Shown here: piece by piece, positions 1 to 64,000 of the stretch
How the letters are laid out: every line of letters begins with the position of its first letter
Numbering within the stretch: position 1 is the first letter of the stretch
NCBI GenBank assembly: GCA_951406725.2
Contig: OX597840.1
Coordinates: 24,118,001-24,182,000, forward strand
DNA from: Octopus vulgaris
Lineage: Eukaryota
Direction: 5' to 3'
Length of the DNA stretch: 64,000 bases
Notes under the pieces: model-generated
What the model was told of the DNA's origin: nothing
Seen by the model: only the letters and a program-made list of their open reading frames with translations
Database searches by the model: none
Made by a program: the position numbers and the translations under genes

Positions 1-184
1 ATATTGGGGGGTTAGGGTTAGGGGTGGGAGAAAAGGGTTTCTGTTATCTTCAGAAATGTAAACAAAGCCACTTCTGGTACATACGGTACCTATACCGAAG
101 GATCGCTAGATCCTGAATTTTTTTTTCCGGGTGCTGTTTTTAGTTTATATATTTACCGTGGGTTACATACAATACTTTTGTGAA

Positions 185-290
185 TGTATTAAATTTTGTT
201 AGGGACCCTTCTTTTGGATCACCGGTGTTGTTAAGGCGAGGGAAATTTTTCAACGTCACCGCCGCCTTAGCATCTTTGTAATTAATTAGT
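185..290 (+). promoter_or_regulatory. Conserved subfamily-A upstream element, orphan copy (E0)
   Basis: TGTATTAAATTTTGTTAGGGAC..TCACCGG (CACCG at 220)..AGGGAAAT..TCACCGCC (CACCG at 257)..TGTAATTA. Confidence 0.75.
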
Positions 291-643
291 CCAACGAAAT
301 TAATTACATCATTTAATCAAACTAATTCCTACGATAACTTAGCGGTTCGGCAAAAGAGACTGATAGAATAAGTACTAGGCTTACAAAGAATAAGTCCCGG
401 GGTCGATTTGCTCGACTAAAGGCGGTGCTCCAGCATGGCCACAGTCAAATGACTGAAACAACAAAAAAATATTAATATTAACCCTTTAGCATTTAAACTG
501 GCCTTATCTGGTTCAAATATCCTGTTTTATGTTGAGGCTAGACAGATCTCGCTTCTCACATCTACCATACAATGACAGTCAAAAGATAAAACAATCGCAT
601 AATTGAAATCTTGAAGCTATGAGATAATGCACCCTAAAAGGGT

Positions 644-1639
644 TACTCTTTACTCTTTTACTTGTTTCAGTCATTTGACTGCGGCCATGCTGGAGCACTG
701 CCTTTTAATCGAGCAACTCGACCCCGGGACTAGTTCTTTGTAAGCCCAGTACTTATTCTATCGGTCTCTTTTGCCGAACCACTAAGTGATGGCGACGTAA
801 ACACACCAGCATCGGTTGTCAAGCAATGCTAGGGGGACAAACCCACACATATATATATATACATATATACAACGGGCTTCTTTCAGTTTCTATCTACCAA
901 ATCCACTCACAAGGCTTTGGTCGGCCCGAGGCTATCTATCTGCGGCTTTATATAGCTATGGTAAGACCTCACCTGGAATTTGCATCACCGGTCTGGAACC
1001 CCTATCTTGCCCAGGATATCAATCATCTGGAAGCTGTTCAGCAACGTGCAACCAAAAGAATATCCTCCATCAGGCATTTGCCATATCCTGAACGCCTTAC
1101 TTCCCCAGGCATGGACACATTGAAACTCCGACGTCTGGCAGCTGACTTGGCAGACACCCATAAAATTATCAACCATCGTACAAACAATAACTCTGAGCAC
1201 CTTTTCAAACTCCACCCATCTAACACCCGTGGACATATTTACAAAGTCAGAAAACAGCACAGCTCCCATGACTTCAGGAAACATTTTTTCACGCTGAGAG
1301 TTGCTGAGGCATGGAACAAACTGCCGGCATCAGTTGTTAGTTGTCGGAGCACTGCATCCTTCAAAACTTCCATGCTTTCTGAGATTACCAACACTACACT
1401 TGATTTTCTCCCCTCCATACACACACAAGCATGTATCTGACTCATACATTGTTCGCTTTCCAGACATTTTTACATTACTGCATGTACTTTATATGCACTT
1501 TCTGACAAGTTGTGGTGCACCTGAGCACTGTATACAATAATTTCATTATTATTAAGACACTTGCCCAAGGTGCCATGCAGTGGGACTGAACCCAGAACTA
1601 TGTCGTTGGTAAACAAGCTACTTAGCACACAGCCACTCA
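644..1639 (-). mobile_element. tRNA-derived SINE family A, split by a CR1 insertion
   Basis: tRNA-like head, central (TA/CA)n, 3' end TGACTGAAACAAGTAAAAGAG. Confidence 0.85.
935..1552 (+). mobile_element. CR1-clade LINE 3' fragment inserted in a SINE
   Basis: LYIAMVRPHLEFASPVWNPY..LEAVQQRATK..TRGH..FFTLRVAEAWNKLP is the CR1 ORF2 C-terminus; (ATT)n tail. Confidence 0.9.
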
Positions 1640-1979
1640 TAAATATATTTTACTTTCGAAGTAGGAATATATATTGATAAACATGTCACACATATTAATT
1701 ATATTTCTTCCACAAAATATCCCTGTAAAACATGCATCATATGGGGGGGTTTGCTAAAAAGTTCTTGGGTTTGGGTAAACGAAAATACAGGAGATTCAGT
1801 TAATTATGATTTTATTCACCATATTCCCCTCTCAGATTTACACACATATTAAAGGTTCTTCAGTTTTTTCATGCCCTGTAAAAGAACTTCGAAGATTTGC
1901 CCTCCAGCCAGGTCTTTTGCTATATTCTTAAAACCAGGAACTTTTCAGCACCTCATATATATATATATATTCTTTTTTT

Positions 1980-2378
1980 TTTTTACTTGTTTCAGTCATT
2001 TGACTGCGGCCATGCTGGAGCACCGCCTTTAGTCGAGCAACTCAACCCTGGGACTTATTCTTTTGTAAGCCCAGTACTTATTCTATCAGTCTTTTTTGCC
2101 GAACCGCTAAGTGACGGGGACCTAAACACACCAGCATCGGTTGTCAAGCAATGCTAGGGGGACAAACACACACACACACATATATATATATATACATATC
2201 TACGACAGGCTTCTTTCAGTTTCTATCTACCAAATCCACTCACAAGGCTTTGGTCAGCCCGAGGCTATATCCCTGTATAGTAGAAGACACTTGCCCAAGA
2301 TCCCACGCAGTGGGACTGAACCCGGAACCATGTGGTTGGTAAACAAGCTTCTTACCACACAGCCACTCCTGCGCCTAT
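1980..2378 (-). mobile_element. SINE family A
   Basis: Full-length copy. Confidence 0.88.
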
Positions 2379-2665
2379 ATATACATATATATAGATTCAG
2401 ATGAATATGGTACTTAAGTTGAGGCACCAGAATTTAGTATGGTATTATCGATACAATTTCAAAATAAGCAACAAGGATATCCAAGGTATTGCGGTACGAC
2501 CGTTTAACATATTCCCATCTCAGATTCCCTTATTGCAGCAGTCCTTCAGTTTTTTCATGCCCTGTAAAAGAACTTGGAAAGTTGGGCCTCCAACCAGGCC
2601 TTTTGTAATACCCTTAAAACCAGGAACATTTCAGCACTTCCTCATATATATATATATATGTGTGT

Positions 2666-2922
2666 GTATATTTAAAGGGCAAACTACAAGGTGGTTGGCC
2701 ATATGCTAGAAGTAGATCACCTATTCATTCGTTAATAGGCGAAATTGCCGGTCTGTGAGTAATTCTGGTTTTTTAATATAATTTTCATCTGTCTTGCCTG
2801 CATTTTGTTCTGGTGTCCACTGAATTTTCCTCTAGAGAACATTCCTTTTTTTGTAGTTTGATCGTAGGTGATCTACTTCTAGCGTACAGCCGACCACCTA
2901 GTGGTTTGCCCTTTAAATATAC
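2666..2922. repeat. Inverted repeat element in a (TA)n/(TG)n context
   Basis: TATATTTAAAGGGCAAAC..GCTAGAAGTAGATCACCTA versus TAGGTGATCTACTTCTAGC..GTTTGCCCTTTAAATATA. Confidence 0.8.
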
Positions 2923-3039
2923 ACATGTATTAGAATTTTCTCAGATTTTTCAGATTTTTGTATGCTAGGCTACTGGTTTTAAATTGATATTAATTAAATT
3001 AACATTCAATTTATCTCCCTCATTATTTAAATTATATAT

Positions 3040-3447
3040 ACTCTTACTCTTTTACTTCTTTCAGTCATTTGACTGCGGCTATGCTGGAGCACTGCCTTTA
3101 GTCGAGCAAATCGACCCCGGGACTTATTCTTTGTAAGCCCAGTACTTATTTTATCGGTCTCTTTTGCCGAACCGCTAAGTGACGGGGACGTAAACACACC
3201 AGCATCGGTTGTCAAGCAATGCTAGGGGGACAAACACACACACACAAACATATACACACACACATATATATATACATATATACGACAGGCTTCTTTCAGT
3301 TTCCGTCTACCAAATCCACTCACAAGGCATTGGTTGGCCCGGGGCTATAGCAGAAGACACTTGCCCAAGATGCCACGCAGTGGGACTGAACCCGGAACCA
3401 TGTGGTTGGTTAGCAAGTTACTTACCACACAGCCACTCCTGTGCCTA
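3040..3447 (-). mobile_element. SINE family A
   Basis: Full-length copy. Confidence 0.88.
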
Positions 3448-3499
3448 TATATATATATTTATACACACACACACACATATATATATATACATACATACA

Positions 3500-3712
3500 C
3501 GAGAGAGTGCTGAAAAGTTCCTGGCTTTGGATAAAAGAAAATACAGGAGGATCAGTTAATTATGGTTTTATTCAACATATTCCCCTCTCAGATTCACTTA
3601 TTGCAGTGGTCCTTCAGTTTTTCTAAGCCCTGTAAAAGAACTCAGAAGGTTGGGCCTCCAGCCAGGCCTTTCGCGATACCTTCAAAGCAAGGAACTTTTC
3701 AGCACTTCCTCA
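3500..3712. mobile_element. Tc1/mariner-like MITE
   Basis: Inverted ends GTGCTGAAAAGTTCCT / AGGAACTTTTCAGCAC in a TA context; relatives at about 1741-1956 and 2505-2645. Confidence 0.7.
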
Positions 3713-4069
3713 CATACACTGGCAAATATGGTACTTTACACAATAATATCAGAATTATTTCTGAAAAAACGAGATTTTGCAACAGTTCAGTTTTTTTGAC
3801 TTTATAAAGATTACAACACCTTATACGCAGTTTGAGGGTTGCTTTTAACCTTGTTACACCAGATTCCTACTATTGCAGGAAATAGGTCAAATGTCATCTC
3901 TTTCTGATTTCCAGGAACGCAGTAATGAACAACACACACAGAAAAAGAAAATGCAGCAGATTCCGTCCGTTAGTTTTGCCTGCAATTGTTATTATTGAGC
4001 TGTATATGCAAATATTTTAATCCATCTTACCATTCTTTCTTGGGATATTCTAATCACATGTCTGTAGTT

Positions 4070-4805
4070 ATTGCTAAATTACTTCTGGATACAAAAGATT
4101 TTTCCACAAATATCACAATGACAGGGCTTCCCTCCAGTGCGACTACATATGTACATAAGCATTATTACATAATAAATGTTTGACCCTTTTTTTTATCATC
4201 TTTCTCTTGAAATACAGTCTTAGATCCTTCTTCAGTGTATATTCATTTAGCAACCACGTGCAGGTAGCACGTAAAAAGCACCCACTACACTCTCGGAGTG
4301 GTTGGCATTAGGAAGGGCATCCAGCTGTAGAAACTCTGCCAGATCAAGACTGGAACCTGGTGCAGCCATCTGATTCGCCAGACCTCAGTCAAACCATCCA
4401 ACTCATGCCAGCATGGAAAACGGACGTTAAACGACGATGATGATGATGATGATGAATTCAGGGTTTCCCAGAGTTTAGTGAAATATTTTGTTCTCAAAAT
4501 AGTACACTATGTGATGAGAATGATTTCCCACAGAATTCACCACAAAAATGTCTAGCATCTAGTGGTTGGCGGACGATAAATTTAGATTTGCAAGACAAGG
4601 ATCTCTGATTTTTTTTCTTTCGAAATGCTTTCCTTTGCTGTGCATTTCTTTGGGTCTTTTTAAGTGACCAGTAGCAATAAATGATTTCTCATATTTTACA
4701 ATGGAATGGTTTTTTTTTCTCCAGAGTATTTTTTTGCATATTGCCAAATTTGTTTTAGATTGAAAGATTTCCAACATATTTCACACTGAATGGATTTTTC
4801 TCTTG
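4070..4805 (-). pseudogene. Decayed zinc-finger remnants downstream of ZNF1
   Basis: Minus strand reads ..SRTGGKPCHCDICGKIF (about 4080-4150) and EKSIQCEICWKSF (about 4760-4800), split by SINEs. Confidence 0.65.
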
Positions 4806-5239
4806 GGTGCAAGTGCCACATTTCAAAGCACTGGTGCTTGTGCCACATTTCAAAGCACTGGTGCTTGTGCCACATTAAAAGGACTGGTGCTGGTGCCATG
4901 TCAAAGGCACCAGTGTTGATGCCATGTAAAGGCACTGGTGTTAATTCCACATTAGAAGCATTGGTGCCATGTAAAACCGCAGAGCTGGTGTGACATAAAA
5001 AGTACTGGTGATGGTACCTGCATAAAAAGCACCCAGTTCACTCTGTAAAGTGATTGGCATCATGAAGGGCATCCAACGGTAGAAGCCAACCAAAAAAACA
5101 GACAATGGAATCTGGTGTGGCCCCTGACCTTACCAGATCCTGTCGGGCCATCCAACCCATGCCAGGATGGAAAACAGACATTAAATGATGATGCAGATGA
5201 TGTACACATGTGTCAGTTATGTTTCTTTTTTGGGTGAGG

Positions 5240-5630
5240 GTAGTGAGCTGGCAGAAATGTTAGCACGCCGGGCAAAATGCGTAGCTGTATTTCGTCTGCC
5301 GCTACGTTCTGAGTTCAAATTCCGCCGAGGTCGACTTTGCTTTTCATCCTTTCGGGGTTGAAAAATTAAGTACCAGTTACGCACTGGGGCCGATATAATT
5401 GACTTAATCCGTTTGTCTGTCCTTGTTTGTCCCCTCTGTGTTTAGCCCGTGGTGGGTAGTAAAGAAATAGGTATTTCGTCTGGTTTTACGTTCTGTGTTC
5501 AAATTCCGCCGAGGTCGACTTTACCTTTCATCCTTTCGGGGTCAATAAATTATGTACCAGTTACGCACTGAGGTCGATGTAATCGACTTAATCCGTTTGT
5601 CTGTCCTTGTGGGTAGTAAAGAAATATATG
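5240..5630 (+). mobile_element. SINE family B (Nin-domain-like core), dimer
   Basis: GAGGTCGACTTTGCCTTTCATCCTTTCGGGGTC..AAGTACCAG core repeated. Confidence 0.8.
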
Positions 5631-5753
5631 TTTCTTTTTTGGGAGGCAGTCATGACATGCAATTTCCCTTTCGAGACAAAAGATTTCACAGTGGAGGAAT
5701 TTTTATGCAATTAATTACACAAATGGAAGGAAGATTCCTGCTATATTTCATAA

Positions 5754-6809
5754 TCAAACTTTTTCCCCCGTGTGTATTCGTTTGTGAACAACAAGACTAG
5801 AATTCTGTCTGAAAGATTTGCCACATATTTCACAATGGAAAGGTTTCTCTCCCGTATGAATCCGTTTATGAGTTGTTAAATCACTGTTGGACACAAAAGA
5901 TTTCCCACAGGTCTCACAACGAAAAGGCTTTTCTCCCGTGTGCATTCTTCTGTGAACCGCCAGGTGGGAATTTTGGGTGAAAGATTTCCCACAGATTTCA
6001 CAGTGAAAAGGTTTCTCCCCGGTGTGAGTTCGTTTATGAGTTGTTAAGTTACTACTGTCAAGAAACGATTCCCCGCAAATGTCACACTGAAAGGGGTTTT
6101 CCCCCGTATGCGTCCGGTTGTGTTTCGTTAATTCGCCGTTAGTGACGAACGATTTACCGCAAATTTCACAGTGAAACAGTTTCTCGCCAGAATGCCGTCG
6201 CTTGTGAATCGCCAAATTACTCCTGGAAACGAAGGATTTTTCACAAATATCACAATGATAGGGTTTCTCTCCCGTATGACTCCGTATGTGGATCAGAAGA
6301 TTCGGATTTCGAACGAAGGACTCCCCACATATTTCGCACCGAAACGGTTTGATTCCCGAATGGATCTTCATGTGTCTTCTCAACACAAGACCGCTGACGA
6401 AGGTCTTGTCACAGGTTTGACAATGGAACGGTTTCTCTCCGGTATGACTACGCACATGGATGACAAGCTCCGCATTCTGAAAGAAAGATTTCTCGCAGAT
6501 CTGACACTGGAACGGTTTATCGCAGACGTGGATTTTCTTGTGCCTCGTTAACTTAATCTTGGAGACGAACGATTTCTTACACATTTCACACTCGAGCAGG
6601 TTCCCCTTCTTGTGGTGCGTGTCTCTGTGCGCCAATAACTTCTGCTCCGAAGAGAATGGTTTCTTACATATTCCACAACTATATTCAGCAATATTCTTAC
6701 GTGTAGATCTTTGTTTAGTAAATCTTTCTTTACATAAAGGTTCCTTACCATTCTTCTGTGACTCTTTTACAGAACCAGCATCGTTCTTCAGGGGATTAAC
6801 GCGATCCAT
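5754..6809 (-). CDS. C2H2 zinc-finger protein (ZNF1, subfamily A), 11 fingers
   Basis: Tandem C-x2-C-x12-H-x3-H units with TGEKP linkers. The ORF track starts at TTG 6851; the first ATG (MDRVNPL) is at 6809 and matches the paralog starts. Confidence 0.93.
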   Translation of the reverse strand: MDRVNPLKNDAGSVKESQKNGKEPLCKERFTKQRSTRKNIAEYSCGICKKPFSSEQKLLAHRDTHHKKGNLLECEMCKKSFVSKIKLTRHKKIHVCDKPFQCQICEKSFFQNAELVIHVRSHTGEKPFHCQTCDKTFVSGLVLRRHMKIHSGIKPFRCEICGESFVRNPNLLIHIRSHTGEKPYHCDICEKSFVSRSNLAIHKRRHSGEKLFHCEICGKSFVTNGELTKHNRTHTGENPFQCDICGESFLDSSNLTTHKRTHTGEKPFHCEICGKSFTQNSHLAVHRRMHTGEKPFRCETCGKSFVSNSDLTTHKRIHTGEKPFHCEICGKSFRQNSSLVVHKRIHTGEKV

Positions 6810-6917
6810 GTTAATCCAAACCGGATTATCTAAACGTGGTAGAAATGTCAATTACTATAATCTCTTATGTGTCAGTTTCATGCCTCAGTTGCTGTGCTTT
6901 AGTTGTTTATTAATTAT

Positions 6918-7022
6918 AATTACATTAATTAAGGTTCCAAGTCAACGGTGTTGTTCCAAATATTTTCCTTTTGTCAGCGACACCGGTGTCATAAATAAAA
7001 GTTCCCTAACATAATTTAACAC
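6918..7022 (-). promoter_or_regulatory. Conserved upstream element of ZNF1 (E1)
   Basis: Minus strand AAATTATGTTAGGGAAC..GACACCGGTGTC..AGGAAAAT..AACACCG; boxes at 6984-6988 and 6946-6950. Confidence 0.78.
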
Positions 7023-7093
7023 CTTCAGAATCATCTTCAATATTATCAATTTGCTCTGTCCCACTATATCCAATATAGATTTTTTTAAAAAAC

Positions 7094-7297
7094 GGTACTA
7101 CTAGCGAACAGTGGTCCCGGTGCACGCGCCCATGCGCTAGCTACTCGTAAGTAGTCGATCCTACGACTTTTTAACCCTAACCTTAGTTTGTTTATAAAAA
7201 TAATTTATTTACTTAGTTTAAAAAATTATTTAGGATCGACTACTTACGACTACCTAGCGCGGATGCACGCGTGCGCGCACTGTTCGCTACTAGTACG
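7094..7297. mobile_element. Merlin-like MITE (GGTAC family)
   Basis: TIR GGTACTACTAGCGAACAGTG with long inverted arms. Confidence 0.75.
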
Positions 7298-7769
7298 AAA
7301 ACAGAAAAACTATCATCCCGTAAAATATTGCTTGCCCGCTAGACATAGCAGCTAATTCCCGTTCCGATTACACTAATCTTCCCATTAAAGAGACGAGCAG
7401 ATTTGATTCTGTTGTTCTTAAGTGTTTCTCACCAATTTTTACCTATGGACCCCTTTGGTTCCTATTTTATTCGGATGAACCCTCCGAGTCATTTGATCCG
7501 CCGGGTTCGGTCTCCACAGGCAGAAGTTGACAAGTCCTTGCTCACCAAAAGTTAAAATCCAACGGCCATCCTCATCGTAGTTTTGTTCGTCTATGGCCTC
7601 CGTTGCCCAGGGCGTTGCAGTATTTGCATGCAAGCAGCTTCGAGGAGCCACAGGTGGGAACTATGTACCAGGTGAGGACCAAAACGGATGAACTACTCCG
7701 AAGAGCACCACATGTCCCCCTATCAAAGGTACTACTACATCCAGATGCCCATACACAAGCACGTATAAG

Positions 7770-7786
7770 CACACACACACACATAG

Positions 7787-7841
<55 letters not shown>

Positions 7842-7938
7842 TAAAAAGACAGATAAATAGATAGATAGATAGATAGATTAGACAGACAAATAGATAGACA
7901 GATAGATAGACAGACAAATAGATAGATAAATAGACAGG

Positions 7939-7978
<40 letters not shown>

Positions 7979-8135
7979 CATAGATAGACAGACAGATAGA
8001 TAGACAGACAGATAGGTAGATAAATAGACAGGTAGATAGATAGACAGACAAATAGATAGACAGACAGACACACAGACAAATAGATAGATAGACAGAAAAA
8101 TAGATAGATAGACAGACAAATAGATAGATAGATAG
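7770..8135. repeat. Compound (CA)n(TA)n(GA)n(GATA/GACA)n microsatellite
   Basis: Direct reading. Confidence 0.95.
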
Positions 8136-8479
8136 TAAAACTGAAATAGAATGTGGGTCTGAGGGTGTCTATAGAAGAGACTATAAGACATCCAAAGACA
8201 TCACCACAGCCAAAGATCGATGACCAGTGGCGAAGGGAAATAACCACTAAGAGTTTTACCTTTAAAACAAGACTTTTCCCCCTCCATATTTCAAAGAGGT
8301 CTCAGGCCAGCAAGGTTTGGGGCCTAAAGCTACGCTAAAAGGCTAAACCCCTTATGAGCGAGAAACCCAGGGTAACCCTATAAACCAGCCCATTCTACTA
8401 TAATATATATGTATATATACGGTCACAATGAGGATATAAATAACAATTGCAGGTGAATTTGTGTGTGTAAGCGCCGTCC

Positions 8480-8720
8480 CGACTGGCCTCGTGCCGGTGG
8501 CACGTAAAAAGCACCATCCATCCGTGGCAGTTTGCCAGCTCCGTCTGGCACGTAAAAAGCACCCACTACACTCACGGAGTGGTTGGCGTTGGGAAGGGCA
8601 TCCAGCCGTAGAAACACTGCCAGATCAGACTGGGCCTGGTGCAGCCTTCTGGCATCCCAGACCCCAGTTGAACCGTCCAACCCATGCTAGCATGGAAAGC
8701 GGACGCTAAATGATGATGAT
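8480..8720 (+). mobile_element. Family C non-autonomous retroposon with a (GAT)n tail (representative copy)
   Basis: GGTTGGCGTTAGGAAGGGCATCCAGC..CCATGCTAGCATGGAAAGCGGACG..(GAT)n; other copies at about 4255, 14931, 20770, 21596, 27911-28435, 35255, 45895, 54527, 56770 and 57192. Confidence 0.8.
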
Positions 8721-8938
8721 ATATATATATATATTCTGCATGATTCTTTACTTCATATTAGCTGTAAGAATGCCTTGTACACTCTCAGAATGCCTTGTAC
8801 ACTCTCAGTAGTGTTAGAATCTAATGAAATTGCTTTTCCATGTTTTTCAGTTATGGATAAGTATGTGTGTGTGCTTGTGTGTACATGACTAAAGGACACT
8901 GAAAACTGCTTCTATGTAATATTTTAACCAGAGTTTAA

Positions 8939-9387
8939 CCCTTTTGTTACTGTATCTATTTAGAGATGCTCTGTGTTTCTTTCAATTATTTTAAATATAA
9001 TAAAGAATTTAGTAAAATAACTTTAAGCTAGTGTTAGGAACATAAATTGTGACTAAGGTTTGGTGGAAGATTTTAATTCAGAACTTTTGAAAAGACATTT
9101 GTACTCAGAGCAAAAGGTAGTTTCAGCCAGGTTGGTATCAAAAGGGTTAAATTAATCATTTGTTAACCCTTTTGTTACCATATTTCTGTTGAGATGCTCT
9201 GTGTTTCTTTCAATTAATTTTAAATATAACAAAGAATTTAGTAAAATAACTTAGTTATCATTAAGCTAGTATTAGGAACATAAATTGTGACTAAGGTTTG
9301 GTGGAAGATTTTAATTAAAAAATTATGAAAACAAGACATTTGTACTCAGAGCCAGAACCAGTTTCAGTTGGGTTGGTAACGAAAGGG
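8939..9387. mobile_element. Two adjacent piggyBac-like MITEs
   Basis: TTAA-CCCTTT...AAAGGG-TTAA at 8939-9146 and 9167-9387. Confidence 0.8.
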
Positions 9388-9635
9388 TTAAAAGAACAGA
9401 TTTTACTTATTGTCAGGTTGTTGGCACTATTGTCACAATGATCTAGAAAGTTAAGAAACATCAACAGTCTTTTCTTCGCAAAGAAGTTAAATCAAATTTG
9501 CAGATATCTTAATTTTATTGAAGCTAATTGTGAACATACTTTGTAGAGGTGAGCAAATGAGAAATAACAGTTGCTACCCAAACACAAAAATCGTGTTACA
9601 CTGTAATTTTCCGTATTCTTCACAATATGATTTTT

Positions 9636-10050
9636 GGATCTTTTCGGTTTGAACGGCAGTTTTTTTAAATAATTTCTAGGTAACTAAAAAACTTTAAACT
9701 TCGTATACTGGTAGAATGTGTTTATAAAACATCTTTTTTCTTTTCGCTTTATTGAGAAAATTCTATAGTTTGTAAGATATTTGTTGTTCTTTTTTTCTTC
9801 AATTTCTGCAATTTCAACCAATCAATGGCATCTATTGAGGTGAAAACATTCTGTGCTGTATGAATATGTCCCTCGTTTAAGAAACAGATTGGGTTTATTT
9901 ATATTTGTGAAGAAAAAAAAGATACTCTTCCCCCACCATTAACCCTAAAACAGATTGAAATGCAATAGATCGATACTAGGGTCATAATTATGGGTGACAA
10001 TTTCATATGACGCCGCTAGAAAAAAACTGCCGTTCAAACTGAAAAGATCC
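9636..10050. mobile_element. Merlin-like MITE (GGATC family)
   Basis: TIR GGATCTTTTCGGTTTGAACGGCAG; 8-bp TSD tgattttt/cgattttt. Confidence 0.8.
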
Positions 10051-10094
10051 CGATTTTTCGTTATGGTTACTAGATGAAAGACTTGTTACATATT

Positions 10095-11189
10095 TCACGG
10101 TGAATATGTTCCACTCAAGTGTGTATTTTTATGCGCCAGCAATTCTTTCCTAGACACAAAAGACTTCATACAAACAACACAGTTTTCCCCCGTGTGAGTC
10201 CTTTTATGAGATGTCAGTTCACTGCTGGAGACAAAACATTTCCCACAGATCTCACAGCGATGCTGTTTGTCCCCAGTATGTCTCCGTTTGTGCATCGTTA
10301 AGTCACTGTTAGAAACGAAAGACAGACCACAAATTTCACAACGAAAGGGCTTTTCTCCAGTATGCCTTCGTATGTGAAATATAAGATGAGAATTCTGCCT
10401 GAAAGATTTCCCGCATATTTCACAGTGGAAAGGTCTCTCTCCCGTGTGGGTCCGTTTATGAGTTATCAAGTTACTACTATCAAGGAACGAATCCCCGCAA
10501 ATATCACAGCGAAAAGGGGTTTCCCCCGTATGCGTCCGGTTGTGTTTAGTTAATTCGTCATTAGCCACGAAACATTTACCGCAGATTTCACAACGAAACG
10601 GTTTCTCGCCAGAATGTATTTTCTTGTGATGTACCAAATTACTACTAGACACGAAAGATTTCCCACATAGATCACAACGATAGGGTTTCTCTCCCGTATG
10701 ACAACGCGTGTGGATAACAAAACTCTTTTTCCAGAAGAAGGATTTCCCACAGATCTTGCAGCAAAACGGTTTTTCTCCAGTGTGTAGGTTCCTATGTTCC
10801 TTCAGGTTGCTTACACTCACGAACGACTTATCACATATCTCACAATGGAACGGTTTCTCTCCCGTATGGCTACTCATATGAGCAACAAGCTTGCATTTGT
10901 GAACAAAATATTTCCCACAGATTTCACAACGAAACAGTCTTTCTCCAGAATGGAACCTCTTGTGACTTGTCAAATTACTTTTGGACACATAGGATTTCTC
11001 ACATATTTCACAGCGGAATGGTTTCTGGTGAATTTTCTTGTGCTTTAATAAATCATCTTCTGAAGTGAATGGTTTCTTGCAAATACCACAGCTATATTCT
11101 GTAATATTCCTGCGTAAAGATCTTCGTTTAGTAAATGGTTCTTTGCATAAAGATTCCTTACCATTGTCCAAATTATCAACATTTTCCAT
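10095..11189 (-). CDS. C2H2 zinc-finger protein (ZNF2, subfamily A), 12 fingers
   Basis: 364-aa ORF of C2H2 repeats with HTGEKP linkers; N-terminus homologous to ZNF1. Confidence 0.93.
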   Translation of the reverse strand: MENVDNLDNGKESLCKEPFTKRRSLRRNITEYSCGICKKPFTSEDDLLKHKKIHQKPFRCEICEKSYVSKSNLTSHKRFHSGERLFRCEICGKYFVHKCKLVAHMSSHTGEKPFHCEICDKSFVSVSNLKEHRNLHTGEKPFCCKICGKSFFWKKSFVIHTRCHTGEKPYRCDLCGKSFVSSSNLVHHKKIHSGEKPFRCEICGKCFVANDELTKHNRTHTGETPFRCDICGDSFLDSSNLITHKRTHTGERPFHCEICGKSFRQNSHLIFHIRRHTGEKPFRCEICGLSFVSNSDLTMHKRRHTGDKQHRCEICGKCFVSSSELTSHKRTHTGENCVVCMKSFVSRKELLAHKNTHLSGTYSP

Positions 11190-11319
11190 ATTAATTAACC
11201 AGGAATTCTTAAAAGCTGTAGAAATGTCTGTGGATATAATCTATTACAGCTTAGTATTATGTCTTCGATATCATTAAACTTCTTTTACGTGATTTAATTA
11301 ATTTAATTGGACTAATTAT

Positions 11320-11430
11320 AACTAATTATAAAAATGCTGAGGGTATGTGGCCGGTGTCGATGAAAAACTGTTCTCTACTGAATAACATCGGTGACAGATG
11401 ACAAAAGGTTCCTTAACATAATTTAACACA
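11320..11430 (-). promoter_or_regulatory. Conserved upstream element of ZNF2 (E2)
   Basis: AAATTATGTTAAGGAAC..GTCACCG..CGACACCGG; boxes at 11389-11393 and 11352-11356. Confidence 0.78.
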
Positions 11431-12091
11431 CTAGAGACACAATCGAATTTATCGCACCAGAAGCGAATACACCGATTCCTTTATTTTGGCACTCTGGCCA
11501 CGAACACAGAAGGGGACACTACAAGGACAGACACAGCACCAAAGTGGGGACAATAAACATAAAACGAATGAAGATGGATATTATATAACAATGGAAAATG
11601 AAATGGCTGCATGGGCCCAAGAAGCGAATGCCCTACCCTGCAAAATAACGAACAAACTTCAGCCTGATTGATCTATATGCTAGAACTAGCAGCTAAAGTC
11701 TTCTTAGATTATATCCTACTGTTTCACAAAAATGTACACTTGTTATTATAGTCCGAGACGAGATAAGAAGAGAAAAATAAGAAAACACCATTATCACAAG
11801 TGAAATGTCCGTGATAAGTCATCGATCTTTTCGAGTGTGCTGGTGTGGGAATAAAGGATCGATGATTTTATTCAAACCACAAGGGTTAAACAAAGAGTGG
11901 ACACTACACGAGACAAAAAGGGGTCGGGACTTATCGTATATAGTAAATAAATACATTATACTTTCGGATGAAAATGAAAGAATGAATGGACGTGGAATGG
12001 GTTTGAACCCCCACCAACCGCATTCCTGCGATGAACCGTTTACTTCGTCCTTCTCCAGATATGCTTTCCCTTTTAAGTGATATAAAAAGAG

Positions 12092-12140
12092 GACGTAACT
12101 TCGGTATAGGTACCGGATACATTTCAAGAAAGTGTTTTTT

Positions 12141-12193
<53 letters not shown>

Positions 12194-12284
12194 GGGTTAG
12201 GGTTAGGGGTGGGAGAAAAGGGTTTCTGTTATCTTCAGAAAATGTAAACAAAGCCACTTCCGGTACTTATACCAAAGGATCGCC
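12092..12284. mobile_element. Merlin-like MITE (GGCGA family)
   Basis: Imperfect TIRs, internal (TA)n and GGGTTAGGGTTAGGG. Confidence 0.75.
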
Positions 12285-13866
12285 CCTCTTTGGTGCGCTT
12301 ACGTCCCCGTAACCTTGCAGTTGGGCAAACGAGGCTTTAAAGAATAGGTACTGAGGTGTATTAATTCCACTAAAAATTGAAGGCGGTGCCCCCGTATGGC
12401 CGCAGTCTAATTACTGAAACATGTAAAAGATAGTATCTTTTATCTGTTAATTTTTTGTCTGGCAATTCTCCATCTGATCCTACAGAAGAAATAACAAGGT
12501 TTTGTATGGAAGACCAGCAGTCGCCCATGCATACCAGCCTCCCCTTTTCCGTGCCACCGATGTTACCCAAGGGAAAAGCAAAGGGGCCGATACAACAGTT
12601 ATGTCGCAACTCATTTCTACAGCTGAGTGAACTGGAGCAACGTGAAATAAAGTGTCTTGCTCAAGAACACATCACTCAGCTCCGTCCGGGAATCGAGCTC
12701 ACAACCTCACGATCGTAAGCTTGACGCTCTAACCACCGAGCCATGTGCCTTCATGATTTGTATACACTACTATAATAATATTATAAATTCATATCGTCCC
12801 CCAATTTACTCTCTTCCTCCCAACGCCTCCTTTTTCTCTCACACAGCTGAGTGAACTGGAGCAACGTGAAACAAAGTGTCTTGCTCAAGAACACAACACA
12901 CAGCCCGGTCCAGGAATCGAACTCTCTACCTCATGATTGTGAGCACTGCATTTTAGCCACTACGCCACACACAATCACCGTCAGAGGATCAATTCTGTAT
13001 TTTACTATCATGTGTTACTCTCTTTTACTCGTTTCAGTCATTTGACTGTGGCCATGCTGGAGCACCGCCTTTAGTTGAGCAAATCGACCCCAGGACTTCT
13101 ATCGGTCTCTTTTGCCGAACCACTTAGTTATGGGGGATGTAAACACACCAGCACCAGTTGTCAAGCGATGTTGATGGGACAAACACAGACACACACATAT
13201 ATATATATATATATATACAGTTCCATCTGTCAAATCATTCCACCCATGCCAGCATGGAAGGCAGACATTAAGCGATAATGACGATGATGAAAATTATAAA
13301 AATTTTTTTTTTAGGAATACATTTGAAAACATTAGAGACGTTTTTTAATAAAATATGTTGGTGAGATAAAATGAAAAACTAGTAACCAAGTTTTAGAAGC
13401 AGAAATTAAGGTTTATTTGGATAAAAATGTTGAATTTCAATTAGATAACAATATATAGGCAACAACGTTCACTTCTGATGTTTCAAATTCATTGAAGGCT
13501 GTAGCATCATAAATTACCAGTCTCTGAGGACAGAGGGGAAGCAATAAAAAAAATAACAGATTCAAAAATAAAATAGAAACACAAGAAATTCTTTCATTAT
13601 TATACAAGTCCTGTATTTTCCAGCGTATCAGTCGACATAGCAGAGAATGTAAATATATAAACATCTAAGCACCACCAGTATCTTCCCAAATCTTGCTGCA
13701 TCTCACAAGGAATTTTTGGTCCTACAAAGTAGTCTTGGTGCATGAGTCGTGTTACCTTTCCTGGTTGTAAACTGGAATGGATTTAAAGCTTGGCAGGCCC
13801 TGGATACTTCAAGTTGTGGGTCTTTCATACACAGAAATTAAAATCCATGAAAAATTATCAAATTTA

Positions 13867-14285
13867 GGATCTTTTCGGTTTGAACGGCAGTTTTTTCTAG
13901 CGGTGTCATATGAAATTGTCACCCATAATTATGACCCTAGTATCGATCTATTGCATTTCAATGTTTTAGGGTTAGTGTTAGGGGTGGGTGGAAGGGTATC
14001 TTTTTTCTTCACAAATGTAAATAAACCCAATCTGTTTCTTAAACGAGGGACATATTCATACGGCACAGAACGTTTTCTTTTTACCTCAATAGACGTCAGT
14101 GATTGGTTGAAATTGCAGAAATTGAAAAAAAAAAACAACAAATATCTTACAAACTATAGAATTTTCGCAATAAAGCCAAGAGAAAAAGATGTTTTATAAA
14201 CACATTCTACCAGTATACGAAGTTTAAAAGTGTTTAGTTACATGGAAATTATTTTAAAAAACTGCCGGTCAAACCGAAAAGATCC
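13867..14285. mobile_element. Merlin-like MITE (GGATC family)
   Basis: Same TIRs; perfect 8-bp TSD CAAATTTA. Confidence 0.85.
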
Positions 14286-15485
14286 CAAATTTACATTTCA
14301 AAATCAGTCTTTAAATGCATCTGTCGGTGCAAAATTTTGTCATCTCAACAAAGTACTGCAAGTTCCATCAATTTACCATTCTATTCTACAATATGAGCAA
14401 AACGACTTTCTATTTACACTTTGCAGCTGAAAAAATCTTTAATGAATTTCTCAAACTGTACATTACGGAGATGTACTTGCATAGCAAGTGACTTGATCTG
14501 AGATCGTGTGCTGGAACGAAAACAATCGCAGCGTGGAAGGTGTTTATAAGCCATTTAAGAAACACACAAAAACCGTTTCTCATCTCTGCATCTTAAGTTT
14601 ACTGATGCAGAAAGAACAACTTCCTCCAAGGTTGATGCTAAATTTGTCTTTCATCTGTGTTTCTACACATTCCTGACATCCAGTTCCAAGTATTCATACC
14701 AAAGTTTACCCAAAAAACCATTTAGATCCATCACTTTATGCAGATAAATTTCAACTCTTTAAATATCTTTGTGTACTGTTAAAATTTAGAAGAATCCATC
14801 AGAGAAGTTTCAAGACAACTCCCTTTATCTGAGCTCCATATCTTAGTTCAGGTATTTATTCCAAACCATCTTTAACAGAACGGTTTCTTCATAAATGACA
14901 GTGATAAATATTACCTACAACTTTCGGGATTCATCATCATCATCGTTTAACGTCCATTTTCCGCACTAGCATGGGTTGGACGGTTCGACCGGGGTCTGGG
15001 AAGCCAGGGGCAGCACCAGGCTCCAGTCTGATCTGGCAGTGTTTCTACAGCTGGATGCCCTTCCTAACGCCAAACACTCCGCGAGTGTAGTGGGTGCTTT
15101 TTACGTGCCACCTGCACAGGTGCCAGGGGGGTCTGCCTGTTTTAATTAATCAAACTGCTCAAAATTCCAATGTGCTCAGATTCTAAACATCAGGTCTCTC
15201 TCAGCTAGAAATACTGCAACGACCACAAAACAATACCAGTTCTCTCCCAGCCAGAAACACTGCAATGAAAACAAAATACCAGGTCCCAGCAGGAAATACT
15301 GGAATGACAACAATACAATACTCCAGTCCAGTAGTTCTTGGAACTTTTAAGATTTATGGGGACGGAAGGGGTCCATAATTGTAGAAATTTCCATGTGTAG
15401 AACCAGTGAATATACTTCACTGAAAATTAGATATATATATTTACGAAGTCGAGACAAATATCCGCAGCTAGCAGGCTTATGCTAG

Positions 15486-15532
15486 TCTAGACTGATGATG
15501 GGCAAAGACCCTGAAACATGCGTGTCTCTAGA
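15486..15532 (+). ncRNA. Type I minimal hammerhead ribozyme (Penelope-like element type)
   Basis: TCTAGA-CTGATGA-T GGG caaaga CCC T-GAAA-C atgcgt G-TC-TCTAGA, within a longer hairpin at about 15433-15580 flanked by (TA)n. Confidence 0.72.
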
Positions 15533-15915
15533 TGCAGGCCTAGCTGTTGGGGGTATTTGTCTCCCCATCGTAAATATATAAGGACACAGGGAAAAAATGT
15601 GTCGAAGCCGGCAGGAAGCGTTGATGCTTCCTAGGGCTAAACAGCGGTGGTGTAATCCCCTACTGTCACGTTAAGTTGACAGTATACAACCATTAAAAAT
15701 TCGCAAACATTTTCCTGAAAATGCCGAAAAATAAAAGCGATGATGGGTTACTTAAACCAGAAATTCAGCTCATTTCCCCAAAAATATTTCATAATAATAG
15801 AAGTTCCACCACGACCACCACAAAGTGTATATTCTTTTGAGTGTTGTTAAATCATTAAAGACAAATGATTTCTCCACATGACGGGAGCTTACAAAAGGCT
15901 GTAAACAACAACTTC

Positions 15916-16192
15916 GGATCTTTTCGGTTCGAACGGCAGTTTTTTTCTAGCGGTGTCATATGAAATTGTCACCCATAACTGTGACCCTAGTATCGATCTA
16001 TTGCATTTCAATCTGTTTTAGGGTTAGTTAGGAGTGGTGGGAAGGGTATCTTTTTTTCTTCAGAAATGTAAATAAACCCAATCTGTTTCTTAAACAAGGG
16101 ACATATTCATACGGCACAGAATGTTTTTGTTTTACCTCAATAGACGTCATTGATTGGTTGAAATTGCAGAAATTGAAGAAGAAAAAAAACAA
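15916..16192. mobile_element. Truncated GGATC-family MITE abutting the ZNF3 stop codon
   Basis: One TIR plus internal sequence, ending 2 bp from the TAG at 16195. Confidence 0.8.
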
Positions 16193-16194
16193 TG

Positions 16195-17358
16195 CTATGA
16201 AACAGTTTTGTCTCTTGCGTGTATTTTTTTATGCAAACCAAGGGCTGAGCTGTGGGAGAAAGATTTCCCACACAGCCCACAATGATAAGGTCTTTCTCCA
16301 GTGTGGACTCTTTTGTGAGAGACAAGATGGGCATTTTGAGTGAAAGATTTACCACAAGTATCACAGTGGAACCGTTTTTCCCCAGTGTGTGTTCGTTTAT
16401 GGGTCCTTAAATTACTGTTGTCGAGAAAACTTTTTCCACAAATCTCACAATGAGAAGGTCTTTCTCCTGTATGGACTCTGATATGTTTCACCAAATCGTT
16501 TTTAGACAGGAAAGACTTCTCGCATACTTGACAGTGGAACGGTTTCTCTCCTGTGTGAATTCGTTTGTGTCTGGCTAAATTACTTCTAGAGACGGAAGGA
16601 ATTCCACATAGGTCACAGTGGAATGGTTTCTCCCCGGTGTGACTCCGTATATGGATGACAAGACTGGATTTCCAACAGAAAGATTTCCCGCATATTTCAC
16701 ACTGAAACGAACTTTCTTTAGTGGGCGTTTCCAAATCGTATTTCTCTAAATCAACACTTCCGACGAATTCTTCCCCATCTGTTTGACTTGGGGAGGTCTT
16801 CTCTCCGGCATGGTTTCGCATATGGAGAATAAAACTCGGTTTATGAACGAAATTATTACCGCATATTTCGCACCGAAACAGAATCGTCCTCGCGTGGATC
16901 TTTGAATGTGTTTTCAAGACAGAAAAATACGCGAAAGTTTTCCCGCATGTTTCACAATGGAACGGTTTCTCTCCAGTATGACTACGTACGTGGATAATCA
17001 GACCTGAATTATGGAAGAAAGACTTCCCGCATATTTCACAAGGAAACAACCTTTCCCTACTGTGTCGTCTCTTGTGCCATGTTAATTTCTTCCTCGACAC
17101 AAAACACTTCTGGCATATTTCACACTCATGGGACTTTTCGCTCTTGTGTGTCCGTGTGTGCTTGGATAATTCCTGTTCCGAAGAGAATATTTTCTTACAT
17201 ATCTCACAGCTATACTCACTAACATCTCCATCGGACGATTCCTGTTTAGTAAATGTCTCATCACACAAGGTCTTCTCTCCGTGGTCTGTTTGTGGAATTG
17301 AATCTGCATCGCTAAAAACAGTCGCGTTTGAAGAATCGGCGTCGTGAACGTCTTCCAT
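16195..17358 (-). CDS. C2H2 zinc-finger protein (ZNF3, subfamily A), 11 fingers in two blocks
   Basis: 387-aa ORF; 5+6 fingers separated by a degenerate finger-length spacer (SPSQTDGEEFVGSVDLEKY). Confidence 0.93.
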   Translation of the reverse strand: MEDVHDADSSNATVFSDADSIPQTDHGEKTLCDETFTKQESSDGDVSEYSCEICKKIFSSEQELSKHTRTHKSEKSHECEICQKCFVSRKKLTWHKRRHSRERLFPCEICGKSFFHNSGLIIHVRSHTGEKPFHCETCGKTFAYFSVLKTHSKIHARTILFRCEICGNNFVHKPSFILHMRNHAGEKTSPSQTDGEEFVGSVDLEKYDLETPTKESSFQCEICGKSFCWKSSLVIHIRSHTGEKPFHCDLCGIPSVSRSNLARHKRIHTGEKPFHCQVCEKSFLSKNDLVKHIRVHTGERPSHCEICGKSFLDNSNLRTHKRTHTGEKRFHCDTCGKSFTQNAHLVSHKRVHTGERPYHCGLCGKSFSHSSALGLHKKIHARDKTVS

Positions 17359-17477
17359 ATTCGTCGAACTGGAATTCTTGCAATCCGTAGAAAGATCTGG
17401 AACTGTATTCTGCCACAGAGCTGGGTTCTAGTGTCGGATATGATGGAAAATGCTTCCACTGGATGCGATCACATTCG

Positions 17478-17570
17478 TCGAAGATGGCGGTGTCGATGAG
17501 AAATATTCCTGCTTCTCAGTGTTACCGGTGACAGACGCTTTAGTTCCCCGGATATAATTCAATACAATCA
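17478..17570 (-). promoter_or_regulatory. Conserved upstream element of ZNF3 (E3)
   Basis: GAATTATATCCGGGGAAC..GTCACCGG..AGGAATAT..CGACACCGCC; boxes at 17526-17530 and 17488-17492. Confidence 0.75.
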
Positions 17571-17689
17571 GAAAGCGGTTCAGTTTTATTATTATTATTA
17601 TTATTCTGTTGTGTCTGGGGAGAGTCATTTTCTTTTTGTGCCTTATAATGTAACACACTCACCAGTAAAATTTCCACTTATTCCTTATT

Positions 17690-18062
17690 GGTACTACTAG
17701 CGAACAGTGGTCCATCCGCGCTAGCTAGTCGTGACTAGTCGATACTACAACGACTCCCTAGCAAAGTAAATAAAACACAAAATAAATAATTTTTGTTAAA
17801 CAAAGTAAATAAAAAACAAAAACACAAAGAGACCGATAGAATAAGTACTGGGTTTACAAAAAAAGAATAAGTCCCGGGGTCGAGTTGCTCGATTAAAGGC
17901 GGTGCTCCAGCATGGCCACAGTCAAATGACTGAAACTAATAAAAGAGTAAAAAAAAGAGTAAGAGTAAAATAACGCAAAAACACAAAGGATCGACTAGTC
18001 ATGACTAGCTAGCGCGGATGCGCGAGTACGCGCACCGGGACCACTGTTTCGCTAGAAGTACC
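17690..18062. mobile_element. Merlin-like MITE (GGTAC family) with a nested SINE A fragment
   Basis: TIRs GGTACTACTAGCGAACAGTGGTCC / GGACCACTGTTTCGCTAGAAGTACC. Confidence 0.78.
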
Positions 18063-18301
18063 CACTTATTCCTTATTTTTATTGTCCTAACATTTTCGTT
18101 GCGTCTTGCAACCTTTTCAAAAGTCTTTGACTCTGTCCGTTATTTACACCGCGTTCCTTTTTGTTTCTTTGTGCGCATGTGTGGGGGTCAGTGTGTGTGT
18201 GTGTGTGTGTGCCTATGCATGCGTGTACGTATGTATATGTGTGTGTATGTATGTATGTGTATGTATGTATATATGTGTGTGTGTATGCATATATATGTAT
18301 A

Positions 18302-18495
18302 ACTCTTTTACTTGTTTCAGTCACATAACTGTGGCCATGCTGGAGCACCGCCTTTAGTAAAACAAATCAACCCCAGGACTTATTCCTTGTAAGCCTAGTA
18401 CTTATTCTATCGGTCTTTTTTGCTGAACCGCGAAGTAACGGGGATGTAAACACACCAGCATCGGTTGTCAAGCGATGTTGGAGGGACCAACACAG

Positions 18496-18542
<47 letters not shown>

Positions 18543-18665
18543 TACAACGGGCTTCTTTTTAGTTTCCGTCTACCAAATCTACTCACAAGGCTTTGGTCGG
18601 CCCAAGGGTATAGTAGAAGATACTTGCCTAAGGTTCCACACAGTGGGACTGAACCTGGAACCATG
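18302..18665 (-). mobile_element. SINE family A
   Basis: Copy with truncated head. Confidence 0.85.
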
Positions 18666-19494
18666 GAATGAACTTTTCTATGAACATTGCTTCCATAACC
18701 TTGTCGATGAAGATAGTGCTTCTTCAGATGACAACCTTGCTCTTATTCTAGATGAGTACGGAAGACTCCAACAACATCCTATGTATATATGTGTGTGCAT
18801 CTGTATGTACGTATCCTACATATTTATGTGGTTGCATCCAAAAACGAAATATAAAGAGTAAGAAAGAACAAAATACCCCTCAGTAAACTAATTATTAGGT
18901 TACGAGAGAACGACAATGTAATCGCTCCAAATGCTAGAAATAGCTGTCAAATCTCTTTTGAATTACACCCTGCTGTCTTAAGAAATGTGAAGTTTGTTAC
19001 AGCAGATTTAGATAGGGGTATAAAAAAAAACGGTCTAGAACAGTGGTTGCTGACCTGGTTTGCATCACAGACCAGTGTAGTTATTTCAGATGACCATTCC
19101 TACCTCATTAAACTTACCTGCTGTTCACTTGAAATTGCCTTCAGATTAACAAGAATGCTATCTTTTATCTTTTACATGTTTCAGTAATTAGATTGTGGCC
19201 ATGCGGGGGCACCGCCTTGGGATCTAGTTTTTCTCATTCGCAAAATGACCTCCCCTTACCAGCCCCACCTTACTGGCACTTGTGCCAGTGGTACGTAAAA
19301 AACAACATTCGAGCGAGGGCATTGCCAGTACCGCTGGACTGTTTCCTGTGCAGGTGATATGTAAAAAGCACCATTTGAGTGTGGCTGTTGCTAGTACCAC
19401 CTGACTGACCTCGTGCTGGTGGCACGTAAAAGCACCCACTACACTCTCGGAGTGGTGGCATTAGGAAGGGCATCAAGCTGTAGAAACTCTGTCT

Positions 19495-20030
19495 ACTACT
19501 ACTACTTGACAGCATCCACCCGGGGTGGGTTGAACTGGCTTCATTCATCGTCAATGCTGCATCTCTCACAAACGCCAACCAGGCCTGGCGATTTGAGGCT
19601 AACGACCACGTGATCTCCAACCACTCCTTATTACAGCGGCGAACGCCGTAGATATGGAGGCCTAGGTTGGGTTCCAGATCAGCCTTGACTGTCATCAGCC
19701 AGGTTTTTCGTTGTCCACCACATCAATTTCGCCAACCCTGAAGGGGAGCTGGGGCAATTGCTTCGTAGGTTGGGTTCCAGATCAGCCTTGACTGTCATCA
19801 GCCAGGTTTTTCGTTGTCCACCACATCGCTTTCGCCAACCCTGAAGGGGAGCTGGGGCAATTGCTTCGTAGGTTGGGTTCCAGATCAGCCTTGACTGTCA
19901 TCAACCAGGTTTTTCATTGTCCACCACATCGCTTTCGCCAACCCTGAAGGGGAGCTGGGGCAATTGCTTCATAGATGAATTCTCCTGGTTGACAACGGAG
20001 GGCATGACCCACCCAATGCAGACATCTCGT
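19495..20030 (-). mobile_element. RTE-clade LINE 3' fragment with an internal 103-bp triplication
   Basis: GWRKRCGGQRKTW..KADL..LASNRQAW; units start at 19663, 19766 and 19869; (AGT)n tail. Confidence 0.7.
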
Positions 20031-20601
20031 TAGGATGATCTGGCAGAGTTTCTCTGCCAGATCAGATTGTAGCCTGGTGCAGCCATCTGGCTCACCAGTC
20101 CTGTCAAACCGTCCAACCCATGCCAGCTTGGAAAGCAGACATTAAATGACTGCTGTGTAAAGAAGTGCCAAGTTCTAATTGTGGAGGGTACCTGTGGAAG
20201 GGGTACACTCAGGAAGACATGGGATGAAGTAGTGAGAAAGGATCTTTGGGTGCTGGGCCTCACTGAGGAAATCACAAGGGACCAGATGCAGTGATATGCT
20301 GTACTTGGGAAGATGCATCAAGCTAAGTAAAATTGAAGCTTTCCACACATACAAGCAGGTCCTTTTGGGTGCCAGTGCCACTTTAAGGGCACCTGTGCCT
20401 CTGCTGCATATAAACGCACCCATGCCGGTGGCACATAAAAAGCACCTGGCACACTCTGTAAAGTGGTTGGCATTAGGAAGGGCATCTGGTCTTAGAAACC
20501 ATGCCTCAGCAGAGAGCTGGAGTCTGGATAACTCCCCGCCGTTCAGCTCCATGTCAAACCATCCCAGCATGGAGAATGGATGTTGAACGATGATGATGTT
20601 G

Positions 20602-20642
<41 letters not shown>

Positions 20643-21214
20643 TGTATATGAACGTGTATATTCATTGTTATTTTATTCAATTTTAGAAAAATCGAATCAT
20701 GTCTACGACAATCTCAGATTACATTGAACTTAATTGATGCATAACTTTTGGCCTACCCTCTGTGTCTCGCCTGGCCCTCGTGCCGGTGGCACATAAAAAG
20801 CACCATCCGTTCGTGGCCGTTTGCCAGCTCTGTCTGGCACCAGTGCGGGTGGCACGTAAAAAGCACCCACTACACTCACGGAGTGGTTGGCGTTAGGAAG
20901 GCCATCCAGCCCTCGACACACTGCCAGATTTGACTGGGCCTGATGCAGCCTTCTGGCTTCACAGACCCCAGTAGAACCGTCCAACCCATGCTAGCATGGA
21001 AAACGGACGCTAAACGATGATGATGATGATGATGATATATACACAGGCTTTTAATAAAATGTAGTACAAAACGATCGTACCAAATTACCGGAATCATTCT
21101 TGTTGCTTATTTTTGATTATAATCACCCCGCAAATTTTTATGAGTAACACCATACAGAATTCTGGTGCATCTAAATTAAGTACCATATTCATTTGAATCT
21201 AAATTGTTGCTGAT

Positions 21215-21247
<33 letters not shown>

Positions 21248-21956
21248 AAATAAGCAACAAGTGTATCTGAGGTAGAGTGGTATAATTGTTTCATGCTACT
21301 TCATTTTATTAAACACTGTAAACATCAGTTTTAAAATGTCGAGCAATCTTCAGCCACATATAGAATTTTCCTATCAAACGGACAATGCACATTCTTATCC
21401 CTATTTCGCTTGCCAACATTATAAAGAGGGTAGATATATAGACAGAGAGGTTGATTTCATTCTTAAGAACATGATAGTAGTAAATTTACTCCCTGACTGT
21501 GTCTCATCCAGTTAGGGAACCTGTATGCCAATGAAACCAGGAAAACAGCCCTTATGAGCCAGGCATGGCTCAAGAAGGAACACATAACAAACACATGGCG
21601 TTAGGAAGGGCATCCAGCTGTAGAAACACTGCCAGATCAGACTGGGCCTGATGCAGCCTTCTGGCTTCCCAGACCCCAGTTGCACCGTCCAACCCATGCT
21701 AGCATGGAAAGCAGACGCTAAACGATGATGATGATGATATATAGAAAGAGAGAGAGAAAACGATTTGCATTTGAGGGTTTACAACTGCAGTACTCTTAAT
21801 TAATTTTTTTTTTTCCATAAATATATATCATTTGAATTTGCAGTTTCTAAATTTATATTTTGTTTGCATTTGGAAGCATTAAAAATTTTATTTTGTTTTA
21901 CTTTCTGAAAATTTAAAACTGTTACCTATGTTCGAGGCTGTGTGGTAAGTAGCTTG

Positions 21957-22091
21957 CTAACCAACCACATGGTTCTGGGTTCAGTCCCACTGGGTGGCAT
22001 CTTGGGCAAGTGTCTTCTGCTATAGCCTCGGGTCGACCAAAGCCTTGTGAGTAGATTTGGTAGACGGAAACTGAAAGAAGCCCGTCGTATA

Positions 22092-22136
<45 letters not shown>

Positions 22137-22326
22137 TTGTCCCCCTAGCATTGCTTGACAACCGATGCTGGTGTGTTTACGTCCCCGTCACTTAGCGGTT
22201 TGGCAAAAGAGACCGATAGAATAAGTACTGGGGCTTACAAAGAATAAGTCCTGGGGTCGATTTACTTGACTAAAGGCAGTGCTCCATCATGGCCGCAGTC
22301 AAATGACTGAAACAAGTAAAAGAGTA
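21957..22326 (+). mobile_element. SINE family A
   Basis: Near full-length copy. Confidence 0.88.
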
Positions 22327-22611
22327 TAAAATGGTAATAACAAGTATATTTATACATTTCAAATGCAACCGAATTGTATTTTGTACAAATCAAAATATAT
22401 TAACCCTTTAACATTTAAACCAGCCATATCTGGCCCAAATATTCCATCTTTTATGTTCAAACTGACCAAATCTGGCCTTTCACACCTACCCTACAATGTC
22501 ATCTAAAAATAAACAATCACATCATTGAAATATGGAAGCTATGTGATAATATCATGATTTATTCAGAACACCTGTCAAGCCAAGTGATGTTGTAGTAGTG
22601 GCTGATATCAC

Positions 22612-22930
22612 GGAGGTCGACTTTACCTTTCATCCTTTCGGGATCGATTAAATAAGTACCAGTTATGCACTGGGGGCCGATGTAATCGACTTAATCCCTT
22701 TGTGTCCTTGTTTGTCGCCTCTGTGTTTAGCCCCTTGTGGGTAATAAAGAAATAGGTATTTCGTCTGCCGCTACATTTTGAGTTCCGCTGAGGTCGACTT
22801 AGCCTTTCATCCTTTCGGGCTCGATTAAATAAGTACCAGTTATGCACTGGGGTCGATGTAATCGACTTAATCCGTTTGTCTGTCCTTGTTTGTGCCCTCT
22901 ATGTTTGGCCCCCTGTGGGTAATAAAGGAA
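22612..22930 (+). mobile_element. SINE family B dimer
   Basis: Same core in tandem. Confidence 0.8.
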
Positions 22931-23055
22931 TACGAAATTGCTACACTGAGAGTAATTTGAAATCAATTTTGGATTACTCGGAGGTAAATTGAGATTTTAC
23001 ACCTGTCTCGAATTACAGGTGGATTATAAATCTAGATTTCAAAGAGAAAGCTTCC

Positions 23056-24627
23056 TCACGTTTCATATATGATAGGGCCCTCGCTTGTATGTACTTGTAC
23101 ATGCCTTTTTAAGTGACTGTGTGCAATAAATTTTTTCCCACATATATTACAGTGAAACGGTTTTTCCCCTGTGTGTATTCGTCTGTGGATCGTCAAATCG
23201 CTGTTTGAGGTGAACGGCTTCCCACAGGCTTCGCAATGGAACGGTTTATCCCCAGAGTGTATTCTTCTGTGAACGATGAGATTCGAATTCCGGGCAAAAG
23301 CTTTCCCACAGATTTTACAATCAAACGGTTTCAATCCCGTGTGCGTACGTTCATGAGTTGATAAATCACTTTTACACACAAAACACTTTCCACAGATTTC
23401 ACAACGGTAAGGTTTTTCTCCCGTATGAATTCTTCTGTGAACTATAAAATAGGAATTCTGCGCAAAAGATTTTCCACAAATGTCACAGAGAAACGGTCGT
23501 TCTCCCGTATGAATTCGTTTATGAGTTGTTAAATGGCTAAAATCAAGAAAATATGTCCCACAGATTTCACAGGGAAAAGGGTTTTCTCCTGTATGAATTC
23601 GTTTGTGTTTGTTTAAGTCGTCTTTGGTGACGAACGATTTTCCGCACGTTTCGCAGTAAACCAGGTTTTCCCCAGTATGTCTCCGTTTGTGCTTCACCAC
23701 ATTGTTCTTAGAGGCGAAAGATTTCCCACAGATATCACAGTGAAAGCGTTTTTTCCCACTGTGTCTGAGTCTATGTTTTGTCAAGTAACTGTCAGATTTA
23801 AAAGATTTCCCACAAAGATCACAGTCATAAGGTTTCCCCCCAGCGTGCTCACATGCGTGAATAACAAGATCTGCATCACAAACGAACGTTTTCTCACACA
23901 CTTTACAATTAAATGGTTTCGGGGGAACATGTACAGCTTCGTGCTTTCTTAACTCACCATTACTGACAAAAGATTTCGAACATACATCACAATGGAACGG
24001 TTTCTCTCCCGTATGACGACGAATGTGGATAACAAGTTTCGAGCTATCAATAAAAGTTCCCCCGCATATTTTACAGTGGAATGGTTTCTCCCGAGTGTGT
24101 GAAGTCGTGTGTTTCGTTAATTCACCATTCGTAACAAACGATTTCGAACATACATCGCATTCGAACGGTTTTTCTCCAGTGTGACGACGAATGTGAATAA
24201 CAAGTTTCGATCTTTCAATAAATGCCTCTCCACAGATTTCGCAACGAAACCGTTTCTCCCCCGTGTGTATCCGTCCGTGTCTCTTTAAATCGCTGTTGGA
24301 AATAAAAGACTTCTTACATATTTCACAATGGAAAGGTTTCTCTCCCGTGTGAATACGTTTGTGGATAACAAAATGAGAATCTCTTAAGAAAAACTTCTCA
24401 CAGATTTCACAAAAAGGTTTGTCTGTCTTGTGTATTTCTTTGTGTGCGAAGGCTTCCTCTTCGGAAAGAAATGTTCTGCTACAAAGATCACAGCTGTATT
24501 CAGTGACATTCCTGTTCGAGGATCTTCCTTCTGTCACCCTTTCTTCACAAACAGGTTCTTCCCTCTTGGATGTCTGTGTAATTAAATCTACATCGTTAGA
24601 AGAGTCCAAGTGATCAACGTCTCCCAT
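23056..24627 (-). CDS. C2H2 zinc-finger protein (ZNF4, subfamily A), 17 fingers
   Basis: 523-aa ORF of C2H2 repeats. Confidence 0.94.
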   Translation of the reverse strand: MGDVDHLDSSNDVDLITQTSKREEPVCEERVTEGRSSNRNVTEYSCDLCSRTFLSEEEAFAHKEIHKTDKPFCEICEKFFLRDSHFVIHKRIHTGEKPFHCEICKKSFISNSDLKRHGRIHTGEKRFRCEICGEAFIERSKLVIHIRRHTGEKPFECDVCSKSFVTNGELTKHTTSHTREKPFHCKICGGTFIDSSKLVIHIRRHTGEKPFHCDVCSKSFVSNGELRKHEAVHVPPKPFNCKVCEKTFVCDADLVIHACEHAGGKPYDCDLCGKSFKSDSYLTKHRLRHSGKKRFHCDICGKSFASKNNVVKHKRRHTGENLVYCETCGKSFVTKDDLNKHKRIHTGENPFPCEICGTYFLDFSHLTTHKRIHTGERPFLCDICGKSFAQNSYFIVHRRIHTGEKPYRCEICGKCFVCKSDLSTHERTHTGLKPFDCKICGKAFARNSNLIVHRRIHSGDKPFHCEACGKPFTSNSDLTIHRRIHTGEKPFHCNICGKKFIAHSHLKRHVQVHTSEGPIIYET

Positions 24628-24759
24628 ACTAATTAACGAATGCTTACACGTTCACAAATGTCCATACATATAATGTATTAGGGTCCAATTGCTTGTCTTT
24701 GATGTCCTAACACAGTTTTTAACAAGATTTCAGGAAAATCAATTTCCTTCATTCAAAGT

Positions 24760-24846
24760 CGGGCGGTGTAGTTGATAATTTTTCCCTTCTCTTATTAACG
24801 ACGGCGTCGTTAGTTGAATGTCCCTAATATAAATTAATACAATCAG
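24760..24846 (-). promoter_or_regulatory. Conserved upstream element of ZNF4 (E4)
   Basis: ATTTATATTAGGGAC..GACGCCG..AGGGAAAAAT..TACACCGCC; boxes at 24802-24806 and 24764-24768. Confidence 0.72.
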
Positions 24847-25904
24847 CAACATTTGTAATTAAGTTGATTAAGGCGGTGATCAAGCAGAATCGTTAGCACG
24901 CCCGACAAAATGCGGCATTTTGTCCGTCTTTACGTTCTGAGTTCAAATTCCACCGAGGTCGATGAAACGAATACTGGTCCAGCACTGGGGTTGATGTAAT
25001 CGACTAGGCCCCTCGCCTGCTGAACTATTTCACGAATAAACATGTAGATATTCAGATCTATTTATATACACCCTGTGTTGGTTGGTTGATGTTCCAACCA
25101 TGATTTACGTTATGTATAATCTTATTTTCATATATAACATACTAGCAGCTAAGCAAGGTCTCACCCAGTCTGTTTGGATGATGTGGCTGTGATCGTTTTC
25201 GGTTAGGCATAATCTATAACAGCGTTTCTCAACCTTACCATTTCGGGTCCCCTGTTTCGATTGGAGCCTCCAGCTGTATGAAAATTTCCTGACCCTCACC
25301 CCACACCAACTTGTCAGAAAACAGCTTCAGGTGTTGTGAAGAACGAATTTGTACCAAAAAAAGATTTACCTGGAATGCATGTCGAACTGTGACGTACGTG
25401 ACATTGCACAAAAATAACTTTTTTACTTTTAACACCTGAAAATTCTTACAGCTAATTCCTCTGAATTTCACAGGAGCAGCATAAAAAAGAGTCAAGGTGT
25501 TCCAAAAATGCTAATGACTTTGCTGGAGAGAAATGCCTGTGGTCCAAATTCTCATGAAGGCTTTTGATAGGGGTCACAGTTTGTAATCTGGTGGTTACTA
25601 AGGAGACTAGGAGCAGATGAATGGCTTTTGAAGGTCATGTAAAACATGTACAGAGGTGCAGTCAGCAATTTGAGAATTAGCAATGAACACAGGGATGAAT
25701 GTAGCTTGCAGATAGTGATTCATTAAGGTTCAGACCTCAAACACCTCTCTCTGATACAGTCCTCAGGGGCAGACACAAGAAAAGGGGAGAGGTGCTGAGG
25801 AGCACGTGCCCCACCTCAAGAAAAGAAGTGCACCCTTCTAAATAATATTATTATACTTTTTTCTCCTGGAAGTGTATTCCCTTATGACCTATATAAATAT
25901 ATAT

Positions 25905-26190
25905 ATACAAATATATGGGAAACTACCACCTGTGTCATCTCTTGTGAAAGGTAGAAGAGTCCAGTTTGCTGGACATTGTTGTAGAGCTGAAAAAGAGGTA
26001 ATTTCTACTCTTCTCCTCTGGAAGCCATCTACTCGCAATACCAGAGGGCGCACACTCTCCTACCCTGATGCAATCTCCAGGGATACAGGCATCCAGCAAC
26101 AGGACCTCCGTAATGCCATGATGGACCGTGAAGTCTGGCGTAGCATGGTAAATTCCATTGTCTCGACTACGGTCGGACAATGATGATGAT
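25905..26190 (+). mobile_element. RTE-clade LINE 3' fragment
   Basis: [28 protein letters not shown] with a (TGA)n tail; shorter copy at about 26625-26785. Confidence 0.85.
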
Positions 26191-27248
26191 CTGACCTTGT
26201 TCCCTTTCTTTGAAAAATTCCTGGAACTGCACCCAGTCCTTCAGGATATAACAGTGGAGTTTAAGACCAACTGTCTATGATAACACCTGAATGCTGATAA
26301 CCTGGTTCTTATAATTAAATTCGTATTCTAATTAGAGAGAAAAAAAATCAGACATGGAAGTAAAACTCAGAAACAAAAACTCTCAAAGTAAGCTTAAGCA
26401 GAAACCATAATTTCAGTGAGGAGGAAAGAAGACAGGAGGAGACTTGATAGCATTTAGGAAAGGGCTGTGTTCAGTAAGCAGAAAAGGAACATGGAGAAAT
26501 TGCCTATGGTATACTCAGTGTAGTGAGGCATGTGGATTATTGGTTAGGGGTGATAGACTCAGGCTCATAAGATTGTGGTTTCAATTCCTGGACCGGGCAA
26601 TGCATTGTATTCTTGAGCAAACCACTTCTGCTCGCGATACCAGAGGGCACACACTCTCCTACCCTGATGTAATCTCCAGGGATACAGGCATCCAGCAACA
26701 GGACCTCCGTAATGCTATGATGGACCGTGAAGTCTGGCGTAACATAGTAAATTCCATTGTCTCAACCACGGTCGAACAATGATGAATATGAAGGGCATCC
26801 AGCTGTAGTCCCACTCAGCTGGCAAAAATGAATAATCCTGCAATGGTCTGGCATCCTGTCCAGGGAGGAATATACGTGCCACAGAAACTTGCCCTGCAAG
26901 TCTATATGACTCATGGAAGACTATACTCAGTATGAATTACATAAGTACAAAATGTGTAGTGGAAACCGAGTTAAGCTAATGGAGGAGTTAGGCTTTAGAT
27001 ATAAATGCACAGAAGCAGTAAGAGTGTATGGGAAGTAGATCCTTTCAAATACTTAGAAAGCCCCTTAGCAAAGGTGAGCATCGTTAATTGAAAAGTTAAC
27101 TTTGTTAATTTTGAATCTGTTAACCAAAAAGTTAACGATTAATCAGTTAATTATTTCCTAATGTAATGGAAGTTATCAATACACTGTTAACATTAATTTT
27201 TATTCTAGAGAAACAAGAAATCAGTTTTTGCTCTAAAAACACCTTTAA

Positions 27249-27457
27249 CCCTTTAGTATTTAAACCGGCTAAAATAGCTAATCTGTTTTCTGTTCAAACT
27301 GACCAGATCCAGGCCCTCACACCTACCCTACAATGTTATTCTACATTAAGTAATTACACCATCAAGATCTTGAAGATATGAGATAATGCATGATTAATTC
27401 AAATCAATGGGAATCAATAGGCATTATGTTTGATTGAATAATCAGAACACTAAAGGG
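27249..27457. mobile_element. piggyBac-like MITE (second family)
   Basis: TTAA-CCCTTTAG...CTAAAGGG-TTAA; relatives at about 482, 22404, 34648 and 55813-56031. Confidence 0.78.
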
Positions 27458-28469
27458 TTAAAAAGTGACAAAACTATAAAATCCATTAACTTTAATTGAA
27501 TTGAAGTTAACGGAAATTAAATGTAACAGAAGTTAATTAGTCCAATAATGATTTCCTAAGTTAACTTAAAAGTTAAATCATTAACGAATATGTGAACTTC
27601 ATTAATTTAACGATTAATGGTTTGGTGCCCAGGTTTGCTTCTTTGATATAGTTGAAAGTTTTTATTTACTTGGGGATCTTATGAACAGGATGTTTTGAAA
27701 GTATAATTGCCAGAGTAAGAATGGGGTGGAGAAAGTTTAGGGCACTATTACTTTTTCTCTGTTGGCCCTATAGCAGGATGTGTAGCAGAAGATGTTGTTG
27801 AGGGAGCAGATGAAACAGGAATGTGGACGACATCAAAGTAAAACAATGGAAAAATATTGGATTGTGGTTTAATTTATTTATTTAATTGAAACTTGCATTT
27901 ATGTGTTGTATCATCATCATCATCATCATCGTTTAACGTCTGCTTTCCATGCTAGCATGGGTTGGACGATTTGACTGAGGACTGGCGAACCAGATGGCTG
28001 CACCAGGCTCCAGTCTTGATTTGGCAGTGTTTCTGCAGCAGAATGCCCTTCCTAACGCCAAGAAACTCTGCCAAATCAAGACTGGAGCCTGGTGCAGCCA
28101 TCTGGTTCACCAGTCCTCAGTCAAAATCGTCCAACCCATGCCAGCATGGAAAGCAGACGTTAAACGATGATGAAGATGATGATGTGTATGTGTGTGTGTG
28201 TGTGTGTATAGGGTTAGAGATGCTAATGTTTATGTATAATAATCCTGTGCCAGTAGCACATAAAAGCACCCACTACACTCTCAGAGTGGTTGGCATTAGG
28301 AAGGGCATCCAGCTGTAGAAACTCTGCCAAATCAAGACTGGAGCCTGGTGCAGCCATCTGGTTCACCAGTCCTCAGTCAAATCGTCCAACCCATGCTAGC
28401 ATGGAAAGCAGACGTTAAACGATGTTGATGATGATTCTCTGGTGAGATGTTATATTACAGGTATCATGG

Positions 28470-29000
28470 GAAGATTTCCAACATATTTCACAGTGATTGA
28501 GGTTTTCTTAGTATGTATTTTTTATTTTTTTTTTTTTGTAACCTACAAAGTAGGATTTCAGAATCAAATTTTTCCCACAAATTTCACAGTCAAACTTCTT
28601 TTCTTAAATGTTCTCTTTTGTGAAGTATTAAGTTACAGCTGTCACAAAAAGATTTTCCACAAATTTATTAGTTAAACTTTTTTTTTTCACATGTTCTTTT
28701 GTTAGATGTTAACTTACGGCTGATTTGAAAAGATTTTCCACAAATTTCTTAGTTTAACAATTTTTTTTTTCAAGTGTGTTCTTTTGTGAGGTGTTAAGTT
28801 ACAGCTACCACAAAAAGATTTTCCACAATTTTCAGTTAAACTTTTTTCCTCAAATGTGTTCCTTCATGAGATGTTAAGTTATGGCTGATTTGAAAAGATT
28901 TTCCACAAATTTCTTAGTTTAACCATTTTTTATTTCAAGTGTGTTCTTTTGTGACTTGTTAAGTCAGAGCTACCACAAAAAGATTTTCCACAAATTTCAG
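28470..29000 (-). repeat. Tandem decayed copies of the ZNF5 terminal finger (80-85 bp units)
   Basis: AGATTTTCCACAAATTTC...GTGTTCTTTTGTGA..GTTAAGTTA recurs at about 28650, 28731, 28816, 28897, 28981 and 29061. Confidence 0.85.
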
Positions 29001-30416
29001 CTAAACTTTTTTCCTCAAATGTGTTCTTTTGTGAGGTGTTAAATTACGGCTATCACGGAAAGATTTTCCACAAATTTCACACTGAAAAGGTTTCTCTCCA
29101 GAGTGAATTCTTTTGTGGGTAGTCAGATTACTACTATTAAGAAATGACTTCCCACAAGTCTTACAACGATAAGGCTTTTCCCCAGTATGTATCCTTATGT
29201 GTATCGTCAGGTTACTACTATCAAGAAAAAATTTCCCACAGATTTCACAGTGAAACGGTTTTTCCCCCGTGTGAGTCCTTATGTGTGTTACTAACTTACT
29301 TTTACACACAAATGACTTTCCGCAAGTTTCACAACGGAATGGTCTTTCTCCGGTGTGACTACGTACGTGGATAACAAAATTAAAATTATTAATGAAAGAC
29401 TTTCCGCACACTTCACAACGAAACAGCTTTTCCCCCGTGTGGATTTTTCTGTGAACGACGAGGCTGGACTTCTGAGTAAAACATTTTCCACACGTTTCGC
29501 AACGGAAACGTCTTTCTCCCGTATGCGTAATTTTATGTGTTTTTAAATCACTGTTAGACACAAAGGCCTTCCCACAGGTTTCGCAGTGATAGGGCTTTTC
29601 TCCCGTATGCCTTCTCTTATGAACGACAAGATGATTATTTTGGGTGAAAGATTTCCCACACATTTTACACTGAAACCGTTTCTCCCCGCTGTGTATTAAT
29701 TTATGAGTTGTTAAATTACTCCTATCGAGAAAAGATTTCCCACAAACATCACAAGAAGAAGGTTTTTCTCCCGTATGTACCCTTCGATGCCGTATCAAAT
29801 GATTATTCGAGACGAAAGGCTTCTCACATATTTCACAGTGAAATGGTTCTTCTCCATCGTGTTTTCCTTTATGCGTATTTAAATCACTAATATGATGAAA
29901 AGATATCCCACATATTTCACAGTTTAACGGATTTTCCTCAGAGTGTATCCGTTCATGCCTTGCTAAATTACTCTTGGAGACGAAAGACTTCCCGCATGTT
30001 CTACAGTGGAACGGTTTTTCGCCGGTATGGCTCCGGAGGTGAATGACAAGGTTCAATTTCTTAATGAATGTTTTCCCGCAGATTTCACAGCCGAAAGGCT
30101 TTTCCCCAGTATGAATCCTTTTGTGAACGACAAGGTGAGAATTCTGCTTGAATGATCTGCCACAAATTTCACACTGATATGGTTTTACCTTCTTCTTCTT
30201 CTCGTGAATTTCTTTGTGTATGGAGACTTCGTGTTGCGAAGAAAAGGTTTTCCTACAAACCTCACATCTGTATTCAGTAATATTCCCCTGTATTGACTTC
30301 TGTTCAACGACATTTTCACCACACAAAGGCTTCTCCCCGTTGGATGTCAGCATCACTGATTCCACATCTTTAACAATCGTCTTCCCAGAAGGGTCCAAAT
30401 GGTTAACGCCTTCCAT
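29001..30416 (-). CDS. C2H2 zinc-finger protein (ZNF5, subfamily A), 15 fingers
   Basis: The ORF track starts at GTG 30422; the ATG (MEGVNHLD) at 30416 aligns with the paralogs. Confidence 0.93.
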   Translation of the reverse strand: MEGVNHLDPSGKTIVKDVESVMLTSNGEKPLCGENVVEQKSIQGNITEYRCEVCRKTFSSQHEVSIHKEIHEKKKKVKPYQCEICGRSFKQNSHLVVHKRIHTGEKPFGCEICGKTFIKKLNLVIHLRSHTGEKPFHCRTCGKSFVSKSNLARHERIHSEENPLNCEICGISFHHISDLNTHKGKHDGEEPFHCEICEKPFVSNNHLIRHRRVHTGEKPSSCDVCGKSFLDRSNLTTHKLIHSGEKRFQCKMCGKSFTQNNHLVVHKRRHTGEKPYHCETCGKAFVSNSDLKTHKITHTGERRFRCETCGKCFTQKSSLVVHRKIHTGEKLFRCEVCGKSFINNFNFVIHVRSHTGERPFRCETCGKSFVCKSKLVTHIRTHTGEKPFHCEICGKFFLDSSNLTIHIRIHTGEKPYRCKTCGKSFLNSSNLTTHKRIHSGEKPFQCEICGKSFRDSRNLTPHKRTHLRKKV

Positions 30417-30544
30417 TTTCACTGATCGGAAATCCGTAACAGCCGAGAAATGTCAGTATCTATAATCCATTATGGTTCGATCTTTCTGAGTTAATGCGAT
30501 TTTCCTAACATGAAATAAATTAAATTAATTCCGAAGAAAACAAT

Positions 30545-30628
30545 TTCGCGACGTTGGAAAACTTTCCCGAACCGCAAATAAACCGGTGACGAAAGAAAGC
30601 TGTCCCTGATACAATTTATTACATCCAG
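30545..30628 (-). promoter_or_regulatory. Conserved upstream element of ZNF5 (E5)
   Basis: AAATTGTATCAGGGAC..GTCACCGG (30584-30588)..CGGGAAAG..ACGTCGCG (degenerate proximal box). Confidence 0.68.
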
Positions 30629-30672
30629 CATCACTTTCAGTTTCTTCTTTCCTTTGTGTCGAATCCAGTGGT

Positions 30673-31064
30673 GGAGGCGCAATGGCCCAGTGGTTAGGGC
30701 AGCGGACTCGCGGTCATAGGATCGCGGTTTCGATTCCCAGACCGGGCGTTGTGAGTGTTTATTGAGCGAAAACACCTAAAAGCTCCACGAGGCTCCGGCA
30801 GGGGATGGTGGTGATCCCTGTTGTACTCTTTCACCACAACTTTCTCTCACTCTTACTTCCTGTTTCTGTTGTACCTGTATTTCAAAGGGCCGGCCCTTGT
30901 CACTCTCTGTGTCACGTTGAATATCCCCGAGAACTACGTTAAGGGTCCATGTGTCTGCGGAGTGCTCAGCCACTTACACGTTAATTTCACGAGCAGGCTG
31001 TTCCGTTGATTCGGATCAACCGGAACCCTCGTCGTCGTAACCGACGGAGTGCTTCAAAATAAAA
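30673..31064 (+). mobile_element. tRNA-derived SINE with an 11-bp TSD, inserted at a hAT MITE end
   Basis: A box TGGCCCAGTGG, B box GGTTTCGATTCCC; TSD AATCCAGTGGT. Confidence 0.85.
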
Positions 31065-31068
31065 AATC

Positions 31069-31287
31069 CAGTGGTTTTCAACCAGGGTTCCACGGAACCT
31101 TAGGGTTCCGCCAGTACAGTCCAGGGGTTCCGCATGAAGTTACAAAACTGCTAAAATCGGCAGTAATTTTTAATTCTCCTGTGCAGATATTTGTGCATAA
31201 GACTATTAAATTATTGCACAGGGGTTCCTCGAGCCAGTGGAACGTTTCCTTGGGGTTCCGCTCCAGCAAAAAGTTTGAAAAGCACTG
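31069..31287. mobile_element. hAT-type MITE
   Basis: TIRs CAGTGGTTTTCAA/TTGAAAAGCACTG; 8-bp TSD gtcgaatc (30658-30665) / gtctaatc. Confidence 0.8.
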
Positions 31288-31881
31288 GTCTAATCCATTG
31301 TGAATCTAAAATACAACATTCAGAAAAATATCTCATACGTATCAACGAAGGAGCTCTTCGGTTGTCATTCGACTAGCTAGAAATAACAGTCAAATCACTC
31401 TCAAATTTCACACAAGTGAGCAAAATTAATACATGCGACAGTTTAGTCCTAAAGCTCAAACTATAGTTGTGTTCGATAATGCTGACCTGGTAGAATTTAC
31501 AATTCTGTCTCGGCTTGTATGTCATTTAAACTGAAAAAAAAAAAGAATTACATACATATGCAAATAATACATTTGTATACCAATGACCATGTATCACCTT
31601 TTATACTTATCTGAATACATATGCCATAAATGTATTTTGTTGTATCTTGGGACGGTCACTGCACCAAAAAAACACATGCCCTGCATCTATTTCACTTCTT
31701 TTGTTATAATTAGTCAACTAGTTAACCATTTAATTAGATATCTAATCAATAAGTTGAGTCCTTTTGTCAACATATACAACCTCATCAACGATATGCCCTC
31801 TCTACTCCAGGTCTGTCTGGCAACTAGTTCTATATTTATATTATCAGAATGTGTGAGAGACTGATAATATGTGTGTGTGTG

Positions 31882-32128
31882 TGGAGGCGCATGGCTTAGT
31901 GGTTAGGATGTCAGCATCATGATCGTTAGATTGTGGTTTCGATTCCTGGACCGGGCGACGCGTTGTGTTCTTGAGCAAACACTTCATTCTACGTTGCTCC
32001 AGTCCATTCAGCCGGCAAAAATGAGTAACGTTGCGATGGACTGGCATCCCGTCCTGTTGGGGAACACATACGCCATAGAAACCGGGAAAACGGGGCCCAT
32101 GAACCTGGCTAGGCTTTAAAAAGGCCGC

Positions 32129-32130
<2 letters not shown>
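31882..32130 (+). mobile_element. tRNA-derived SINE (family D)
   Basis: A and B boxes, then GTGTTCTTGAGCAA..ACTTCATT core; related copies at about 12600-12970, 26525-26900 and 50405-50610. Confidence 0.8.
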
Positions 32131-32200
<70 letters not shown>

Positions 32201-32280
32201 TTAAGGGTAGAAATCAATATTTATCAATTAAAACCAGTGGTCTAACATATTAAAAAAATCCGAAGATTAAATATATATAT

Positions 32281-32470
32281 ATACCAATTAAGGATTGAAC
32301 ACGAAAAATGTGGACGTCAACATGCTCAACAAAAGATTATGAGACGTCAAATGGCCATTCTCCACAAAAGATTATGAGAACATAATCTTTTGTGGAGAGA
32401 ATGGCGATTTGACGTCTATATCTAGCATGTTGACTGTCCACTTTTTCGTGTTCAGTCCTTAATTGGTATA
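32281..32470. repeat. ~190-bp fold-back inverted repeat between (TA)n tracts
   Basis: ATACCAATTAAGGA..CACAAAAGATTATG-agaa-CATAATCTTTTGTG..TCCTTAATTGGTAT. Confidence 0.85.
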
Positions 32471-32552
32471 TATATATATATATTATTAATCGGGCATAGT
32501 CAGTTGCCAACACAAAATACAGAACAATGCGAAGAAATTTTCTAGCATTTCA

Positions 32553-32660
32553 GAATGTTTTAAATTATGTTAGACATCTTTCGATTTTGTCACCGGAATT
32601 ATTGAGGTAAGGGGAAAATATATGAACGACACCGCCGTCATCAGTAGCTTTGTAATTACC
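32553..32660 (+). promoter_or_regulatory. Conserved upstream element of ZNF6 (E6)
   Basis: AAATTATGTTAGAC..GTCACCGG (CACCG at 32591)..AGGGGAAAAT..CGACACCGCC (CACCG at 32630)..TGTAATTA. Confidence 0.78.
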
Positions 32661-32772
32661 TCAGGTGAGTTAATTGGATCATGTAAACATTGTCTGATTA
32701 CATCTAAGCCGAGGAACTGGACCGTTATAGATTATAATCGCAGAGCTTTTACGAATTCCTGGTTGATTAATT

Positions 32773-34581
32773 ATGGAAGACGTTAAAGTCTTGGACACTT
32801 CCAACGTAATTGTCTTCGAGGAGCAGAATTTACAGAGTGGAACCTTTGCTGACCAAAAATCCTTTCATGGCAATATTCCTGGACAAAGCTGTGAGATTTG
32901 TAGTAAAATATTCCCGTCGGAACCTGAATTATTATCCCACAAAGAAATCCACAAGACAGAAAAACCATTCCACTGCGAAATATGCGGGAAATCTTTCCCA
33001 TCGAACGTTTTTCTGACAACCCACAGAAGGACACATTCGGGAGAGAAACCGTTTCCTTGTGGAATGTGCGGCAAATCATTCGTAAATAATTCTCATCTTG
33101 CAATTCACAAGCGAATACACACGGGAGAAAAACCATTCCAGTGTGAAATATGCGGCAAATCTTTCACCCAGAATGCCAGCCTTGTTATCCACGTACGGAG
33201 CCATACAGGAGAAAAACCCTTCAAGTGTGATGTCTGCGGGAAGTATTTCGTTTCTAATATTATCTTGTCACGGCATAGAACGATTCATACAGGTGAGAGA
33301 CCATTTCAGTGTGAAATATGCGGGAAATCTTTTATTAATAATTCGAAACTTGTTGTCCATATACGTAGTCATACGGGAGAGAAACCTTGCAGTTGTGATG
33401 TTTGCGGGAAGTGTTTCGTGTCCAATAGTAGTTTGGCGATTCACAAAAGGCTTCACACGGGAGAGAAATTGTTACGCTGTGAAATCTGCGGGAAAACTTT
33501 TATAAATAACTTGAAACTTGTCATTCATGAACGTCGACACACGGGAGAGAAACCGTTTCGCTGTGAAATCTGCGGGAAGGATTTTATCGAGAATTCTAAG
33601 CTTACGATCCATCAACGTAGGCACTCCGGAGAAAAACCGTACGTGTGCGAAGTATGTGGAAAATCTTATGTAAATAACAGTGATTTAAAAACTCATGAGC
33701 GAATTCATAGTGGTGAAAAACCGTTCAGTTGTGAAATTTGCGGCAAGTCCTTTCTCTATAGCAGTAATTTAAAAAGACACGGTAGGATCCATACGGGAGA
33801 AAACCCCTTTCACTGTGACATATGTGGAAAATCGTTCTCTGATAATTCTAATCTCGTAGTTCACAAACGTAGACACACCGGGGAATTACCACATCATTGT
33901 GAAATCTGTGGCAAGTCGTTTGTAAGTAACAGTGATTTAAAGACCCATGAACGAATCCACTCTGGAGAGAAACCCTTCCATTGTGATATCTGTGGGAAAT
34001 CGTTCTATGTGAATTCACAGCTTGTAGTTCATAAAATGATGCATGCTGGGGAAAATCCTTATTCTTGTGATATTTGTGGGAAATCTTTTCTGACTAATAG
34101 CTTGTTAAAAGCCCACAAAAAAATTCACAGTGGGGAGAAACCATATCATTGTGAGATCTGTGGGAAAGCTTTTCTTAAAAACCACGATTTAAAACGCCAC
34201 AATCAAATCCACACAGGGGAGAAACCTTACCATTGTGATATTTGTGACAAGTCGTTCTGTAAAAATTCTTCCCTTGTTGTGCACAAGCAGATACACACGG
34301 GGGAAAAATCGTATCTTTGTGATATGTGTGGGAAATCCTTCTCCCGGAATTTCGATCTTATGAGCCACAAGCGTAGACACACTGGGGAAAAACCTTGCGC
34401 CTGTGGGGTCTGTGGGAAATCTTTTGTTAATAACAGTGACTTAAACATTCACAAACGGAAACACACGGGAGAAAAACTGTTTCACTGTGAAATCTGTGGC
34501 AAATCTTTTATTACCAGCAGTCTTTTAAAGAGACATGGACGCATACACTCTGGTGGGAAGGCTTTAAAATGTGAAACCTGA
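32773..34581 (+). CDS. C2H2 zinc-finger protein (ZNF6, subfamily A), 20 fingers
   Basis: 602-aa ORF of C2H2 repeats. Confidence 0.95.
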   Translation: MEDVKVLDTSNVIVFEEQNLQSGTFADQKSFHGNIPGQSCEICSKIFPSEPELLSHKEIHKTEKPFHCEICGKSFPSNVFLTTHRRTHSGEKPFPCGMCGKSFVNNSHLAIHKRIHTGEKPFQCEICGKSFTQNASLVIHVRSHTGEKPFKCDVCGKYFVSNIILSRHRTIHTGERPFQCEICGKSFINNSKLVVHIRSHTGEKPCSCDVCGKCFVSNSSLAIHKRLHTGEKLLRCEICGKTFINNLKLVIHERRHTGEKPFRCEICGKDFIENSKLTIHQRRHSGEKPYVCEVCGKSYVNNSDLKTHERIHSGEKPFSCEICGKSFLYSSNLKRHGRIHTGENPFHCDICGKSFSDNSNLVVHKRRHTGELPHHCEICGKSFVSNSDLKTHERIHSGEKPFHCDICGKSFYVNSQLVVHKMMHAGENPYSCDICGKSFLTNSLLKAHKKIHSGEKPYHCEICGKAFLKNHDLKRHNQIHTGEKPYHCDICDKSFCKNSSLVVHKQIHTGEKSYLCDMCGKSFSRNFDLMSHKRRHTGEKPCACGVCGKSFVNNSDLNIHKRKHTGEKLFHCEICGKSFITSSLLKRHGRIHSGGKALKCET

Positions 34582-35810
34582 GAGGTTTTTTTCCTTGTAA
34601 GTCTAAATTTATTGTCCAGTACCAAGTAAACATTGGAGACCATTTATTCCTTTAGCATTTGAACCGGCCAAAATAATATTTCTGTTTTGTGTTCAAACTG
34701 GCTAGATCTAGCCTTTCACACCTACCCTACAATGTCATTCTAAAAATAAATAATCCCATCATCAAAATGTGAAAGCTATGAGATAATCCATGATTAATTC
34801 AAAGCAATGTGAATAAACAAGCTTTACATTTTGACAGGGTAATCTGAATTTGAAAGAGTTAATCTTTGTGTAATATTTTGGAAATCACTCTCATTGTATT
34901 CTCATCTTTTAATATAGAAATGTAGTCTCATTTCAGAGAAATCTTAACTCTTTTACTTGTTTCAGTCGTTTGACTGTGGCCATGCTGGAGCACCACCTTC
35001 AGTCGAGCAAATCGACCCCAGGACTTATTCTTTGTAAGCCTAGTACTTATTCTATTGGTTTCTTTTACCGAACTGCTAAGTGACGGAGGCGTAAACACAC
35101 CAGCATTGGTTGTCAAGCGATGTTGGGGGGACAAACACAGACACAAATACACACACCTGGGATGAGGTGATGAAGCACAAACTTTGGACATTGGGCCTCA
35201 TGAAGGTGATGACGAGCAACCAAGACCTTTGGATATGCTGTGCTTGAGAAGACAAGCGAGACCGTAACCGGGGCCTATGCCAGTGCAGCATAACCAGCCC
35301 ATGCCAGTGGCACGTAAAAAGCACAATTCAAGCGTGGGTCATTAGCAGTGTCACCTGACTGGCTCCCATGCTTGTGCAAATAAAAAGCACCCACTACACT
35401 CTCGGAGTGGTTGGCGTTAGGAACGGCATTCAGCTGTAGAAACCTTGCCAGATCAAGATTGGAGCCTAGTACAGCCTTCTGGCTTGCCAGCCCTCCATCA
35501 AACCATCCAACCCATGCCAGCATGGAAAGCAGATGTTCAACAACAACGATGATGATCATGTGATATATATATATATATATGTGACCTCGTGTGTACCGTT
35601 GGCGATTTTTTTTCCCTCTGTCTTTCCTTCTCCTATGTTTCCGACGAAGAGCTCCGCTCGAAACGTTTAACCCTCCTTCTTTCTTTCCTTTCCTAAGCGT
35701 CCAATAATACTATATTTGTTCCATGTCCTCGCGTTGTTGTGATTTCTCTTTGTGTTTTCATGTTTGGATTAACTTTATATATATATATATGTATATATGT
35801 ATATATATAT

Positions 35811-35862
<52 letters not shown>

Positions 35863-35984
35863 ATATATATATGTATATATATATGTGTGTGTATATATAT
35901 ATGTATGTATATATATATGTATGTATATATATGTAACTTAGAATAACTTAGAAAGGTTTTGGCCAGTATTGGCCCAGGCCATGT

Positions 35985-36285
35985 CTAACTTAATAGCACC
36001 ACCTGGCGAAGTCTTTCAATTCAGGATATGGGCACCAAGGCCCATTGGAGCAGAGAGTTATTGTTTGCGGAGACATATCTGGGTGTGGGTGGTTTGTCCG
36101 GCACTGTTTGAAGGAATTTGTCCAAAGACTTCTTGAATTTTGTGTGGTCAGTTTCTTTTTTGACGTGTCCTGGTGTAATGTTGAAGAGAGCGGGTCCAAT
36201 TGAGGTGAAATAGTTGTGCCGTATTGTCGTTATGTGATGCGATTTAGATTTTTGTTGTGGACGGATGGCACGTGGTCCAAGCCTT
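35985..36285 (-). mobile_element. CR1/L2-group LINE 3' fragment
   Basis: [40 protein letters not shown]; part is repeated at 40619-40730. Confidence 0.7.
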
Positions 36286-36610
36286 ATATATGTATGTATA
36301 TATGTGTATATATATATGTATATATATGTATGTATGTATATATATGTATGTATATATGTGTATGTATATATATGTATATATATATATGTATGTATATATA
36401 TATATGTATATATATATATATGTATATATATATATGTATATATATATATATGTATATATATATGTATATATATATATGTATATATATATATATGTATGTA
36501 TATATATATATGTATATATATATATGTATGTATATATATATATGTATAAGTATATATATGTATGTATATATATATGTATGTGTATATATATATATATATG
36601 TATGTATATG
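36285..36610. repeat. (TA/TG)n microsatellite
   Basis: Direct reading; similar tracts at 35776-35935 and 32132-32195. Confidence 0.95.
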
Positions 36611-36998
36611 TTTGTGTGTCTGTATTTGTCCTCCAAACCATCACTTGACAACCAATGTTGGTGTGTTTACATCCCTGAAACTTAGTGGTTTGGCAAAAGA
36701 GACTGATAGAATAAGTACTAGGCTTACAAAGAATAAGTCCTGGGGTTGATTTGTTTGACTAGAGGCAGTGCTCCAGCATGGCTGCAGTCAAATGACTGAA
36801 ACAAATAAAAGAGTAAAAGAATATTTATGTGTGTGTCGGTATGTTTGTGTCCCTTTGTCTTGGCATCACCTGATTGTTATAAATGAATATTCATTTCCAG
36901 TATTATGCAAAAAAAAAATCAGGTTTTGCCTTTGAAAAATATCAGCCTGCTTGAAAACAGGTAAGTGTTGGTGACAGGAAGAGCATCTGGCCAAAGAA

Positions 36999-37545
36999 AA
37001 TCAATCGTCTGGAAGCTGTTCAGCGACGTGCAACCAAAAGAATACCCTCCATCAGGCATTTGCCACATCCTGAATGCCTTATTTCCCAGGGCATGGACAC
37101 ACTGAGACTCCGACGTCTGGCAGCTGACTTGGCAGACACCCATAAAATTATCAACCATCGTACAAACAATAACTCTGAGCACCTCTTCAAACTCCACCCG
37201 TCTAACACCCGTGGACATATTTAGAAAGTAAGAAAACAGCACAGCTCCCATGACTTCAGGAAACATTTTTTCACGCTGAGAGTTGCTGAGGCATGGAACA
37301 AACTGCCGGCATCAGTTATTAGTTGTCGGAGCACTGCATCCTTCAAAACTTCCATGCTTTCTGAGATTCGCCAACACTACACCTGGTTTTCTCCTCCTCT
37401 CCATACATACGCAAGCATGTATCTGACTCATACATTGTTCGCTTTCCAGACATTTCTACATTACTGCATGTACTTTATATGCACTTTCTGACAAGTTGTG
37501 GTGCACCTGAGCACTGTATACAATAATTTCATTATTATTATTTTT
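36999..37545 (+). mobile_element. CR1-clade LINE 3' fragment, second copy
   Basis: Near-identical to about 1019-1552. Confidence 0.88.
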
Positions 37546-38099
37546 ATTACTTCAATAAACTCTTTCTAACCCATGCAAGCATGGAAAAGTGGGTGTTTAA
37601 ACGATGAAGATGTCACTGCTTATTTCTCTCTTCTCTCTTCCCTGTAGAACTGTTTTGCTACTACCCCTCGAGGTTCTTTTCTAGTATCCTCTCTTTCATT
37701 AATTTCTATTTTTGGCAGGGGGATGTGACAACCCTCTGCTGCTGATGAACCCTTCATTATTTATTTTTTGGGAATTTTCAGAAAATTTTTTTTACACATG
37801 GGAATTCATATTCAGAACCCTAAAAAAAATTGTGTGATTTAAGGACTAGCTGTTATTTTTAGCATATCTCACGACCACCTTTATTTGTCACTGACGTTAT
37901 GTTTTTCAATATCGTTCTCCCCGTAAACACATTTAAGGGTCTTTTTTCTGGGTTATATGCGATGCTTGAAGCAGAATTCAACCTCTGCATCTGCCAGGCG
38001 AATTTTTTTTGTTTTCGAATATCAAAAACATCTTCTTTCTCGTTGCTTTCAAGATGTAACACCGATATTCATCAGGTTTTTTTTTTTAAATCAGAGTTC

Positions 38100-38243
38100 G
38101 GCGATCCTTCGGTATAGGTACACACGTGACTTTTTTTACATTTCTGAAGATAAGAGAAACCATTTTCTCCCACCCCTAACCCCCCATATATTAAAAAAAA
38201 CACTTTCTTGAAATGTATCCGGTACTTATACCGAAGTTACGCC
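38100..38243. mobile_element. Merlin-like MITE (GGCGA family)
   Basis: Ends GGCGATCCTTCGGTATA / TATACCGAAGTTACGCC; perfect 8-bp TSD CAGAGTTC; relatives at 1-106, 12092-12284, 40836-40933, 47363-47402 and 51546-51710. Confidence 0.85.
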
Positions 38244-38311
38244 CAGAGTTCTTCTCATCACTCATCAGAACTAATAGCAGACTGGCTAAAACCGAAGAAT
38301 CAAACAGATCG

Positions 38312-38403
38312 AATTATGTCAGGAACTTTTAACTTATAACACCGGAATAATTATAGCGAGGGGAAAATATTAGCGACACCGCCAACCTGCTATTGTAATT
38401 AGT
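38312..38403 (+). promoter_or_regulatory. Conserved upstream element of ZNF7 (E7)
   Basis: AATTATGTCAGGAAC..ACACCGG (CACCG at 38340)..AGGGGAAAAT..CGACACCGCC (CACCG at 38377). Confidence 0.78.
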
Positions 38404-38511
38404 TGAGCAAATTTCCTAAATTGATGTAAAAACAGTCCCAGGAAACCGAATCTTTTCAGATTAATATTAACAAAGATTTCTGCAGCTTTTAAGAATTCCT
38501 GATCTTTAAAT

Positions 38512-40503
38512 ATGGACGATGTTAATCCCTTGGGATCTTCAAACGATGTAAATTCCGTTTCACGGACAGTCAAAGGCAGGAAAGTTTTATTCAATGAAGA
38601 GTCCACTGATCAGAGATCGATACAGAGAAATATTACTGAATATATCTGTGGCATTCGTAAGGAAAAATATATTTCAGAGCATGAATTAATCATACACAAG
38701 GACATCCATAAAAAGGAGAAACCATTCCAATGTGAAATATGCGGGAAATATTACACACAGAATGCCAGCCTTGTTGTCCACGTACGGGGTCACACGGGAG
38801 AAAGACCCTTCAAGTGTGATATCTGCGGGCAATATTTCGTTTCTAATACTATTTTGTCAAGGCATAGAACGATTCATACAGGCGAGAGGCGGTTTCGGTG
38901 TGAAATATGCGGCAAATCTTATATTAGTAATTCGAAACTTGTTGTCCACGAACGGGGTCACACGGGAGAAAGACCCTTCAAGTGTGATATCTGCGGGAAA
39001 TATTTCGTTTCTAATACTATTTTGTCAAGGCATAGAACGATTCATACAGGCGAGAGGCGGTTTCGGTGTGAAATATGCGGCAAATCTTATATTAGTAATT
39101 CGAAACTTGTTGTCCACGAACGGGGTCACACGGGAGAAAAACCCTTCAAGTGTGATATATGCGGGAAATATTTTGTGTCTAATACTGCTTTGTCAAAGCA
39201 TAAAGCGATTCATACAGGTGAGAAACCATTTCAGTGTGAAATCTGCGGGAAATCTTTTCTTTATAATTCGAAACTTGTTGTCCATATTCGTAGTCATACG
39301 GGAGAGAAACCGTGGAGTTGTGATGTTTGCGGGAAGTGTTTCGTGTCCAGTAGTAGTTTGGCGATTCACAAAAGGCTTCACACAGGAGAGAAATTGTTAC
39401 GCTGTGAAATCTGCGGGAAAACTTTTCTAAATAATTCTAAACTTGTCATTCATGGACGTAGGCACACGGGAGAGAAACCGTTTCGTTGTGAAATCTGCGG
39501 GAAGGATTTTGTTGAGAATTCTAAGCTTAAGAGCCATCAACGTAGGCACTCTGGAGAAAAACCGTACGTGTGCGAAGTATGTGGAAAATCTTATGTAAAT
39601 TACAGTGATTTAAAAACTCATGAAGGAATTCATAGTGGTGAAAAACCGTTCAGTTGTGAAATTTGCGGCAAGACTTTTCTCTGTAGCAGTAAATTGAAAG
39701 CACACGGTAGGATCCATACGGGAGAAAAACCGTTTCACTGTGACATATGTGGAAAATCTTTCTCTGATAATTCTAATCTCGGAGTTCACAAACTTAGACA
39801 CACCGGGGAATTACCACATCATTGTGAAATCTGTGGCAAGTCGTTTGTAAGTAACAGTGATTTAAAGGCCCATGAACGAATCCATACTGGAGAGAAACCG
39901 TTCCATTGTGATATCTGTGGGAGATCTTTCTCCCGGAATTTCTATCTTATGAGCCACAAGCGTAGACACAGTGGGGCAAAACCTTGCACCTGTGATATCT
40001 GTGGGAAATCATTCTATGTGAATTCAGAGCTTGTCGTTCATAAAATGATGCACGTTGGGGAAAATCCTTATTCTTGTGATATTTGTGGGAACTCTTTTCT
40101 GACTAATAGCTTGTTAAAAGACCACAAAAAAATTCACAGTGGGGAGAAACCTTATCACTGTGAGATCTGTGGGAATGCTTTTCCTCAAAAACACGATTTA
40201 AAACGTCACAATCGAACTCATACGGGGGAGAATCCTTACCATTGTGATATCTGTGGGAAATCTTTCTCCCGGAATTTCAGTCTTATGAGCCACAAGCGTA
40301 GACACAGTGGGGAGAAACCTTGCGCCTGTGGGGTCTGTGGGAAATCTTTTGTTAATAACAGTGACTTAAACATGCACAAAAAGAAACACACGGGAGTAAA
40401 ACTGTTTCAATGTGAAGTCTGTGGGTATTCTTTTATTTCTAGCCTTTTAAAGAGACATGGATGCATACAGTCTGGTGGGAAGGCTTTAAAATGTGAAACG
40501 TGA
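38512..40503 (+). CDS. C2H2 zinc-finger protein (ZNF7, subfamily A), about 20 canonical plus 2 degenerate fingers
   Basis: 663-aa ORF; 5' part nearly identical to ZNF8, 3' part resembles ZNF6. Confidence 0.95.
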   Translation: MDDVNPLGSSNDVNSVSRTVKGRKVLFNEESTDQRSIQRNITEYICGIRKEKYISEHELIIHKDIHKKEKPFQCEICGKYYTQNASLVVHVRGHTGERPFKCDICGQYFVSNTILSRHRTIHTGERRFRCEICGKSYISNSKLVVHERGHTGERPFKCDICGKYFVSNTILSRHRTIHTGERRFRCEICGKSYISNSKLVVHERGHTGEKPFKCDICGKYFVSNTALSKHKAIHTGEKPFQCEICGKSFLYNSKLVVHIRSHTGEKPWSCDVCGKCFVSSSSLAIHKRLHTGEKLLRCEICGKTFLNNSKLVIHGRRHTGEKPFRCEICGKDFVENSKLKSHQRRHSGEKPYVCEVCGKSYVNYSDLKTHEGIHSGEKPFSCEICGKTFLCSSKLKAHGRIHTGEKPFHCDICGKSFSDNSNLGVHKLRHTGELPHHCEICGKSFVSNSDLKAHERIHTGEKPFHCDICGRSFSRNFYLMSHKRRHSGAKPCTCDICGKSFYVNSELVVHKMMHVGENPYSCDICGNSFLTNSLLKDHKKIHSGEKPYHCEICGNAFPQKHDLKRHNRTHTGENPYHCDICGKSFSRNFSLMSHKRRHSGEKPCACGVCGKSFVNNSDLNMHKKKHTGVKLFQCEVCGYSFISSLLKRHGCIQSGGKALKCET

Positions 40504-41026
40504 GAGGTTTTTCCTTGTAAGTCTAAATTTATATCAGATATATAAAATTTCTAAATATCTCATAGACATATGTACGGTGGTTGAGCGATAGAGTGATTGT
40601 ATACTGTCAACTTAACGTGAGAGAGTTATTGTTTGCGGAGACATATCCGGGTGTGGGTGGTTTGTCCTGGACTGTTTGAAGGAATTTGTCCAAAGACTTC
40701 TTGAATTTTGTGTGGTCAGTTTCTTTTTTGCCAGGCGAAGTTTTTTTGTTTTCGAATATCAAAAACATCTTTCTCGTTGCTTTCAAGATGTAACACCGAT
40801 ATTCATCAAGTTTTTGTTTTTTTAAATCAGAGTTCGGCGTGACTTTTTTTACATTTCTCCCACCCCTAACCACCCATATATTAAAAAATACACTTTCTTG
40901 AAATATATCCGGTACTTATACCGAAGTTACGCCCAGAGTCCTTCTCATCACTCATCAGAACTAATAGCAGACTGGCTAAAACCGAAGAATCAATCAGATC
41001 GAAATGGAACTGTATATGAATCGATG

Positions 41027-41119
41027 AAATTATGTCAGGGACTTTTAGCTTATAACACCGGAATAATCATAGCGAGGTGAAAATATTAGCGACACCGCCA
41101 ACCTGCTATTGTAATTAGT
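41027..41119 (+). promoter_or_regulatory. Conserved upstream element of ZNF8 (E8)
   Basis: AAATTATGTCAGGGAC..ACACCGG (CACCG at 41056)..CGACACCGCC (CACCG at 41093). Confidence 0.78.
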
Positions 41120-41227
41120 TGAGCAAATTTCCTAAATTGATGTAAAAACAGTCCCAGGAAACCGAATCTTTTCAGATTAATATTAACAAAGATTTCTGCA
41201 GCTTTTAAGAATTCCTGATCTTTAAAT

Positions 41228-42886
41228 ATGGACGATGTTAATCCCTTGGGATCTTCAAACGATGTAAATTCCGTTTCACGGACAGTCAAAGGTGAGAAAG
41301 TTTTATTCAATGAAGAGTCCACTGATCAGAGATCGATACAGAGAAATATTACTGAATATATCTGTGGCATTCGTAAGGAAAAATATATTTCAGAGCATGA
41401 ATTAATCATACACAAGGACATCCATAAAAAGGAGAAACCATTCCAATGTGAAATATGCGGGAAATATTACACACAGAATGCCAGCCTTGTTGTCCACGAA
41501 CGGGGTCACACGGGAGAAAGACCCTTCAAGTGTGATATCTGCGGGCAATATTTCGTTTCTAATACTATTTTGTCAAGGCATAGAACGATTCATACAGGTG
41601 AGAGGCGGTTTCGGTGTGAAAATTGCGGGAAATCTTTTATTAATAATTCGAAACTTGTTATTCATATACGTAGTCATACGGGAGAGAAACCGTGGAGTTG
41701 TGATGTTTGCGGGAAGTGTTTCGTGTCCAATAGTAGTTTGGCGATTCACAAAAGGCTTCACACGGGAGAGAAATTGTTACGCTGTGAAATCTGTGGGAAA
41801 ACTTTTATAAATAACTTGAAACTTGTCATTCATGAACGTCGACACACGGGAGAGAAACCGTTTCGTTGTGAAATCTGCGGGAAGGATTTTATCGAGAATT
41901 CTAAGCTTACGATCCACAAACGTACCCACACTGGGGAAAAACTATATTGTTGTGAGGTGTGTGGGAAATTTTTTGTTAATAGTAGTGTTTTAAAAAGCCA
42001 TGAACGAATCCATGGTGGGGAGAAGCCTTATCAGTGCGAAACTTGTGGCAAGTCTTTTCTCAGCAATAGTAATCTTCAAAGACACAAACGAATTCATACT
42101 GGGGAAAATCCATTCCACTGCGAAATCTGTGGCAAGTCATTCTCTGATAATTCAAATTTTTTGGTTCACAAACGGAGACACAGTGGGGAATTGTCTTATT
42201 GCTGTGAAATCTGTGGTAAATCGTTCGTAAATAACAGTGATTTAAAGACCCATGAACGAATCCACTCTGGAGAGAAACCCTTCCATTGTGATATCTGTGG
42301 GAAATCGTTCTATGTGAATTCACAGCTTGTAGTTCATAAAATGATGCATGCTGGAGAAAATCCCTTCTGCTGTGATATCTGTGGAAAGTCATTTCTTACG
42401 ATCAGTTTATTAAAAACGCACAGAAAAATCCACTCTGGAGAGAAACCATATCACTGTGAGATCTGTGGGAAAGCTTTTCTTAAGAACCACGATTTAAAAC
42501 GTCACAATCAAATCCACACAGGGGAGAAACCTTATCATTGTGATATTTGTGACAAGTCGTTTGGTAAAAATTCTTCCCTTGTTGTGCACAAGCAGATACA
42601 CACGGGGGAAAAGTCCTATCTTTGTGATATGTGTGGGAAATCCTTCTCCCGGAATTTCGATCTTATGAGCCACAAGCGTAGACACACTGGGGAAAAACCT
42701 TGTGCCTGTGGGGTCTGTGGGAAATCTTTTGTTAATAACAGTGACTTAAACATACACAAACGGAAACACACGGGTGAAAAACCCTATTGTTGTGAAGTAT
42801 GTGAGAAATCCTTCATTTCTAGCAGTCTTTTAAAGAGACACGAACGACTGCACTCCAGAGGGAAGCCTCTCAAATGTGAGACATAA
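41228..42886 (+). CDS. C2H2 zinc-finger protein (ZNF8, subfamily A), 17 canonical plus 1 degenerate finger
   Basis: 552-aa ORF of C2H2 repeats. Confidence 0.95.
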   Translation: MDDVNPLGSSNDVNSVSRTVKGEKVLFNEESTDQRSIQRNITEYICGIRKEKYISEHELIIHKDIHKKEKPFQCEICGKYYTQNASLVVHERGHTGERPFKCDICGQYFVSNTILSRHRTIHTGERRFRCENCGKSFINNSKLVIHIRSHTGEKPWSCDVCGKCFVSNSSLAIHKRLHTGEKLLRCEICGKTFINNLKLVIHERRHTGEKPFRCEICGKDFIENSKLTIHKRTHTGEKLYCCEVCGKFFVNSSVLKSHERIHGGEKPYQCETCGKSFLSNSNLQRHKRIHTGENPFHCEICGKSFSDNSNFLVHKRRHSGELSYCCEICGKSFVNNSDLKTHERIHSGEKPFHCDICGKSFYVNSQLVVHKMMHAGENPFCCDICGKSFLTISLLKTHRKIHSGEKPYHCEICGKAFLKNHDLKRHNQIHTGEKPYHCDICDKSFGKNSSLVVHKQIHTGEKSYLCDMCGKSFSRNFDLMSHKRRHTGEKPCACGVCGKSFVNNSDLNIHKRKHTGEKPYCCEVCEKSFISSSLLKRHERLHSRGKPLKCET

Positions 42887-42918
42887 GATATGGGTCTGTT
42901 TTGTAATCTAAACCTATA

Positions 42919-43187
42919 TATTTCTTTACTACCCACAAGGGGCTAAACACAGAGTGGGGACAAACAAGGACAGACAAGCGGATTAAGTCAATTACGTCGA
43001 CCCCAGTGTGTAACTGGGTCTCAATTTATTGACCCCGAAAGGATGAAAGGCAAAATCGACCTCGGCGGAATTTGAACTCAGAAGTAAAGACAGACGAAAT
43101 ACCTATTTCCTTACTATCCACAAGGGGCAGATGAAATACGGCTATGCATTTCACCCGGTGTGCCAACGTTTCTGCCAGCTTGCCGCC
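42919..43187 (-). mobile_element. SINE family B with target-site duplication
   Basis: Flanked by direct repeats TTGTAATCTAAACCTATA. Confidence 0.85.
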
Positions 43188-43439
43188 TTGTAATCTAAAC
43201 CTATAATGTGTCCACAAATATTCAATGGAGAACATGTGTGCATAAAATACCAGAAATCACTTTCTTTTTGAATTCGTATTATGTAGGCCCACAAATATGT
43301 TCTTTGAAAGAAAATCATTTTCATTTAGGGTCTGTTTTCCATGCTAGCACGGGTAAGACAGTTTAACTGGAGCTGGTAAGCCGGAGAGTTGCACCAGGCT
43401 CCAGTCTGTTTTGGCATGGTTTCGACAGCTGGACGCCAA

Positions 43440-44025
43440 CCTATTTCTTTACTACCCACAAGGGGCTAAACACAGAGAGGACAAACAAGGACAGACACAC
43501 GGATTAAGTCGATTACATCGACCCCAGTGCGTAACTGGTACTTATTTAATCGACCCCGAAAGGATGAAAGGCAAAGTCGACCTCGGTGGAATTTGAACTC
43601 AGAACGTAACGGCAAACGAAATACCTATTTCTTTACTACCCACAAGGGGCTAAACACAGAGGGGACAAACAAGGACAGACACACAGATTAAGTCGATTAC
43701 ATCAACCCCAGTGCGTAACTGGTACTTATTTAATCGACCCCGAAAGGATGAAAGGCAAAGTCGACCTCGGTGGAATTTGAACTCAGAACGTAATGGCAGA
43801 CGAAATACCTATTTCTTTACTACCCATAAGGGGCTAAACACAGAGAGGACAAACAAGGACAGACACACGGATTAAGTCGATTACATCGACCCCAGTGCGT
43901 AACTGGTACTTATTTAATCGACCCCGAAAGGATGAAAGGCAAAGTCGACCTCGGCGGAAATTGAACTCACAACATAAGGGCAGACGAAATACTGCTAAGC
44001 ATTTTGCCCGGTGTGCTAACAATTC
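43440..44025 (-). mobile_element. SINE family B trimer
   Basis: Three tandem units of about 184 bp. Confidence 0.85.
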
Positions 44026-47000
44026 TGTTAACCATTCTACAAAGTGTACTGGGTGTCTTTTACATCTTGAACTAGGAAATCATTTGTGAACTAATGGAGT
44101 TCTTTGACAAGTGAATATACCAAACATTGGAAATCTTTTTTGTGAAGCAGGCTGCACGAGATGCAACTCATTGTAAGGTGGGCCACACTACTAAAACAAA
44201 TTCAAGACCAGTTTTCATTAGGGGTGCCATTCAGAAAGTTTTGCAGGTTGCCCATGACTGGAATACACATTAGATAAAATCTATATCAAAGTGAAATATG
44301 TGGGATATAATTGGATTAATTAAATCTTCATTTGTAATTCATAGCTGAACACAGACAGAAGAACCCTTTCACTGTGGAATATGCTATCATCATTCTCTAA
44401 ATTCTAGTATTGTTATCCAAGAATATTCGTTGGAGAAAGATCATTCACTGTTTGTCTCAAAGACACAAAGTTAAAAAAATGGCTTTATAAATTTGAAACG
44501 AGGGGGAAATTAATTCTGTTGAAAATGTTTGAATTTAAGTAAAATATACACCGGTGAAAAACATTACTGAAATGATTTGTTAAAAAGATGGTTCATAAAC
44601 AGAAATATGAGAAATTTATGTAAAATATTACCTCTGAAATTTACAACAAAATGTTCAAATAATTTACATATAAATTGAAATATTTTTTTATAATAATTGT
44701 ATACATTTTAAATTAAAATGTTTAAGCTATGCTTGTTAATGTTATTTTCTGAACAATAAATATCTTTCTCAATATCTCGTTAGCATTCCGATTATTCTGT
44801 TAAATCTATTGCTTATTTATTCACATTGTTTTGAATTAATTATGCTTTACAGTTCTATATTTAAGAGATGAGGAATTATGTACATTATTTTTATGGGCAT
44901 ATGGTGTAGTGGTTAAGAGCGCAGGCTATTAAAACCAAGATTCCAAGTTCGATTCCAGGCAGGGACCTGAATAATGATGACAACTGGTACTTAATTTATC
45001 GACCCCGAAAGGATGAAAGACAAAGTTGACCTCGGTGGAATGTCTTATAATATTCTTTTTCTACTCTAGGCACAAGGCCCGAAATTTTGGGGAAGGGGGT
45101 CAGTCGATTAGATCAACCCCAAAAGGATGAAAGGCCTTGGTGGAATTTGAACTCAGAATGTAAAGACAGACGAAATACCTATTTCTTTACTACACACAGA
45201 GGGGACAAACAAGGATAGACAAACGGATTAAGTCGATTATATCAACCCCAGTGTGTAACTGGTACTTATTTAACCGACCCCGAAAGGATGAAACGCAAAG
45301 TCGACCTTGGCGGAATTTGAACTCAGAACGTAAAGACAGATGAAATACTGCTGAGCACTTCACCCGGTGTGCTAACGTTTCTGCCAGCTCGCCGCCTTTG
45401 AAATGCCATATGAAATGCTGCTAAGCATTTTGCCTGGCATGCTAATGATTCAGTTGGAAATGACCAATTGTTGTGTGCTCTGTGTATGTGCCAATGTTGC
45501 CGGAATGAATTATTGGTTAATTTTTATTGCAAACTGGTCATTTAGTGACTTATATAACAAGTAAATCAATCGAAAAAACTATTGATAAATTTCAAAACAC
45601 CACTAGAGTGAAGCTTTCCAAAATGCATCCACCTGAAAGAAAATGCATTATAATAGATATACCAAGATTTGAAACAGTAACAAAAATACGGTAAAACCGA
45701 GGTACACCTGGTAGAAGAGAGGGTGAGGTATGAAACCCTGCCCCTGGTGATGAACTAGGAGGATTTAGGTCCTTATTTTACAGACTAAATAAGATTTGTT
45801 TTGATAATGAACAGTAAAAACGCAATTGTTCGAGGGTGGGCTCAAGGAAGGACGTCCATCCTCGTTGTATATATATTCATTTTCATTCTATGACCGTTGC
45901 CTGACTGGCCCTCGTGCTGGTGGCACATAAAAGCACCCACTACACTCTCGGAGTGGTTGGCGTTAGGAAGAGCATCCAGCTGTAGAAACTCTGCCAAATC
46001 AAGATTGGAGCCTGGTGCAGCCATCTGGTTCGCCAGTCCTCAGTCAAATCGTCCAACCCATGCTAGCATGGAAAGTGGACGTTAAACGATGATGATGATG
46101 TCCCCACGTATACTGTCTTTGTCCTTGTACCATCCCATCTGTGTTTCAGGCCTCGTGCCAAATAAAGAATTCAATTATTGGTTAATTTGTGGAAAGCTGT
46201 GTATAATAATTTAATAACACCAAGGAAACATTTAAACAGGATTTATTATCACCTCACATCCAACCCATGCTAGCATGGAAAACGGACGTTAAACGATGAT
46301 GATGATGATGTGTCTTATGAAGTTGGTCCTGCGTGACAAATAAGCAGGTAGAGTCAACAAGATGAAAGAAGTATGATGCAACACGCAAAGAAGCTAGATA
46401 TCAAAATTTATCACTGGATTAAATAAAAGGAATATGTATGTGTGTGTATGTATGTATGAATATATGTATGTGTGTGTGTATGTATGTATGCATGCGTGCG
46501 TGTGTGTGTGTGTGTATGTATGCATGCATGTATGTGTGTGTATGGATGGATGTATGTATACACATGCGTCGCTTCATTTCTGACACCATAATTTGCATAT
46601 CGGTTGAAGCATGCAGTTGTTAAAACGATTTGGCGAGGGTGGAGCCAGTCATTACGGCGAGACGTCTGCAACAGTCTGCGAATTGGTGCCTAAAAAACCA
46701 ATTCCATAACCGTTGGCGGGAAAAGTTAAACGTTGTTGTTTCCTATTAGATTAGCAACGATCGCTCAGAGCTAAGATGAAAAGCATTTTCAACCGCATCA
46801 ATCTAATTTTTGTATACAAAGGACGACACTGTCGAACGTCTCTTTTCTAAGGCAAAAAGGGTCTGGTTTGAAGAGAATTGACTGTTATTTCATGCTGGTC
46901 GAGTGACCACACTGAGGCTCTTTCGTTGATACGTTATTGTCAGTTTGCTGGGTGATGGTCATTTTGCTTTACCATGAACTGGGATACACTTGAAAGACCA

Positions 47001-47271
47001 AATTCATATCATCGAAGGGCCTTTTATGAATGTCTGAAATTAAGTAAAGGGACCATTTATTTATATCACCGTTGTACATAAGGTACCGACATTCCCTTAT
47101 TGTGTTGAGTTTGGCTAATTTAATTATGAATTGCAGTAATTATATCATGCTATGATAAACGTAACATTGTGGATAACACAGGGATGACTTATATGTTAAA
47201 TTGTTGGTGTTCTTTCCCTGCCTAATTCTATATCTCCTTACATCACAAACTACGTTACATCCTAAATTTAA

Positions 47272-47320
47272 AGAAGGGACAATATTACAAGCAGCACCGC
47301 GAACTTGCTATTGTAATTAG
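47272..47320 (+). promoter_or_regulatory. Partial upstream element of ZNF9 (E9, proximal half only)
   Basis: AGGGACAATATT..GCACCGC (CACCG at 47295)..CTATTGTAATTAG; the distal half is degenerate. Confidence 0.6.
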
Positions 47321-47474
47321 TTTTAGCTAAATTAATTACGGCATGTAAACAGGGTCCCATGAGGCGATCCTTCGGTATAGGTACCGTAAGTGGCTTTGTT
47401 TAACAAAACTGAAACCATTGTAGATCATAGCAACTGACGTTTCTACAGCTTTTAAGAATTCCTGGGTAATTAAC

Positions 47475-48380
47475 ATGGGAGACGTTGATCACTTGGATTC
47501 TTCTAATTACACGGTTATTAAGGATGGAAATCTAATTACACAGACATACAATGGTGAGAAACCTTTTTGTGGCGAAATGTTTACCGAGAAACTAAATATT
47601 GATGAATATCGTTGCGATGTTTGTGGTAAAACATTCGCATCAGAAGAGGAATTGTTCGCACACACAGGTTTACACAAAGCAGGGAATATATATCACTGTG
47701 ATATTTGCGGGAAACCTTTTATCTCTGAAAGCAATTTAGCAAGACACAAACGTAGACACACGGGAGAAAAATCGTTCCATTGCAAAATCTGCGGCAAATC
47801 TTTCTTCCAGAATTCTAACCTTGTTATCCACGTACGTAGCCATACAGGAGAGAAACCGTTTCACTGTGAAATATGCGATAAGTCGTTTGTTGCTAATGGT
47901 AACTTAACAGCACACAGGTTAATTCACGCGGGAGAAAAGCCTTACCATTGCGAGGTGTGTGGTAAATCTTTCAGTAATAATTCGAATCTTATTACCCACA
48001 TTCGTAGCCACACCGGAGAAAAGCCTTACCACTGTAAAACGTGTGGGAAATTCTTTGTGTCTAACAGTGTCTTAACAAAGCATAGACGAATCCATACAGG
48101 AGAAAAACCCTATCGTTGCGAAGCTTGTGGAAAGTCATTTATCAAAAACGATGATTTAAGTAGACACAAATTGATCCACACGGGAGTGAAACGGTTTCGT
48201 TGCGAAATCTGCGGTAAATCTTTCACTCAGAATTCTAGTCTTGTTATCCATATACGGAGGCACACTGGCGAACGACCCTATCGCTGTGAGATGTGTGAGA
48301 AATCGTTCGTCACTGGCGATTATTTGAACAGACACAAACGTATACATAGCAGAAGGAAGTCTTTCGATTGTGAAACGTGA
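47475..48380 (+). CDS. C2H2 zinc-finger protein (ZNF9, subfamily A), 9 fingers
   Basis: 301-aa ORF; N-terminus MGDVDHLDSSN identical to ZNF4. Confidence 0.93.
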   Translation: MGDVDHLDSSNYTVIKDGNLITQTYNGEKPFCGEMFTEKLNIDEYRCDVCGKTFASEEELFAHTGLHKAGNIYHCDICGKPFISESNLARHKRRHTGEKSFHCKICGKSFFQNSNLVIHVRSHTGEKPFHCEICDKSFVANGNLTAHRLIHAGEKPYHCEVCGKSFSNNSNLITHIRSHTGEKPYHCKTCGKFFVSNSVLTKHRRIHTGEKPYRCEACGKSFIKNDDLSRHKLIHTGVKRFRCEICGKSFTQNSSLVIHIRRHTGERPYRCEMCEKSFVTGDYLNRHKRIHSRRKSFDCET

Positions 48381-48454
48381 GAAATTCTCTTGCAACCTAA
48401 AGTTACAGTCCCCCACACAACACACATAAGAAGTACACTGAAGAATATTTATCT

Positions 48455-49100
48455 GTTTCTTTACTACCCACAAGGGGCTAAATACAGAGTGGGGACAAAC
48501 AAGGACAGACAAACCGATTAAGTCTATTACATCGACCCCAGAATGCAACTGGTACTTTATTTATCGACCCAGAAAGGATGAAAGGCAAAGTCGACCTCGG
48601 CGGAATTTGAACTCAGAATGTAGCGGCAGACGAAATACCTATTTCTTTACTACCCACAAGGGGCTAAACACAGAGAGGAGACAAACAAGGACAGACAAAG
48701 GGATTAAGTCGATTACATCGATCCCAGTGCGTCACTGATACTTAATTTATCGACCTCGAAAGGATGAAAGGCAAAGTTGACCGGCAGAATTTGAACTCAG
48801 AATGTAGCAGCAGACGAAATACCTATTTTTATTTCTTTACTACCCAGAAGAGGCTAAACACAGAGGGGACAGATGAAAGGATTAAGTCGTTTATATTGGC
48901 TCCAGTGCGAAACTGGTACTTAATTTATCGACTCCGAAAGGATGAACGGCAAAGTTGAACCCGGCAGAATTTGAACTCAGAACACAAAGACAGACGAAAC
49001 ACCTATTTCTTTACTACCCACAAGGGGCTAAACACAGAGAGGAGACAAACAAGGACAGACAAACGGATTAAGTCGATTACATCGACCCCCCCAGTGCATA
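48455..49100 (-). mobile_element. SINE family B multimer
   Basis: About 3.5 tandem units. Confidence 0.85.
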
Positions 49101-49424
49101 ACACGAACTAATATTTATTGGAAGAAACTGTTATTCAGATGATTGTTTTGAAAATATTCTCAATAAACTGAAGCGAAAAGAAATTATGAAATTTATGTAA
49201 ACATTTTTGAGAAAATATATTTTTTTAAAATTAAAATATAATCTGAGTTGATTAAATTATTTTTTTTACAAAATTGACTCATCACCAAAACACTGCCACA
49301 AAATATTATTCAATATCTTTATGTGACATACAACTAACACAAAAAAAAAATTAATTACACTCCATCATAATGAAATAATTAGCAAGTGTTCTCTCTAGAT
49401 TTGTGTGTTAAGAATTGAATGTAT

Positions 49425-49625
49425 ACTCTTACTCTTTTATTTGTTTCAGTCATTTTGACTGCGGCCATGCTGGAGCACCACCTTTAATCGAGCAAATCGA
49501 CCCCGGGACTTATTGTTTGTAAGGCCAGTACTTATTCTATCGGTCTCTTTTGCCGAACCGCTATGTGACGGGGACGCAAATACACCAGCATCGGTTGTCA
49601 AGCAATGCTAGGGGGATAAACTCAC

Positions 49626-49656
<31 letters not shown>

Positions 49657-49806
49657 CGACAGGCTTACAAATCCACTTACAAGACATTGGTCGGCCCGGG
49701 GCTATAGCAGAAGACGCGTGCCCAAGATGCCACGCAGTGGGACTGAACCCGGAACCATGTGGTTGGTAAACAAGCTACTTACCACACAGTCACTCCTGCG
49801 CCTATA
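49425..49806 (-). mobile_element. SINE family A
   Basis: Full-length copy. Confidence 0.85.
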
Positions 49807-50032
49807 TTACTTTCAATAATAATAATCCTTTTTACTGAAGGCACAAAGCCTTGAAATTTTTGTGGGGAGGGAACTAGTCGATTACATTGGCCCAGTATTT
49901 CACTGGTACTTAATTCATTGACCCTGAAAGGATGAAAGGCAAAGTCGACCTTAGCAGAATCTGAACTCAAAACATAGCAAACGAAATACCACATTTCGCC
50001 CAGCGTGCTAACGATTCTGCCAGCTCGCCACC

Positions 50033-50394
<362 letters not shown>

Positions 50395-51088
50395 ATAATA
50401 ATAAATGCGCCCTTTTAAAGCCTAGCCAGGCTCATGGGCCCACTTTCCCGGTATCGCAGCGTTACTCCTTTTTGCCATTTGAGTGGACTGGAGCAACATG
50501 AAATGAAGTGTTTTGCTCAAGAACACAACGCGTTGCCCGGTCCAGGAATCGAAACCACAATCTTACGATCATGGTGCTGACACTCTAACTACTAAGCCAC
50601 GCGCCTCCACTCAATAATAGTTATCACCTCTCTATATTGACCTGCTGGTCAATAAACTACATTTAGAAAAATGTAGAAATAAACAATTATTATCATCAAC
50701 GTCATTTAATGTCTGTTTTCCATGCTGGCGTGGGTTGGACAGTTTGACAGGAGCTGGCAAGTCGGAAGTTAAGATAAATGTAGCTTTGAGGTACAGGTGT
50801 GGCTGAGAAACTTGCTGAAGAGCTGTTAGTTAAAGGTACACTCCAGGTCACGTTTGCTTGTATCACAATAGCTAGTTCTTGTAGCCATCACCACTACCAC
50901 AACTAGAAACACTGCTATTGTTTACTATGACCGCAACCACTACACCGACACTACACCCTCACCTATTGGTTAGAACTACCAAATCAATCCCTATCGCTAT
51001 TATCTAGCACTGCCATCACCACCACAACCATCGCCATCACCACCTTTGCCTACTACAACTGCCACCACCTTCACCACTACAACTATCC

Positions 51089-51839
51089 GGTACTACTTAA
51101 GAAGAGTGGTCCCGGAGCGCGCACTCGATCCTTACTTTGTGTTTTTGTATTATTTACTTTGTTTTAAAAAAATTATTTACTTTAAAAAATTTTTTTTTTA
51201 CTTGTTTCAGTCATTTGACTGCGGCCATGCTGGAGCACCGCCTTTAATCGAGCAAATCGACCCCGGGACTTATTCTTTTGTAAGCCCAGTACTTATTCTA
51301 TCTGTCTCTTTTGCCGAACCGCTAAGTAACGGGGACGTAAACACACACACATATATACAACAGGCTTCTTTCAGTTTCCATCTATCAAATCCACTCACTA
51401 GGCTTTGGTCGGCCCGAGGCTATAGTAGACGACACTTGCCCAAGATACCGTGCAGTGGGACTGAACCCAGAACCATGTGGTTGGTAAGCAAGCTACTTAC
51501 CACACAGCCACTCCTGCGCCTACTTTGTGTAAAAAAAAAATTGTTGACGTAACTTCGGTATAAGTAGCGGTGTAAATACCGGATATATTTCAAGAAAGTG
51601 TTTTTTTTATATATATGAGGGAGGGAGTAGGGAGGGGGGGGAGAAAAGGGTTTCTGTTATCTTCAGAAATGTAAACAAAGTCACGCGTGTATCTATACCG
51701 AAGGATCGCCACATTATCTATTTTGTGTATTATTTACTTTGCTAGGTAGTCGTTGTAGGATCGACTAGTCACGACTAGCTAGCGCTGATGCGCGAGCACG
51801 CGAGTGCACGCACCGGGACCACTCTTCTTAAATAGTACT
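51089..51839. mobile_element. Merlin-like MITE (GGTAC family) with a nested SINE A and a GGCGA MITE
   Basis: 27-bp TIR GGTACTACTTAAGAAGAGTGGTCCCGG; 9-bp TSD CAACTATCC. Confidence 0.85.
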
Positions 51840-51924
51840 CAACTATCCCCACCTCGATTGTTGAACACGATGATAACTCCCACTGCCAAATCCACCACGA
51901 CCACCACCACCAAGAAGAAAAGGC

Positions 51925-52232
51925 GACGTCGGCGGGAGCGACATTTACGAAAACTCATTTGAATTATCCAGATGGCAAGTAACCATGGCAATCCTTTTTT
52001 TCTCCTTTAAATCTTTCAGTCAACGGACCGCGGCCATGCTGTAACAACATCTCCAAGTTGTTTACAGTATTGTCATGACAACAACACGTTTTCTGCTTTC
52101 ATTAATTAGAGAGGGTAAGTCACGTGACGTGACACAGCTTTCACTTCCGGATTCTGTGACATTTGATCAACGTCGGATCTAATTAAAAAATGTGATTTCA
52201 CAATAAATATCGATCTATTTCAACCACGACAG
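51925..52232 (+). promoter_or_regulatory. Putative promoter and non-coding first exon of ZNF10
   Basis: RFX-like GTAACCATGGCAAT 51979-51992, palindromic E-box GTCACGTGAC 52119-52128, ETS CACTTCCGG 52142-52150, donor CAG|GTAAGA at 52233. Confidence 0.55.
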
Positions 52233-52412
52233 GTAAGATATGATACACATTGAACACCAATACAAAAGAAGCCGCTTATTACCATCGCAGATCATCTCAT
52301 CGACCGCTTACTGTAATCAATTTCAGCAGGTTTCCAAACTTATTCGTTTCACAGATGCTTTTTTTCCAAAACAGCCTCCAGTGTTTATAATTAGAATTTA
52401 ATTAAAAGTTGG

Positions 52413-53071
52413 GGATCTTTTCACTTTGACCGGCAGATTTAAAAAATAATTTCCACGTAACTAAACACTTTTAAACTTCGTATACTGGTAGAATGTGTTT
52501 ATAAAACATCTTTCTCTCTTGGCTTTCTCGAGAAAATTCTATAGTTTGTAAGATATTTGTTGTTTTTTCCTTCAATTTCTACAATTTCAACCAATCACTG
52601 ACGTCTATTGAGGTAAAAAAAAAACATTCTGTGCCGTATGAATATATCGCTCGTTTAAAAAACAGATTGGGTTTATTTACATTTCTGAAGAAAAAAAAGA
52701 TACCCTTTCCCCCACCCCTAACACTAAAACAGATTGAAATGCAATAGATCGATACTAGGATCATAATTATGGGTGACAATTTCATATGTAAGATATTTGT
52801 TGTTTTTTTTTCCTTCAATTTCTGCAATTTCAACCATTCAATGACGTCTATTGAGGTAAAAAACAACATTCTGTGCCGTATGAATATGTCGCTCGTTTAA
52901 GAAACAGATTGGGTTTATTTACATTTGTGAAGAAAAAAAAAAGATACCCTTCCCCCACCCCTAACCCTAAAACAGATCGAAATGCAATAGATCGATACTA
53001 GGGTGATAATTATGGGTTACAATTTCATATGACACCGCTAGAAAAAACTGCCGTTCAAACCGAAAAGATCC
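52413..53071. mobile_element. GGATC-family MITE with an internal ~240-bp duplication
   Basis: Both TIRs present; about 52546-52787 is repeated at about 52788-53030. Confidence 0.8.
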
Positions 53072-53232
53072 CTAAGTGGTATGTAATCATGAATATGTGT
53101 ATATTTTATGTCGCCAAATAATACCAAAGTAAACTTTATTGATCGGTCTTTTCCATACAATTCCTGGGAATTCATATTCAGCGGGGGTTTGAAGACCTTT
53201 GTTATAATCGGCTTTTCTGAGTATACACTTCT

Positions 53233-54005
53233 TTTTACTCTTTTACTTGTTTCAGTCATTTGACTGGCCATGCTGCAGCATCGCCTTTAGTCGAGCAAAT
53301 CGACCCCGGGACTTATTCTTTGTAAGCCTAGTACTTATTTTATCGGTCTCTCTTTTGCCGAACCGCTAAGTTACGGGAACGTAAACACACCAGCATCAGT
53401 TGTCAAGCGATGTTGGGGGGACAAACACACACACATGCCAGCCTCGTCTGGCACCTGTGTCGGTGGCACATAAAAAACACCATCCGAGCGTGGCCGTCTG
53501 CCAGCCTCGTCTGGTACCTGTGTCGGTGGCACATAAAAAACACCATCCGAGCGTGGCCGTCTGCCAGCCTCGTCTGGTACCTGTGTCGGTGGCACATAAA
53601 AAACACCATCCGAGCGTGGCCGTCTGCCAGCCTCGTCTGGTACCTGTGTCGGTGGCACATAAAAAACACCATCCGAGCGTGGCCGTTCGCCAGCCTTGTC
53701 TGGCACCTGTGTCGGTGGCACATAAAATCACCCACTACACTCTCGGAGTGGTTGGCGTTAGGAAGGGCATCCAGCTGTAGAAACACTGCCAGATCTGACT
53801 GGCCTGGTGCAGCCTTCGGGCTCCCGAGACCCCAGTTGAACCGTCCAACCCATGCTAGCATGGAAAGCGGACGTTAAACGATGATGATGATATATATATA
53901 CATATACATATATACGACGGGCTTCTTTCAGTTTCCGTCTACCAAATCCACTCACAAGGCTTTGGTCGGCCCGAGGCTATAGTAGAAGACACTTGCCCAA
54001 GGTGC
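53233..54005 (-). mobile_element. SINE family A with a nested (GAT)n-tailed retroposon
   Basis: Family C element 53437-53890 sits in the central microsatellite. Confidence 0.8.
53437..53725 (+). repeat. 63-bp tandem repeat (about 4.5 copies) inside a family C element
   Basis: GCCAGCCTCGTCTGGTACCTGTGTCGGTGGCACATAAAAAACACCATCCGAGCGTGGCCGTCT units. Confidence 0.9.
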
Positions 54006-54221
54006 CAGCAAAAATGAGTTGTGCCTTCAATTGAAAGGGCCATCCTCATCACACTGTATCTCTGTAGAAGTACGTTAAGGGTCCACTTGCTTGTTGATTT
54101 CACAAGCAGGCTGTCCCCTTCATCGGATCAACTCGAACACTCGTCTTCACAACCGACAGAGAACCAGTTGTTATGAAAATGTTGAATCTTGACATTTTAA
54201 ATATTTTCTGTGTCTTATACA

Positions 54222-54239
54222 AACTTCTCTACTTTTCAG
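54222..54239 (+). other. Putative splice acceptor for the ZNF10 main exon
   Basis: CTTCTCTACTTTTCAG|AATCTCAG; a homologous acceptor precedes the ZNF11 leader. Confidence 0.6.
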
Positions 54240-54742
54240 AATCTCAGAAGACATCCCTGTAAAAGAAATCACACCAGAAACATCATCAAGGGACATGCTC
54301 CATGGAAGAGATAATCCTGGATATATAAACCTGCAATAGATTTACTGAGAAATGCTTTTTTCTGTATGAGATTATCAGTAACAATTCTCTACTCTGCTGT
54401 CTGGAATATGTTTCAGATGAATTTACATTCTAAGTAAACTCGGATGACAGAGTGGTCCGTGGCATCTTCGGAAATTGACGAAGATCACTGTTGATGTAAA
54501 GATGGCAATTTGTTATGAATGAAGTATTGGCGTTAGGAAGGGCATCCAGCTGTAGAAACACTGCCAGATCAGACTGGGCCCGGTGCAGCCTTCTGGCTTC
54601 CCAGACCCCAGTTGAACCATCCAACCCATGCTAGCATGGAAAGCGGACGCTAAATGACGATGATGATGATGATGATGAAGTAATGAAACAAAATGAAGAA
54701 AAACATCCGTGTATTGTGGTGAGGGAAGAGAAAAAAAGAATT

Positions 54743-55741
54743 ATGGAAAATGAATTACGTGAGAATAAATTGAAAAGGATTGATTTTTCTGTTGGTATAA
54801 TGAAAAGGAAAACATTTTATTGTGATATTTGCAAAAAGTCATTCTCTCAAAAAGACGAACAGACTATTCATAAATGTATTCATGCAGGAGAGAAACCCCA
54901 TTGCTGTGACATCTGTGGTAAATCATTCTCTCAAAGCCATCACTTGACCACTCACAAACGCATTCATACCGGCGAGAAGCCATACAACTGTGATATCTGT
55001 GGTAGATCGTTTCCTCAGAATCATCACTTGATTATTCATAAACGTATTCATACAGGTGAGAAACCGTATCATTGTGATGTCTGTGGTAAATCCTTTGCTC
55101 AGAATCATATTTTAATTAATCACAAACGAATCCATACAGGAGAGAAACCATTCCACTGTGATATCTGCGGCAAATTCTTCACTCAAAACGATGGTTTAAT
55201 CAAACACATACGTATTCATACAGGAGAGAAACCTTACCATTGTGGTATCTGTGGTAAATCATTCTCTCAAAGTGATGTCTTAACTAAGCACAAACGTATC
55301 CATACAGGAGAGAAACCATATCACTGTGATATCTGTGGTAAATCATTCTCGCAAAATCACCATTTGACCAAGCATAAACCTACTCACACAGGAGATAAGT
55401 CATATCATTGTGATACCTGTGGCAAATCGTTCTCTCAAATAAATAACTTAACTACTCACAAACGCATTCATACAGGTGATAAACCATATCAGTGTGATAT
55501 CTGTGGTAAATCCTTCTCTCAGAATCATCACTTGACTGAACACAAATATATTCATACAGGAGATAAGCCGTATCACTGTGACACCTGTGGTAAATCTTTC
55601 TCTCAGATAAATAACTTAAACACTCACAAGCGTATTCATACAGGTGAGAAGCCCTATCACTGTGATACCTGTGGTAAATCATTCTCTCAGAATCATAACT
55701 TAACGACTCACAAACACATCCATACTGGAGAGAAGCCTTAA
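54743..55741 (+). CDS. C2H2 zinc-finger protein (ZNF10, subfamily B), 11 fingers
   Basis: ORF open from ATG 54683; the ATG at 54743 (MENELR) matches the ZNF11 start; [12 protein letters not shown] repeats. Confidence 0.9.
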
Positions 55742-57668
55742 CAGTGCAATATCTTTTATGTTCTTACTTGATTCGATCATTGAATTGCGGTCATACTGGA
55801 GCACTGCCTTAACCCTTTAGTGTTTAAACCGGCCATATCCGGCCCAAATAATCTACCTGTTTTCTGTTAAAACTGCCCACATTTGGTATCTCACATCAGC
55901 CTATAATGTCAATCTAAAAACAGGTGATAACATCATCAAAATCTTAAAGCTACGAAATAATGACATGATTCGCTTAAAACAATATGATGAATAAATATTA
56001 TATTTGACAGAATAATCTGAATGCTAAAGGGTTTACTCCAACAAAACGATTTCATTGCACGGAAAAGACACCCAGTGCACTCGGTAGAGTGGTTGGCATC
56101 AGGAAGAGCATCCAGCTGTAGAAACCCTGCTAGAATAGCTGACTGGAATCTGATGCAGCTCTCCAGTCTTGCCAGTCCCTGTCAAAAGTCTAACACAACG
56201 TTTCAGCTGATATACCCTCCAGCCTTCATCGAAAAATACCTTAGGAATGATCATCAGGTGTCTTGGGGGAATTTTTGAACCTGGGTTCTCATTCCTAAGG
56301 TATTTTTTGATGAAGGCTGGAGGGTATATCAACCACAAAGTTGTGTTAGCAACAAACAAAATGAGGAGAAATATCTGTCAAATGTAAACAATGTACCCAA
56401 TTCCTCATCTCTTAAATATACAACTGTTGTTTGTTCTTTCGTTCATGATTATATTTGCTTTGGATTTTAATGTGGATTACTTATGTAATTACGTTTACCT
56501 TTTATGTCTGAGAATAAAATAATTGCTTTATATTATTATTCTTGTTGTCAATCAAATTACCATTTCTCATCTTCAACAAAAAAGAACTTCCAGCCTTTAC
56601 TCCTCAGCCTTCCTAATTCATTTTGATCCTCTGCCAGGCATTATATGGAAGTTTTCCTGTTGCTCACAGACAGCTTCTTTTTTCTTTACGAAAGGATCAA
56701 TAAATATACTATTAAGCATTCACCCGATTCCTTGCCTTTATCTTTCTCCGGAAATTGTAGTTAAGACACCCGTGCCGGTGACACGTAAAAAGCACCATTC
56801 GAGCGTGGCAGTTACTAGCGTCCGTGTCGGTGACACATAAAAGCACCAACCGATCGTGGCCGTTTGCCAGCCTGTTCCGGTGGCACATAAAAAACACCCA
56901 CTACACTCACGGAGTGGTTGGCGTTAGGAAGGGCATCCAGCTGTAGAAACACTGCCAAATCAGACTGGATCCTGGTGCAGCCTCCATGACTTACCAGACC
57001 CCGGTTGAACCGTCCAACCCATGCTAGCATGGAAAACGGACGTTAAATGATGATGATGATGATGATGATGATGTTCCTATTATTGACAGCCAATTTTTTT
57101 TGTTATCTATTAAAGGATTTGTAAATAAACTATTATACTTGCGAGACAAGGGTAACGACTGACAGACTTCTGGAAAAGCTCTCATTATCACATCATCATC
57201 ATCATTTAACGTCCGCTTTCCATGCTAGCATGGGTTGGACGGTTCGACCGGCATCTGGTAAGCCATGGAGGCTGCACCAGGCTCCAGTCTGATCTGCCAG
57301 TGTTTCTACAGCTGGATGCCCTTCCTAACGCCAACCACTCCATGAGTGTAGCGGGTGTTTTTTACGTGCCACTGGCACAGGAGCCAGAACAGGCTTGCAA
57401 ACGGCCACGATCGGTTGGTGTTTTTATGTGTCACCGGCACAGGAGCCAGTCAGGCGACGCTAGTATCTGCCACGTTCAGACAGTGCTTACTATATCATAT
57501 CATATCATATATCCAACACATTTGATATTTTATTTTAAATATCCACATAACTGAGAAACTGAGATACATTGAGGTCCAGTTATGAAGATATGGTACGGAA
57601 GTTTCTCAGATAATTCTTTTGTACAAGACTTTGTAAAGTCCATAGCTGAATAGAACTTGACAGAAACA

Positions 57669-57831
57669 TAGGGGCAGGAGTGGCTGTGTGGTTAGTAGCT
57701 TGTTTACCAACCACATGGTCCCGGGTTCAGTCCCACTGTGTGGCACCTTGGGCAAGTGTCTTCTACTATAACCTCAGGATGACCAAAGACTTGTCAGTGG
57801 ATTTGGTAGACGGAAACTGAAAGACGCCTGT

Positions 57832-57862
<31 letters not shown>

Positions 57863-58020
57863 TTGTGTGTTTATGACCCTGTCACTTAGCGGTTCGGCAA
57901 AACAGACTGATAGAATAAGTAGTAGGCTTGCAAAGAATAAGTCCCGGGGTCGATTTGCTCGACTAAAAGGTGGTGCTCCAGCATGGCCACGGTCAAAATG
58001 ACTGAAACAAGTAAAAACAA
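57669..58020 (+). mobile_element. SINE family A
   Basis: Full-length copy. Confidence 0.85.
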
Positions 58021-58196
58021 AAAGAATATTGCTGGAATATCTTTTATTGGAATTGACAACATTAATGGGAGGGATGGTCATGGTGATCCTGAATTGAGGT
58101 ATTGACCTCAGGCCAAGGGCTGGTCAGTTTCAGCCTCCAATCACCTCCTTCCTCCAGGTTCAGGCATTTCTATAAACAAGCATTTAACCGTCTGCA

Positions 58197-58581
58197 ACTC
58201 TTTTACTTGTTTCAGTCATTTGAGTGTGGCCATGCTGGAGCATCGCCTTTAGTCAAGCAAATCGACCCCGGGACTTACTCATTGTAAGTCTAGTACTTAT
58301 TCTATCGGTCTCTTTTTGCCGAATCGCTAAGTGACGGGGACGTAAATACACAAGCATCGATTGTCAAGCGATGTTGGGAGGACAAACACAGACACACAAA
58401 CATACATATATATATACATATATACGACGGGCTTCTTCCAGTTTCCGTCTACCAAATCCACTCACAAGGCTTTGGTCGTCCCAAGGCTATAGTAGAAGAC
58501 ACTTGCCCAAGGTGTCACGCAGTGGGACTGAACCCTGAACCATGTGGTTGGTTAGCAAGCTACTTACTACACAGCCACTCC
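58197..58581 (-). mobile_element. SINE family A
   Basis: Full-length copy, inverted relative to 57669-58020. Confidence 0.85.
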
Positions 58582-59511
58582 ACCCCTCAATCTTTGATTA
58601 CGACATCAGGCTGTGAACGTTAGCAACCAGAGACTCTTCACTGCAGTGAAAATTCCTCATGTTTTTTCCCACGTTTCATGGTGCTAAGTATTTCAAGCAG
58701 TTCGTCTGGGAGAGCTGGTCTTTCGCACACCGACCCCCATTCAACTCCTTGGTTATCACTGACCCCCCTGTAATTGCTCACCAACCCCTAGGGGTCCCTC
58801 AGATTCCCTTTAGCAACCCCCGAATTATAGTTAGTAACATAAATTGCACAATGATGGAGTCATTGGCTTAGGAGAATACATTTCTCAGTGAAAGAAGCCT
58901 GTTGTATATATGTATATATATGTGTGTCTGTGTTCGTCCCCCCAACATCGCTTGACAACTGATGCTGGTGTGTTTACGTCCCCGTAACTTAGTGGTTCGG
59001 CAAAAGAGACCGATAGAATAAGTACTGGGTTACAAAGAATAAGTCCTGGGGTTGATTTGCTCAACTAAAGGTGGTGCTCCAGCATGGCCACAGTCAAATG
59101 TCTGAAACAAGGAAAAGAGTATATATATATATATATACAAAATAAGAAAATGGAGAAACACATCTTAATCAATGATCAACTACCAGATAATTCCCAATCA
59201 CATAATTTATTAAACCACTACATATGAACATTAAGGTCAAACATAATATAGAACAAAACAATGCACATCAATGAGTAATATGATACAATAAGTACAGTAT
59301 GTATAAGTGAATATAAATAAATACAAATATAAATATAAACTACATCTTACAGCTGTTTCAGCCATGCAGATATGGGTGCCTCATTATGCTCATATTAGCC
59401 ATGTGTGATAGGTTAATATGTAGTTAACTGCTACTCATGTTGGCGAACTCTGTTCCTTATCAGTTGTGATATAATTCTTTCAGTAGCTTTCAATGTGTCT
59501 GTAGTTGCCCC

Positions 59512-59542
<31 letters not shown>

Positions 59543-59862
59543 CTCTACTCTTATAGCAATCTATGCTGATACTGTTCAAGCAGAAATTGTAATCACCACC
59601 TCTTTGCGTTCCATGATTGACTGTGGATGTTGGTTCTGCCTCACCTGACTTCATTTCATTGTTCCAAAACAACATAGGTGGAGGCAGGGCTGTGCCATTA
59701 CGAAGCTCTCTTTGCAACCAAGAGGTTTGCAGATCAATCCCACTGCGCAGCAACCTGGGCAAAGATCTTCTATAGCCCTAGGTTGACCAAAGCCTTGTGA
59801 GTGGATTTGATGGATGGAAACTGCATGAAAGACTGTTGTGTGTGTGAGTATATATTTATATA

Positions 59863-60375
59863 TACTCTTTTACTTGTTTCAGTCATTTGACTGTGGCCAT
59901 GCTGGAGCACCGCCTTTAGTTGAGCAAATCGACCCCGGGACTTATTGTTTGGAACCCCAGTACTTAGTCTATCGGTCACTTTTTGCCGAACCGCTAAGTG
60001 ACGGGGACATAAACACAACAGCATTGGTTGTCAAGTAATGCTAGGGAGGCAAACACAGACACACAAACGCATATATATATATATATACATATATACGACG
60101 GGCTTCTTTCAGTTTCCGTCCAAAGCCATGTGAGTGGATTTGGTAGACGGAAACTGAACGAAGCTCGTCGTATATATGTATGTATGTGTATCTGTGTTTG
60201 TCCCCCTAGCATTGCTTGACAACCGATGCCGGTGTGTTTATGACTCTGTCACTTAGCGTTTCGGCAAAAGAGACCGATAGAATAAGTACTGGGCTTACAA
60301 AGAATAAGTCCTGGGGTCGATTTGCTCGACTAAAGGTGGTACTCCAGCATGGCCAGTCAAATGACTGAAACAAGT
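59863..60375. mobile_element. Two partial SINE family A copies fused in inverted orientation
   Basis: 59863-60120 (-) joined to about 60128-60375 (+). Confidence 0.8.
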
Positions 60376-60393
60376 AATAGAATTATCACAGAG

Positions 60394-61382
<989 letters not shown>

Positions 61383-63080
61383 CTATGTTTTCTCTCCTGT
61401 GTGAATGTATTTGTGTTTAGTTAGGTTTTCATTCTCAGAGAATGATTTACCACAGATATCACAATGATAAGGTTTCTCTCCTGTGTGAATGTATTTGTGT
61501 TTAGTTAAGTGGTGATTCTGAAAGAATGATTTACCACAGATATCACAATGATACGGTTTCTCTCCTGTGTGAATGTATTTGTGAGTAGTTAAGTGGTGAT
61601 TCCGAGAGAATGATTTACCACATATATCACAATGATAAGGTTTCTCTCCTGTATGAATGTATTTGTGTTTAGTTAAGTACTGATTATGAGAGAATGATTT
61701 ACCACATATATCACAATGATAAGGTTTCTCTCCTGTGTGAATGTATTTGTGAGCAGTTAAGTGGTGATTTTGAGAGAATGATTTACCACAGATATCACAG
61801 TGATAAGGTTTCTCTCCTGTGTGAATGTATTTATGAGTAGTTAAGTGGTTATTTTGAGAGAATGATTCTCCACAGATATCACAATGATATGGTTTCTCTC
61901 CTGTATGAATACGTTTGTGAGTGGTTAGGTCACTATTTCCAGGGAATGATTTACCACAGATATCACAATGATATGGTTTCTCTCCCGTATGACTACGTTT
62001 GTGTTTACTCAAGTGGTAACTTTGAGAAAAAGATTTACCGCAAATATTACAGGGATAGGGTTTCTCACCTGTATGAATGCGCTTATGAGTAATTAAATGA
62101 TGATTTCGAGAGAATGATTTACCACAGATATCACAGTGATAAGGTTTCTCTCCTGTGTGAAGGTATTTGTGAGTAGTTAAGTGTTGATTTTGAGAGAATG
62201 ATTTACCACAGATATCACAATGATATGGTTTCTCTCCTGTATGAATACGTTTGTGTTTAATTAACTGACTACTTTCAGAGAATGATTTACCACAGATATC
62301 ACACTGATATGGTTTCTCTCCTGTGTGAATGTATTTGTGAGTGGTTAGGTCGCTATTTCTAGAGAATGATTTACCACAGATATCACACTGATAAGGTTTC
62401 TCTCCTGTGTGAATGTATTTGTGAGTAGTTAAGTAATGATTTCGAGAGAATGATTTACCACAGATATCACAATGATGTGGTTTCTCTCCTGTGTGAATGT
62501 ATTTGTGAGTGGTTAAGTGGTGATTTTGAGAGAATGATTTACCACAGATATCACAATGATATGGTTTCTCTCCTGTATGAATACGTTTGTGTTCAATTAA
62601 CTGACTACTTTTAGAGAATGATTTACCACAGATATCACAATGATATGGTTTCTCTCGTGTATGAATACGTTTGTGAGTGGTTAGGTCGCTATTTCTAGAG
62701 TATGATTTACCACAGATATCGCAATGATGTGACTTAACCACAATGTTGATGCATTTGTGAATAGCTAAGCTATAATTCTGAGAGAATGATTTACCACAGG
62801 TGTTACAGCGATACGGCTCGACACCTGCCTGAATGTGTTTATGTGTGGTCAAACGAACCTTTTCAGAGAATGATTTACCACAGATGTCACAGCGATAGAG
62901 ATCCTCTCCTGCAGGGAAACATTTGTGAATCGTCTGTTCATCTTTGAGAAAGAAGGACTTGTTGCAGACATCACAGTGAAATGATGTTTTCTCTTCTTCT
63001 TCTGTTTCATCTTCAGTAAAATCAATCCTTAACGACTGTGTATTACAATTAACCTCATTATCACGTAATTCATTTTCCAT
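61383..63080 (-). CDS. C2H2 zinc-finger protein (ZNF11, subfamily B), 19 units (about 16 canonical)
   Basis: 565-aa ORF with highly homogeneous 84-bp finger repeats. Confidence 0.93.
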
Positions 63081-63154
63081 TATTTTTCTCCTCTCACCAC
63101 AAAGTCCAAATGTCTTTCTTTTTTTTTATATTCTATTCCCCAGTTATTTCTGTT

Positions 63155-63355
63155 GCTTGAAATGCTTAGCGGTATTTCGTCTGTCTTTTTGTTCTGAGTT
63201 CAAATTCCACCGAGGTCGACTTTGCCTTTCATCCTTTCAGGGTCAATAAATAAAGTACCAGTTTCACACTGGGGTAGATATAATCGACTTAATCGCTTCG
63301 TCTGTCCTTATTTGTACCCTCTATGTTTAGCCCCCTAGTGGGCAATAAAGAAATA
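63155..63355 (+). mobile_element. SINE family B in the ZNF11 5' leader
   Basis: Same core. Confidence 0.8.
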
Positions 63356-63658
63356 TATATTTCCATCAACTTTAATCATTGTCAATATCTGAGGGGGCTG
63401 CCAATTCCTTTGCAATCCAGGTTTAATTGGAATACATGATTGGTTTTCTTGCACCTATTCCAGGCAGTAAAGTACAGAAATGCTGCTAATAATCACACTC
63501 CCAAAGAAAATCTTTTACAATACTATAATCGATTTATATAAACAGGGTAATAGTTCTTCTGTGTAGCATCTTAGTTTCATCTCAAAGAATATATCATATA
63601 TATTCATGATGTGTTCGATGTAAAATCTTCTTTTATGCTAAATATCCTCTCTGATACT

Positions 63659-63680
63659 CTGAAATAAAAAAGAAATAATA
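63659..63680 (-). other. Putative splice acceptor for the ZNF11 main exon
   Basis: Minus strand TATTTCTTTTTTATTTCAG|AGTATCAG; the downstream leader is alignable to the ZNF10 leader. Confidence 0.6.
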
Positions 63681-64000
63681 TGAGATATAGAATATACTTG
63701 AAAAGTAAAGATTAAATAATGAAAATTTTATTACGTTTTTATACTGATAAACTGGAGATACAAACCTTTAGCTGGCCAAATAAACGTTAACACGTCAGTC
63801 TGACAAACAAAAAAGGAGATTATAAGGTAGTTATGGGATGTGCTAAAAATAATAGTTAAATAGCTCTTAAATCACGCAGCAATTTAAAAAATTTTGTTTT
63901 GGTTTTTGCACAATCCTATGAATTACAGATTCGCAAGAGTTTTCTAAAAATTCCCCAAAAGTTTTGAACCAACAAAGAATTTATAATTTACATCTGCTGT

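Follow-up and report, generated by a model that had tools for sequence, protein, structure and literature searches.

Nine neighbouring C2H2 zinc-finger genes (Z1–Z9), each consisting of a single ORF, and one orphan site (E0) carry a shared element in the 64,000-nt stretch of Octopus vulgaris DNA analysed here (the window). The element comprises an AATTATG motif and two head-to-tail units of the form G(G/A)A-N~13-RWCACCG, which together span about 72 bp. Each element has the orientation of its gene, with five of the ten copies on the plus strand and five on the minus strand. The copies and related features are located as follows (spacing is measured from CACCG to CACCG).

190..261, plus strand: orphan element E0; spacing 37 bp; highest leave-one-out score (59.1)
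6946..7018, minus strand: element of Z1 (ORF 5754-6809, 11 fingers); spacing 38 bp
11352..11423, minus strand: element of Z2 (ORF 10095-11189, 12 fingers); spacing 37 bp; distal half longer by 2 bp
17488..17560, minus strand: element of Z3 (ORF 16195-17358, 11 fingers); spacing 38 bp
24764..24836, minus strand: element of Z4 (ORF 23056-24627, 17 fingers); spacing 38 bp; distal core CGCCG
30546..30618, minus strand: element of Z5 (ORF 29001-30416, 15 fingers); spacing 38 bp; proximal core decayed to CGCGA
32561..32634, plus strand: element of Z6 (ORF 32773-34581, 20 fingers); spacing 39 bp; AATTATG at 32563, distal CACCG at 32591, proximal CACCG at 32630
32634..32772, plus strand: leader of Z6, 139 nt
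38310..38381, plus strand: element of Z7 (ORF 38512-40503); spacing 37 bp
41026..41097, plus strand: element of Z8 (ORF 41228-42886); spacing 37 bp
47037..47071, plus strand: distal half of the Z9 element
47083..47273, plus strand: insertion between the halves of the Z9 element, about 191 bp; breakpoints inferred, uncertain by a few bp
47274..47299, plus strand: proximal half of the Z9 element (ORF 47475-48380, 9 fingers)
10011 (plus), 13905 (minus), 15955 (minus) and 53033 (plus): matches of the half-site profile in one MITE family

A preliminary description of this DNA had placed the element at all nine genes and the orphan site, and copies are indeed present at each of them. Its spacings for E0 to Z8 (37, 38, 37, 38, 38, 38, 39, 37 and 37 bp) are exact, but the fixed geometry that it ascribed to all nine genes applies to Z1–Z8 and omits Z9; the spacing is 37–39 bp in nine of the ten copies and 228 bp in Z9. 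Without the insertion, which has no second copy within the 64-kb window, the spacing in Z9 would be 37 bp. The MITE remnant reported in the Z9 leader is present. Measured from the C of the proximal CACCG, the distance to the ATG is 134–143 bp in seven of the nine genes, with Z2 (167 bp) and Z9 (180 bp) as outliers, which agrees with the earlier values, taken from the end of the box. The consensus proposed at the time was too strict: AGGGA-N13/14-CACCG is found in 7 of the 20 halves, and in both halves only of E0; TGTAATTA is exact in six of the ten copies. The cores of the distal half of Z4 and the proximal half of Z5 deviate from CACCG; the ORFs of Z5 and Z9 are intact. The ratio of observed to expected CpG is 1.50 in the element versus 0.73 in the window.

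The copies of the element are far beyond chance. Leave-one-out joint scores of the eight copies tested (Z8 and Z9 omitted) range from 25.0 to 59.1, whereas the highest score of this type in 100 simulated 64-kb windows is 17.3. An HMM of the element yields ten matches at E<=5e-5 in the window, all of them at E0 and Z1–Z9 (eight of the ten are rows of the training alignment), and the next match has an E-value of 0.68. Inside the window, the element is limited to the nine genes, which form subfamily A, and the orphan.

Among eight copies, identity amounts to 0.73, 0.83, 0.67 and 0.78 in the four boxes but only to 0.43, 0.45 and 0.51 in the spacers and linker and to 0.42 in the upstream flank; at fourfold-degenerate sites of the paralogues, it is 0.48 in the N-terminus (201 non-independent pairs) and 0.43 in the best-matched fingers. 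The excess of the boxes over spacers and fourfold sites, to which the preliminary description had tied its case, is therefore evident (0.67–0.83 versus 0.43–0.51 and 0.43–0.48), and the boxes are constrained. The intervening bases, said to differ freely, do so in the distal spacer and the linker (0.43–0.45) but less in the proximal spacer (0.51–0.59). In an alignment of seven genes, 16 of 79 columns are invariant, compared with a mean of 2.8 (maximum 7) in 60 neutral simulations at 0.46 identity and a mean of 8.1 (maximum 14) in 60 uniform-rate simulations at 0.58 identity; the simulations used a star tree and their own rate model, and the boxes were delimited from the alignment in which they were tested. 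The tree of the paralogues is star-like with long branches, and the copies therefore represent about eight independent lineages. The leader also exceeds the neutral expectation (10 of 130 columns invariant versus a mean of 4.3 and a maximum of 8 in 30 runs), which extends the constraint beyond the element.

The two halves of the element are a single motif in direct repeat. When a profile is built from the distal halves, all nine proximal halves tested come out among the top 210 of 127,952 positions; with a profile built from the proximal halves, eight of nine distal halves fall within the top 543. Identity between distal and proximal spacers is 0.32, compared with a background of 0.35, and the conservation profiles of the halves are weakly correlated (Spearman 0.22, p 0.20); the GGA part by itself is a poor predictor from one half to the other.

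Homology among the copies comprises the whole region of about 200 bp from the element through the ATG and is as clear in the leader, which had gone unmentioned, as in the element. The layout is thus explained by shared ancestry. The earlier view that the fixed spacing reflects a selected geometry is not borne out, because indels of 1–2 bp occur and Z9 tolerates a split of about 191 bp upstream of an intact nine-finger ORF; nor is the spacing demonstrably tighter than expected from ordinary descent, with a spread of 2 bp over a spacing of 38 bp versus 9 bp over a leader of about 138 bp.

The two-unit motif of about 72 bp probably serves this zinc-finger subfamily as a promoter without a TATA box; it was probably duplicated together with the genes and is probably bound twice by one factor, close to where an unspliced message begins. 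A promoter class dedicated to the family, as envisaged in the preliminary description, is the best reading of the conservation, the common motif, the restriction within the window and the weak hint from Z6. The promoter would have been copied along with each tandem gene duplication, and a single putative sequence-specific factor may bind both units, reading RWCACCG strongly and G(G/A)A more weakly and with a tolerance of one position in either direction. AATTATG would be a separate upstream site, and transcription may start at or just before the proximal CACCG, judging from Z6. The phase of 37–39 bp would be mainly inherited and loosely required. A new gene copy would come equipped from the outset with a full promoter of compact size, helping a single-ORF family to expand.

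Contigs from two studies provide a weak hint that in Z6, the one gene of nine covered by this check, the element sits at the 5' end of a message that is not spliced. Contigs of run X1 (study P1) begin at 32634 and those of run X4 (study P2) at 32643, 9 nt apart and thus at the proximal box or just past it; they align from their first letter and continue ungapped through the leader into the start of the ORF, but the RNA nature of the runs is a guess, and contigs cannot show a start site. None of the runs with this sequence is recorded as RNA, and 14 are guessed to be RNA. Cover in a DNA-sized run (X19) reaches further upstream, and this run, too, includes a contig starting at 32634, so that an assembly break may account for the position. 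Gaps in cover at 32482-32575 (X1 and X4) and at 32576-32763 (X20) were not counted as evidence.

A neutral relic of tandem duplication, with the boxes as columns that survived by luck, would be in line with the homology of the entire 5' region and with a variation in spacing that is proportionate to the variation in leader length. It would also fit the differences between Z7 and its recent duplicate Z8, which sit in the element (four, two of them in GGA boxes) and are absent from the 131-nt leader. However, none of the 60 neutral or 60 uniform-rate simulations reaches the observed number of invariant columns, and both halves share the same CpG-bearing core even though the spacers are unrelated between halves; this explanation is already disfavoured and strikes us as highly improbable. 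It is also very unlikely that a DNA transposon gave rise to the unit, with the subterminal sequence of a MITE or a transposase-binding site seeding the ancestral promoter. In favour of such an origin, the half-site profile scores best, apart from the ten loci, on four members of one MITE family (16.1–18.7; simulated windows attain 18.7 in 11 of 300 cases), and Z1 and the MITE have AATTATG...TATGACACCG in common, aligned over 33 bp with a single gap of 3 bp. But the four matches belong to one family and therefore constitute a single observation, and the local alignments with the MITE are not significant (shuffles: 29 of 300 for Z1, the best case, and 56–272 of 300 for the other eight). Moreover, the MITE has one unit rather than two and is absent from the HMM matches of the element. 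On the possibility, raised in the preliminary description, that the motif matches the terminus of a dispersed transposable element, these 64 kb show HMM matches at E0 and Z1–Z9 and a weak half-site likeness in one MITE family.

Other readings concern the factor that would bind the element. Ten short motifs (CTCF, TATA, human PSE, ZNF143, Grainyhead, YY1, kB, DRE and M1BP, and the fly PSEA taken from PMC1761439) were compared with the copies, using random 92-mers as background. A TATA box (TATAWAWR) has a mean of 1.4 mismatches versus 1.5 in random DNA and is exact in one of the ten copies, and ZNF143, kB, DRE and M1BP motifs stay close to the background level. A possible slight preference is seen for YY1 (2.3 versus 3.1 mismatches), with an exact match in Z3 alone, and for Grainyhead (2.3 versus 2.8). 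An octopus-type PSE read by SNAPc, which would mean that an snRNA promoter in doubled form had been recruited by the subfamily to transcribe mRNA genes, is unlikely, even though the element resembles the PSE/PSEA of snRNA genes, as far as described in the available text (PMC1761439, PMC9758055), in being TATA-less and in having a unit of about 21–25 bp. PSEs centre 50–55 bp upstream of the start, and the fly PSEA measures about 21 bp (PMC1761439, available text); if Z6 starts near 32634, a position that rests on contigs, its distal unit would cover roughly -60 to -39 and be centred at about -50. By contrast, the octopus unit is doubled, whereas the promoters described in the available text of PMC1761439 have one PSE each and not a tandem pair; the genes downstream are long protein-coding ORFs, and the window is without an snRNA gene for comparison (Rfam, no matches in the window). 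The earlier argument for SNAPc from the TCACC of vertebrate PSEs is not supported, as the human PSE matches the copies just as poorly as it matches random DNA (5.4 versus 5.4 mismatches), and the same is true of the fly consensus ATTC-CAA (1.8 versus 1.8). Because PSE sequences vary between taxa (PMC1761439, available text), a mismatch with human and fly is weak evidence against SNAPc. If SNAPc did bind, the snRNA machinery would be reused in a surprising way: a doubled promoter with the start set by its second unit would be a compact, portable cassette that allows single-ORF genes to multiply and to be regulated together, separately from ordinary mRNA genes, a scenario we consider improbable.

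There is also very little likelihood that the element acts across the cluster as a choice or insulator site, in the manner of the protocadherin CSE, or that it is an autoregulatory site for the fingers of the cluster itself. The analogy with the CTCF-bound CSE, drawn in the preliminary description, holds with respect to position, since the distance to the start codon is alike in most members (134–143 bp in seven of nine genes), as in the CSE/CBS according to the available text of PMC7811963. It does not extend to the sequence: the CTCF core has a mean of 4.9 mismatches versus 4.8 in random 92-mers, and inspection by eye reveals no position at which the copies share a CGCT box. Unlike the CSE, the element has two direct-repeat units in 72 bp, and its orientation follows genes that face both ways (five plus, five minus). 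Arrays of 9–20 fingers are long enough for a 23-bp unit, but among 132 fingers, arginine occurs at position -1 in 7, at +6 in 21 and at both in none. Under the recognition code, such a pattern fits the GCGGTG strand poorly, and autoregulation is without positive support.

The putative promoter has a parallel in the znf genes on chromosome 4 of zebrafish, another lineage-specific C2H2 expansion with a shared promoter architecture, whose promoter classes are set by CAGE shape and a TATA box (bioRxiv 10.1101/2021.08.09.455629, PMC10547256, PMC5690287; available text). The available text of these sources mentions no bipartite repeat, and the octopus element shows no TATA enrichment; FiNZ genes are described there as having two exons, whereas the octopus genes are single ORFs. 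Coleoid genomes are characterised by an expansion of C2H2 genes, and a neural-biased expression of the expansion is reported for cuttlefish (PMC13218726, available text). The literature searched, mostly open-access, yielded neither a description of the motif nor an account of how C2H2 expansion genes are switched on. If an ordinary factor reads the element, this would be a useful yet expected outcome of tandem duplication. The 72-bp element is usable as a pull-down probe, as a reporter and as a marker for establishing how many members the subfamily has across the genome and how old they are; the decayed core of Z5 and the split element of Z9 are two natural variants that, together with the orphan E0, offer a direct experimental handle.

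At E0, the leader homology fades near position 320 and is followed by a SINE-like repeat; a search of the window found no finger relic on the plus strand up to 32845. A metagenome scan with the two-box pattern gave one match, located on a phage-like contig with a terminase-like ORF, which was judged to be due to chance. At the protein level, no Pfam domain is found N-terminal to the fingers in the three of the nine genes tested, none of four queries has an exact protein match, and the N-terminal 70 aa of Z9 have no match in a protein search. The best 120 of the 552 matches of the Z4 protein, none of them from octopus, are generic zinc-finger proteins with 32–54% identity.

Eleven long C2H2 finger ORFs are present in the 64-kb window. 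Nine of them (Z1–Z9, subfamily A) have a short N-terminus in common and encode 9–20 fingers each in a single uninterrupted ORF; the remaining two (54683, plus strand; 63080, minus strand) are unlike Z1–Z9. C(A/G)CCG is absent upstream of these two ORFs (1.5 and 0.9 kb searched, respectively), although these starts could lie in internal exons. The ~72-bp element consists of AATTATG and two head-to-tail G(G/A)A-N~13-RWCACCG halves, distal and proximal to the ATG, and occurs in ten copies, including a gene-less one (E0).

Element copies (C of CACCG, distal / proximal half) and start codons
220 / 257, plus strand: E0
6988 / 6950, minus strand: Z1, ATG at 6809
11393 / 11356, minus strand: Z2, ATG at 11189
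17530 / 17492, minus strand: Z3, ATG at 17358
24806 / 24768, minus strand: Z4, ATG at 24627
30588 / 30550, minus strand: Z5, ATG at 30416
32591 / 32630, plus strand: Z6, ATG at 32773
38340 / 38377, plus strand: Z7, ATG at 38512
41056 / 41093, plus strand: Z8, ATG at 41228
47067 / 47295, plus strand: Z9, ATG at 47475

On balance, the element is probably a TATA-less family promoter that was inherited by duplication, kept by selection, and carries a doubled site for one putative factor. Leave-one-out joint scores of eight copies (25.0–59.1) exceed the maximum over 100 simulated windows (17.3), and an element HMM matches the window only at the E0 and Z1–Z9 loci (8 of the 10 matches are training rows). 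The CACCG-to-CACCG spacings of E0–Z8 equal those in the preliminary description, but the near-constant spacing claimed there breaks down at Z9, whose halves lie 228 bp apart; the ~191 bp between them have no second copy in the window, and without this insert the spacing would be 37. The claim of a strict AGGGA-N13/14-CACCG throughout was too narrow, as it matches only 7 of 20 halves; with the box relaxed to G(G/A)A anywhere between −19 and −14, 16 of 18 halves qualify versus 22 of 87 CACCG sites in the window, a background that includes the element's own sites. E0 (190–340, plus strand) is the copy nearest the consensus (leave-one-out score 59.1); it lacks a finger ORF downstream on its own strand, and is interrupted by a SINE-like repeat. 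Either this copy remains active in transcription or its gene disappeared only recently; both are possibilities.

Homology among the copies spans ~200 bp, with the element at its upstream border, and extends through the ATG into the first codons. A leader-only HMM recovers each of the nine genes with an E value no higher than 5e-17 (eight were training rows), so the layout common to the copies is inherited. Spacing, with a spread of 2 bp in 38, varies in proportion to the leader (9 bp in ~138, Z2 and Z9 excluded). Selection is evident in the substitution pattern. In the comparison with spacers and fourfold sites proposed for this claim, the boxes proved better conserved (identity 0.67–0.83): mean pairwise identity reaches 0.83 in one core and 0.78 in the other, and is 0.73 for the AATTATG..GGA box and 0.67 for the proximal GGAAA, versus 0.43, 0.45, and 0.51 for spacers and linker (range 0.43–0.51), 0.42 for the upstream flank, and 0.43–0.48 at fourfold sites. 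Invariant columns number 16 of 79 in the seven-gene element alignment, compared with a mean of 2.8 (maximum 7) in 60 neutral simulations re-aligned by the same procedure and 8.1 (maximum 14) in 60 uniform-rate simulations at 0.58 identity. The leader is also mildly constrained (10 of 130 columns invariant; neutral mean 4.3, maximum 8, 30 runs). The tree is star-like, with Z7/Z8 as the sole supported pair; their four differences in the element (two in GGA boxes) and none in the leader count against selection on the element. These genes (38200–42886) arose by a recent duplication, and their 131-nt leaders are identical. Part of the finger-array sequence is common to them and Z6, which suggests conversion or unequal crossover.

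A single factor would have two sites per element, with an additional upstream AATTATG site on the distal side only. When a profile was built from the distal halves, each of the nine proximal halves scored with it fell within the top 210 of 127,952 positions; the reciprocal profile places 8 of 9 distal halves within the top 543 and fails with Z6 (rank 11,951). Most of this signal comes from the RWCACCG core, the GGA part by itself being a poor predictor. Spacer identity between the halves is at background, and their column-wise conservation profiles correlate weakly (rho 0.22, p 0.20).

Ten short motifs were compared with the element copies. The fit was no better than background for CTCF, TATA, human and fly PSE, ZNF143, and DRE, and nominally slightly better for kB, M1BP, YY1, and Grainyhead. 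The proposed analogy with the protocadherin conserved sequence element, a CTCF site, stands for placement, which is similar (PMC7811963), but not for sequence, by which the octopus element falls outside that class. Co-option of a SNAPc-read snRNA-type promoter is improbable: the geometry alone lends it some weight, as the PSE centre lies 50–55 bp upstream (PMC1761439) and the start at a fixed distance set by SNAPc (PMC9758055), but both PSE motifs fit only at background, although PSEs differ among taxa (PMC1761439). Autoregulation is weakly argued against by the Arg-poor base-contact positions of the cluster's fingers, under the zinc-finger recognition code. A precedent for promoter classes held in common by a lineage-specific ZNF expansion is known from zebrafish; no description of the present motif was found in the literature searched, chiefly open-access papers.

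Z6, the only gene for which sequencing runs were aligned (four runs, 32200–35000), is present in whole or in part in 20 of 24 listed runs, none recorded as RNA. Contigs of runs X1 (study P1; 978 nt from 32634, identical and ungapped) and X4 (study P2; 706 nt from 32643, one difference) align from their own first letter. The total size of these two runs (~100 million letters, versus 1,500–2,200 million for X19 and X20) is compatible with RNA, in which case the 130–139-nt leader continues unspliced into the Z6 ORF. Position 32634 corresponds to the final base of the proximal CACCG; with this base as +1, the coordinates of AATTATG, the distal core, and the proximal GGGGAAAA would be −71, −43, and −23, respectively. 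A contig of X19 also begins there, but the bin depth of that run (6.02 versus ~2.4 from the contig alone) shows additional cover upstream. The contig ends, which cannot show a start and may reflect an assembly break, are a weak hint of a transcript 5' end. A perfect match to the splice-donor consensus CAG|GTGAGT in the Z6 leader (32662–32670, plus strand) is unused in the listed contigs and unmatched in the other leaders. Acceptor-like TTTCTACAG or TAAG 18–30 nt 5' of the ATG in several leaders makes spliced upstream exons possible for these genes. Minimal AUG-stop uORFs occur in six of nine leaders (Z1, Z3, Z6, Z7, Z8, Z9) and account for 6 of 14 upstream ATGs. They might act as start-stop translational brakes or simply reflect chance in AT-rich sequence. 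Homology seems likely for the uORFs of Z6, Z7/Z8, and Z9, and Z2 has ACG at the same place.

A MITE family with GGATCTTTTCGG terminal inverted repeats, presumably Merlin-like, has an element-like unit near one end, whose likeness score was reached in 11 of 300 simulated windows; local alignments of the element copies to this MITE were not significant. Copies lie directly 3' of the Z2 and Z3 stop codons, and that at 13867 has an 8-bp target duplication, CAAATTTA. A second, MITE-like family with CGATCCTTCGG ends has a similar inner CCCTAACC stretch and left remnants upstream of E0 and Z7 and inside the Z9 leader. Decayed finger repeats that follow the stop codon in Z5 and in B2 (a further finger gene), or lie downstream of Z1, suggest that finger arrays lose length from the 3' end.

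Repeats and other features
13867–14285, 9636–10050, 15916–16195, up to 53071: MITE copies with GGATCTTTTCGG ends
95, 12272, 38102, 47365, 51698: MITE-like family with CGATCCTTCGG ends
28433–29000, 60277–61382, 4094–4162, 4714–4812, all minus strand: decayed finger repeats
826–1440, plus strand: 204-aa ORF without Pfam match, which we take to resemble the C-terminal tail of a LINE reverse transcriptase
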